From contig NC_135901.1 of the NCBI RefSeq assembly GCF_964194155.1, positions 30,008,001 through 30,072,000 on the forward strand: a stretch of 64,000 bases of DNA, in the 5' to 3' direction. The notes beneath the pieces are model-generated. The model was given only the letters and a program-made list of their open reading frames with translations, made no database searches and was not told the DNA's origin. The DNA comes from Cetorhinus maximus. Taxonomy: Eukaryota. Each line of letters opens with the position of its first letter. Positions within the stretch are counted from its first letter, which is position 1. Below, piece after piece: positions 1 through 64,000 of this stretch. The translations under genes were made by a program, and so were the position numbers.

Positions 1-318
1 CTTGTCTACACACAGAACGTGTATAATGTCTCTCCTCACTGTGAATGGTGCGATGTTTCTTTCAGGCTGTGTAACTGGTTAAAGGTCTTTCCACAGTCAG
101 TGCACTGGAACACTCTCACTCGGGTGTGTGTGTCTAGGTGCTTTTCCAGTCACAGTGATATTTAAAACCTTTCGAAGAAGACACAACAGACAAACATTTC
201 TCCTTCTAGATTCAAAGGCCAATAATATTCAGGTCCCGGTGAATCGAGTGATTCTGTCAGATCATGACGTGGAGTTTGGTTTGAGATTTCTGTCTGCAAA
301 TCCTCTACTTATAATATC
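1..318 (-). other. 5' part of the main exon of a C2H2 ZNF gene (Z1; fossil-finger region); the gene continues off the left edge
   Basis: Reverse strand reads [27 protein letters not shown], preceded by a ttttacag|gatatt acceptor; homologous to the regions upstream of the other ZNF ORFs. Confidence 0.8.
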
Positions 319-858
319 CTGTAAAAGGAGTTTAAAAAAATCATTGTCAGTCCAGAATATAAATTCAGAACAGACAATTCTAGTTACTACAGCACACTCT
401 TTCCTCTCTTGTTCCACAAAAGCTGTAAATCTCCATCCCACACACAGTCCCTGTATTCTCACTCTGCTACACTCTCTCCATTCTAAATCTAATGTACCCA
501 GTATACACCTAATCATACTGTACTTAAAATGTACAGTACTCCATTACATAATCAGAGACACATGGGGTGTGAGGGAGAACTGTATTTCAGCAGCGAGTTG
601 TGATGACCTGGAACTCACTGCCTACGAGGGTGATGAAAGCAGAGAAGATCAATGATTTCAAAATGAAATTGGAAGGGCACTTGAAGGAAATAAGCTTGCA
701 CAGGAATGGGGATATAGAGGGGGAATGGGACTGACTGGATTGCTCCACAGAGAGTCGGCATAGGCTCGAGTTGCCAAATAGGCTCCTTCTGTATTTTTAA
801 TGAATATATGACTAGAAATAAATAACATAGTTGCAGTACTATATTACAAAACTAGAAA

Positions 859-1095
859 TAGTCGTTTGGTAGTACAGAACTTGAATATTGCTGAAAAAAG
901 ACATGTTGAAGCTTTTCATTTTGCACTCATCAGGACACTTTGCAAAAAGACAAATATAAGGTGAAAACAACAATTTATACTGTCTGTGAAGAGAGCGCTG
1001 ATTGGTTGGCAAGTGGACTCTGATAGGTACAGATATTCTTGCGAAGTGTACTGATGAGTGCAGGATGAAAAGCTTTGACATATCTCTTTTTTCAG
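859..1095. mobile_element. Penelope-like terminal fragment with inverted ends and minimal hammerhead-like motifs
   Basis: Inverted ends (~890-935 vs ~1047-1097), each with CTGATGAGTGCA..ATGAAAAGCTT; 12-bp direct repeat caaaactagaaa at 847-858 and 1096-1107; related copy at ~13560-13780. Confidence 0.65.
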
Positions 1096-1874
1096 CAAAA
1101 CTAGAAACAAGAATAAATGAACTTAACTACAGAACCATAAATAACATGCTAAAATGTCCCCTATCACAACATTAGACATCTCGAAGTTCTCTATTACTGT
1201 ATTGTCCAATGGCAGCACTCTTATGAAATAAAAGAAGGGACACTTCAACCTTGGGACCAGGGGAGGGTGGTGGTGGAATGCTGGTGACCATGAGAGAGGG
1301 TTGCGGGTGGGTGTTTGTGTTTCAATATGAGAGGTGATGGGGAGGAGGGGTCTTGAGACAATAATAGTGGGAGGGTGGGATTTAAAATCAACGAAAACTT
1401 ACAACTTATCTTGTTCAGTCACATCATCATCATCTCTCTGCTGGCTGACTCACTCACTTGCCGTCCCACTCGAATCACTCAAACTCACCCTGGAGACTCC
1501 TGGGATCAGTTTCCCACATGCTGGCCAAGAAATACGGGACAAAAGGTAAAATAAGGAGCAATCCCTGAAAATATAGGACAGTAAATCACCCTGAAATTGT
1601 CCCCTTCAATGTCAACCATCTCCTGGGGAAACCACCCCTTTAATTGTGAACATTAGGAAAGAGACCATCCTTTTAGCCAGACAAATAAACGTGTCAATCT
1701 GAGGGAGCAAAGGATGTCAATTTCTTTAAGAGAGAGACAGAGAGAGACCTGGGCCAACCTTTCCAGAGTCTGCATCCTCCCTGGATTCACTTCCTTTCCC
1801 TTCAGTTCCTACAAGTCAACAATTTGCCCCCAGAATGAGAAAAGAAATGGAAAGGGGGAAACATTGATTTCCTC

Positions 1875-2420
1875 ACAGATGTTGCCCAGAGGAGGAAGTT
1901 TTAGTCTGAAGCTCATTGTCCAACTTCCGCATTCTGACGTCCAGAATGGAACCCTGCCTGAATCAGCCAATAGGAATCAGTCTGCTCCGCCGTGACGTCC
2001 TTGGGTTCCAGTCTGCAGGCCAGGCTCGCGGACACGGGAAAAGCTGGAGGTCAATGAGCGCGCGGCCTCCAGGCGACCACCAGGGCAGGAGCTGCACATG
2101 CGCAGCTGTACGGCAGACTCGGCACATGTGCAGTCCCGGGCCGCCCGCCCGCGCGGCGGATAGAGCGGTTTCCCCAGCGCGGGCGATTGTGGGAGCTGCG
2201 GTCGTCATTACTCATCCGGAGCCCAGTCTCCAAACGCCTGGGACTGGGATGGAAAGTGGGGGTTGGGGGGGGGGGGGGGCACAGTGACCCCACCCTGACA
2301 CAAAGTACATGTGGGTAGTCACTGGATTTGATTGTGACGTCCCCTTAGCAAAACAGTTTGTCAACTTCAGGTGTAAAGATTCAGACACCTGGGTGACAGA
2401 TCGGGGAGGGCAACAGGTGA
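1875..2420. promoter_or_regulatory. CpG-rich bidirectional promoter P1 (X arm facing left, Z arm facing right)
   Basis: Two TGACGTC CRE-like sites, AGCCAAT, NRF1-like GCACATGCGC, GC box CCGCCCGCCC, reverse ZNF143-like site GATTGTGGGAG; both arms recur at other gene pairs. Confidence 0.7.
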
Positions 2421-2884
2421 ATGTGAAACTGAGGCCTAGTGTCAGCACCTTCAGGGGAGGGGAATTAGGGGGTTTACTTCTGCTCATGTTAATGACCCCT
2501 GTAACTGAGCTGGAGTTTAATATTCAGGATGTAAGTGGAATGAATCAGCTTTGGATTGAACACCCTATGTCATGCCCTTGATGTGGGATAAGTTGGGACT
2601 GCTGATTTGCTGGGTCAGCAGTGTCTCTTTAAGAACTGCTGTGTGTGATCTCTCCTCATTCATTCAGTGACTCTCAGCGGACATTATTTTACAATGAAAC
2701 AGGTCCCTTTCAGCATCACACCCAAACAACTCCTACGTGTGAAATCAACTAATCCGTGTCTGAAATGTTCTACTTATTGAAATTGCATAGAATTAACATC
2801 AAAGGACCAGACCATTGGGGCCACCTGGTCTGTGATGTTTTTTGTTCTCCACACATGCCTCCTCCCACTCCTCTTCACCTCATT

Positions 2885-3215
2885 GTCAGTCGAGGCTCAG
2901 TGGGTAACACTCCTGCCTCTGATTCCCAAGCATTTGGGCTCATGGCCCCAATCAGGAATTGAGCACAAAACTCACATTTGACCCTCCAGCGCTGTACTAA
3001 GAGAGTGATACCCTGTCGGAGGTGCTGTCTTTCAGGTGAGAGGCTGCACCGAGGTCCCATTTGCCTGCTCGGGTGGATGTAAAATATCCCACTTCATTAT
3101 TCTGGAAGAAGAGCAGGGCAGTTCTCTCCGGTGTCCGGGTCAACATTTATCCCTCAATCAACATCACAAAAACTTATCATCTGGTCATTATCACTTTGCT
3201 GTTTGAGGGACCTTG
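2885..3215 (+). mobile_element. tRNA-headed Deu-domain type SINE (SacSINE1-like)
   Basis: A-box-like head GGCTCAGTGGGTAA and central GGTGGATGTAAAA..TCCCA..GAAGAAGAGCAGGG..GGTGTCC; other copies at ~14600-14910, ~45390-45490 and ~47350-47575 (minus). Confidence 0.65.
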
Positions 3216-3314
3216 TAAATTGTCCAGAGGAGCTAGAGAGTCTGCAAAAAGATATAGGCAGGTTAAGTGAATGGGAGAACATTTGCAGATGGAGCATAAT
3301 GTGGGGAAATATTG

Positions 3315-3520
3315 GGAAGGGAGTTCCAGGGTTTTGACCCGGTGACAGTGAAGGAATGGTGATATGGTTCTGAGTCCGGATGGTGAGTGGCTTGGAGGGG
3401 AACTTGCAGGTGGTGGTGCATCTGCTGCCCTTGTCCTTCCAGGTCGGAGCGTTCACGGGTTTGGAAGGTGCCGAATCTGCAAAGTCTGTCCACAATCTAC
3501 AAGGCACCACGTGATTCAGG
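3315..3520 (-). mobile_element. 3' fragment of the LINE family also at 34240-35390
   Basis: Shares the CACCACCTGCAAGTTCCCCTCCAAGCCACTCACCATCC motif; further fragments at ~11060-11300, 26760-27030, 42535-42630 and 48580-48900. Confidence 0.6.
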
Positions 3521-3539
3521 AGAAGCTCTGGGATCCCCG

Positions 3540-4174
3540 GTTAGCATTAGGTTTATTTACAGGTTAGTGTATATTCCGGGTTAGGGTTAGTGTTGGGTTC
3601 AGTGTTAGGAATAGTGTTATGGTTAGGTTAGGCATTATGGTTAGGTTTAGAGTTAGGTTTAGGGTTATGGTAAGGTTTAGGGTTAGGTTTAGGGTTATGG
3701 CTAGGTTTAGGGTTAAGGTTAGGGTTAGGGTTGTGTTTAGGGTTATGGTTAAGGGTAGGGTTATGGTTAGCTTTATGGTTAGGTTTAGGGCTATGGTTAG
3801 GTTTAGGGTTACGGTTAGGTTTAGGTTTAGGGTTATGGTTAGGTTCATGGTTAGGTTTAGGGTTATGGTTTGGTTTAGGGTTAGGGCTAGTGTTAGGGTT
3901 AGGTTTATAACGAGGGTTCGGGTTAGAGTTAAGTTTAGGGTTTGGGTTATTGTTAGGAGTTATGTTTATGGCTAGGCTTAGGTTTAGGTTTTGTTAAGGT
4001 TTATGGTTAGGGTTAGGTTTAGGGTTATGGTTAGGTTTAAGGTTATGGTTATGTTTAGGGTTAGGGTTAGGCTTAGGGTTAGGTTTACGGTTGTGTTTAG
4101 GCTTAGGGGTATTGTTAAATTTAGGGGTATGGTTAGGTTTAGGGTTAAGGTTAGGGGTTAGGGGTTAGGGTTAG
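3540..4174 (+). repeat. Interstitial telomere-like array of TTAGGG with variant hexamers (TTATGG, TTAGGT)
   Basis: About 630 bp of in-phase hexamers, often as an 18-mer TTATGG-TTAGGT-TTAGGG. Confidence 0.95.
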
Positions 4175-4352
4175 GCCCCTTTATTTCTGGGTTGGTGCAT
4201 ACGCAAGACCCTTTATCTCTGGGTCATTGTATACACAAGCTCCTTTATCTCCAGGCCAGTTTATACACAACCCCCTTTATCTCTGGCCCAGTTTATACAC
4301 AAACCCCTTTACCTCCGGGTCAGTGTATACACAAGCCCCTTTTATTTCCGGG
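4175..4352 (+). repeat. ~32-bp minisatellite, about 5.5 copies
   Basis: Unit approximately CCCCTTTATCTCTGGGTCAGTGTATACACAAG, directly abutting the telomere-like array. Confidence 0.85.
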
Positions 4353-5302
4353 TTTTCAATCCCCCTTGAGCTCAGCATCTCCTTGCTCAGCCCATCCTGC
4401 TGCATTCTGGGTAGGGGTTATCTTGGCCGTTTCCTGCTCTTTACCCACTATCCTCTGATTTCCAGCTATTCCAATATCCATGTATTGTTTGCGCATTAAC
4501 AGTCCGAACGTAACCTTGAGAGTGGTTCAAAAGTTCAAAACTCCTCGCCTAAGTTAAAAATGCTCAAAATGGGGAGCCTCCTCCCAATTTACTTCATCAA
4601 GCCCCACCGACATATTCTTCTGTTTCTTTCTCCTTCATGTGTTTATCCAGTTTCCCCTTACAGACATCTATCCTATACACCTCACCCACCCCCCCCACCC
4701 CCACCCCCCAACCCCGTGGGAGCGAGATCCACATTCTCACCACTCTCTGGGTGAAGAAGTTTATTTTCTTAACTTTCTTCTTGTCCCTTTTAATTGTTGC
4801 CCAGTTTCTCAGCTCGATCTGCTGATCCTGGAATAGGGAAAAGGGCTGAGAAAGGATGAGGCAACTGAGACTTCACATCACTTCCCTGAACAGCAGGGCT
4901 CAGTCCATCCCATACTCTAGCCTCTGAGTCTGAAGGTCGTGGGTTCAAGTCCCCACTCCAGAGATTCGAGTCCCCCATAATCCAGGGCTCACACTTCTTC
5001 AGACTTTAGCTGGCAGGTTCCTAAATTCTGGAATTCTCTCCCTTAACCCCTTAACTTCTATCTTTTCCTTTTAGACTCTGCTGAAAAGTCATCTTTTCTT
5101 ATCCCAGTGACACCAAGACTTGACAAACTGTGTGTCCAAAACAAAGCTGATTTATTTATCATTTACCCAGAATATTAAACTCCAGCTCAGTTACAGGGAT
5201 TATTCACATCAGCAGAAACAGACCCCAACTGTCAGAATGAACATGGTTCAGTCCTGGATGTGATTAGCAGCAGCAAAAACAGCAGAATCCAACCCCTGCA
5301 GT

Positions 5303-6360
5303 CAAACATGAATTCGCTGGTGTGTCAGGAGATGGGACGAGTGAGTGAACTTTCAAACAGCCTTTCCCTGATGTGAACTTACTGGTGTATCAACAGGCTG
5401 GAGGATTGGCTGAATTCCTTCCCACACATGGAATATTTAAATGTCTCTCCCCAGTGTGAATTCACTGGTTTGCCAGCAGCTTAGCTGACTGAGTGAATTC
5501 CTTCCGAGTTGGATCAGGTGACTGGTCTCTCTCCGGTGTGAGCTCATTGATATGTTATCAAGCTTAATGAGTGAGTGAATCCCTTCCAACATTCAGAGCA
5601 GGTGACTGGCCTCTCGTGGTGTCCCAGCAGGTGAGAGGAATCTCTGAACCTCTTCACACACTGGGAGCGAGCAAAGGGCCTCTCCACAGTGTGAACTAGT
5701 TAGTGTCTAAGCAGGGTGGATGAGCAACTGAATCCCTTCCCACACAGAGCAGGTGAATGGCTTCTCCCCACTGTGGCTGCATGGTTGAATTTCCAGCTTA
5801 AATAAAATTACCTGGGAAAACTCAGCAGGTCTGACAACATCTGCGGAGAGGAACACAGTTAACGTTTCGAGTCCGTATGACTCTTCAACAGACCTAAGGA
5901 AAAATAGAAGAGGGGTGACATATAAACAGGCTTAAGGACAAGTAGAGCTGGATAGAGGGCCAGTGATAGGTGGAGATAGCCAAAAGATGTCATAGATAAA
6001 AGGACAAAGAGATCTAAGGAATGTGCTAATACGTGACATTAAGGGTAGAAAGCAGGACGAGCAAGGTACACATAGCCCTAGTGGGGGTTTCCAGCTTGGT
6101 TGCTTTCTCAAAGCTCTGCCACTGCCATTTTTATATAGTTCATCTTCTGTCGGGTTACAGTTGTCCATCACTAAGCAGGATGATCAATTGAAGCCTCACA
6201 CTGATAGCTGAAAACTTTTCAGTAGATAGACAAATAATTTTTCGTTCTGCATTCAAAGGCTGATAATAGTCAGATCCTGATAAGTTGAGTAATGCTATCA
6301 GATCTTGACGTGATGTTTGGTTTGCATTTCCTGTCTAAAAATCCTCCCTATTGATGCCCT
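5303..6360 (-). pseudogene. Heavily decayed C2H2 ZNF pseudogene (Z2, partner of a Z arm), interrupted by a Penelope-like fragment
   Basis: Reverse strand has eroded HTGERP/CSxCGKGF repeats with many stops and indels, followed by the family 3' UTR motif at ~5225-5300 and AATAAA at ~5152. Confidence 0.85.
5800..6087 (-). mobile_element. Penelope-like element 3' fragment
   Basis: Matches the end of the 15435-16795 element; 10-bp direct repeat tttccagctt at 5790-5799 and 6088-6097. Confidence 0.75.
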
Positions 6361-6699
6361 GTAAACGGAGATTAGAAAAGATTACAGAAGTAAAGGGTGG
6401 AAAACTAGTACTGTCGATTCCAGTTCTCACAGGACATCCTTCTCCCTCTCAAACTATAAATCTCTGCACTTCCCCCCAACACCACAACAACACTCACTCC
6501 TTATTGATTGTAACAATGTGCAAGGGTACAGGGAAAAGTCCGAGCAATGGCACTAGGTCGTGATACTCATTTGGAGAGCTGGTGCAGACACGATGGGCCG
6601 AATGGCCTCCTTCTGTCTGTTAAAATTCACCTCCCCCACACCCCATACAGTCCCTCCTCCCTATTGATTGTAACCCTAATTCACCTCTTGCCCTGCTCA

Positions 6700-7173
6700 G
6701 TATGTCACCCAGGTGTCTAAACCTTTACACCTGAAGTTAACAAACTATTTTGCGAAGGGAGCATCACGATCAAATCCAGTAACTACCCACATGTACTTTG
6801 TCTCAGGGTAGAGTCACTGCACTCCCCACCCCCACCTTCCATCCCAGTCCCAGGTGTTTGGAGATTGGGATCCGGATCAGTAATGGCAGTCGCAGCTCCC
6901 ACAATCCACCGCGCTGGGGACACCGCTCTATCCGCCGCGCGGGCGGGCGGCCCAGGACTGCGCATGTCCAAGGAAGTGGGGAAGCTGCGCATGTGCGGGG
7001 CAGAGCCCCACCCCCCTTCCCAATCCCGATTCTCTTCAGGCTGAGGAATCGACCAATGGAAAGAGTTGGAGGACCGGAAGGACTCTGGTCCTCCAGCTAT
7101 TCAGAGCGCGGGCTTTGTGTGAATGAAGATTGAGCTTCACACAGACTAAAACTTCCTCCTGTGTCCAACATCT
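6700..7173. promoter_or_regulatory. Bidirectional promoter P2 (Z arm left, Y arm right) with first non-coding exon
   Basis: ZNF143/Staf consensus match CTCCCACAATCCACCGCG (6896-6913), GGGCGGGCGG, two TGCGCATGT NRF1-like sites, CCAAT, CCGGAAG ETS site; donor GTAAGT at 7174 and acceptor TTGCAG at 7246. Confidence 0.75.
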
Positions 7174-7489
7174 GTAAGTAAAACACTTTCTTTTCTCCCC
7201 CTTTCCATTTCTTTTCTCATTCTGGGGGGAAATTGTTGTTTTGCAGGAACTGAAGGGAAAGGAAGTGAATCCAGGGAGGGTGCAGACTCTGGAAAGGTTG
7301 GCCCAGGTCTCTCTCTCTCTCTTAAAGACATTGATATCCTTTGCTCCCTCAGCTTGACACATTTATTTGTCTGGCTAAAAGGATGGTCTCTTTCCTAATG
7401 TTCACAATGAAAGGGGTGGTTTCCCCAGGAGATGGCTGACATTCAAGGGGACAGTAAATTAATATAGAACAGAGAAATGTCCAAGATAG

Positions 7490-7615
7490 AAGCAAAATAC
7501 TGCAGTTGCTAGAAATCTGAAACAAAAACAGAAAATTCTGGAAAAACTTAGCAAGTCTAACAGCATCTGTGGAGAAAAAAAACAGTTAGCGTTTCAAGTC
7601 CTTTTGACTCTTCCG
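7490..7615 (-). mobile_element. Short Penelope-like 3' end fragment
   Basis: Same terminal sequence as 15435-15560. Confidence 0.6.
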
Positions 7616-8621
7616 ATATGGCTAATGTTATATGGTACATATTAGATATATTATTTATGGTTCAGTAATAAGATACATTTTATTATTATTTCTAATCTTG
7701 TAATATAGTACTGTAACTAGGTTATATATTTTCAGTCAGAGTCATTATGGCACAGAAGGAGTCCATTCGGCAACTGAATCCATGCCGACTTTCTGCAGAG
7801 CGATCCAGTCAGTCCCATTGCCCCTCTATATCCCTGATCCCATGCAAGTTTATTTCCTTCACGTGTCCATCCAGTTTGATTTTGAAATCATTGATTGCCT
7901 CTGCTTCCACCATCCTCGTAGGCCGCGAGTTCAAGGTCATGACCACCTGCTTCTTCACCTGTGCCTTAACCAAGTGATGCTGTCCCAATGATGATGCAGG
8001 AAGATTTTCAGATCTCTGTGTCCAGGGGAATAAGCAATCAGCATTGATCTGTCGATCAGCATGAATCAGCGCCTTTCGGAGAATTGGGAGGGTGTATGTG
8101 AGGTACAGCAGAGTGAGAATGGAGGGAGAGTGTGTGGGTTGGAGATTTACAGCTTTTGGGGAACGATAGAGGAAAGAATGTTGCACAGGAACTAGAATTG
8201 CTTTCCTGAATTTCTATCCTGTACTGAGAGTGATGACTTTTGTAATCTCCTTTCACAGTAGATAAAAAGAGGAGTATTTTCAGAGAGAAATTTCACACTA
8301 AACATCACATCAAGGTCTGACAGAGTCACTCAATTCATGGGAACCAAACATCATCAGCCTTTGAATCTCGAAGGAGAAATGTTTGTCTGCTCTGCCTGCT
8401 TTGAACGGTTTTAAACACCAGTGTGACTGGAAAAGCACCGAGAGACACACACACCTGAGTGAGAGTGTTCCAGTGCACTGACTGTGGAAAGAGCTTTAAC
8501 CAGTTACACAGCCTGAAAAAACATCACCATTCACAGCGGGAAGAGACTGCACACATGTTGTGTGTGGGAACAATGCTACATCTGATTGTCAAACCTGGAA
8601 AGACACAAGGACAGCCGCACC

Positions 8622-9200
8622 ATGGAGAAACCGTGGACATGTGGGGACAGTGGGAAGGGATTCAAGAACCCATTCAAGTTGGAAACTCATCGACGCAGTC
8701 ACATTGGGGACAGGCCGGTCATCTGCTCTGAGTGTGGGAAAGGATTCAGTGATTCATCTGCCCTGCGGAAGCACTGGTAAGTTCACTCTGGGGAGCGGCC
8801 GTTCATCTGCTCTGCGTGTGGGAAGGGATTCACTCAGTTATCCATCCTGCTGACATACCAGCGAGTTCACACTGGGGAGAGGCCGTTCACCTGCTCTGAG
8901 TGTGCAATGGGATTCAAGCAGTTTTCCCACCTGCTGCAACACCATGTCACTCACACGAATGAGAGACTGTTTAAATGCTCACACTGTGGAAGTGGCTTCA
9001 AAAGCTCTCGGGAACTGGAGAGCCACCATCACATTCACACTGAGGAGAGACCTTTCAGCTGCTGAGTGTGGGAAGGGATTAAGTGATTCATCCGGCCTGC
9101 TGAGACACCAGCGAGTTCACACTGGGGAGACACCGTTCACCTGCTCTGTGTGTGGGAAGGGATTCACTCATTTATCCAACCTGCTGAGACTCCAGGTGAA
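8622..9200 (+). pseudogene. C2H2 ZNF pseudogene (Z3), about 7 fingers
   Basis: cgcaccATGG start, [14 protein letters not shown]; TAA at 8778-8780 in finger 2 and later frameshifts; family 3' UTR at 9205-9330. Confidence 0.85.
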
Positions 9201-10329
9201 AGTGATTCCAGGGATTGGATTCTGCTGTTTTTGCTGCTGTTACTTACAACAAGGACTGAACCATGTTCATTTGGACAGTTGGCGAAGTGGGAGGGTCAGA
9301 GGGTTTCTTTCTGCTGGACTGGCCGGTCTCACGACTTTGTTTCTAGTGGGCTGATGCTCTTTGAGCCTGAGAGTGCACATTTCCAATTAAATGATCCCCA
9401 AAAGCTGATGAAGTAAATTTATTTTATCCTGGACAGTAAATAGTGTTTTTCCTACCACTACAGGTAGATCTAAAATAAATACATTTGTCTCTGTTCCATT
9501 GAGTCTACAGCACAGGGCCAGGCCAGGCGGCTCAATTGGTCTCTGTCAGTATTTATGCTCCACATGAACCTCCACCCACCCCTCTTCATCTCCTCCCATC
9601 AGCATATCCTTCTATTCCTTTCTCCCTATGTATCTAGCTTCCCCTTAAATGTAATCATGCTATTAGGATAGTAGGATGAATTAGTGTTACAATCAATAGT
9701 TGGGACGGAATGTCTGGGGGGCACAGAGGTACATAGTGGCATTGCCATTGGACTAGTATTGCAGAGACCCCGGGTAATAATCTGGGGACCCGGGTTAGAA
9801 TCACACCACAGCAGATGTTGAAATTTGAATTCAACAAAAACCAGGATTTAAAGGTCTGATGACGACCATAAAACCATTGCTGATTGTTGCAAAAACCCAT
9901 TTGATTTGTTTCACTAATGCCCTCGAGATAAGGAAACAATTTGGGATGAGCCACCCACATCCCATTAACGATTGTAGGATGTTCTATGACATAATCATAA
10001 TCTTGAACAAATCTTTTGTCAATTTCTGTTTCAAAATATTCCTGTGAAAAACTTGGAACATGTTGTTACTTTAAAGGTGCCATATAAATATAGGTTGTTC
10101 TGTTACTGAAGGCTGTCACTTGAACTCCCCACTACTCCCAACTCCAAGACCCCGAAGATGAACAGTCTGATCAACCATCTCATTCCCACAGCACAGCCCA
10201 GACATTCTCAGTGAATCTCCTGTTCTCAGACTCCATTGTGACTCTGTCCCTGCTGTCTCACTGTGCTGAGCTCGTGTGTGAACAAAGCATTTATGTCTTC
10301 AGACTTTTACTCTAAGAGTTTTAACCCAT

Positions 10330-10730
10330 CCGGAGACGATGAATAGGCTGGGTCACTTCTCTCTTGGAAAGACAAAGCTGAGGGCTATTGGAGGGTTTTT
10401 ATAATTCTGAAAGGTTTTGATAAACACAGAAAATGTTTCCATTTGTAGGAGGAAGAGGAAAACGAGAGGCCATTGTAAATCTAATCAGGAATTCAGGAGA
10501 AACTTCTTTACCAGAGAGTGGTGAGAATGTGGAACTCGCTACCACAGGTAGTGATGGAGGTGAATAACACAGATACATTTAAGGGGAAGCTGGATACGCA
10601 CATGGGGGAGAAATGAACAGAAGGATTCACTGATAGAGTGAGATGAGAAAGCATGGGAGGAGGCTCACGTGAATTATAAACCGTGGACTAGATTGGGTGG
10701 GCTGAATGAGCTGTTTTTGTGCTGTATATT
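10330..10730 (+). mobile_element. Old CR1 LINE 3' fragment
   Basis: FRRNFFT-RVVRMWNSLP type C-terminal ORF2 motif. Confidence 0.65.
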
Positions 10731-11304
10731 AAATGTAATTGAACCTGGTATTGCGTTTAACTCTGACATAGTCAATTCCGGGTTAAAGAGAAACAGTTTC
10801 ACTCACAGAAGAACATTTCACCTCATTGTTTCCAGGGATTGTCCAATCACTGCCTCTTGTCAGTCAGGTATCCGTGTGAGGAGCCAAGACATTCAATTCA
10901 ACTGCAAACATCTCATGTGATTTGTTCCAATATGTCTTTCAAGAGCAAATATTTTGCAAATTGACTGAATTTTTAAAAATTCACTGATACCAGTGCTTTC
11001 CCAAAACGATTATTATTTTTCAGCCAGTCTTTATCAAATTGGAGAGTCTGTTTCATCCAGGACAAACTGCCCACTTGATCAGCACCCCATCCATCACCTT
11101 GAACATTCACTCCCTCCATCGCTGACACACTGTGGTTGCAGTGTGTACCATCTACAAGATACACTGCAGCAACTTGTCAGGCACCTTTCAACAGAACCTT
11201 CCAATACCTCTACCAGCTCGAATGACAAGGGCAACAGACACATGGGAATGGCATCAGTTGAAATTTCCCATTGTGTGACACTCATGACTTGGACCTATAT
11301 TGCT

Positions 11305-11470
11305 CAGGATCTGTGCGTATGAATACCCCTGCAGCTCAGTAACCGTGTGTACTCAAACCCCAGTATTTCAGGGCCTGTGTGGATGTAAATTCCTTTAGTT
11401 CAGGGTCTGTGTGTGCGCAATCCTCTTTAGTTCATGGTCTGTGTGTACAGAAACCCCTTTAGTTCAGGGT
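11305..11470 (+). repeat. ~31-bp degenerate minisatellite, about 5 copies
   Basis: Unit approximately CCCCTTTAGTTCAGGGTCTGTGTGTACAGAAA. Confidence 0.75.
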
Positions 11471-11479
11471 TGGAGAGGA

Positions 11480-11583
11480 GCGCCGGCTTCGTGTGAATGA
11501 AGATTGAGCTTCACACAGACCAAAACTTCCACAAAAGCTGATAAAGTACATATATTTTATCCTGGATAGTAAATAGTGATTTT
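11480..11583 (+). pseudogene. Collapsed ZNF locus: Y-arm exon 1 joined directly to distal 3' UTR
   Basis: GTGTGAATGAAGATTGAGCTTCACACAGAC (as at 7117) followed by CAAAAGCTGAT..TTTTATCCTGGATAGTAAATAGTG (as at 9400-9445). Confidence 0.7.
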
Positions 11584-11584
11584 T

Positions 11585-11750
11585 CGGAGGATGAGGTGCT
11601 GTTCGTCCAGCTTGTGTTGGGCTTCTCGGGAACATTGCAGCAGGCCGAGGACAGAAATGTGAGCATGAGAGCAAGGTGGTGAACTATAATGGCAGCAACT
11701 GGAAGGTCAGGGTCATGCTTGTGGACTGAGCGGAGGTGTTCCACAAAGTG
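11585..11750 (-). mobile_element. Penelope-like GIY-YIG C-terminal fragment
   Basis: EHLRSVHKHDPDLPVA on the minus strand, matching 16010-16170. Confidence 0.7.
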
Positions 11751-11764
11751 GGCAGCAACCAGGG

Positions 11765-12230
11765 GACAGATGAATTAAAGAGAAACCATTTGTGTCCAGA
11801 ACATTGTGCACATCCTTTTACTCTGGTTGTCTTTGATCCTCAAGTAATTTTCTGTTTTCTTTTAATCATGTTCTATTAATCAACTTAGTGTAAATGTTTG
11901 ATTTTTCTGGACTTTTCAGGATTAGATTTCTGCACTTTAGGGAAAGTGGGTGAGTGGGGTTGGCAGGCTCTTTAACAGAAATTGAGTCCCTCTAAGGTAA
12001 TTTGCAAAGGAGCCAGAGGGGAGATGAGATTTTATTTTTTGACACAGCAAGTTGTTCTGATCATCCTGAAAGCAGATTCAGTCATATCTTTCCAAAGGGT
12101 AAATACTGGAAAAGGAACAATTTGCAGGGCTGTGGGGAAAAAGCAGAGCAGTTGGATGAATCAGAGTCCCTTCAAAGAGATGGCAGGGGCACGATGGGCC
12201 GAATGGACTCCTTCTGCAGCCTGTGAACCT
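11765..12230 (+). repeat. Locally duplicated segment of unknown origin
   Basis: Homologous to ~37760-38190 (minus) and ~58240-58515 (plus). Confidence 0.8.
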
Positions 12231-12499
12231 GAGGCTCCTGCTTTTGTGCAGGTTAAAAGGGACAGATTTCATTTCAGCCTCTTCCCTGTTTGTATATTTA
12301 AAGAGACTGATTTCTGTTCAGCTCTGAGTGACCGTTATAACAATGTCTCCACTCCTCTCTATATTTAAACATGGAACAAAGCCTTGCATGGCCGATTATT
12401 GTCAACAGCCTTCCTGTAGCTCTCTCTGGACGCAGGAAGAAAGTGTTTGACTGCTTAACAATAGCGGTGTCCCCTAAAAATAATTCAAACACCACAACA

Positions 12500-13060
12500 G
12501 AAACAACCTGCATTTATATAGCACTTTTAAATATCCCAGGGAGCTTCACAGGAGCGAGTATCAAACCAAATCTGACACCGAGCCACTTAGAGATATTAGC
12601 TCAGATCAATAGTAGCTTGGTTAAAGAGGTAGGTTTTAAGGAGTGTACTAAAAGAGCAAAAAAGATTGAGGGGCAGAGAGGTTTAGGGAGGGAATTCCAG
12701 ATCGTGGGGCCCAGGCAGCTGAAGACACGGCCCCCAGTGGTTGTGCAATTGAAACTGGGGATACTGAAGAGGCCAGAATTAGTGGAGCACAGATATCTCG
12801 GAGGGTTGTAGGGATGGAGAAGATTACAGAGATGGGGAGAGTGTGTGAGACCAAGTGGTGATTTGAAAAAAGGGAGGCTGTGGAGGGATTTGAATTTAGC
12901 TCAGTCAAAATCCCATTCACTTTCACAGAGGTAAAATTGGGCCCAAGGAGGAGAATTTTAAAATTGAGGCATTGCTTGAGTGGGAGCCAATGTCGGTCAG
13001 TGAGCACAGGGGGTGATAGATGAACAGGACTGAGTGTGAGTTGGGTGACGGGCAGCACAG
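12500..13060 (-). mobile_element. L2-type LINE 3' fragment
   Basis: HWLPLKQCLNFKILLL and GAVSSAAWAP..WNSLP-like motifs with tail GCTATATAAATGCAGGTT. Confidence 0.65.
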
Positions 13061-13559
13061 TTTCTCTATTGAAGAAAACTGGTCCAGTTCTGTACATTTC
13101 CCATCACACCGCTTATGTCTAAGGTCAAGCTGACATCATCATATTCCATTGGGATTGCGCAATCCACGGATGTCGTCACATTCTATTGTGATTATGTCAT
13201 AAGATGAAATCAGCATGTTTGTGATTCCATCATCAGCTGACACCAGACTATAGACTTCATTGGGAGTGTGGGATTAGCTGATGGCTGCACATTGCTTTAT
13301 CATTGTGCAGTGAGCAGAAACGATCGTTTGTATGAGTTTTTATACAGAATTTTTAACAACATGTATAGAATTGATCTTTGGATCTGAAAAATGATCCAGA
13401 TAGAGAACATTTACCACTAAAATTAAAAATTTGCTAGTGCAAATGTATGTGACTCTTTTGATGACAGTTTGTTATCATTGTTTATAATAAATTGTCGGTG
13501 AGGAAACAAATCATTATTTCACACAATCTCCCAACGCTAACAAGTACTTTTAAAACACA

Positions 13560-13780
13560 CAAAAAAGAGACATGTTGTTGAGGTTTTCTGTCTTGCATTC
13601 ATCAGGCCAGAGCCAAGAATACAAATGTCAGAGGGAACAGCAACTTACATTGACTGAGAAACAGGGTGTTGATTGGTTGGCACATGGACTCTGATTGGTT
13701 GAGGGGTTGCCATGGGGAATGCACCAGGGAACAATTGTCCCCCAAGCTTTTGTTTAATTGAAAAGGTGAAATGCCTGGAC
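13560..13780 (-). mobile_element. Penelope-like terminal fragment, same family as 859-1095
   Basis: Shared GATTGGTTGGCA..TGGACTCTGAT and TTGCA(T/C)TCATCAGG motifs. Confidence 0.55.
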
Positions 13781-14921
13781 AAATTCCATTTGCCTTCAGG
13801 GGACCGGGCTCTGCGTACGAATACAAAAGCATCCAGGATCTGGATCTGGTCAGCATCTTCACCAAATGTCATAATTTCTTCCTTGGGCCTTAACATATCC
13901 AAATCCATCCATTAGTTTTTGAGACGTATTACAGACAGACAAACAGGGATGAAAGCATGCTTTGTATCTGCAAAGCAGAAAAAATAAACACATTTATTAA
14001 CAGAACCAATCTCCAGATCCAACAACCTGATCTGAAAACTCTGCTCACGTTTTGACAACTGTGACACATTCCACCCCAGCAGCGGAGACAACCCACAACA
14101 TTCAAAAACAATCAACATTCAAAATAAAGCAAACTCCAAAAATCTGAAAGAAAAAAGTCAATCTCCCAATGGGAACAGATCCCTTCAAAAAATCCAAGAT
14201 TCAGATCATCGCCAAAAACAAATCAGTTCTTCCATGAGCCATATCCTGTTGATGTACTGAGTTTTGTAAAAATCCGTTCGTTAGTTTGGGAGATAAATTG
14301 TTTACAAACAGAATAACAGGGATGTAAACATTAACTGCCCATCTTCAGTGGCAGATACTTTCAGTACACTGAGCAGCCCCGATGTCTATTCTCAGCCAGC
14401 ATTACACAGGGGAAAAAGGGCTGGATTCTCAGACCAGCAAGTCAAGGCTCTCTCCTTAAATGGTCACTTCCCACAATGGGTTCAGTGGCCTCTGAAGGGC
14501 AGCAGCCTCGGTCCACACTGGGAGTTCCTGCCCCGCAGTCAGCTGGCTCATGCTCCTGCTGGACGATCTACCTGTGAGGATAGGAGCATGTGAGTTTAAA
14601 AAGAAACCTGCATTTATGTAGCGCCTTTCACCACCTCGGGGCATCTCAATGTGTTTCACTACCACTGAAGCTCTTTCTAAGTGTTGTCACTGCAGGAAAC
14701 GTAGAACCCAATTTGTGCACAGCAAGATCCCACAGACAGCAATGTGATGATGACCAGATCATCTATTTTTCCCGATATTGTTTGAGGGATAAATATCAGG
14801 CCCCAGGACATTGGGGGCAGGGCGGGGTGAGGGTGAACTACTCCCACTCCTGCTCTCCTTCCAATTATGACCATTCAGTCTTGTACATCCACCTGAGGGC
14901 AGATAGTGCCCTCGGGTTAGA

Positions 14922-17900
14922 CCATAAGACATAGCAGCAGAAATCAGGCCATTCGGCCCATCGAGCCTGCTCCGCCATTCAATCATGGCTGATAAGTTTC
15001 TCAACCCCATTCTCCCATCTTCTCCCCGTAACCTTTGATCCCCTTACCAATCAAGAACCTTTCTGTCTCAGTCTTAAATACACTCAATGACCTGGCCTCC
15101 ACAGCCTTCTGTGGCAATGAATTCCATAGATTCACCACTCTCTGGCTAAAGAAGTTTCTCCTCATCTCTGTTCTAAAAGATCTTCCCTTTACTCTGAGGC
15201 TGTGCCCTCGGGTCCTAGTTTCTCCTACTAATGGAAACATCTTCCACACGTCCACTCTATCCAGGCCTTTCAGTATTCTGTAAGTTTCAATCAGATCCCC
15301 CCTCATCCTTCTAAACTCCATAGAGTATAGACCCACAGTCCTCAAACGTTCCTCATATATTAAGCCTTTCATTCCTGGGATCATTCTCGTGAACCTCCTC
15401 TGGACCCTCTCCAGAGCCAGCACATCCTTCCTGATAAAAGCAAAGAACTGCGGATACTGGAAATCCAAAACAGAAACAAAAATACCTGGAAAAACTCAGC
15501 AGGTCTGGCAGCATCGGTGGAGAGGAGCACAGTTGACGTTTTGAGTCTGTATGACTCTTCAACAGAACTAATTAAAAATAGAGAAGGGGTGAAATTTAAG
15601 GTGGGGGGGAGGTGTTGGGACAAGAAGAGCTAGGTAGAGGGCCAGTGATAGGTGGAGATAACCAAAAGATGTCACAGACAAAAGGACAAAGAGGTGTTGA
15701 AGGTGGTGATATTATCTAAAGGAATGTGCTAATTAAGGGTAGAAAGCAGGACAAGCAAGGTACAGATAGCCCTAGTGGGGGTGGGGTGAAGGAATCAAAA
15801 AAGGCTAAAAGGTAGAGATAAAACAATGGATGGAAATACATTTAAAAATAATGGAAGTAGGTGGGAAAAGAAAAATCTGTATAAATTATTGGAAAATACA
15901 AAAAGGAGGGCGAAAATCGGAAAGGGGGTGGGGATGGAGGAGGGAGTTCATGATCTAAACTTGTTGAGCTCAACATTCAGTCCAGAAGGCTGAAAAGTGC
16001 CTAGTCGGAAGATGAGGTGCTGTTCCTCCAGTTTGTGTTGAGCTTCACTGGAACAATGCAGCAAGCCAAGGATGGACATGTGGGCATGAGAGCAGGATGG
16101 AGTTTTGAAACGGCAAGTGACAGGGAGGTCTGGATAATGCTTGCGGACAGACCGAAGGTGTTCTGCAAAGCGGTCACCCAGTCTGCGTTTGGTCTCTCCA
16201 ATGTAGAGGAAATTGGGAGCAACGAATGCAGTAGACTAAGTTAAGGGAAGTGCAAGTGAAATGCTGCTTCACTTGAAATGAGTGTTTGGGCCCTTGGACG
16301 GTGAGGAGAGGGGAAGTTGCATCTTCTGCGGTTGCATGGGAAGGTGACGTGGGAGGGGGTTGAGGTGTAGGGGGGGATGGAGGAGTGGACCAGGGTGTCA
16401 CGGAGGGAACAATCCCTACGGAATGCCGCCGGGGAGGTGAAGGGAAGATGTGTTTGGTGGTGGCATCATGCTGGAGTTGGTGGAAATGGCGGAGGATGAT
16501 CCTTTGAATGAGGAGGCTGGTGGGGTGATAAGTGAGGACAAGGGGGACCCTATCATGTTTCTGGAAGGAGAAGGTGTGAGGGCGGATGCGCGGGAGATAG
16601 GCCGGACACGGTTGAGGGTCCTGTCAACCACCGTGGGTGGAAAACCTCGGTTAAGGAAGAAGGAGGACATGTCAGAGGAACTGTTGTTGAAAGTGGCATA
16701 ATCAGAACAGATGCGACGGAGGTGAAGGAACCGAGAGAATGGGATGGAGTCCTTACAGGAAGTGGGGTGTGAGGAGCTGTAGTCAAGGTAGCTCAACATC
16801 CTTCCTGAGACACGGGGCCCAAAACTGCTCACAATATTCTAAATGTGTTCTGACCAGAGCCTTATAAAGCCTCAGCAGCACATCCCTGCTTTTATATTCT
16901 AGTCCTCTTGAAATAAATGCCAACATTGCATTTGCCTTCCTAACTACCGACTCAACCTGCAAGTTAACCTTAAGAGAATCTTGGACTGGGACTCCCAAGT
17001 CCCTTTGCACTCCAGATTTCTGAATTCTCTCCCCATTTAGAAAATAGTCTATGCCTCTATTCTTCCTACCAAAGTGCATGACCTCACACTTCCCCATGTT
17101 GTATTCCATCTGCCACTTCTTTGCCCATTCTCCTAACCTGTCCAAATCCTTCTGCAGCTTCCCTGCCTCCTCAATACGACCTGTCCCTCCACCTATCTTT
17201 GTATCATCTGCAAACTTAGCCAGGATGCCCTCAGTTCCTTCATCTAGATCATTAATGTATAAAGTGAAAAGTTGTGGTCCCAACACTGACCCCTGCGGAA
17301 CTCCACTAGTCACCGGCCGCCATCCTGAGAAGGACCCCCTTATCCCCACTCTCTGCCTCCTGCCAGACAGCCAATCTTCTATCTATGCTAGTACCTTACC
17401 TCTAACACCATGGGCTCTTATCTTACTGAGCAGCCTCCTGTGCGGCACCTTGTCAAAGGCCTTCTGGAAGTCCAAGTAGATAACATCCATTGGCTTTCCT
17501 TTGTCTAACCTACTCGTTACCTCCTGAAAGAATTCTAACAAATTTGTCAGGCATGACCTCCCCTTGATGAAGCCATGCTAACTTTGTCCTATTTTACCAT
17601 GCACTTACAAGTATTCTGAAATCTCATCCTTAATAATGGACTCTAAAATCTTACCAACGACCGAGGTCAAGCTAATCTGCCTGTAATTTCCCGTCTTTTG
17701 CCTCACTCCCTTCTTAAACAGGGGGGTTACATTAGCGATTTTCCTGTCCTCTGGGACCCTCCCTGACTCCAGTGATTCCTGAAAGATCACCACTAGCGCC
17801 TCCACTATCTCTTCAGCTATCTGCTTCAGAACTCTGGGGTGTAATCCATCTGGTCCAGGTTATTTATCCACCTTCAGATCTTTCAGTTTTCCTAGCACCT

Positions 17901-19400
17901 TCTTCTTGGTAATGGCCACCATACTCACCTCTGCCCCCCCGACTCTCTTGAACTTCGGGGATGTTACTCGTGTCTTCCACAATGAAGACTGATGCAAAGT
18001 ACCTATTCAGTTCCTCCGCCATTTCTTTGTTCCCCACTACTACTTCTCTAGCGTCATTTTCCAGCAGTCCAATGTCCACTTTTGCCTCTCTCTTACTCTT
18101 TATATATCTAAAAAAAACTCTTGCAATCTTCTTTTATATTATTGGCTAGTTTACCCTCATATTTAATCCTCTCCCTCCTTATTTCTTTTTTAGTTGTCCT
18201 CTGTTGGTCCTTGTAGGCTTCCCAATCCCCTGATTTCCCACTGATCTTCACCGCATTGTATGCTTTCTCTTTAGCTTTTATGCTGTCCCTGACTTCCCTT
18301 GTCAGCCATGGTTGCCGCGTCCTCCCTTTAGTATGCTTCTTCTTCCTAGGGATGAATTTTTGCTTTGTCTTCCAAATTACTCCCAGAAACTCCTGCCATT
18401 GCTGTTCCACTGTCTTTCCTGCTAGGCTCATCTCCCAGTCAATTCTGGCCAGCTCCTCCATCATGCCTCTGTAGTTGCCTTTATTCAACTGTAATACCGT
18501 TACATCTGATTCCAGCTTTTTCCTCTCAAATTGCAGGGTAAATTCTATCATAATATGGTCACTTCCTCCTAAGGGTTCCTTCACCTTAAGCTCCCTTATC
18601 AAATCTGCCTCATTACACATCACTAAATCTAGAATTGTCCGTTCCCTAGTGGGTTCCACCACAAGCTGCTCCAAAAAGCCATCTCGAAGACTTTCCACAA
18701 ATTCCTTTTCTTGGGATTCACTACCAACCTGATTTTCCCAGTCTACCTGCATATTGAAATCCCCCATAATCACTGTAACCATGCCTTTCTTACACGCCTT
18801 TTCTATCTCCTGGTGTATCTTGTGCCCCACATCCTGACTACTGTTCAGAGGCCTGTACATAACTCCCATTATGGTTTTTTCACCTTTGCAATTCCTCAAC
18901 TCTACCCACATAGATTCTACATCTGACCCTACGTCGTTTCTTGCTATCGATTTAATTTCATTTCTTACTAACAATGCAACCCCATCCCCTCTGCCAACCT
19001 GCCTATCTTTTCAATAGGATGTATATCCTTGGATATTTAGCTCCCAGTCCTGATCCCTTTGCAGCCATGTCTTCGCGATGTCCACCACATCATGCCTGCC
19101 AATTTCAATCTGCACCACAAGCTCATTTACCTTATTTTGTATACTGTGTGCATTCAGATACAACACCTTCAGTCCTGTATTTCCCGTCCCCTTTCTCATT
19201 GTCGTCCCTTTACCTGATGTGCTTGAAGTTAGATTCCTAGCCCTTTCCAAACACTCTGTTCCATTTTGTGCTCTGGAGAATTTAATAGCCTCTCCTGGGC
19301 TCTCTTTTCTTTTCAGTTTTTTCATAATTTTCCATGAAGTTGAATCCACGCCCCCACAGGCTAACCTGCTGCTTTGTTTCCCATTTGTCATACTTCTTGG
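14922..19400 (-). mobile_element. CR1 LINE with near-complete ORF2 (APE endonuclease and RT), frameshifted and split by a Penelope-like insertion
   Basis: LYLNAHSIQNK, IMGDFNM, GGSDH, DFQKAFDKVPH, GVPQGSVLGPQLF, FADDTK, RNFFSQRVVNLWNSLP; 3' microsatellite tail near 14922. Confidence 0.95.
15435..16795 (-). mobile_element. 5'-truncated Penelope-like retroelement (RT thumb and GIY-YIG endonuclease), degenerate
   Basis: YLDYSSSHP..KDSIPFSRFLHLRRICS, NLVYCIRCS..IGETKRRLGDRFAEH; 13-bp TSD acatccttcctga at 15422-15434 and 16796-16808. Confidence 0.9.
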
Positions 19401-19439
19401 AGTTTTACCCTTCCCTTCCCCCCAACTTTCTCACTCGAA

Positions 19440-19590
19440 TGTCTCACTCGAAAGACGGTCCCTCTGACAGGACGGCTCTTCCTCAGTATTGGCACAGGGA
19501 GTGTGGGCCCTGGATTATGGGGGCTCGAGTCTCTGGAGTGGGGATTGGAACCCCCCACCTCCTGACTCAGAGGCGAGAGTGCTACCCACC
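19440..19590 (-). mobile_element. tRNA-derived SINE head
   Basis: Reverse strand GGTGGGTAGCACTCTCGCCTCTGAGTCAGGAGG..GGTTCCAATCCCCACTCCAGAGAC; similar heads at ~4915-4990, 59560-59620 and 60470-60550. Confidence 0.65.
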
Positions 19591-19629
19591 GTCATGCCGT
19601 GTTGAATAGAATCCGCCAGCTGGTGTTCT

Positions 19630-20450
19630 AGAATCATGGAATGGTTACAACACTGAAGGAGGCCATTCAGCCCATTGTGTCTGTGCCAGCTCTCTGCAAG
19701 AGCAACTCACCAGGAGCCAACCCCCCCGCCTTTTCCCCATAAGCCTGCCAATTTCTCCTCTTCAGATAATTATCCAGTTCTCTGTGGAAAACCATAAATG
19801 AATCTGCCTCCAGGTCCTTTCATCCCTGGTATCACTCTTGTAAATCTCCTCTGCACCCCCTCAAAGAACTTCACATCTTTCCTAAAGTGTGGGGCACAGA
19901 TATAGGGTTCCATTCTAGAAGGATAGAATTGAAAAGCAGGGAGGTTATGTTCAACTTGTTTCAAACCATGGTTAGACTACACTGGGAGTACTGCCAACAT
20001 CTGTGATCTCCATTTAGAAAAAGGAAATAGAGGCACTGGAGAAGGGGCAACAAAGATTCACAGGAATAATACCAGAACTGAGAGCATTTGACCCTCAGGA
20101 AAGGCTGGGGCTGCTTTTCTCTAGAAAAGAGAAGACTGAAATGTGACCTGATGGAAGTCTTTAAGATGATGAAGGGGTTCAATAATCCAATAGGGATTTC
20201 ATGAGAAACCTCTTTACCCAGCGAGTGGTGAGAATGTGGAACTCGCTACCACAGCGAGTGGTTGAGGTGAATCGCATGAATACATTTAAGGGGAAGCTAG
20301 ATACATACATGAAGGAGAAAGGAACAGAAGGATATGCTGATGGGGGGGAGATGAAGAGAGGTTGGTGGAGGCTCATGTGAAGCATAAATACTGATAGAGA
20401 TCAATTGAGCCGACTGGCCTGGCCCTGTGCTGTAGACTCAATGGAACAGA
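19630..20450. mobile_element. Composite of inverted CR1 3' fragments, duplicated with the ZNF 3' flank
   Basis: Minus and plus CR1 pieces join near 19900-19915; the same junction recurs at ~38740 and, inverted, at ~37200. Confidence 0.7.
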
Positions 20451-20733
20451 GACAAATGAATTTATTTTAGATCTACCTGTAGTGGTAGGAAAAAGACTCT
20501 TTACCATCCAGGATAAAATAAATGTACTTCTTCAACTTTTGTGGACCATTTCAGTGGAAATGTGCATTCCCAGGCTCAAAGAGCTTCAGCCCATTGAAAT
20601 CAAAGTCATGAGACCGGCCAGTCCGAAGAAAGAAACCCTCCGACCCTCCCACGTCACCAACTGTCAGAATGAACATGGTTCAGTCCTGGATGCGATTAAC
20701 AGCAGCAATAACAGCAGAATCCAACCCCTGTAA

Positions 20734-21730
20734 TCAATTGTGAACTCGCTGTTGTCTCAGCAGGTGGGATGACCGAGTAAATCCCTTCCCACACACGGAG
20801 CAGGTGAACGGCCTCTCCCCGGTGTGAACTTGCTGGTGACTCCACAGTTTGGACGATGTTCTAAATCTCTTTGCACAGTGAGAGCAGCTGAACAGTCTCT
20901 CAGTGTGAATGCGCTGGTGGGCCATCAGTACCTGAGAGCTTTTGAAACCACTCCCACAGTCAGAGCATTTAAAAGGTCTCTCATTTGTGTGAGTGACATG
21001 GTGTGTCAGCAGGCTGGATGACTGAGTGAATCCCTTCCAACACACAGAGCAGGTGAAAGGTCTCTCCCCACTGCGAACTCGCTGGTGCCTCTGCAGGTGG
21101 GATAACTGAGTGAATCCCTTCCCACACTCAGAGCAGGTGAACGGCTTCTCCCTGGTGTGATCTCGCTGGTGAGTCCGCAGGGAGGTTGACTGAATGAATC
21201 CCTTCCCACACTCGGAGCAGGTGAATGGCTTCTCACCCGTGTGAACTCGCTGGTGGATCTGCAGCATGGATAAGTCGGTCACAGTCAGAGCAGGTGAACG
21301 GCCTCTCCCCACTGTGAACTCGCTGGTGCCTCAGCAGGGCAGAAGAATTACTAAGACTCTTCCCACACTCAGAGCAGGGGAATGGCTTCTCCTTTGTGTG
21401 AATTTGCTGGTGCCTCAGCAGGGCAGAAGTATGACTGAATCCCTTACCACGCTCTGAGCAGCTGAATGGTCTATCTCTGGTGTGAACCCGCTGGTGTGTC
21501 TTCAGGTGGGATGAAGCAGTAAATCCCTTCTCACACTCAGAACAGGTGAATGGTTTTTCCCCACTGTGAAATCGCTGGTGCACCAGCAGGTAGGATGACT
21601 GAGAGAATCCCTTCCCACACTCAGAGCAGGTGAACAGCCTCTCCCCAGTGTGACTGCGTCGATGAGTTTCCAGTGCAGATGGGGTCTCGAATCCCTTTCC
21701 ACAGTCCCCACATTTCCACAGTTTCTCCAT
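20734..21730 (-). pseudogene. C2H2 ZNF gene (Z4), about 12 fingers, frameshifted in finger 6; promoter deleted
   Basis: ORFs 21233-21739 and 20734-21312 overlap in different frames; [14 protein letters not shown] start, HQ-type RVHN* end, family 3' UTR follows. Confidence 0.85.
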
Positions 21731-23119
21731 GGTGCACATGTCCTTCTGTCTCTCGAGATTCGATGCTTTTTCAGGCTGTGTAACTAGTTAAAGCTCTTGC
21801 CACAATCAATGCACTGGAACACTCTCACTCTGGTGTGTGTGTCCTGGGTCCTTTCCAGTCCCCTGATGTTTGAAACATTTTGAAGCGACAGAACAGGCAA
21901 AAATTCCTCCTTCTAGATTCAAAGGCTGAGGATATTCATATTATGATGAATTGAGTCATTCTGGCAGTGCTTGACATGATGTTTGGACTTCGGATTTCTG
22001 TCTGCAAATGCTCCCCTTCGAATATCCTGTGAAAGAAGTTCACAAAAGTCATCACTGTCAGTACAGCATAGAAATTCAGAACAGACAAGTCTAGTTTCTA
22101 TGGAACATCCTTTCCTCTCTTGTTCCCTAAAAGCTGTAAATCTCCGTCTCCCACAAACTCTCACTCCATTCTCACTCTGCTGTACCTAATGGACATCCTC
22201 CCAATTCTCCTGAAAGTGCTCATTCATGCTGAGCAACAGATCCATGCTCACGTCTTCTTGTCCAAAGATTTGAGAATCTTTCTATAACTGTATTTACTGA
22301 CAGTAGTGGAAGTGGAGACAATCAATTATTTCAAAATGAAATTGGATGGACATTTGAAGAAAATAAACTTGTAGGGGGACGGGGATATAGAGGGGGAATG
22401 GGACTGCTCTACAGAGTTAGCATGGACTCAAGTTACCGAATAGACTCCTTCTGTGCCTTGATGACTGGAAATATATAATGTAAATACAGTACTATATTAC
22501 AGCACTGGAAATAATAAGTCAACTTTATTTACTTTACAACTTTATTATTAACTCAGGAACTGAAGAGAAAGGAAGTGAATCAAGGGAGGGTGCAGACTCT
22601 GGAAATGTTGGCCCAGGTCTCTCTCTCTCTCTCTCTCTTAAAGACATTGACATCCTTTGCTCCCTCAGCTTTTCACATTTATTTGTCTGGCTAAAAAGAT
22701 GGTCTCTTTCCTAATGTTCACAATTAAAGGGGTGGTTTCCTCAGGAGATGGCTGACATTTAAGGAGACAGTAAATTAATATCGGACAGAGATATTTCTAG
22801 TTTTGTAATATGGTACATATTTAATATAAATTATTTATGGTTCTGTAATAAAATGCATTTATTATTATTTCCAGTCTTGTAATATAGTACTGTAGCTGCC
22901 TTATATATTTTCAGTCACAGAGTCATTATGGCACAGAAGAGGACCATTCAGCAACTCGAGTCCATGCCGAATGTCTGTAGAGCAATCCAGTCAGTCCCAT
23001 TCCCCCTCTATATCCCTTTTCCCCTGCTAGTTTATTCCTTCAAGTGTTCATCCAATTTCATTTCAAAATCATTGATCATCTCTGCATCCCTCGAGGAAGC
23101 GAGTTCCAGGTCAAATCAA

Positions 23120-23900
23120 TCCAAAGTGTGAGGTGTTACATTTTGGAAGGTCAAACCAAGGTAGGACACAGTAAATGGTAGGGTACTGAGGAGTGCGGAG
23201 GAACAAAGGGATCTGGGAGTTCAGATACATAATTCCCCGAAAGTGGCGTCACAGGTAGACAAGGTTGTAAAGAAAGCTTTTGGCATACTGGCCTTCATAA
23301 ATCAAAGTATTGAGTATAGGAGTTGGGATGTTATGGTGGGGTTGTCTAAGACATTGGTGAGGCCAACTTTGGAGTATTGTGTGCAGTTCTGGTCGCCTAA
23401 CTACAGGAAGGATATCAGTAAGATTGAGAGAGTGCAGAGAAGATTTACTAGGATGTTGCCGGGTCTTAAGGAGTTGAGTTACAGGGAAAGATTAAACAGG
23501 TTAGGACTTTATTCCTTGGAGCGTAGAAGAATGAGGGGAGATTTGATAGAAGCTTACAAAATTGTGAGGGGTATAGACAGAGTAAATACGAGTAGGCTCT
23601 TTCCACTTAGATTAGGAGAAATAAACACGAGAGGACATGGCTTTAGGGTGAAAGGGGAAAGGTTTAGGGGGAACGTCTTCACTCAGAGAGTGGTGAGAGT
23701 GTGGAACGAGCTACCATCTGACGTGGTAAATGCGGGCTCACTCTTAAATTTTAAGAATAAATTAGATAGATACATGGATGGGAGAGGTCTGGAGGGTTAT
23801 GGACTAGGTGCAGGTCAATGGGACTAGCGTAATAATATTTCGGCACAGACTAGAAGGGCCGAAAGGCCTGTTTTCTGTGCTGTAGTGTTCTATGATTCTA
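23120..23900 (+). mobile_element. 5'-truncated CR1 LINE
   Basis: LVRPTLEYCVQFWSP, RRRMRGDLIE, RVVRVWNELP; tail TTCTATGATTCTAT. Confidence 0.9.
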
Positions 23901-24221
23901 TCGTTGAAATGAATTTCATTCATCCAGTCCAATTTCATTTTGAAACTATTGATCATCTCGGAGTGAGTTGCCAAATGTCTCTGTCTGGGACAAGAAGCAG
24001 TGAGCTTGGATCGGTCGATGAATATGAATCGGCACCTTCAGGAGAATTGGGAGGGTGTATATTGAGTATAGCAGAGTGAGAATGGAGGGACAGTGTGTAG
24101 GACGGAGATTTACAGCTTTTTGGGAATGAGAGAGGAAAGCATGTATCGTAGAAACTGGAATTGTCTGTTCTGAATTTCTATCCTGTGCTGACTGTAATGA
24201 CTTTTGTAAACTCCCTTTACA

Positions 24222-24590
24222 GAATATTGGAAGAGAGGATTTGCAGACAGAAATCTCAAACCAAACATCACATCAAGATCTGATCGAGGAACTCATTTCT
24301 CCGAAATCTGAATATCACCTGCCTTTGAATTCAGGAGGAGAAATGTTTGTCTGTTCTGTCTGCTTCAATAGTTTCACACATCAGTGTGACTGGAAAAGCA
24401 CCGAAGCACACACATCCGAGTGAGAGTGTTCCAGTTCACTGACTGTGGAAAGAGCTTTAACCAGTTGCACCATCTGTTCGTACTACTCACAGTGGGAAGA
24501 GACAGTACACATGTTCAGTGTGGAGGAGGCTTCAACTGATCCTCGAAACTGGAGAGACACAAGCACACTTGGACAATGGAGAAACCATGA
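24222..24590 (+). pseudogene. Truncated ZNF copy (Z5): fossil-finger region ending MEKP*
   Basis: Acceptor ctttacag near 24221; ATG GAG AAA CCA TGA at 24576-24590, fused to antisense Z6. Confidence 0.8.
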
Positions 24591-25090
24591 ACTCGCTGGT
24601 GTGTCTGCAGGTGAGATGACTAAGTGAATCCCTTCCCACACTCAGAGCAGGTGAATGGCCTCTCCCCGGTGTGACTGCGCCAATGAGTTTCCAATGCAGA
24701 TGGGGATCTGAATCCCTTCCCACAGTCCCCACATTTCCACGGTTTCTCCATGGTGCGCGTGTCCTTGTGTCTCTCCAGGTTCTACGATCAGTCGAAGCCT
24801 CGCACTCACACAGAACACGTGTACGGCCTCTCCCCACTGTGAATGGTGATGTTTTTTTCAAGCTCTGAAAATGGTTAAAGCTTTTTCCACAGTCAGTGCA
24901 CTGGAACATTCTCACTCGGGTGTGTGCTTTTGCAGTCACGCTGATGTTTAAAGCCTTTTGAAGCAAACAGAACAGACAAAACTTTTCTCCTTCTAGATTC
25001 AAAGGCTGATCATATTCAGATTCCGATGAGTCAAGTGAGTCTGTCAGATCTTGACGTGATGTTGTCAGCAAATCCTCCCCTTCTAATATC
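24588..25090 (-). pseudogene. Truncated ZNF copy (Z6): fossil region plus two fingers
   Basis: ATG at 24751, [43 protein letters not shown] then breaks off. Confidence 0.85.
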
Positions 25091-25507
25091 CTGCTAAAGG
25101 ATTTTACAAACATTGTTGTCAGTACAGGATAGAAATTCAGAACAGACAATTCTAATTTCTATAGAACATTCTTTCCTCTCTCATTCCCCAAAAGCATTAA
25201 ATCTCCATCCCACACACTCTCGCTCCATTCTCACTCTGTTGCACCTAAGACACAACCAACATTACTGCACCAAAAATGTGTGTAAGACACAGTATTTTAT
25301 TATATGATTAGAGATACATGCTGGCGTGGGGAAGAACTTTATTTCAACAGCCAGTGGTGATGACCTGGAAGCCACTGCCTATGAAGCCGGCCAGTCCAGC
25401 AGAAAGAAACCCTCTGACCCTCCAACTTCACCAAGTGTCAGAATGAACATGGTTCAGCCCTGGATGTGATTAACAGCAGCAAAAACAGCAGAATCCAACC
25501 CCTGGAA

Positions 25508-26006
25508 TCACCTGTGAACACGCTGGTGTCTCAGCAGGCTGGATAAATGAGTGAATCCCTTTCCACACACGGGGCAAGTGAATGCTCTCTCCCCAGTGTG
25601 AACTCGCTCATGTGCCAGCAGGTTGGATAAATCACTGAATCCCTTCCCACACTCAGAGCAGGTGGTATGGCCTCTCCCCGGTGTGAACTCACTGGTGCTT
25701 CCGCAGGTTGGATAACTGAGTGAATCCCTTTCCACACTCAGAGCAGGTGAACGGCTTTGCCCCAGTGTGAACTCGCTGGTGTGTGTAGGGTGGATGAATC
25801 GTTGAATCCCTTCCCACACGCAGAGCAGGCCTCTCTCCAGTGTGAACTCGCTGGTGTGTCTGCAGATGGGATAACTGTGTGAATCCCTTCCTACACTCAG
25901 AGCAGGTGAACGGCCTCTCCCCGGTGTGAATGCGCCGATGAGTTTCCAGCTCAGATGGGACTTTGAATCCCTTCCCACAGTCCCCACACTTCCATGGTTT
26001 CTCCAT
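25508..26006 (-). pseudogene. C2H2 ZNF pseudogene (Z7), about 6 fingers
   Basis: [27 protein letters not shown]; indels in finger 3, stop at 25689, further frameshift; ends HQRVHR*. Confidence 0.85.
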
Positions 26007-27564
26007 GGTTTGGGTATCCTTGTGTCTCTCCAGATTTGACAATCAGTTCAAGCCTTATCCTCAGCGAATGCATGTGAGGTTTCTCTCCACTGTGAAAGGT
26101 GTGATGTTTTTCAGTCTGTAACTGGTTGAAGTTCTTTCCACAGTCAGTGCACTCGAACACTCTCGCTCGGGTGTGTGTGTTTTGGTGCTTTTCCAGTCAC
26201 ACTGATGTTTAAAATCTTTCGAAGGAGGCGGAACAGACAAACATTTCTCCTTCTAGATTCAAAGGCCGATGATATTCAGGTCCTGATGAATCGAGTGATT
26301 CTATCAGGTCCTGACGTCACATTTCATTTGAAAGTTCTGTCTGTAAATCCTCCTCTTCTAATGTCCTGTAAAAGGAGTTTTCAAAAGACATCACTGTGAG
26401 TACAGAATACAAATTCAGAACAGATAATTTTTTGATTGGATTCAATTGTTTGCCCATCTCATCTGTAAATCCTCCCCACCCACCCACACTCACTGCCCTC
26501 CCTCCTTCTGTCCTCATTGATTACTTGATGTTTTAATTATTCCCAATCTCTCCTGATGATCCTGGTAACATAAGAACATAAGAAATAGGAGCAGGAGGAG
26601 GCCATTCAGCCCCTCAAGCCTATTCTGTCATTCAGTAAGACCATGTCTGACGTGCACTGTCCCCAAATCCGTTCATCCTATAATATTCAAAAACCTATCA
26701 TTCTCTCGCTTGAATATACTCAGTGACTGAGGACCCACAACACACAGGGATTTTTATTATCCTTTCATGTAATGTAGGAGTGACTGGCAAGGCCAATAGT
26801 TGTTGCCCCTCCCTAATTGCCCTTGAGAAGTTGGGACTAAGCCACCTTGTGAGCCTATGTAGCCCATCAGGTGCGACATTTCTGTCACGGTTTGGTCCAA
26901 CTGAGTGTCTTGCTCGACCATTTCCGAGGGCAGTTAAGGGTCAGCCACATCACTGTGGGTCCAGATTCACATGTAGGTCAGACCAGGTAAGGGCGGCAGA
27001 TTTCCTTCCCTGAAAGGCATTGGTGAACCTGGATGAAGATGGATAAGAGAATTCCAAAGATTCACAAGGCTCTGAGTGAAGAAATTTCTCCTCATCTCAG
27101 TCTGAAATGATCGGCCCCTTATCCTGAGACTATGCCCCCGTGTTCTAGATTCCCCAGTCAGGGGAAAACAGCCTCTCAGTGTCCACCCTTAACACCCTGG
27201 CATTGGCTGCACGTTGGCTCCACCTTTTCCCGAATGACCGTCCGGGACCGACGTGAGGGGGGCACATTCTTGATGAATACGACCCCAGGCTCCCTCCCAG
27301 CTGGGGGATCAGGGTGAGGAGCAGGAACCCCGGCTTTGCCTCCTGTGGCACTGAGGCCAGGTCTGGTGCCCCTCCCCCCACCCGGGCAGATACCTGGGAC
27401 CCAACATTGATCCCCTTGGGGTCTATAAAAATCAGAAGCATTTTCAAAACAAACGCTGATTCTCCTTTAAATTGATTCACTTCCTTTCCCTTCAGTTCCT
27501 GCAAGTCAACAATTTCCCCCCAGAATGAGAAAAGAAATGGAAAAGGGAAGAAAACAAAGTGTTT

Positions 27565-28035
27565 TACTCACAGATGTTGGACACAGCAGGAAGTTTCAGT
27601 CTGTGTGAAGCTCAATCTTCATCCACACAAAGCCCGCGCTCTGATTGATTGGAGGACCAGAGTCCTTCCGGTCCTTCAATTCTTCCCATTGGTCAATCCC
27701 TCAGCATGAAGGGAAGGAAGTGGCGGGCTCTCCCCCGCACATGCGCAGCTTCCCCTCTCCCGTGTTCTCCGAGTGGCTTCTCGCTCTGGCCGGATCCGTC
27801 AGCCGGTTGCCTGGAAACCTTGGCTCGAGGAGGTGGAGGGGAAGGGGAAGCGATAGGTGGGGGCGGGGGCTCCCGTGTCCGCGCGCCTGGCCTGCAGACT
27901 GAAACCCGAGGACGTCACCGCGGAGCAAACTGATTCCTATTGGCTGATTCAGGCAGGGTTCCGTTGTAGACGTCACAATGCTGAAGTTGGACAATGAGCT
28001 TCAGACTAAAACTTCCTCCTCTGGGCAACATCTGT
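27565..28035. promoter_or_regulatory. Bidirectional promoter P3 (Y arm left, X arm right)
   Basis: CTTCCGG, ATTGG twice, GCACATGCGCA, GGGGCGGGG, two GACGTCAC; flanked by inverted exon1/intron/exon2 modules. Confidence 0.75.
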
Positions 28036-28379
28036 GAGGAAATCAATGTTTCCCCCTTTCAATTTCTTTTCTCATTCTGGGGGCAAATTGTTGACTTGCA
28101 GGAACTGAAGGGAAAGAAAGTGAGTCCAGGGAGGGTGCAGACTCTGGAAAGGTTGGTGCAGACTCTGGAAAGATTGGCCCAGGTCTCTCTCTCTCTTAAA
28201 GGCACTGTGACACTCAAGTGAGAGTGTTTCCAGTGCATTGACTGTGGAAACAGCTTTAACCAGTTACACAGCCTGAAAAAACATCGCTATCCACAGTGAG
28301 GAGAGACCGTGCACATGTTCTGTGTGGATGAGGCTTCATTTGATTGTAGAACCCAAAGAGACACAAGGACATGCGCACC

Positions 28380-29293
28380 ATGGAGAAACCCTGGAAATGT
28401 GGGGAGTACGGGAAGGGATTCAAAGCCCCGTCTGAGCTGAAAACTCATCGGTGCAGTTACACCGGGGAGAGGCCGTTCACCTGCTCCGAGTGTGGGAAGG
28501 GATTCACTCAGTCATCCAACTTGCTGGCACACGAGCAGGTTCATACCGGGCGGAGGGGCCATTCACCTGCTCCATTTGTGGGAAGGGATTCACTCAGTTA
28601 TCAACCCTGCTGCGACACCACCGAGTTCACACCGGGGAAAGGCCGTTCACCTGCTCTGAATGTGGGAAGGGATTTACTAGATCATCCAGTCTGCTGACAC
28701 ACCAGCGAGTTCACTCCAGGGAAAGGCCATTCACCTGCTCCGTGTGTGGGAAGGGATTCCGCGATTCATCCAGCCTCGCGAGACACCAGCGAGTTCATAC
28801 TGGGGTGAAGTCATTCCAATGTTTCCTTTGTGGAAGGGGATTCATTTTTTCATCCAACCTGTGGAGACACCAGTGAATACACGCCAGGGAAAAGCTGTTC
28901 ACCTGCTCTGAGTTTGGGAAGGGATTCACTAATTCACCTGCCCTGCAGAATCACCAGCGAGTTCACACTGGGAAGATGCCATTCACCTGCTCTGAGTGTG
29001 GGAAGGGATTCATTCGGCCATCTCACCTCCAGACACCTCAGCGAGTTCACACCGGGGAGAGGCCGTTCACCTGCTCTGAATGTGGGAAGGGATTCAGTGA
29101 TTCATCCAATCTAATGGCGCATGAGAGAGTTCACACTGGGGAGAGAGCATTCACCTGTTCCTTGTGTGGGAATGGATTCACTGAGTTATCAACCCTGCTG
29201 CAACTCCAGACGGTTCACACCAGAGAGAGACCATTCCCCTGCTCTGTGTGTGGAAAACGATTTATTCGGTCAACCAATCTGCTGACACACTAA
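28380..29293 (+). pseudogene. C2H2 ZNF pseudogene (Z8), about 11 fingers
   Basis: cgcaccATGG [14 protein letters not shown]; split over ORFs 28371-28697, 28451-28876 and 28976-29293; 3' end replaced by a CR1 tail. Confidence 0.85.
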
Positions 29294-29304
29294 TTGGAGA
29301 CCTC

Positions 29305-32300
29305 AGACGTAGGAGCAGAAGTAGGCCATTCAGCCCATCGGGTCTGCTCCACATTTCAATGAGATCATGGCTGATCTGATAATCCTCCACACCACTTTCC
29401 TGCCTTTTCCCCCATAACGCTTGATTCCCTTACTGATTAACTATTTGTCAATCTCACCCTTTAATATACTTAATCACCCAGCCTCTGCAGCCCTCTGCGG
29501 TAGAGAATTCCACAGATTGACTACCCTCTGAGAGAAGAAATTCGTCCTCATCTCTGTCTTAAATGGACGACCCCTTACTCTGGGATTGTGCCCTCTAGTC
29601 CTAGACTCTCCCACAAAGGGAAACAACCTCTCAGCATCTACCCTGTCAAGCCCCTTAAGAATCTTATATGTTTCAATAAGGTCACCTCTCATTCTTCTAA
29701 ACTCCAATGAGTACAGGCCCAACCGACTCAACCTCTCCTCATAAGAAAATCCCTCCATAACCGGAATCAACCTAGTGATTCTCTGGACTGAATCCAATGC
29801 CAGTATATCTTTCCTTAGATAACGGGACCAAAACTGTTCACAGTATTCTAGGTGTGGTCTAACAAGCGTCTTGTATAGTTTTATCAAGACTTCCCTATTT
29901 TTATACTCCATTCCCTTTGAAATAAAGGCCAACATTCCATTTGCCTTCCCTATTACCTGTTGATCTTGTATGTAAGCTTTTTGAGATTCATGCATGAGGA
30001 CCCCCAAATCCCTCTGTGCTGCAGCTTTCTGTTGTCTTTCTACGTTTAAATAATATTCAACTCCTCTATTCTTCCTGCCAAAGTGTATAACCTCACATTT
30101 TCCCACATTATATTCCATCTGCCAAGTTTTTGCCCACTCACCTAACCTGTCTATATCCCTCTGTAGACTCTTTGTGTCATCCTCACTAATTGCCTTCCCA
30201 CCTATTTTTGTGTCATCCGCAAACTTGGCGATAGTACATTCACTTCCCTCATCCAACTCATTAATATATGTTGTAAATAATTGTGGCACCAATCCCTTTG
30301 GCGCTGCATTAGTTAGAAGTTGCCATCCTGAAAATGCCCCCCTTATCCCAACTCTCTGTCTTCTATTAGTTACCCCATCCTCTATCCATGCCAACACCAT
30401 GGGCTCTTATCTTATTAATTAGCCTTATGTGCAGTACCTTATCAAATACCTTTTGGAAATCCAAATATATTACATCTACTGGCTCCCCTTTATCTATCCT
30501 GCTTGTTAGCTCTTCAAAGAATTCAAATAAATTTGTCAGGCATGATTTCCCCTTCATGAAGCCATGCTGACTCTGCTTGATTATATAATGTATTTCTAAA
30601 TGCTCTGCTATTACATCCTTTATAATAGACTCTAATATTTTCCCCAATGACAGATGTTAAGCAAATAGTTACCTTTTTTTTGTCTCCCTCCCATTTTGAA
30701 TAAGGGTGTTACACTGGCAATTTTCTAATCCTTTGGGACTTTTCCAGAATCTGAGAATTCTTGGAAGATCACTACCACTGCATCCACTATCTCTGTAGCG
30801 ACTTCCTTTAATATCCTAGGATGCAACCCATCAGGTCCAGGGGACTTATCGGCCTTTAGCCCCATTAGTTCCCCTAGTACTTTTCCTCTGGTGATAGTTT
30901 TTGTATTTATTTCCTCCCCCAACACCACTCCCCCCGCACACCCCCCACCAGCTTTGCCCCTTGATGATTTAGTATTTTTGGAATGCTGTTAGTGTCTTCT
31001 ACCATGAGGACTGAGGGAAAGTATGTATTCAACTCCTCTGCCATTTCCTGGTGCCCCATTATTATCTCCCAAGCCTCATTCTCTCAGGGGCCTCTGTTCA
31101 CTTTTCCCTCTCTCTTCCTTTTTATATACTTAAAGAAGCTCTTACTGTCTGTCTTTATGTTACTTGCTAGCTTACCCACAACGTTTATTTTCTCCCTTTT
31201 TTTTGGGTAATCTTTTGTTGGTTTTTAAAACTTTCCCAATCTTCTGGCTTACCACTAATCTTTGCCACATTGTACGTTTTTTCTTTCAATTTGATACTAT
31301 CCTGAATTGCCTTGGTTAACCATGGTTGGTTTATCCCCTTCCTAGAATTCTTCTTCCTCACTGGGATGTATCTTTGTTATGAGTCATGAACTATTTTCTT
31401 AAACGCCTGCCATTGTTCATCAACCATCTTTTCTGCTAACCTCCTTCCCCAGTCCACTTCAGTCAACTCTGCCCTCATTCCCTTGTAATTCCCTTATTTA
31501 AGTTTAACACAGTTGTTTCCGATCCAAGTTTCTCACTCTCAAACTGAATGCTAAATTCTACCATGTTACCGTCATTGTTTCCGAGGGGTTCTTTTACTCT
31601 GAGATCATTTATTAAACCTGCCTCATTACCCATTACCACATCCAAAATAGCCTGATCCCGAGTTGGATTCACAACATATTGTTCTAGGAAACTGTCCTGA
31701 AGGAATTCTTGCTCATGGCTACCTCGGCCAATTTGATTTTCCCAATCTACATGAAGATTAAAGTCACCCATGATTAATGTACTGCCTTTTTTACATGCCT
31801 TCATTATCTCCTGATTTATTCTCTGCCCTACAGTATAGCTACTGTTAGGGGGACTATAGACCACTCCCACCAGTGTCTTCTTCCCCTTGCTATTTCTTAC
31901 TTCCACCCATATGGATTCTACATCTTCCAATCCAAGATCATTTCTTGCTCTTGCACTTCTTCACTCTTGTACAAAGCTACCCCACCACCCTTTCCTTCCT
32001 GCCTGTCCTTTCGAAAAGTAACATACCCCTGAATATTTACTTCCCAGCTTTGATCTCCTTGTAACCACAATGGTTATAAGATCAGATCCATTAACCTCTA
32101 TTTGTACTGTTAATTCATTTATCTTGTTCTGAACACTACGTGCACTTAAGTAAAGAGCCATTAATTTTGCCTTTTTACCATTTTTTTCCCACTTTGACCA
32201 TATTTGCTGCTGTTTTTTATGTTTGTACACTCTGTCCCTTCCTGTCACACTCTGGGAATCATTACCTAAATAGCTGTCCTGCAATGCTGCCATATCCTTT

Positions 32301-32320
32301 AGCTTTGTAAGCCTACGTGT
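29305..32320 (-). mobile_element. CR1 LINE ORF2, degenerate
   Basis: LYLSARSVQNK, IMGDFNLH, KSPGPDGLHPRILKE, DFQKVFDKV, FADDTK, NFFSQRVVNLWNSLP. Confidence 0.95.
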
Positions 32321-32354
32321 TCCCTCTCCAGAACCCTCCTCACCTCTATTTGCT

Positions 32355-33500
32355 GGGTGGGGGAGGAGTAGGCTGGATGACCTTTGAACTGGTGCATCGC
32401 GCGTCAGTGGGTGTCCAGCTCGCGGCCGATGTCATCCAGCAGCTTCAAACAGTGGTGTTCAGCCCTGACGGCACACGTGGCTTAGAGGACACTCAGGTGC
32501 TCGGTGGTTCCATTCTGAGCATACTCCTGCTCGGACGGAATTCCACATTGACCCCAAGCCCCGAACCCTCCCTCGGGAGCCTGGGCCCCACAGCCTGAGC
32601 TGCCTCATGGAAATGCGCTCCGTGCCTTTTAGCTCGGCATGGAGGGATTTCCTGTCTGGGCTGCTGCTGCACACCCTTCATCTCCTTGTCTTCGCCCGCC
32701 AGCCAGACATGCCTTGGTGTGCTCTCTTACCATTTGGGGGCAGAGGTCCCCAGTTGGGGGCGGGCTCTCTAAGTGGGGTCCTTCCCCTTTCCATCGGGGA
32801 CCTGGGGTGGAGGGTGTTGCACGCAGCAGTCCCAGACAACGGTAGGTTAAGGTGGTTCACAGACTCCCAATATGCCTGCGTTTTTTACAGCCTGGTGGAG
32901 TCCGTGGACTACGTCTGTGTTAGTAGTAGTAGATTATTACAGCCCCTTTTCAGTTTTCTTACGGGGCTTTTTCTTAACTTTTCGTTGCACTTCAGCCCCA
33001 CGCTCCTGATCTTTGGACACCTGGTGCGGAGTTGAGGCGGGTGAGGAGGGAGGAGGACCTCCTTGTAAGCCTGCTCCTGGGCCTGGTCAAGTTGGCCATT
33101 AACGGGTTCCAGCAGCGGGTGGTCAAGGGGGTCGTCCATCCCAACTGTCTGCCCATCTTCCCCGGCTATGTTCATAGCCGGGTGTCCCTGGAGAGGGAGC
33201 GCGTGGTGTCCGCTACCACGCTGGAGGCCTTCCGTGACCGGTGGGCAACGCGGGGGCTGGGATGCATCATTACTGCCCCCCAGAACCACATTTTGATTTG
33301 AATTAGATAAGTTTCCTTTGAGATTTTGATTTTAGTTACAGTGTCCCTTTAAGGGACCACCCCCTTTAATTTGCTAATTTGGCCTTTTTGTTGATCTGCC
33401 ATTTGGTTCTCGTTTTATTTGTTATCATGGGGAAACAATTTCGTTAATTTGTTCATTTACTCTTTGTGCTAATTAGTTGTTTTTTTCCTCAAAGAGAAAA
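32355..33500 (+). mobile_element. Tx1/L1-clade LINE 3' fragment (ORF2 C-terminus and T-rich 3' UTR)
   Basis: GDLGWRVLHAAV..ACVF..ESVDYV..RLLQPLF (degenerate zf-RVT) and LLLGLVKLAI..RVSLE..FRDRW. Confidence 0.75.
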
Positions 33501-33629
33501 AGAGACACTTAACTGACATGGAGTGGAGTGGAGTCAGGAGGTATATACCTGTAATGTTTCATTCTGTGAATAAATTTAAACCAAGTATTAGTTGGCTCCA
33601 ATTTCGTCCTTCACCATAAGGCTGTCAGG

Positions 33630-36440
33630 AACATAGGAACAGAAATAGGCCATTTAGCTTAACGAGCCTGCTCTGCCATTCAATTAGGTTATTGCTGATC
33701 ATCTACCTCTAGTCGCTTTCCTGCACTATTTCCATATCCCTTGATGTCTAGAAATCTATGGATTTCTCTTTTGAACATGTCCAATGATTAAGCTTCCACA
33801 GACCTCTGGGTGGAGAATGCCAAAGGTTCACCACTCTCTGAGTGAAGAAATTATTCCCTATCTCAGTCTTAAATGGCCTACCCCTTATCCTGAGATTATG
33901 TCCCCTGGTTCTAGACTCACCAGGCAGGGGGAACATCCTATCAACATCCACCCTGTCATGCCCTGTAAGAATTTTGTAGGTTTCAATTAGATCACCTCTC
34001 ATTCTTCAAAACTGTATAGAAAACAGGCCCAGTTTCCTCAATCTCTCCTCATAAGACAATGCCACCATCCCAGGGATTAATCTAGTGAATCTCAGTTGCA
34101 GTCCCTCGATGGCAAGTATATCCTTCCTTAGATAAAGAGACCAAAACTGTACACAATACTCCAGGCGAGGTCTCACCAAGGCTCTATACAACTGCAGCAA
34201 GACATCTTTATTCCTGTACTCAAATCCCCTTACAATGAGGAGAGGTGAGAGTGACCACCCTTGATATCAAGGATGCATTGACTGAGCCTGGGATCAAGGA
34301 GCCCTGGTAAAACAACTCAATGGGAATCAGGGGGACAGGTTGGAGTCATACCTAGCAGAAAGGAAGATGGTTGTGGTTGTTGGAGGTCAGTCATCTCAGC
34401 CCTGGGACATCACTTCAGGAGCTCTTCAGGGTAGTGTCCTAAGCCCATCTTCAGCTGCTTCATCAATTACCTTTCTTCCATCATAAGGTCAGAAGTGGGG
34501 ATGTTCGTTGATGATTGCACAATGTTCAGCACCATCCACAACTCCTCAGATAATGAAGCAGTCCATGTCCAAATGCAGGAAGACCTGGACAATATCCAGG
34601 CTTGGGCTGACAAATGGAAAGTAACATTCGCGCCACACAAGTGCCAGGCAATGACCATCTCCGACAAAAGAGAATCTAACCATCTGCCCATGACATTCAG
34701 TGGCATTACCCACTATCAACATCTTGGGGGTCACCATTGACCAGAAACTGAACTGGACCAGCCATATAAATACTGTGACGACAAGAGCAGGTCAGAGACT
34801 AGGAATCCTGCAACAAGTAACTCACCTCCTGACTCCCCAAAGCCTGCTCAACATTTACAAGGCATAAGTCAGGAGTGTGATGAAATACTCTCCACTTGAC
34901 TGGATGAGTGCAGCTCCCAAAACATTCAAGAAGTTCGACACCATCCAGGACAAAGCAGCCCCCTTGATTGGCACCCCTTCAACAAACATTCACTCCCTGT
35001 GCAATCACCGACGTACAGTAGCAGCAGTGTGCACCATCTACAAGATGCACTGCAGGAACTCACCGAGGCTCCTTCGACAGCACCTTCCAAACCCACGACT
35101 GCTACCATCTAGAAGGACAAGGGCAGCAGATAGATGGGAACACCACCACCTGGAAATTCCCCTCCAAGCCACACACCATCCTGACTTGGAAATATATCAC
35201 CGTTCCTTCACTGTCGCTGGGTCAAAATCCTGGAACACCCTCCCTAACAGCATTGTGGGTGTACCTACACCACACAGACTGCAGTGGTTCAAGAAGGCAG
35301 CTCACCACCACTTCTCAAGGGCAATTAGGGATGGGCAATAAATGCTGACCTAGCCAGCGACGCCCACATCCTGTAAATGAATAAAAAGAAATGAAGGCCA
35401 ACATACCATTTGCCTTCCTTATTGATTGTTGCACCTGCATGCTAGCCTTTAGAGACTCATGAACAAGGAGACCCAGCTCCCTTTGGACATCGACACTTCC
35501 CAACCTCTCACCATTTCAGAAACATTCTGTCTTTCTGTTTTTTCTACCAAGTTGGATAACTTCACACTTATTCACATTATTTTCCATCTGACATGTTCTT
35601 GCCCATTCACTTAGCCGGTCCAACTCCTCTTGAAGCCTCGTTGCATCCTCTTCACAACTCACATTCCTGCCTAGTTTAATGTCATCAGCAGATTTAGAAA
35701 TATTACAATTGGTCTCCACATCTAAATCATTCACACAGATTGTGAACAGCAGTGGACCCAGCACTGATCCTTGCCATGCCCCACTAGTAACAGCCTGCCA
35801 CCCTGAGAATGATCCATTTATTGCTCCTCTCTGCTTTCTGTTTGTTAACCAATTCTCAATCCACACTAGTATATTTCCCCCAATCCCATGTGCTCTAACT
35901 GTTTTTACTAACCTCCTGTGTGGGACCTTATCAAAAGCCTTCTGAAAATCCAAATATGCCACATCCACTGGTTCTCCTTTATCTGTGCTACCAGGAACAT
36001 CCTCAAAAGGCTCCCAACAATTTTGTCAAACATAATTTCCCGTTCATAAATCCATGTTGACTCTGCCCAATTTGATCATTACCACAGAAGTGTCCAGTTA
36101 TCACCTCCTTCAGAATAGATTAAAACATTTTCTCTACGACTGACGTCAAACTAACAGGTCTGTAGTTCTCCATCCTCCTTTTCCCTCTTTTCTGAAATAG
36201 TGGGATTACATTTGCTACTTTCCTGTCCACAGGAACCTTTCCAGGATCTGTAGAATTCTAAAAGATAACCACCAGTGCACCCTCTATCTCTCTCGCCACC
36301 TCGTTCAGCAATCTGGGATGTAGCTCATCTGGTCCAGGGAATTTGTCAATCTTCAATCCAGTTCACTTTTCAAATACTGCCTCTTTACTAATATTAATTT
36401 CTTTCAGTTTCACAAGTCCTTTGGTTGCCCAGTATTTCGA
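33630..36440 (-). mobile_element. CR1 LINE fragment interrupted by another LINE at 34240-35390
   Basis: MRGDLIETYKIL, LVRPRLEYCVQFWS, DFQKAFDKVPHRRL, SADDIKLG. Confidence 0.9.
34240..35390 (+). mobile_element. 5'-truncated non-LTR retroelement of a distinct CR1/jockey-group family
   Basis: QGSVLSP, MFVDDCTMF, DLDNIQAWADKWKVTFAPHKC; ends TGAATAAAAAG. Confidence 0.8.
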
Positions 36441-36879
36441 GGTGTTTTGGTCTGTGTCAGTGTTTGTTCCCCACATGAGCTTCCTCCAATTCTGCTTCAG
36501 AACCTTCTGTTCCTTTCTCCCTCGTGTGCTGATCTCGTTTACCCGCTGGGAGACCCCCACGTTTACCTGGTCCTGGGCTCTAGGCTTTGGGAATCTGGGC
36601 ACTGCCTGTAGTCCCAGCAGTGGCCACAGGTCCCAGTAGCAGGACTTCCTCCTGAGTGAGGGGTGGGGGTGGGGGGAAGTCCCACCTTCAGCTGATGAAC
36701 ACTCCACTGAGTGAAATGCCTCTGGGGCTGCCGACATCGGCTGGAATGTGATCCCCATTGACTTTTCCAAAGGGGTGGTGGGGCCACCTGAGAAATCCTG
36801 CCCAAGACATTTCCCCTGAATTCCCAAATGAATTTATCAGTGACTATCTTACATTTATGGCCTCCAGTGATGATCTCCC

Positions 36880-37700
36880 CCCACAGGTGTAAATCTATCG
36901 ACACCAACCCTATCAAACCCCTTAATAATCTTAAAGTCCTCAGTCAGATCAGCCCTCAGTCATCTCCTTTGTAGAGAAAAAAGCTCCAGCCTGTCCAGCC
37001 TTGCCTGAAAGTTAAACACTCTCAGTTCTGGGATCATCCTTGTGAATTTTTCGTCGACCTTCTCCAGGTCCTCTCTAACCTTTTTATAATTACGGAGACC
37101 CAGAACTGTCCACATTATTGCAACCGTGGTCTAACCAAGGCTCGATACAAGTTTAACCTGACGTCTCTGCTTTTCAATACTATTTCTCTAGAAATGAACT
37201 CCATATATGGGCCTCACAATTCAGGAAGGATGTCAAGGCCTTAGAAAAGGTGCAGGGATTTAGTACGGGGACAGGAATGAGTGAACACACTGGAGAGGCT
37301 GGGGTTGTTCTCCTTAGAGTAATGAAGGAGAGGAGATTTGACAGAGGTGTTCAAGGTCATCAATGGTTTACATCGAGGCAATAAAGAGAAACTGTTTCCA
37401 CTGACAAAAGAGTTGTTAACCAGAGGTCACAGATTGAAGGTGATTGACATGAAAGCCAGAGGGGAAAAGAGGAAGATAAATCTTTACACAGTGAGGTGTT
37501 GTGATCCGGAATGCATTGCCTGAAAGGCTGGTGGAAGCAGATTCAACAAAGGGAATTGGATAATTCCTGGATGGGTATTAGTTTGCAGGGTTCATGGGGA
37601 AAGGGCAGGATAGTGGGAATAATTGAGTCACTCTTTCAAAGAGCCAGCACAGGCACGATGGGCCAAATGGCCTCTGTCCATGCTGTGAGATTCTGTGATC
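36880..37700. mobile_element. Old inverted CR1 composite, reverse copy of the 19630-20200 type
   Basis: Junction CTAGAAATGAACTCCATATATGGGCCTCAC matches the reverse complement of ~19885-19925. Confidence 0.6.
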
Positions 37701-37749
37701 ACAGATAAATAAATGTGTGTCTGCAATATTTACAGTGATGTCAATAAAG

Positions 37750-38460
37750 TCTAGAACATTGTGGCCCTGCCATCTCTTTGAAAGGACTCTCTGATTCATC
37801 CAACTGCTCTGCTCTTTCCCCACAGCCCTGCAAATTCTTCCCTTTCAAGTATTTACCCTTTGGAAAGATACTATTGAATCTGCTTTCAGGCCGATCAGAA
37901 CAACTCGCTGTGTCAAAAAATAAAATCTCATCTCCCCCTCTGGCTCCTTTGCCAATTACCTTAGAGGGACTCACTTTCTGTTAAAGAGCCTGCCAACCCC
38001 ACTCACCCACTTTCCCTAAAGTGCACAAATCTAATCATGAAACATTCAGAAAAAATCAAGTATTTTTACTGATAGACATTTATTAATGAAACAGAACATG
38101 GTTAAATAAAACCAGAAAATGACTTGAGGATCAAAGACGACCAGAGTAAAAGGATGTGCACAATGTTCTGGACCCAAATGCTTTCTCTTCAGCTTCTCTG
38201 TACCCTGTTCCCATGACTCCCCGCTTTGGACACAGGGGAACTGAACCCTGGGGGTCGGGTCACCATCAGCCCCGGTCACCCCTCCCGTGCCCTGATTGGT
38301 TGGAGGCCCATTTCCCAGTCAGTCCTCCAGCACCTTTCTGTCTCTCTATCAGTGCGACGCCCATGGCAGTTTCCCAATTGGGCCGCAGGCCCCGTTATTC
38401 TCAGCTAAATTCAGCCCTCAGTTCCATCGCCTGGCTGTCATTGACAGAAAGGTGCTGGAG
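37750..38460 (-). repeat. Locally duplicated segment of unknown origin
   Basis: Reverse-complement homologue of ~57960-58515 and ~11765-12200. Confidence 0.8.
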
Positions 38461-38524
38461 GATCAATGGGAATCCGAAACTAGTGGCTCTGAACCAACAT
38501 TTCAGCATTTGTCTGTCAAATACA

Positions 38525-39680
38525 CGTGTGCGGTTTTGGTCTCCTTATCTGAGGAAGGATGTACTTGCTATAGAGGGAGTGCAGAGAAGGTTTACCCGAC
38601 TGATTCCTGGGATGGCGGGACTGACATATGAGGAGTGATTGAGTCGATTAGGATTATATTCGCTGGAGTTCAGAAGAATCTCCTCTGCTCCCTCTCTAAG
38701 AACTTCACATCTTTCCTAAAGTGTGGGGCCCAGATATAGGGTTCCATTCTAGTGGGATAGAATTGAAAAGCAGGGAGGTTATGTTCAACTTGTTTTGAAC
38801 CATGGTTGGAATACACTGGGAGTACTGTCAACATTTGTGATCTCCATTTAGAAAAAGGAAATAGAGGCATTGGGGACGGTGCCACTCAGATTCACAACAA
38901 CTGAGAGTATTTAACCCTCAGAAAAGGTTGAACAGGTTGGGGAACCTTTCTCGAGAAAAGAGAAAACTGAAGAGTGACCTGATGGAAGTTTGAATTTTAT
39001 GGAGTAACATAGGACTTAGGAGCAGGAGTAGGCCATTCAGCTCCTCGAGCCTGCTCCATCATTCAGTAAGATCCTGGCTGATCAGATTGTGGTCTCAGCT
39101 CCACTTTCTTGTCTGCCCCCCATCCCCCGCCCGACCCCCTTTAACCCTTGGCTCCCTTGTCTATTAAAAGTATGTCTAACTCAGCCTTGAATAAATGTAA
39201 AGACTCAGCCTCCACTACTTTCTGGGGAACAGAATTCCACTCCAATGACCCTCTGAGAGGAAAGAAATTCTCCTCATCTCGGTCTTAAAAGGAAATAGAG
39301 GCATTATTCTCTTATTCTTAAACTCCGTCCCCTGGTTCTAGTCTCTCCCACAAGAGGAAACATACTCCCGGGATCTACCCTATCCAATTCCTTCAATCTT
39401 ATATGTCTCATTCTTCTAAACCCCAATGGGTACGCCTCACCTGTTCAACCTTTACTATTTCTTATCTCTACACAAGCTGACTCGACATCCCGATCTTTCA
39501 AGCGAAGGCCGTCACCCAGTGTTGAACTGAGGCCATCCTTAATTAACAGAGCTACCCCACCACCTTTTCCCAGCTTCCTGTTATTCCAAGATGTCAAATA
39601 TCCCTCAACATTTAGGTCCCAGCCCTGGTCACCTTTTAACCCAGTCTCTGTAATGCCTAACAGGACATACATATTTCATG
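38525..39680. mobile_element. Cluster of CR1 fragments in both orientations
   Basis: FWSPYLRKDVLAIEGVQRRFTRLIPG (plus), duplicated composite 38675-38990, CR1 3' end 39005-39440 (minus), APE fragment 39445-39680 (minus). Confidence 0.75.
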
Positions 39681-40215
39681 CATTTTCAATGCATTTTCAG
39701 GGGTTCAATAATCCAATAATAATTACCCAGCGAGTGGTGAGAATGTGGAACTTGCTACCACAGCGAGTGGTTGAGGTGAAGAGCATGAATACATTTAAGA
39801 GGAAGCTAGATATATACATGAGGGAGAAAGCAATAGAAGGATATGTTGATGGGGGGGGAGATGAAGAGGGGTGGGTGGAGCCTCATGTGGAGCATAAATA
39901 CTGACATAGACCAATTGAGCTGACTGGCCTGGCCCTGTTCTGTAGACTCAATGCAACTGAGACAAATGTATTTATTTTTGATCTACCTGTAGTGGTAGGA
40001 AAAATACTTTTTACTATCCAGGATAAAATAAATCTAATTCATTAGCTTTTGTGGATAATTTCAGTGGAAATGTGCACTCCCAGGCTCAAAGAGCATCAGC
40101 CCACTGGAAGCAAAGTCATGAGACCAGCCAGTCCAGCAGAAAGAAACACTCCCACCCTCCCACTTCGCCAAGTGTCGTGATTAACAGCAGCAATAGCAGA
40201 ATCCAACTCCTGTAA

Positions 40216-41223
40216 TCACTTGTGAACTCGCTGGTGTGTCTGCAGGTTGGATAACTGAATGAATCCCCTCCCACACACAGGGCAAGTTAATGGCCTCTCC
40301 CCAGTGTGAACTTGCTGGTGTGTCAGCAGGTTGGATAACTGAGTGAATCCCTTCCCACACACAGGGCAAGTGAATGGCCTCTCCCCAGTGTGAACTCGCT
40401 TGTGTGTCTGCAGGTTGGATGAATCACTGAATTCCTTCCCACGCACAGAGCAGGCGAATGGCCTCTCCCCATTGTGAATCCGCTTGTGCTTCTGCAGAGT
40501 GTATGAATGACTGAATTCCTTTCCACACACAGAGCAGGTGAATGGCCTCTCCCCAGTGTGACCTCGCTGGTGGATCTGCAGTTTGGAGGATGTTCCTAAT
40601 GTCTTCCCACAGTGAGAGCAGCTGAACGATCTCTCCTTAGTGTGAATGCGCTGGTGGACCATCAGGTCATGAGACCTTTTGAAGGCACTCCCACAGTCAG
40701 AGCATTTAAAAGGTCTCTCACTGGTGTGCGTGACATGGTGTTGCAGCAGGCTGGATGACTGAGTGAATCCCTTCCCACACTCAGAGCAGGTGAACGGCCT
40801 CTCTCCGTTATGAACTCGCTGGTGTGTGAGCAGATGGGCTGACCAAGTGAATCCCTGCCCACAATCGGAGCAGGTGAACAGCTTCTTCCTGGAGTGAACA
40901 CGCAGGTGCCTCTGCAGCGCGTATGCATCACTGAGACCCTTCCCACACACTGAGCAACTGAATGGTCTCTCCCTGTGAATACGCTGGTGTGTCTTCAGGG
41001 TGGATGAATCACTGAATCTCTTCCCACACTCAGAGCAGGTGAAAGGTCTCTCTCCAGTGTGAACTCGCTGGTGTGACAGCAGATGGGATGACTGACTGAA
41101 TCCCTTCCCACAACCAGAGCAGGTGAATGGCCCCTCCCCGGTGTGACTTCGTCGATAGGTTTCCAGTGCAGATGGGAACCGGAATCCCTTCCCACAGTCC
41201 CCACATTTCCACGCTTTATCCAT
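40216..41223 (-). CDS. Tandem C2H2 zinc-finger protein (Z9), 335 aa, 12 finger units (2 degenerate), no effector domain
   Basis: Uninterrupted ORF from cacaccATGG; CxxC-x12-HxxxH repeats with TGERP linkers; ends HQRVHK*; promoter P4 upstream and family 3' UTR downstream. Confidence 0.85.
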   Translation of the reverse strand: MDKAWKCGDCGKGFRFPSALETYRRSHTGEGPFTCSGCGKGFSQSSHLLSHQRVHTGERPFTCSECGKRFSDSSTLKTHQRIHRERPFSCSVCGKGLSDAYALQRHLRVHSRKKLFTCSDCGQGFTWSAHLLTHQRVHNGERPFTCSECGKGFTQSSSLLQHHVTHTSERPFKCSDCGSAFKRSHDLMVHQRIHTKERSFSCSHCGKTLGTSSKLQIHQRGHTGERPFTCSVCGKEFSHSYTLQKHKRIHNGERPFACSVRGKEFSDSSNLQTHKRVHTGERPFTCPVCGKGFTQLSNLLTHQQVHTGERPLTCPVCGRGFIQLSNLQTHQRVHK

Positions 41224-41664
41224 GGTGTGCGTGACCTTGTGATTCTCCAGGCCTGATGGTCAGTTGAAGCCTTGTCCTCATACAGAACATGTGTATAATG
41301 TCCCTCCTCACAATGAATGATGTGATGTTTTCTCAGGCTGTGTAACTGGTCAAAGCTCTTTCCGCAGTCAGTGCACTGGAACACTCTCACTCGGGTGTGT
41401 GGGTCTTGGGCCTTTTCCAGGCCCCCCGACGTTTAGAACCTTCTGAAATAGACAGCACACAGAAACATTTATCCTTCTAGATTCAAAGGCTGATGATATT
41501 CAGCTCCAAGGATGTCAATGTCTTTAGGAGTGAGAGAGAGAGACCTGGTCCAACCTTTCCAGAATCTGCTCCCTCCCTGGATTCACTTCCTTTCCCTTCG
41601 GTTCCTGCAAGTCAACATTTTGCCCCCAGAATGAGAAAAGAAATGGAAAGGAGGAAACATTGAT

Positions 41665-42117
41665 TTCCTCACAGATGTTGCCCAGAGGAAGAAGTTTCAG
41701 TCTGAAGCTCATTGTCCAACTTCCGCATTGTGACGTCCAGAATGGAACCCTGCCTGAATCAGCCAAAAGGAATCACTCCGCTCCGCGGTGACGTCCTCGG
41801 GTTCCAGTCTGCAGGCCAGGCGCGCGGACACGGGAGCCCCGCCCCCATCCATTGTTCCCCCTCCACCACCTCCTCGAGCCAAGGTTTCCAAGCAACCGGC
41901 TGACGGCTCCGGTCAGAGCGAGAAGCCGCTCGGAGATCTCGGGAGAGGGGAAGCTGCGCATGTGCAGAGGAGAGCCCTTCCCTTCATGCTGAGGGGATGA
42001 TCAATGGGAAGAGTTGGAGGACCGGAAGGACTCTGGTCCTCCAGCCAATCAGGGCGGTCGATTTGTGTGCATGAAGCTTGAATTTCACACAAACTTCCCC
42101 CTGTGTCCAACATCTGT
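41665..42117. promoter_or_regulatory. Bidirectional promoter P4 (X arm left, Y arm right)
   Basis: Inverted equivalent of P3; two TGACGTC, CCCCGCCCC, TGCGCATGTGC, CCGGAAG, CCAAT; donor GTGAGT at ~42116. Confidence 0.75.
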
Positions 42118-43569
42118 GAGTAAAACACTTTCTTTTCTCCCCCTTTCCAGTTCTTTCCTCATTCTGGGGGCAAATTGTTGACTTGCAGGAACTGAAGGGA
42201 AAGGAAGTGAATCCAGGGAGGGTGCAGACTCTGGAAAGGTTGGCCCAGGTCTCTCTCTCTCTCTTAAAGACATTGACATCCTTTGCTCCCTCAGCTTGAC
42301 ACATTTATTTGTCTGGCTAACAGGATGGTCTCTTTCCTAATGTTCACAATAAAAGGGGTGGTTTCCCCAGGAGATCGTTGACATTTAAGGGCACAGTAAA
42401 TAAATATAGAACAGGGATATGTCCAGTGTTGTTATATGGTACATATTAGATATATTATTGATGACTCAGTAATAGAGCCCATGTATTATTATATCTACCT
42501 TTTTAATACAGTACTGTGTATATTTCCTAATCATTTCCAGCAGCAGGTCACCACCACCTCTCAAGGGCATTTAGGGATGGGCAATAAGTGCTGGCTTCAC
42601 CAGTGACACCCACTTTCTATGAATGAATTAAAAAAATTATTGCAGCACAGAATGAGTCTATTTGGTAGCTCGAGTCCATGCTGACTCTCTGCAGAACAAT
42701 CCAGCCAGTCCCTTTCTCCCTCTGTATCCCCATTCCACTGTAAGTTTATTTCCTTCAAGTGACCATTGAATTCAATTTTCAAATGCTTGATCATCTCTGC
42801 TTCCACCACCCTCATAAACAGCAAGTTCCAGGTCATGACCACTCACTGCCTAGAAAAGTCTTGGTCACATCCACCCTGTATCTCTAATTGGGTTATACAA
42901 TACTGTACATTAAATGCATTAACTATATATATCCGACCGAGCCACATGAAGATTTTTAGCTCCCTGTGTTGAGGACAGGACCTGGTGAGCATGGATCTGT
43001 TGGTCAGCATGAATCGGCACCTTCAGGAGATTTGCGAGGGTGTACATTAGACATAGCAGAGTGAGAAAGGAGGGAGAGTGTGTGGGACAGAGATTTACAG
43101 CTTTTCGGGAACAAGAGGAAAGAATGTTCCATAGAAACTAGAATCGTCTGTTCTGAATTTCTATCCTGTACTGACTGTGATGACTTTTATAAACTCCTTT
43201 TATAGGATATTTGAAGGGGGGGGATTTTGAGACAGAAATCTCAAACCAAACAACACATCAAAATCTGCGAGTTACTTGATTCACTGGGACCGGATGTCAT
43301 TGGCCTTTGAATCTAGGATTTGAAATGTTTGCTTGTTCTCTCTGGTTGAAAAGATTTTAAACAACAGTGTGACTGGAAAAGTACCAACACACACACACAC
43401 CCGAGTGCGAGTGTTTCCAGTGCACTGACTGTGTAAGAGCTTTAACCAGTTGCACAGGCTGAAAAAATATCACTATTCACAGCGGAGAGAGAGACTGTAC
43501 ACGTGTTCTGTGCGTGGTCAAGGCTTCAACTGATTGTCCCACTTGGAGAGACACAAGGACACCTGCACC

Positions 43570-44568
43570 ATGGAGAAACCGTGGAAATGTGGGGACTGTG
43601 GGAAGGGATTCAGATCCTCCTCTGTGCTGGAAACCCATCGACGCAGTCACACCGTGGAGAGGCCATTCACTTGCTCCAAGTGTGGGAAGGGATTCACTCA
43701 GTCATCCCATCTGGAGACACACCAGCAAGTTCACACCGGGGAGAGACCGTTCACCTGCTCTGAGTGTGGGAAGGGATTCAGATCCCCATCTAAGCTGGAG
43801 ATCCATCGATGCAGTCATACTGGGGAGAAGCCATTCACCTGCACTGAGTGCGGGAAGCGATTCAGTCATTCATCCAACATATTGACATACCAGCGAATTC
43901 ACACTGGGGAGAGGCCGTTCACCTGCTCTGACTGTGGGAAGGCATTCAGTTATTCATCCGGCCTGCAGAAGCACCAGCGAGTTCACACCGGGGAGAGGCC
44001 GTTCATCTGCTCTGAGTGTGGGAAGGGATTCACTCGGTCAGCCCACCTGCTGGCACACCAGCGAGTTCACACCGGGGAGAGACCACTCACCTGCTCTCGG
44101 TGTGGGAAGCGATTCAGGAATTCATCCAACTTATTGACACACCAGCGGGTACACACCGGGGTGAGACCGTTTACCTGCTCTGACTGTGGGAAGGGATTCA
44201 GTGATGGATCTGCCCTGCGGACGCACCAGCGAGTTCACACCAAGGAGAGGCCATTCACCTGCTCCGTGTGTGGGCAGCGATTCACTCAGTCATCCAGCCT
44301 GCTGATACACCATGTCACTCACACCAATGAGAGACCTTTTAAATGCTCTGACTGTGGGAGTGGCTTCAAAAGTGCTGCTGTTCTGAGGATCCACCAGCGC
44401 ATTCACACTGAGGAGAGACCGTTCAGCTGCTCCCAATGTGCAAAGAGTTTTAGAACGTTGTCTGATCTACAGAGACATCAGCGAGTTCGCACCGGGGAGA
44501 AGCCATTCGCCTGCACCAAGTGTGGGAAGAGTTACGCTGATTCATCCAACCTGTGGAATCACCGGTGA
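43570..44568 (+). CDS. Tandem C2H2 zinc-finger protein (Z10), about 332 aa; premature TGA in finger 12, finger remnants continue to ~44720
   Basis: tgcaccATGG [14 protein letters not shown]; 11 finger units before NHR*VHT, a probable CGA>TGA change. Confidence 0.75.
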   Translation: MEKPWKCGDCGKGFRSSSVLETHRRSHTVERPFTCSKCGKGFTQSSHLETHQQVHTGERPFTCSECGKGFRSPSKLEIHRCSHTGEKPFTCTECGKRFSHSSNILTYQRIHTGERPFTCSDCGKAFSYSSGLQKHQRVHTGERPFICSECGKGFTRSAHLLAHQRVHTGERPLTCSRCGKRFRNSSNLLTHQRVHTGVRPFTCSDCGKGFSDGSALRTHQRVHTKERPFTCSVCGQRFTQSSSLLIHHVTHTNERPFKCSDCGSGFKSAAVLRIHQRIHTEERPFSCSQCAKSFRTLSDLQRHQRVRTGEKPFACTKCGKSYADSSNLWNHR

Positions 44569-44799
<231 letters not shown>

Positions 44800-45493
44800 T
44801 AGGTTCTTAGGGCAGAGAATGGGGCCATTCGGTCCATTGAGTTCATGTTGGCTCTCTGTAGAGCAACCCAGTCAGTCCCATTGCCCCGTTCTATCCCCAT
44901 ATCCCTGTCGGTTTATGTCCCTCAAGCGCCCATCCAAATTCCATTGGTAAACATTCCATCATCTCTGCTTCTACCACCCTCATAGGAAGCGGGTTCCAGG
45001 TCTTCATCACTCATTTTCCATGCACAAGCGTGCCATAGAGCACAGAAGGAGGCCATTCAGCCCATTATGCTCATGCCAACCTGCCAAAGAGCTGTCCAGT
45101 TAATCCCATTGCCCTGCCATTTTCTTTTCCTTTCAAGAATCTGTCCATTTCCCTTTTGAGGGATAGAGTCTAATCTGCTTCTTGCACCGTTTTCAAACAG
45201 TGAATTCCAAATCACAGCAGCTCATTGTGTTTTAAAACAAATTGTTCAGGATATGGTGTGTTTACATTGTCACAGAGTATTCGAAATGGTGTCAGACATT
45301 GTTATTACTCAAAATTAAGACTCAATCTTGAACAATGATTTTGATGAGAGGACCAATTGTAATATATCCAAATTTGTGGACAAATTTAAAAAATGCATTT
45401 CTAAAGCACCTCTCACGAGCACAGGACTTACTAAAGTGTTTAACAGCCAGTCAAGTACTTGTGAAGTGTTGTCACTGTTGTAATGTAGGAAAT

Positions 45494-47311
45494 TGTAGGT
45501 AGGCCTGGGTAATCGAATTTAGTTTTAAACATCAATCACTTTCACACTGTATTCACTGTTCTGGGTAACAAGGTCAAGGAAGCCATTTTAAACTCTAATG
45601 TGGCTGGATCTGTATTTTAAAAATTAACACTGGATAAATGTAAATCATTCTTGAAACTGCAGAGCTAACAGAAATTGTTTATGCAAAGAAATTCTTCTCT
45701 AATTTTGATAAGCTAAAAGACATCATATTCTGCCAATGTCCAGCTCAAGGATAAGGCTCATTGTTCAAGCCAATCTAGATTAGTGTTAGCTGTTAGTATT
45801 AGCTGTTGTCCTCCATAGATTGTCTTTTTGAACCAGTGCATCTTGTATTCACTAAGTGTATTAATTAAAGATTACTGTATTAATTAACTAGCAGTTTGTA
45901 AATAGATGATTGCATAAGTAGTGAGCCTTCGTTGATTTACAATTAATGAATCAGTAATGATTCAGTAGTTATAGTGAAAGACTGAGTTTTATTTGCTGTA
46001 AAAATGTAAAACCTTAATTGCTGTGTATGTAAAGAATGTGCAGTGATGATAAATGTACTGGCAACAGAGACCTTCAAGCTCTGATTAGCATCAACATTTC
46101 AAACTGTATGAATAAGGGATGGTATAGAATCAGATAAAGGGAGAGTATGAAACAATTCTATTGCATTCCTGTGTAAGATAATGAGGGAAGGTGGTGTAAG
46201 TAATAAAAACATAAGAAATAGGAGCAGGAGTAGGCCATTCAGCCCCTCTAGCCTGCCTCGCCATTCAATAAGATCATGGTTGATCTGCCCCAGGCCTCAA
46301 TTCCTCTTTCATGCCAGCTCCTCATAGCCCTCAACTCCCTGATATTTCAAAAATCTATCAACCTCCTCTTTAAATACTGTCAGTGATCTAGCCTCCACAA
46401 CTCTCTGGGGTAGAGAATTCCAGACGTTCACTGCCCTCTGAGAGAAGAAATTCCTTCACATTTCAGTTTTCAATATTCTGTCACTATGTCCCCCTAGTTC
46501 AAGATTCCCCCACTAGTGGAAACATCTTCTCAACATTTAACCTGTCAAGCCTCCTCAGAATCTTGTACGTTTCAATAAGATCACCCTCATTCTTCTAAAC
46601 TCTAATGAATAAAGGCCTAACCTGTTTAAGGTTGATAAGTCAATCCCTTCATTCCAGGAATCAACCTGGGGAATCTCTTTTGAACTGCCTCCAATGCCAG
46701 TATATCCTTTCCTAAATACGAGGACCAAAACTGTACACAGTACTCCAGGTGGGGCCTCACCCACACCCTGTACAGTTGTAACAAGACTTTCCTCTTTTTA
46801 AACTCCAACCCCCAGCAATACAGACCAAAATTCCATTTGCCTCCTTAATTACTTGCTGCATTGGGGATCCAATTAAATTACTCTAGTAACCAAACTGACC
46901 AATTGTCATGTTACAATAGGCCCAACTCTGATGTGAGGTAATGGTCACTTTGGGGATAAAAGTAGAGGTTCTGAAGGTCTCCCTTGCTAGCCAAATACGG
47001 AAGACTCCTGAGGCCGAGTTCCAAGGAAATTACTGTCAGAGAAGGAGCCAGATTCCCGAGGGTGAATTCCACAAGAATTACTGTCAAAGAAGGAGCCAGA
47101 GAGGGTTACGCTTTGACAGACTGATCACCCGCATGAAGTTGTAAAAGTCAATGTCTTAAAGTTGTTCAGTAAACATTTTTCCTTTAATAAACTTCTTTTA
47201 AAATTTACTACTCAGAGAATTCTGCCTTTGCCTCAATTGGTTAAAGTCTTGTCCGAACCAAAGTGAATTTATTAAATGGCAAATTGGGGGTGGCTGAAAT
47301 CAATTAAGTTA
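45494..47311. mobile_element. Possible solo LTR or other AT-rich repeat, with a nested CR1
   Basis: TG...CA ends, AATAAA near 47186, internal ~48-bp tandem duplication at ~47003-47100; no clear TSD seen. Confidence 0.3.
46208..46860 (-). mobile_element. CR1 LINE 3' fragment
   Basis: VRPHLEYCVQFWSSYLGKDILALEAVQKRF; tail TTCTTATGTT. Confidence 0.9.
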
Positions 47312-47959
47312 CAAACAACAAGATCAGGCAACATCAATCTTAAATTTAAAAACGTGTATTTACATAGCTCTTTCACAACCAAAATATGTCCCAAAGCGCT
47401 TTGCAACCAATGAAGTACTTTTGAAGGGCAGTCACTGTTGTGATGTAGGAAACATGGCACCCAATTTACACACAACAAGATCCCACAAACAGCAATATGA
47501 TACTGACCAGATGATCTGTTTTTAGGGATGTTGATTGACAAATTTTTGGCCAGGACACCAGGGATAACTCCCTGGAGCATTAGCCTGTGTCTCTGGAATA
47601 CTAGTCCAGCGACATTACCACTGTGCCATTGCCTCCCCTGTTAATGCTCTTTTGGAGAGCCGGTATAGACATGGTGCACCAAATGACCTCCTCCTGCGTC
47701 GAAACAATTCTTTGATTCTGATTTTGTCACTGATAAATTCAATAGGGAATTCAGGAGGAAACATTCTTTGCTGTTAGAGTGATGAGAATATGGAACTCAC
47801 TACCACAGGGAGTGATTGAGGCAAATAAGATAGGTCCATTGAAGAGGGACTAGATGAACACCTTGGGGAGAAAAGTATAGAAGGTTCTGGTTGCAGGGGT
47901 CAGTGAAGTAGAATTGGAAGAAGCTCATGCAGAGCATAAACACCGACATAGACCAACTG

Positions 47960-48520
47960 AGCTACTGTCAGAATGAATATGGTTCGTGATTCGATGACCA
48001 AGTGAATCCTTTCCCTCACTCGGAGCAAGTGAACGGACACTCCCCTGGGTGACTGCGCTGTTCTGTCAGCAGGTGGGCTAACTGAATGAATCCCTTTCCA
48101 CACAGCGAGCACATGAACGGCCCCTCCTCAGTGTGAAGTCACTGATGGGTCAATTAGCTGATAGAATCTGTAAACCACTTTCCACACAGCACGCAGGTGA
48201 ATAGCTTCTCCCCAGTGTGAATGCATTGATGAGCAACCTGCTCAGGTGGGGATCTGAATCTCTTCGCACAGTCCTTACATTTCTATGGCTTTTCTATAAC
48301 ATGTGTCTACTTGAGTCCATCCAGATTGGATGATCAGTTTAAACCTTAACAATACACAGATGTTTGAAATCTTTTCCCACAGACAGAAGAAAGGAATATT
48401 TCTCTTTCTAGATTCAAGACCAATGATATTCAGAATCTGATGAATCGAGTGACTGTCAGGTTTTGATGTGTTATCTAATTTGAGTTTCCTGTCTCTAAAT
48501 CCTTCTTCTCTAAAACTCTG
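47960..48520 (-). pseudogene. Heavily decayed ZNF pseudogene (Z11, partner of a Z arm)
   Basis: Eroded IEKPxKCKDCAKRFRSPP..HTGEKLFTC repeats with stops and indels. Confidence 0.8.
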
Positions 48521-49069
48521 CGAAGGGAGTTGACAAAAATAATCACTCTGACTGCAGGGCTCACCAAGGCTCACAATTCACCAAGGCTTCTTCACAAGGA
48601 TCTTCCAACTCACAACCACTACCATGTAGAAGGACAAGGGCAGTAAATAGATGGGTACACCACCACCTGGAAGTTCCCCTCCCAGTCACTCATCATCCTG
48701 ACTTGGAAATATTTTGCCATTCCTTCACTGTTTCTGGATCAAACTCCCTTCCTAACAGCACTGTGGTGTACCTACAACACATGGACTGCGGCGGCTCAAG
48801 AAGACAACTCACCACCACCTTCTCAATGGCAAATAGGGATGGGCAATAAATGCTGGCCCAGCCAACGATGCCCACATCCCGTTAATGAATAAAAAAAAGA
48901 TAGAAATTCAGAACTGACAATTCTGGTTCTCAAGGAAAATTCTTCTCCCTTTCAAACTATAAATTTCTGTCCCCCACACACTCCCTCCTCCCTATTGATT
49001 GTAACACTAATTCATCCGACTATCCTCCTCCTGCTTTTCCCCCAGTTCTCCTCCACTGAAGGTGCTGAC

Positions 49070-49571
49070 TCTGGGGATCAGTTTCACATTCACCTATTGC
49101 CCTCCCCGATATGTCACCCAGGCATCTAAATCTTTACACCTGAAGTTAACAAACTGTTTTTCTAAGGGGACGTCACAATCAAATCCAGTGACTACCCACA
49201 TGTACTTTCTGTCAGGGCAAGGGTCACTGCGCCACCCACCTCCACTTTCCATCCCAGTTCCAGGGGTTTGGAGTCCGGGCTCCGGATGAGTAATGGCGGC
49301 CGCAGCTCCCACAATCCCCAGCGTTGGGGAAACCGCTCTATCTGCCGCGCGGGCGGGCGGCCCGAGACTGCGCATGTCCAAGGGAGAGAGGAAGTTGCGC
49401 ACTATGGGAGAGAGCCCACCCCCGCCCTTCCCGTCATTCTGAGCGATTGACGAATAGGAAGAGTTGGAGGACCGGAAGGACTCTGGTCCTCCAGCTAATC
49501 AGAGCCCGGGCTTTGTGTGAATGAAAATTGAGCTTCGCACAGACTAAAATTTCGTCCTGTGTCCAACATCT
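49070..49571. promoter_or_regulatory. Bidirectional promoter P5 (Z arm left, Y arm right)
   Basis: YY1-like AATGGCGGC, ZNF143-like CTCCCACAATCCCCAGCG, GGGCGGGCGG, TGCGCATGT, CCGGAAG hairpin; donor GTGAGT at 49572. Confidence 0.75.
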
Positions 49572-50074
49572 GTGAGTAAAACACTTTCTTTTCTCCCCCT
49601 TTCCATCTCTTTTCTCATTCTGGGGGAAATTGTTGACTTGCAGGAACTGAAGGGAAAGGAAGTGAATCCAGGGAGGGTGCCGATTCTGGAAAGGTTGGCC
49701 CAGGTCTCTCTCTGTCTCTCTTTCTCAAAGACATTGACATCCTTTGCTCCCTCAGCTTGACACATTTATTTGTCTGGCTAAAGGGATGGTCTCTTTCCTA
49801 ATGTTCACAATTAAAGGGGTGGTTTCCCCAGGAGATGGCTGATATTTAAGGGGACAATAAATTAATATAGGACAGAGATATGCCCAGTATTGTTATGTGG
49901 TGCATATTAGATATATTATTTATGGTTCTGTGATAAAATACATTTCTTATTATTTCTCGTCTGGTAACATAGTATTGTAACTATGTTTTATGTTTCCAGT
50001 TCTGGGATCATTATGGCGCAGATGGAGTCTATTTGGAAACTTGAGTCCATGCCGACTCTCTGTTGAGTAATCCA

Positions 50075-51470
50075 GTCAGTCTGGTGAAACTTCTCTGAAC
50101 TGCTTCCAATGCAAGTACATTCCTCCTGAAAATAGGAGCCCAGAACTGTACACAGTACTCGAGGTGTGGTCTCACCAATACCCTATACAGCTGCAGTAAG
50201 AATTCCCTACTTTTATACTCCATCCCCCTTGCAATAAAGGCTTACATTCCAATTGCCTTCCTCATTACTTGCTGCACCTGCAGACTGATCTTTTCTGATT
50301 CATGTGCAAGGACACCCAGATACCTCTGTACAGCAGCGTTCTGCAGTTTCTCTCTATTTAAATAATATTCTGCTTTTCTATTCTTCCTGCCAAAGTGGAC
50401 AACCTCACATTGTCACACATTAATATAAAAGCAAAAAACTGCGGATGCTGGAAATCGAAAACAAAAACAAAAATACCTGGAAAAACTCAGCAGTTCTGGC
50501 AGCATCTGTGGAAGGGAGCACAGTTAACATTTTGAGTCCGCATGACTCTTCAACAGAACTAAGGAAAAATAGTAAAGGGGTGAAATATAAGTTGGTTTAA
50601 GGGGGGTGGGGTTGGGACAAGAGAGCCTGATAGAGGGCCAGTGATAGGTGGAGACAACCAAAAGATGTCACAGACAAAAGGACAAAGAGGTGTTGAAGGT
50701 GGTGATATTATCTGAAGGAATGTGCTAATTAAGGGTAGAAAGCAGGACAAGCAAGGTACAGATTGCCCTAGTGGGGGTGGGGTGGGGTGAAGGAATTGAA
50801 AAAGGCTAAAAGGTAGAGATAAAACAATGGATGGAAATACATTTAAAAATAATGGAAATAGGTGGGAAAAGAAAAATCTATATAAATTATTGGAAAAAAC
50901 AAAAAGGAGGGGGAAAAATCAGAAAGGGGGTGGGGATGGAGGAGAGAGTTCATAATCTAAAATTGTTGAACTCAATATTCAGTCCGAAAGGCTGTAAAGT
51001 GCCGAGTCGGAAGATGAGATGCTATTCCTCCAGTTTGCGTTGAGCTTCACTGGAACAATGCAGCAAGCCAAGGACGGACATGTGGGCATGAGAGCAGGGT
51101 GGAGTGTTGAAATGGCAAGCGACAGGGAGGTCTGGGTAATGCTTGCGGACAGAACGAAGGTGTTCTGAAAAGCAGTCACCCAGTCTGCGTTTGGTCTCTC
51201 CAATGCAGAGGAAACCGCATTGGGAGCAACAAATGCAGTAGACTAAGTTGAGGGAGGTACAGGTGAAATGCTATAATGTCATACATTATACTCCATCTGC
51301 AAATATTTTGCCCCCTCACTATCCCTTGTGGACTCTTTGTAAAGTCCTCACAACTTGCTTCCCTAGTTATTGTTGTATTTTCGGCAAATTTGTCTACAAT
51401 ACAGTCAGTTCCTTCATCCAAGTCATTAATATGGATTGTAAATAGTTGGAGCCCCAGTACTGATCCCTGC
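50075..51470 (-). mobile_element. Intronic CR1 fragment with a nested Penelope-like element
   Basis: LVRPHLEYCVQFWAP and DKFAENTT motifs on either side of the insertion. Confidence 0.85.
50423..51276 (-). mobile_element. 5'-truncated Penelope-like element (GIY-YIG end and 3' UTR)
   Basis: Close match to 15435-16265; near-perfect 12-bp TSD tgtca(c/t)acatta at 50411-50422 and 51277-51288. Confidence 0.85.
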
Positions 51471-52252
51471 AGGACTATGGAGGCCGCAGGTTAAATATAT
51501 TCAAGACAGAGATTGATAGGTTTTAGATATTGAAGATATTCAGGGTTTTGGGGGATAGTTCAGGAAAATGGCACTGAGGCAGATCAGCCATAATCTCATT
51601 CAATGGTGGAGCAGGGTCAATGGGCTGAATTGCCTACTCCTGCTCATATTTCTTATGATCTCTGTGTCCTGGACAGGGAGTGGTGAGCGTGGATCTGTCG
51701 ATCAGCATGAACCTTCAGGAGAATTGGGAGGGTGCATATTAGGTACAGCAGAGTGCGAATGGAGAGAGAGAGTGTGTGATGGAGATTCACAGCTTTAGTG
51801 GAATGAGAGAGGAAAGAATGTTCCATAGAAACTAGAATTGTCTGTTCTGAATTTCTATCCTGTGCTGACAGTGATGTCTGTTGTGAATTCCTTTTACAGG
51901 ATACTAGAAGGGGAGGATTTGCTGACAGAAGGCTGAAATCAAAGGTTAAGATCTCACAGAGTCACTCGATTTATCGGAACCTGAATATGATCAGCTTTTG
52001 TATCAAGATGGAGAAATGTGTTCTGTGTTCTGTCTGCTTCAAAATGTTCTAAACATCAGGGGGACTTGAAAAGGCCCAAGACCCCCACACCCGAGTGAGA
52101 GCATTCCAGTGCACTGAGTGTGGAAAGACCTTTAACCAGTTACACAGCCTGAAAAAAAAATCACATCATTCACAGTGAGAAGAGACATTTTACATGTTCC
52201 ATGTGAGGACGAGGCTTCAACTGACCTGGAGAGAGACACAGACACGCACACC

Positions 52253-53092
52253 ATGGAGAAACCGTGGAAATGTGGGGACTGTGGGAAGGGATTCAAAACC
52301 CCATCGAAGCTGGAGACTCATCGACGCAGTCACACCGGAGAGAGACCGTTCACCTGCTTTGAGTGTGGGAAGGGATTCGCTCAGTTACACCACCTGCAGT
52401 CACACCACCAGGTTCACACTGGGGAGAGGCCATTCACCTGCTCCGTGTGTGGGAAGGGATTCGCTCGGTTATACAACCTGCAGACACACCAGCGAGTTCA
52501 CACTGGGGAGAAGCCGTTCACCTGCTCTCACTGTGGGAAGGGTTTCACTCAGTCATCCAATCTGCAGACACACCAGCGAGTTCACACCAAGGAGAGACTG
52601 TTCACCTGCTCTGTGTGTGGGAAGGGATTTACTCAGTTACCCAACCTACTTATTCACCAACAAGTTCACACTGGGGACAGACCATTTACTTGCTCTGATT
52701 GTGGGAGGGGATTCACTCGGTTATCCAACCTGCTGACACATCAGCGGGTTCACACTGAGAGGCTGTTCCCCTGCTCTGAGTGTGGGAAAGGATTCACTGA
52801 GTTCTACAGACTGCAGGCACACCAGCGAGTTCACACTGGGGAGAGGCCATTCACCTGCTCTCAATGTGGAAAGGGATTCGCTCGGTTACACCACCTGCAG
52901 TCACACCAGCAGGTTCACACTGGGGAGAGGCCATTCACCTGCTCCGTGTGTGGGAAGGGATTCGCTCGTTTATACAACCTGCAGACACACCAGCGAGTTC
53001 ACACCGGGGAGAAGCCGTTCACCTGCTCTCAGTGTGGGAAGGGTTTCACTCAGTCGTCCCACCTGCAGACACACCAGCGAGTTCACAAGTGA
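52253..53092 (+). CDS. Tandem C2H2 zinc-finger protein (Z12), 279 aa, 10 intact fingers, no effector domain
   Basis: cacaccATGG [27 protein letters not shown] ... HQRVHK*; acceptor ttttacag at ~51899; family 3' UTR at 53093-53250. Confidence 0.9.
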
Positions 53093-53499
53093 TTGCAGGG
53101 TTTGGATTCTGCTGTTTTTGCTGCTGTTAATCACATCCAGGAATGAACCATGTTCATTCTGACAGTTGGTGAAGTGGGAGGGTCAGAGGGTTTCTTTCTG
53201 CTGGACTGACCAGTCCCATGACTTTGTCCCCAGTGGGTGATGCTCTTTGAGCCATGTTGCGAATATCTTGTTTCATATTTCACAAGGATCACAGAATGAA
53301 AGGGTGTTTGGAATGTAAAAGATATTTAGTTTGCATTTCTGTTTGGAACCCCCCAAATCATGCCATGTTGCCATGGAGATAGGCTGTGCTGGTTAGATGG
53401 TTCTTTTGTATCATTTATCTGGGTGTTTCTCACAGAAGAAAACTCACAGTTTAAGGGTCAAGTTGGCTGTGGTAGATTGGGAAACTACATGAAAATTTA

Positions 53500-54225
53500 T
53501 GACGGTAGACAGGCAATAGCTAACATTGAAGGAATTATTACATAGTTACAACAAATATAGATTCCTTTAAGGAATAAAAATCCAACAGGAGAAGTGATGT
53601 AACCCTGGCCAACAGAAAAGATAAAGATTGCATTAGATCAAAGGAAGAGGCTCATAAAGTGGCCAAAAAAAGTAGTAAGCCTGAGGATTGGAGCTTTTCT
53701 AGAATTCAGGAAAGGAGGCCCAAAAAACTGATAAAGAAAGAGAAAACCGAACATCAGAGCAAACTGGCGAGAAACATAAAAAGCAACTGTAAAAGCTTCT
53801 ATAGGTATGTGAAAAGGAAAAGATTAGCAAAGAGAAATGTGGGTCCATTCCAGGCAGAGAGGGGAGAATTTATAATGGGAAATTCAGAAATTGTCCCCAA
53901 AATACTAGAGAACCAAGGGACTAGTGAGCATGAGGAACTGATAGAGATTAGTATTGGTAAAATGAATGGGGTTGAAAGTTGATAAATCCCCTGGACCTGG
54001 TGATCTACATCCCAGAGTGTTGAAGGAGGTGCTGTCGAGATAGTGGATGCATTGGTGATCATCTACCAAAATTCTATAGATTCTGAAATGGTTCCTGCAA
54101 ATTGGAAGGTGGCAAATGTCACCCACTATTTAAGGAGGGAGAGAGAAAATGGGGAACTACAGACTTATTAGCATGACATCAGTAGTAGGGAAAATGCTCG
54201 AATCCATTTTAAAGGATGTGATAAC
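53500..54225 (+). mobile_element. CR1 ORF2 internal fragment
   Basis: KLARNIKSNCKSFYRYVKRKR, KSPGPGDLHPRVLKE. Confidence 0.85.
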
Positions 54226-54234
54226 ATACACACA

Positions 54235-56905
54235 TATGAATTAGGAGCAGGAGTAGGCCACTTGGCCCCTCGAGCCTGTTCCATCATTCAATAAGTTCAT
54301 GGCTAATCTTATTGTAACCTCAACCCCACATTCCTGCCTACCCCGATAACCTTTAACTTCTTGCTTATCAAGAACCTATCTAGCTCTGCCTTAAAAATAT
54401 TCAAAGACTCTGCTTCCCCCGCCCTTTGAGGAAGAGAGTTCCAAAGACTCACTACCTTCTGAGAAAAAAATGTTCTCCTCTGTCTTAACGAGGCGACCCA
54501 TTACTTTTAAATCGTGACCCCAATTTCCAGATTCTCCCACAAGAGGAAACATCCTTTCCACATCCACCCTGTCGAGGCCCCTCAGGATCTTATATGTTTC
54601 AATCAAGTTGCCTCTTACTCTTCTAAACTCCAGCGGATACAAGCCCTGCCTGTCCAACCTTTCCTCGTAAGATAACCCGCCCATTCCAGGTATTAGTCTA
54701 GTAAACCTTCTCTGAACTGTTTCCAATACATTTATGACCTTCCTTAAATAAGGAAACCAATACTGTACACAGTACTCCAGGTGTGGTCTCACCATTGCCC
54801 TGTATAACTGAAGCATAATCTCCCTACTTCTAACAATAACATTCTGTTAGCTTTCCTAATTACTTGGTGTACCTGAATAATTAGCTTTTGCTATTCATGC
54901 ATAAGGACACCCAGATCCCTCTGAATCTGCTAACTCTCACCATTTCAATAATATGCTTCGTTTGTATTCTTCCTGCCAAAATGAACAATTTCACATTTTG
55001 CCACATTACACTCCATTTGCCAGATCCTTGCTCACTTGCTTAACATGTCTATATCCTTTTGTAGTCTCATGTCCTCTTCACAACTTACTTTCCTACTTAT
55101 CTTTGTGCCATCAGCAAATTTAGGCACGATCCATTCGATCCCTTCATCCAAGTCATTTATATAAATTGTAAAAAGTTGAGGCCCCAGCACTGATCGCTGT
55201 GACACACCACTTGTTACATCTTGACAACCAGAAAATGACCCATTTATGCCTACTCTATTTCCTGTTAGCTAGCCAATCTTCTCTCCATGCCAATATGTTA
55301 CCTCCCACAGAATGAGCCTTTATTTTCCACAATAACCTTTGATGTGGCACCTCATCAAATTCTTTCTGGAAATCTAAGTTAGTGTTCCACCGGTTCCCTT
55401 TATCTACACTGCATGTTACTTCTTCAAAGAACTCCAATAAGTTGGTTAAACATGATTTCCCTTTCACAAAACCATGTCGACTCTGCCTGATTACCCTGAA
55501 TTTATCAAAGTGTCCTGTTATAACATCTTTAATAATAGCTTCTCACATTTTCCCTCTGACAGATGTTAAGCTAACTGGCCTACTTTCTGTCTCCCTTTTG
55601 GAATGAAGGAGTTATACTCATTATTTTCCAATCGAATGGAACCTTCCTGAATCTAGGAAGTTTTGGGAAATTTCAACCCATTCACCAGCTATCTCACTAG
55701 CCACTTTTTTTAAGACCCTAGGTTGATGTCCATCAGGACCTGGGTTCTTGTCAGCCTAAAGCACCAACAATTTGCCTAGTACCACTTCTGTAGTGATTGT
55801 AATTTTCTTGAGTTCCTCGCTCCCTTCCATTTCCTGTTTTACAGCTATTTCTGGGATGTTACTTGTAACCACTATAGTGACAACCGATGCAAAATACCTG
55901 TTCAATTCATCTGCCATCTCCTTATTTTCCATTATTAATTCCCCAGACTCACTTCCAAAAGACCAACACTCGCTTTGTTAACTCTTTTCTCTCTTAAACA
56001 TCTATAGAAGCTTTGTTTTTCTATTTCCAGCTAGCTTTCTCTCATACTCTAATTTTTCCCAGGTTCTTAATATTTTAGTCATTCTTTGCTGCTTTTTATA
56101 TTCTGTCTAATCTTCTGACCTGCCAGCCATCCTTGTGCAATGATATGCCTATCTTTAACTTTTATAGTTAACCACAGATGGTGGGTACTCTCCTTTGATA
56201 TTTTCTTTCTTGTTGGAATGTATCTATTCTGTATATTCTGAAATTTCCCCTTAAATGTCTGCCATTGCATTTTTATTGACCAATCCCATAACCTAAGTCG
56301 TCGTTCACTTTAGCTAGCTCTGCTTTCATGCCCTCATAATTGTCCTTCTTTAAGTTTATTGCTAGTCTTGGACCCGCTCTTCTCTCCCTCCAACTGAATG
56401 TAAAATTCAATCATATTGTGATCACTGCTACCTAGGGGCATCGTCACTATGAGGTCATTAATTAATCTTATCTTGGTGCACAATACCAGGTCGAGGAGAG
56501 CCTGCTCTCTGGCTCCAGAACGTGCTGTTCTAGGAAACTATCACAAAAATATTCGATGAACTCTCCATCTAGGCTACTGTCACGCATCTGAATTTTTCTG
56601 TGTATATGTAGATTAAAATTCCACTTAATAATTGCCGTACCTTTCTGAAAAGCTCCCATTATGTTTTCCTTTATACCCTGTCCTACAATGCGGTTACTGT
56701 TAGGGGGCCTGTACACCACTCCTACAAGTGACTTTGTGCCTTTATCATTTCTCGTCTCTACCCAAACTGCTTCTACATCCTATTTTCCTGAACTTAGGCC
56801 ATCCCTCTCTATTGTGCTAATACCATCATTAATTAACAGTGCCACCCCTTGACCTCTTCCTAGCTTCCTGTCCTTCCTAAATGTCATGCATCCTTCAATA
56901 TTCAG
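54235..56905 (-). mobile_element. CR1 LINE ORF2, degenerate
   Basis: VYRPPNS, KGKSCLTNLLEFFEEV, VRPHLEYCVQYW and a CR1 3' UTR. Confidence 0.92.
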
Positions 56906-57311
56906 TTAGTCTGTTCGTCTCCAAAGTCCCAGGAAGGTGTTGAAAATGTCAGACTATGTTCAAGGCTGGGCTTGAATTTTCTCTTTAATTTCAAGATAGA
57001 ATGACATTGGGAGTCTAAAAGGTAACTAATCAGCATGCCTACCTGGATACTAGGCTCATGTGATTCACTTTGCCCTTAGGAAGGGCTTTATTAGAGGAAG
57101 GATCCATGGGAAGCCATTGTAGGATCAGATTGGAAAGTTCTTCTAAAAGGCATCCCTGAATTTCACAGACAGATCAGTCTGCCAGGGTCCGAGAGAGCTG
57201 ATAGAGGCGGCAAGTCCCTGTTTCACCACGCGGGAATGTGGATGGGACATTGTGCTCACGTTGAAAAAAACAATTTCATGAGGATTTAAAACAAGACTGG
57301 AAGATTTGCCT

Positions 57312-57502
57312 AAACAAAAACAGAAACAGAAATACCTGGAAAAACTCAGCAGAACTGTTCTGTTGAAGGGACAAGAGGACTCGAAACGTCAACTGTACTC
57401 TTCTCCGCCGATGCTGCCAGACCTGCTGAGTTTTTCCAGGTATTTCTGTTTCTGTTTTTGTTTTGGATTTCCAGCATCCACAGTTTTTTGTTTTTATCTC
57501 TG
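57312..57502 (+). mobile_element. 191-bp Penelope-like mini-insertion with a perfect 41-bp inverted repeat
   Basis: 57312-57352 is the reverse complement of 57423-57463; 14-bp TSD tggaagatttgcct at 57298-57311 and 57503-57516. Confidence 0.85.
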
Positions 57503-57959
57503 TGGAAGATTTGCCTTGCTTGAGTTAGAGGGATGACCCAGGAGAACCTTCACTGTGAAAGACAGTTCTGAGGTTAAAGGTTGCCAGACAAGGAAAGGAA
57601 AAGAATGGAAGTAAACCCTTTGGAGCGAAGAATCACTTTGGACAGGTTCAAGGATAATTGGGTATCTATTTCAGGAACACACAGTATAACTGTGCAGTGG
57701 GATTTTTGATTATGTTCCAAGTAAAATGGCAAATTTCTGTTTGATAATTTAAGGTATATGTTGCCAACAAAAATGGTGTTTAGTCAAAGTTGCTTCTAGA
57801 TTGTTTGTTGCAGTAAAAGTTACAAAACTTGAAGTCTTTTCATGTGACCCTTTAACTTGTTCATTGGGAATTTGAATTTCTTTTTAGAAGTTGCCAGTCT
57901 TTACAGAGATCCTAACATTTAGTTTAGAGCCAAATGTTTCATCTTCCCATTTGATCCAC

Positions 57960-58515
57960 CAGCACCTTTCTGTCTCTCGACTGCTCATGTCAATGACAGC
58001 CAGGCGACGGAACTGAGGGCTGAATTTAGCTAAGAGTAACGGAGCCTGTGCCCCAGTTGGGGAACTCCCTTGGGCATCGCACTAATAAAGAGACAGGAAG
58101 GTGATGGAGGTCTGACTGGGAAATGGGCCTCCAACCAACCAGGGCACGGGAGGGGGTGACCGGGGCTGATGGTGACACGACCCCCAGGGTTCAGTGCCTC
58201 TGTGTCCAAAGCGGGTAGCCACGGGAACAGGGTACAGAGGAGCTGAAGAGAAACCATTTGGGTCAAGAACATTGTGTGCATCCTTTTACTCTAGTTGTCT
58301 TTGATTCTCAAGTAATTTTCTGTTTGTCTTTTAACCATGTTCTGTTTCATTACTAAACTTTTATCAATAAAATATTTGATTTACTGATTATATTTATTCA
58401 CTTCAGGCAAAGTGGATGAGAGGGGTTGGCAGGCGCTTTAACAGAAAGTGAGTCCCTCTGAGGTAATTGACAAAGGAGCCAGAGGGGGAAATGAGATTTT
58501 ATTTTTCTGTTGACA
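57960..58515 (+). repeat. Locally duplicated segment of unknown origin (third copy)
   Basis: Matches 37910-38460 reversed and 11765-12050. Confidence 0.8.
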
Positions 58516-58529
58516 CACAATGTTAGAAA

Positions 58530-59155
58530 ATGGGGTTCAGGGAGTCCATCGTGATTTACTAATTTATCAAAGTTCTTTGAGGAAGTAATGAGAAATATGG
58601 ATAAAGGGGAACCTGCAGAAGTTGTTTACTTAGATTTCCAGAAGGCCTTTCATAAGGTGCCACAGAAAAGGTCACTACCCAAAATAAGAGCTCATGGTAG
58701 AGGGGGTCACAAATTAGCACGGATAGAGGATTGGTTAGTTAACAGGACACAGAGAGTAGGCATAAATAGGTCATTTTCGGGTTGGTAAGATGTAACAAGT
58801 GGAGTGCCACAGGAGATCAATGCTGGGTCCTCAGCCATTAATATTTCTATAAATGACTTGGTTGATGGGACTGAATGTATGGTAGCTAAATTTGCTAGTG
58901 ACACAGATATGTAGGAAAATAATTTGTAAAGAATGAGTGGGCAAAAATTCAGCCAATGGAGTATAATGTAGGAAAATGTGAACTTGTCCACGTTGGGAGG
59001 AAGAATTTTAAAAAGCATATTATTTAAATGGAGAGAGATTGCAGAACTGTGAGGTACAGAGGGATCTGGGTGACCTGGTACATGAACCACAAAACGTTAC
59101 TATTCAGGTACAAGTGATTAGGAAAGCAAATGGAATGTTGATATTTATTGCATTC
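58530..59155 (+). mobile_element. CR1 RT fragment truncating promoter P6
   Basis: VVYLDFQKAFHKVPQKR, GVPQ. Confidence 0.85.
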
Positions 59156-59167
59156 ATTCCGCCTCCG

Positions 59168-59370
59168 AGCGGCGGATAGAGCAGTTTCCCCAGCGCGGGG
59201 GATTGTGGGAGCTGCAGCCGCCATTACCCATCCGGAGCCCAGTCTCCAAACTCCTGGGACTGGGATGGAAAGTGGCGGTGGGGGGGGGGGTGCGCAGTAA
59301 CCCTGCCCTGACACCAAGTACATGTAGGTAGTCACTTGATTCGATTGTGACACCCCCTTAGCAAAACAGG
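59168..59370 (+). promoter_or_regulatory. Isolated Z promoter arm (P6)
   Basis: Close match to 2153-2355; reverse ZNF143 consensus CGCGGGGGATTGTGGGAG and YY1-like GCCGCCATT. Confidence 0.65.
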
Positions 59371-59919
59371 GGTTTCGAGTGTAAACACTTAGACTGAAAC
59401 AGAAACATTAAGTGCTGGAGACACTCAACAGGTCTGGAATCACATGTGAAGAGAGAAACGGAGTTAATGTTTCGAGTAGAATATGACTCTCTTTCTGTCA
59501 AGGTGTAGACAGCTGGGTGATATATTGGGGAGGGCAATGGGTACCAGGGGAGGTCTTGTGGAGCAGTGGGTAGTGTCCCTGCCTCTGAGCCTGAAGTTCC
59601 CGGTTCAAGTCCCAGTCCAGGACTTGATGGACAAGGAAAGTTTCTTCACGATGCAGACAAATAGGCTGAGCATCAACTTGTAAAACCTTCCAACACACAC
59701 CAATGGCAGGTGGTAAGAGCAGGAGAGATTTCTGCTCAGCCACATGCTGGGAAGAAATTGGAGCTGTGAACAAAGCTATCCGTAGTGTTTCACCGTGTAT
59801 GTTGCCGTAGCAACTCATATCCCTTGTGGGGGATGGGGTCTGGTTGGCTCAGTCGCCTGGATGGTGGGTGCGGATCAGATTGGTGCCAAGGCTGGGTGGA
59901 TTCTGGATCTGCCTCCTTG

Positions 59920-60180
59920 TCCTACCCATGGTGCAGGTCATGATAATGTGGGTCAGATTGAAGGAGAAGGAAAGGGATTCACTTCCTCATCCAGCTCGAT
60001 TAAATATGTGTGTGCTCACACCGGGGAGAGGCCATTCACCTGCTCCATATGTGGGAATGGAGTCACTCAGTTGCCCAGCAGTGGGTTCAAACTGGCGAGA
60101 GGCTGATTAAATGTTCTGAGTGTGGAACGGATTCACTCGCTCATTCCAGCTCCTGACACACCAGTGAGTCCATTGTTCAC
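59920..60180 (+). pseudogene. Decayed ZNF remnant (Z13) followed by the family 3' UTR and AATAAA
   Basis: [16 protein letters not shown]; GGATTCTCCTGTTATTGCTGCTGCTAATCAC at ~60190; AATAAA at ~60313. Confidence 0.75.
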
Positions 60181-60569
60181 TCCAGGGGCTGGATTCTCCT
60201 GTTATTGCTGCTGCTAATCACAACCATGTTCATTCTGACAGTTGAGGTTTGTTTCTGTTGATTTTAATAACCCCTGTAACTGGGCTGGAGATTAATATTC
60301 TGGGAAATGTCAAATAAATCAGCTTTGTTTTGGGGACACAGTTTATTGAGACCTTGATGTGAGAGAAGAAAAGGTAGGTTTTAAGCAGAGTCTAAAAGGA
60401 GGAGAGAGAAGTGGAGGGGTTAAGGGAGGGAATTCCAGAGTTTAGGAACCTGGCAGTTGAAGACTGAAAGAGTGCCAGCCCTGGATTATGGGGGACTTGA
60501 GTCTCTGGAGTGGGGACTTGAAACCATAACCTTCAGACTCAGAGGCGAGAGTATGAAACTGACTGAGCT

Positions 60570-63545
60570 CATCCCTTTAAATAATATTTCCCAATCCATC
60601 ATAGCCAACTCGCGCCTCATACCATCACAGTTTCCTTTATTAAGATTCAGGACCCAAGTCTCAGAATCAACTACGTCACTCTCCATCTTGATGAAGAATT
60701 CTATCATATTATGGTCGCTCATCCCCAAGGAGCCTCGCACACCTAGATTGCCAATTATTCCTTTCTCAATACAAAATACCCAGTCTAGGATGGCCTGTTC
60801 TCCAGGTGGTTTCTCAACATATTGGCCCAGAAAACCATCCCATATACACTCCAGGAATTCTTCCTCTACGGTATTGTTACTAAATTGATTTGCCCAATCT
60901 ATATGCAGATTAAAGCCACCCATAGTTATAGATGTTCCTTTATTGCATGCGTCTCTAATTTCCTGTTTAATGCCATTCCCAACATCACCACTATAGTTTG
61001 GGGGTTTATATACAACCCCCACTAACGTTTTTTGCCCCTTAGTGTTTCTCAGCTCTACGCAAACAGATTCTACATCATCGGAGCTAATATCTTTCCTCAC
61101 TATTCAATAATTTCCTCTTTAACCGGCAATGCAACTCCACTGCCTTTTCTTTTTTGCCTGCCCTTCCTAAATACTGAATACCGCTGGATGTTCAGTTCCC
61201 ATCCTTGGTCACCCTGCAGCCATGTCTCCGTAATCCCAACTATATCATACCTGTTCTGTTTGCATATTTAATTCATCCACTTTATTGCAAATGCTCCTTG
61301 CGTTAAGGCACAAAGCCTTAAGGCTTGTCTTTTTAACATTACTTGTCCCATTCCCACTATTTTTCACTGAGGCCCTATTTGATTCTTGCCTTTGATTTCT
61401 CTGCCTATCACTTTTCTAATTCCCATCTCTGTCTTTTGTTCATGTCCTTGATTTCCCTTCCTCTGACCTCTTGCATAGGTTCCCACCCCCCTGCCATTTT
61501 AGCTTAAACCCTCCCCAGCCACTCTGGCAAATGCTCCCCTTAGGACATCAGTCCCGGTCCTGTGTAACCCGGCCGGTTTGTACTGGTCCCAAATTGCCTA
61601 GAACTGGTCTCAAAGTCCCAGGAATCTGAAATCCTCCCCTTCGCACCATCTCTTCAGTCATGTATTCATCCGATATATGCTGCTATTTCTATTCTGACGA
61701 GCACGTGGCACTGATAGTAATCCTGAGATCACTACCTTTGAGGTCCTACTTTTCAACTTATTTCCTAACTCCCTCTATTCTGCTTTTAGGACCTCATCCC
61801 TTTTTTTACATAGAAACTAGGAACAGGAGCAGGCCATTCCACCCATCGAGCCAGTTCCACCATTCATTATGATCATAGCTGATCATTCAACTCAATAGCC
61901 TGCTCCCACTTTCTCCCCATATCCTTTGATCCCTTTCGCCCCAAGAGCTACATCTAACTCCTTCTTGAAAGCATACAATGTTTTGGTCTCAACTACTTTC
62001 TGTGGTAACGAATTCCACAGGCTCACCACTCTCTGGGTGAAGAAATTTCTCCTCATCTCAGTCCGAAACCCCATATCGTCAGACTGTGACCCCTGGTTCT
62101 GGACTCCCCCACCATCAGGAACATCCTTCCTGCATCTACCCTGTCTAGTCCTGTTAGAATTTTATAGGTTTCTATGAGAGACCCCCTCATTCTTCTGAAC
62201 TCCAGTGAATATAATCCTAATCGACTCAATCTCTCCTCATATGTCAGTCCTGCCATCCCAGGAATCAGTCGGGTAAACCTGTGCTGCACTCCCTCTATAG
62301 CAAGAACATCCTTCCTCAGATAAGGCGACCAAAACTTCACACAATATTCCAGGTGTGGTCTCACCAAGGCCCTTTATAATTGCAGCAAGACATCCCTGTT
62401 CCTGTACTCGAATCCTCTGACTATGAAAGCCAACATACCATTTGCCTTCTTTACCGCCTACTGCACCTGCATGCTTACCTTCAGTGACTGGTGTACAAGG
62501 ACACCCAAGTCTCTTTGCACATTTCCCTCTCTCAATTTATAGCCATTCAGATAATAATCTGCCTTCCTGTTTTTGCTACCAAAATGGATAACCTCACATT
62601 TATCCACATTATACTGCATCTGCCATGCATTTGCCCACTCACTCAGCTTGTCCAAATCACACTGAAGCATCTCTACATCCTCCTCACAGCTCACCCTCCC
62701 ACCCAGCATTGTGTCATCTGCAAATTTGCAGACATTACTTTTAATTCGCTCATCTAAATCATTAATATATATTGTGAATAACTGGGGTCCCAGCACCAAT
62801 CCCTGCAGTACCCCATTAGTCACTGCCTGCCATTCGGAAAAAGACCCATTTATTCCTATTCTTTGTTTCCTGTCTGCCAACCAGTTTTCTATCCATCCCA
62901 ATACATGACCCCCAATCCCATGCATTTTACACGCCAATCTCTTATGTGGGACTTTGTCGAAAGCCTTCTGAAAGTCCAAATAAACCACATCCACTGGCTC
63001 CCCCTCAACTCTACTGGTTATATCCTCGAAAAATTCCAGTAGATTTGTCAAGCATGATGTCCCTTTCGTAAATCCGTGCTGACTCTGTCCGATTCTGCCA
63101 CTGTTTTCCACGTGCGCAGCTATTATATCTTTTATAATGGACTCTAAAATTTTACCTATGTAATTTGTAGCAATGTGTACCATGACCACTGGCTGTTCAC
63201 CCTCCCCCTTCAGAATGTCCTGTAGCTGCTCTGAGACATCCTTGACCCTTGCACCAGGGAGGCAACATATCATCCTGGAGTCTCATTTGCAGCCACAGAA
63301 ACGCCTATCTATTCCCCTTACAATTGAATCCCCTATAACTATTGCATTCCCACACTTTTTACTCCTCCCCTGTGCAGCAGAGCCAACCGTGGTGTAACGA
63401 ATTTGCCTGTTGCTGCTTACCCCTGAGAGGCCATTCCCCTTTCTATACCTTCTATCCATGATACTCCCCACCTCGCGGATGCTCCAGTGTTCCCAGCCGC
63501 CGCTTCAACTCCAAAACTCGGGCTTCCAGGATCTGCAGCTGGTGA
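60570..63545 (-). mobile_element. CR1 LINE with ORF1 (SGNH esterase-like) and APE region, interrupted by a second CR1 at ~61810-63150
   Basis: AIVIGDSIVRGIDRRFCG, CCLPGARVKDV..VHIATNYIGK|KRDEVL across the insertion; VVYKPPN, GMSDHNMIEF. Confidence 0.9.
61810..63150 (-). mobile_element. 5'-truncated CR1 nested in the ORF1 of another CR1
   Basis: KILESIIKD..DFQKAFDKVPH..FADDT..RNFFTQRVVSLWNSLP and a 3' tail; short ttttac repeat at both junctions. Confidence 0.9.
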
Positions 63546-63547
63546 CT

Positions 63548-64000
63548 CTTCAACTCCCGGCTCCTCTCGCGCTTCCCTCAACTCCCGACTCCTCTCGCGC
63601 TTCCCTTCATCTCCCGGCTCCTCTCGCGCTTCCCTTCAACTCCCGGCTCCTCTCGCGCTTCCCTTCAACTACCGGTTCCTCTCGCACTTCTCTTCAACTG
63701 CCGGCTCCTCCCGCGCTTCCCTTCAACTCCCGGCTCCTCTCGCGCTTCTCTTCAACTACCGGCTCCTCTCGCGCTTCCCTTCAACTACCGGCTCCTCTCG
63801 CACTTCTCTTCAACTGCCGGCTCCTCCCGCGCTTCTCTTCAACTGCCGGCTCCTCCCGCGCTTCTCTTCAACTGCCGGCTCCTCCCGCGCTTCCCTTCAG
63901 CTCCCGGCGCCTCTCCCACTTCCCTTCAACTGCCGGCTCCTCTCGCGCTTCTCTTCAACTGCCGGCTCCTCTCGCGCTTCTCTTCAACTGCCGGCTCCTC
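63548..64000 (+). repeat. 29-bp CpG-containing, pyrimidine-rich minisatellite, over 15 copies, running off the window end
   Basis: Unit CTTCAACT(C/A/G)CCGGCTCCTC(T/C)CGCGCTTC(C/T). Confidence 0.95.

Follow-up and report, generated by a model that had tools for sequence, protein, structure and literature searches.

Vertebrate bidirectional CpG-island promoters are the closest described counterpart of the modules reported here. In the available part of one survey, such promoters serve head-to-head genes with starts less than 1 kb apart, are associated with GABPA, NRF1, NFY, YY1 and Staf/ZNF143-type motifs, and include protein/non-coding pairs (PMC3082894); the modules resemble them in predicted spacing and motif set, and their Z/Y class would form pairs of the latter kind. 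As far as the same source goes, however, vertebrate bidirectional promoters are mostly unrelated, single-copy sequences, whereas the modules form one family with hundreds of copies, known from sequence (PMC3082894).

Mammalian tandem C2H2-ZNF clusters, in the portion of the description available, likewise grew by tandem and multi-gene block duplication and hold many pseudogenes; in that portion the words promoter and head-to-head do not occur (PMC2443715). The present cluster differs in that the three ORFs scanned here matched zinc-finger families only, with no KRAB, SCAN, BTB or other N-terminal effector domain. The FiNZ-ZNF genes of cyprinids also arose by expansion within one fish lineage and have promoters of more than one architecture, but are defined by an N-terminal domain and by TATA and TATA-less classes, and the accessible text on them has no occurrence of shark or chondrichth (PMC10547256).

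In human, segmental duplication has been described as a source of families of similar regulatory elements, whose members retain their target gene or acquire another; those are functionally tested and largely concern enhancer rewiring, and complementary deletion arms are unmentioned in the part of the source at hand (PMC13333887). Promoters of mammalian paralogues can be inherited in the same way, yet the accessible part of that study reports that retention favours CGI-less promoters, that promoter similarity fades fast and that CpG-island promoters are seldom retained after recent duplication; here, by contrast, CpG-rich promoters were retained in large numbers at 85-95% identity (PMC10100218). 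The literature searched, with most subscription papers outside its reach, yielded no earlier description of the present promoters, which are a segmentally duplicated family with an unusual deletion history.

Six homologous modules in the window

The window (the whole 64,000-nucleotide stretch analysed) contains six modules, M1-M6, located where a preliminary description had placed them. Comparison within the window showed that their component blocks are homologous to one another, with identities of 81-95%, and their reported CpG richness was borne out (observed/expected 0.55-0.65 in module bins vs about 0.3 elsewhere).

M1 is an X/Z module. The minus-strand X arm comprises a leader (1596-1915; 89-93% identity to the other leaders) and a core with two CRE-like sites and CCAAT (1916-2039). 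The sequence of the leader predicts the end of exon 1, donor 1, an intron of about 85 bp, an 18-bp micro-exon, donor 2 and the start of an intron, all directed at a ZNF array of 19 finger motifs left of the window (C24:30,006,193). The centre (2040-2132) holds block V and a pair of NRF1-like sites that have a linker of their own, an arrangement restricted to the X/Z lineage; block V resembles a Y3-type insert and is fused to X at a 4-bp microhomology. The plus-strand Z arm (2131-2420), with a GC box, a Staf/ZNF143-like site and a donor at 2417, is followed only by a ZNF 3′UTR fragment (2469-2592). A degenerate (GGGTTA)n array (3578-4175, plus strand) marks the X/Z duplicon.

M2 and M5 are Z/Y modules that align as a single 812-bp block at 87% identity. 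In M2 the Z arm (6679-6960, minus strand; Staf-like site at 6896-6913 on the plus strand) lies opposite a decayed ZNF unit with an acceptor region, broken fingers and a 3′UTR (4898-6451, minus). The centre with two NRF1-like sites, a Y1 arm with the ETS-like hairpin and the leader follow on the plus strand (6961-7483; donor 1 at 7174), opposite a frameshifted ZNF gene (8000-9370, plus). M5 (49039-49886) has a Z arm (49039-49370, minus) opposite a decayed ZNF remnant (47990-48550, minus), a centre with a degenerate second NRF1-like site, and a plus-strand Y1 arm and leader opposite an intact finger-only ORF of 10 motifs (52136-53089, plus).

M3 and M4 join X to Y through a 105-bp block, W, absent from the preliminary scheme, and share a single 683-bp block at 89% identity. 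M3 (27474-28156) consists of a Y arm (27474-27764, minus), W (27766-27866) and an X core with leader (27871-28156, plus), with frameshifted ZNF genes opposite Y (25430-26430, minus) and X (28210-29290, plus). M4 (41508-42425) consists of a leader and X core (41508-41835, minus; donor 2 at 41586), W (41836-41940), an NRF1-like site at 41955, and a Y1 arm with leader extending to 42425 on the plus strand. It alone in the window has an intact ORF on both flanks, each finger-only: one of 10 C2H2 motifs opposite X (40219-41259, minus) and one of 9 motifs by pattern opposite Y (43534-44565, plus). M6 is a Z arm (59165-59542, plus) interrupted by a dispersed repeat (59394-59490); its centre and partner arm are gone, it adjoins a LINE-like fragment, and a decayed ZNF remnant lies opposite (59960-60570, plus).

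Motif content and CpG retention

NRF1, GABP, NF-Y, YY1 and ZNF143 are used here as names for predicted sites. The two TGACGTC sites ascribed to each X arm were present (1935/1993, 27911/27969 and 41731/41789), but the accompanying CCAAT is lost in M4. All four CCGGAAG matches in the window fell in Y arms, and the hairpin said to enclose this site has a 14-pair stem in M2; the Y-side NRF1-like site is lost in M5. The Staf-like site of the M2 Z arm was confirmed, while exact GCCGCCATT occurs in only two of four Z arms. The NRF1-like 11-mer, allowing at most one mismatch, had 8 matches in the window, 7 of them inside modules (0.38 expected), and CTCCCACAATC had 5, 4 of them in Z arms (0.06 expected); matches in modules are not independent, since the module copies are paralogues. 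A comparison with published descriptions covered the Staf-like site at 6896-6913, where positions 3-6 read CCCR and position 12 is C, in agreement with the available part of the source (PMC3082894).

Among copies found only in the census tiles described below, the CpG decay ratio was 0.82 (XW), 1.15 (Z) and 0.51 (Y), vs 3.91 in the ZNF exon. This retention is indirect evidence that would fit the germline hypomethylation characteristic of bidirectional CpG-island promoters. Judged by their sequence, the modules are promoter-like and linked to ZNF genes.

Genes behind the arms

Arrays of at least four fingers lay behind 25 of 26 X arms, 15 of 18 Y arms paired with W, 24 of 31 Y arms paired with Z, and only 2 of 41 Z arms; 16 of the 41 Z arms were opposite decayed ZNF remnants. 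The donors of X-W/Y modules are about 450 bp apart, which fits a head-to-head gene pair with predicted starts less than 1 kb apart. The head-to-head ZNF pairs of the preliminary description were thus upheld for X-W/Y and not for the Z side of Z/Y and X/Z, where a second coding gene is generally missing. Protein searches returned mainly generic ZNFs, the highest identity among the matches listed being 68%, to a stingray protein.

Family size and promoter classes

The exon-1 donor family has at least 438 copies, including 238 further copies beyond the matches listed. Among 160 module clusters, 49 were Z/Y, 39 X-W/Y and 4 X/Z. In a tile census of about 0.8 Mb of a cluster exceeding 4 Mb, 664 kb of unselected tiles held 26, 14 and 2, respectively. 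Beside the two abundant classes stand X/Z, W/U (W fused to a fourth arm, U) and long arms. No Z/Z, X/X or short Y/Y module occurred among the 160 clusters; four head-to-head pairs of Y-type donors, retrieved as candidate Y/Y modules, proved to be long-arm or X modules. Locus L158 was rejected as a junction of Z with a long arm, the Z piece running in the same direction as the arm.

All four genome matches to the X/Z pattern came from one duplicon, with shared flanks and a telomere-like (GGGTTA)n array beside each copy. Their Z arms formed a clade with support of 100/100, and the three of their genes present in the gene tree one with 99/93. By these sequence comparisons X/Z is the product of a single lineage with one origin.

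Long arms and the relationship of X and Y

The premise of three independent arms did not survive comparison: X and Y have exon 1, donors and intron start in common. At nine further divergent loci, a single long arm carries the X core and the Y hairpin in tandem; a long leader was also found on another contig. When short X is aligned to the long arm, it lacks two cleanly delimited segments bounded by microhomology. The short-X junction was present in 45 of 45 arms and the short-Y junction in 80 of 88, and the long arms are more diverse than the short (X core 84% vs 91%; hairpin 81% vs 87%). Short X and short Y look like shortened forms of one longer ancestral arm, a direction that these comparisons suggest; the arm trees are star-like (the XW tree has no starred, well-supported branch).

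Proposed history

The history that we consider most probable, at roughly 0.7, is that a few rare rearrangements gave rise to the promoter classes and that block duplication then copied promoter and gene together, with deletions in the long arm and leader swaps as part of the process. Paralogous CpG-island-like promoters would serve a large finger-only C2H2 cluster in an elasmobranch-like genome, each class having been made once and then multiplied, with its gene as a unit, by multi-gene block duplication. The ancestral long arm would have consisted of the X core, a spacer, the ETS-like hairpin, a second spacer and exon 1. Short X would result from two deletions at microhomologies, with loss of the hairpin; short Y, in its nested forms Y3, Y2 and Y1, would still possess the hairpin but lack the distal spacer, beneath an NRF1-array head. 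X-W/Y would thereby have the CRE block and the ETS block on opposite sides and probably drives two coding ZNF genes divergently. Z/Y would drive a single ZNF gene and, besides it, nothing more than a non-coding or pseudogene transcript; Z was presumably retained in the role of an upstream half-promoter for Y. Occasional class switches are predicted to occur by ectopic recombination or conversion within the shared hairpin/exon 1/intron leader of about 450 bp.

Such a history would leave a legible record of promoter-architecture evolution in a fast-growing non-tetrapod ZNF family, through few rearrangements, block amplification and occasional swaps. Because long and short forms occur naturally in hundreds of copies, the motif blocks that set bidirectional direction and strength can also be tested directly.

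Promoter class and gene phylogeny

Duplication of whole units alone, with the mixed gene tree put down to rapid star-like radiation, mislabelling, and deletions that join a promoter to an adjacent gene, is an unlikely alternative that nonetheless accounts for much of the data. Promoter class was the same in 19 of 23 well-supported (starred) sister gene pairs, and in 17 of 17 arm pairs having at least four rare leader alleles in common; promoter-less and truncated units are common; and conversion between the inverted leaders of one module found little support, X and Y leaders of the same module being hardly closer to each other than to others (mean rank 0.61, n=20). Class labels changed 27 times on the gene tree, where the lowest possible number is 4 and shuffled labels gave 47. 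The starred branches alone, however, require no fewer than 6 changes for X, 10 for Y(Z) and 7 for Y(W). Four of the 23 pairs are discordant, one of them depending on an inverted fragment of a gene whose class label was assigned by proximity. In discordant pairs the match runs from the leader across the intron into the exon, at 90-92% identity over 1.5-1.9 kb, which duplication alone does not readily explain. Y-type exon-end patches of two lengths occur in 10 of 45 X arms, and the four single-origin X/Z copies show both exon-end states. A recurrent origin of Y-type ends on X arms was considered and dropped, the tree being poorly resolved and a single origin retaining an AU p of 0.34.

The earlier proposal that units are shuffled into new pairs accordingly stands insofar as some genes switch promoter class, but most sisters keep theirs. 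Under the favoured history, these switches most likely took place through the shared leader of about 450 bp, as far as sequence can tell. Distal leader identity was 93.5% for X-X, 94.8% for Y-Y and 94.0% for X-Y; the two discordant pairs examined shared 0 and 1 rare leader alleles, and their swap points were not placeable in the leader. Switches between W and Z/Y1 may reflect central crossover.

Joins at the promoter centre

The model of the preliminary description, in which the cluster grows by repeated recombination of three interchangeable arm-plus-gene units at the NRF1-like centre, is very doubtful. X/Y, X/Z and Y/Z pairings do all exist, genes under different promoter classes are spread across the tree, the W head and the Z head share one junction with Y, which lies some 20 bp ahead of the NRF1-like site, and U is joined at the same W end. 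Free interchange does not follow from these pairings: the classes are grossly unequal, homotypic modules are absent from the 160 clusters, nearly all Z arms lack an intact gene to carry, and the X/Z centre is found in neither parent class. Each arm combination has one fixed join, and the claim of central joins holds only for the W and Z heads, as the X end of X-W/Y lies about 125 bp and the X/Z join about 55 bp from the NRF1-like site. Moreover, sub-types Y2 and Y3 occurred in 34 of 50 Z modules vs 0 of 45 W modules (the copies are not independent, which inflates the Fisher p-values of this contrast; the count omits 5 'other' sub-types and the 20 modules in which no centre could be recognised). 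Their confinement to Z modules therefore gives no sign of recurrent central exchange, and homology at the centre is about 25 bp, vs about 450 bp in the leader. A G/A site in Y1 (37:0 vs 1:8) was discarded as a class marker because CpG decay may explain it.

An origin of the arms as transposon or LTR fragments, caught by chance in a ZNF cluster and devoid of a promoter role, is highly improbable: copies number in the hundreds and LINE and SINE-like pieces abound in the region, but instead of being dispersed and unlinked to ZNF genes the copies cluster on C24 (donor matches listed there: 97 of the first 100 for the Y type and all 100 for the X type), are oriented correctly toward ZNF exons, retain splice dinucleotides at 97-100% across arm copies and show no CpG decay, and the module sequence matched no Rfam family.

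An extension of the favoured history is more tentative, and we regard it as rather unlikely. A composite promoter would have been split by complementary deletions into back-to-back CRE and ETS arms, a form of cis-regulatory subfunctionalisation within a single bidirectional promoter, with the strongly conserved leader as a permanent exchange cassette by which finger arrays pass from one promoter type to another, and the Z arms as the source of a ZNF-derived non-coding RNA family. If so, hundreds of effector-less ZNF genes could vary expression and pairing separately from DNA specificity.

RNA data

No run recorded as RNA carried the stretch. Four contig sets guessed to derive from RNA, from three other organisms, covered the X, W, Y and Z positions, in contigs that are unstranded and give neither start nor level. 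In each of the four sets, depth was lowest in the Z bin; such depths are unfit for ranking. None of the 15 joints listed, out of 1,653, linked exon 1 to a ZNF exon. One of the contigs ends at donor 2 of M4 (41588), which hints at use of this splice site.

Promoter-like modules and ZNF genes of the window

The window lies at C24:30,008,001-30,072,000 of the 3.99-Gb genome and contains the six modules (M1-M6) of the preliminary description, with CpG observed/expected ratios of 0.55-0.65 against ~0.3. The motif sets assigned to arms X, Y and Z were broadly present, but several motifs were absent from single copies. The NRF1-like 11-mer had 8 matches in the window versus 0.38 in shuffled sequence, and a second motif, mostly in Z arms, had 5 versus 0.06; in both cases the copies are paralogues, so the matches are not independent. 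Except for Staf, the transcription-factor names (NRF1-like, ETS-like) are labels that we presume to fit these motifs. The Staf-like site matches the account of Staf sites in PMC3082894.

X and Y had been regarded as separate arms. Their outer part is wholly common to both, comprising the end of exon 1, a donor, a short intron, an 18-bp micro-exon, a second donor and the start of an intron. The micro-exon (41587-41605) was present in all leaders, the ~450-bp stretches shared by X and Y, and with its intron was 97% conserved across copies, above exon 1 itself. The X|Y module has the arms proposed for it, but an additional 105-bp block (W) lies inside. An isolated 53-bp piece at 11478-11530, with the end of Y and the start of exon 1, is 94% identical to M2.

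About 12 C2H2 units were found in the window, mostly broken. A Pfam scan of the three intact ORFs returned zinc-finger families only, ruling out a KRAB cluster for the ORFs tested; among the protein matches listed, the closest was a stingray protein (68% identity), which together with SINE tails of apparently shark type hints at an elasmobranch genome. Only M4 is flanked by two intact ORFs. At 22300-22800, two ZNF introns meet head to head at a promoter-less junction, the right unit beginning at the micro-exon, and at 23972-25257 plus- and minus-strand ZNF exon starts collide near 24590, where two truncated units have fused in inverted orientation.

Module classes and the genes behind them

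Exact donor patterns gave 324 Y-type and 114 X-type matches in the genome (controls, 0), and 197 of the 200 match places listed are on C24. The 160 module clusters drawn from tiles plus top-hit loci comprised 49 Z|Y, 39 X-W|Y, 4 X|Z and 68 partial or interrupted modules, whereas Z|Z, X|X and short Y|Y were absent from the set; unselected tiles (664 kb) held 26, 14 and 2 of the first three classes, respectively. Besides X, Y and Z there is a fourth kind of arm, U, which attaches to the end of W that Y also uses and, like Y, terminates in the shared exon 1 (L036, C24:30,123,039-30,123,360; L147, L148 and L159; also in outlying clusters).

Arrays of at least four fingers lay behind 25/26 X arms, 15/18 Y arms partnered by W, 24/31 Y arms partnered by Z and 2/41 Z arms. 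The proposed head-to-head coding pairs are therefore limited to X-W|Y and do not extend to the other classes. Sixteen of the 41 Z arms point at decayed finger remnants, and a leftward Z follows 12 of the 18 that run rightward.

The ratio of CpG decay to the remaining C/G transitions (tile-only copies) was 0.82 in X plus W, 1.15 in Z and 0.51 in Y versus 3.91 in the ZNF exon, and splice dinucleotides were intact at 97-100% across copies. This retention points to the modules being unmethylated, selected promoter and leader sequence. The module would work like a bidirectional CpG-island promoter of vertebrates (PMC3082894), and amplification of the promoter family resembles that of tandem ZNF clusters (PMC2443715) and of segmentally duplicated regulatory families (PMC13333887). 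No description of these promoters was found in a literature search mostly without subscription papers.

The module centre and the X|Z lineage

Free exchange of arms at the NRF1-like centre, as first proposed, is not borne out. The position at which W joins the NRF1-like site does not vary. Of three proximal Y sub-types behind that site, Y2 and Y3 occurred in 34/50 Z modules versus 0/45 W modules (leaving aside 20 that lacked a centre and 5 of unclassified sub-type). All 17 arm pairs with at least four rare leader alleles in common belonged to a single class.

Judged from its sequence, X|Z is an arrangement that arose once. Its centre pattern had four matches genome-wide; the linker and join are common to the four copies and absent from both main classes. 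Their Z arms formed a 100/100 clade (tree rows including 25 bases of the centre), three X|Z genes grouped in a 99/93 clade, and all four copies adjoin a degenerate telomere-like array with similar neighbours. Block V in the X|Z centre resembles the Y3 insert, joined to X ~55 bp from the NRF1-like site. In the window, the stretch between two facing Z arms at 3578-4342 consists of ~99 degenerate GGGTTA units and then a tandem repeat of 32 bp; besides those at the X|Z copies, similar arrays were seen at two other tile positions.

Origin of the X and Y arms

None of four head-to-head donor pairs examined as possible Y|Y modules proved to be one; in three, a single arm carried the X core and the Y hairpin in tandem. 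The same tandem was present in a module at 30.102 Mb and in 5 of 7 further long-arm loci, making nine loci in total. Of 40 candidates scored in a search for the stretch specific to the long arm, 16 matched over nearly its full length. The long arm has spacers missing from both short arms, so simply fusing those two could not have produced it. Aligned to the long arm, short X differs by two clean gaps bounded by 4-bp and 7-bp repeats. The short-X junction was present in 45/45 X arms and the short-Y junction in 80/88 Y arms of both classes. Diversity was greater in long arms (X core, 84% vs 91%; hairpin, 81% vs 87%), and the long leader is also present on contig C11, in diverged Z-headed modules whose NRF1-like array has at least four sites in a row (L152 and L153, C11:10.146 and 10.258 Mb). 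From the gaps, junction counts, long-only spacers, diversity and C11 leader, we infer that X and Y likely derive from the longer arm, in the direction long to short.

Growth of the cluster

The ZNF exon-start tree used 96 of 112 sequences, omitting 16 without a usable label. On it the class labels require 27 changes, where the lowest possible number is 4 and shuffled labels need 47, and 19 of 23 starred sister pairs shared a promoter class while four differed. Paralogues lie in blocks at 27.21-27.30 Mb and 29.85-29.99 Mb. Two discordant pairs had different heads (Z|Y2 versus X-W|Y) yet were 90-92% identical across leader, intron and exon, placing the switch past the class-specific segment. X and Y did not separate in the distal leader (X-X 93.5, Y-Y 94.8, X-Y 94.0%). 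Its first 60 bp had ~10 diagnostic X/Y differences, and 10 of 45 X arms carried Y-type patches there. Exchange in the shared leader would be the simplest reading of promoter switching, although no breakpoint could be located, the label of one discordant pair is doubtful, the X-plus-W tree lacks resolution, and one origin of the Y-type patches was not rejected. Shuffling of three arms is largely wrong as a mechanism. The better account of growth combines infrequent deletions and joins with duplication of blocks and, from time to time, promoter-gene swaps in the shared leader.

A multi-gene ZNF block recurs in near-identical copies megabases apart (L133-L142; C24:0.39, 10.99, 12.95 and 15.74 Mb), either recent long-range duplications or assembly duplicates. 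The window also holds LINE-like endonuclease and reverse-transcriptase fragments (18111-19010, 29477-30406 and 62461-63282) and a CpG-rich 29-bp tandem repeat (63548-64000; 15.7 copies, 91% matches) that extends past its end.
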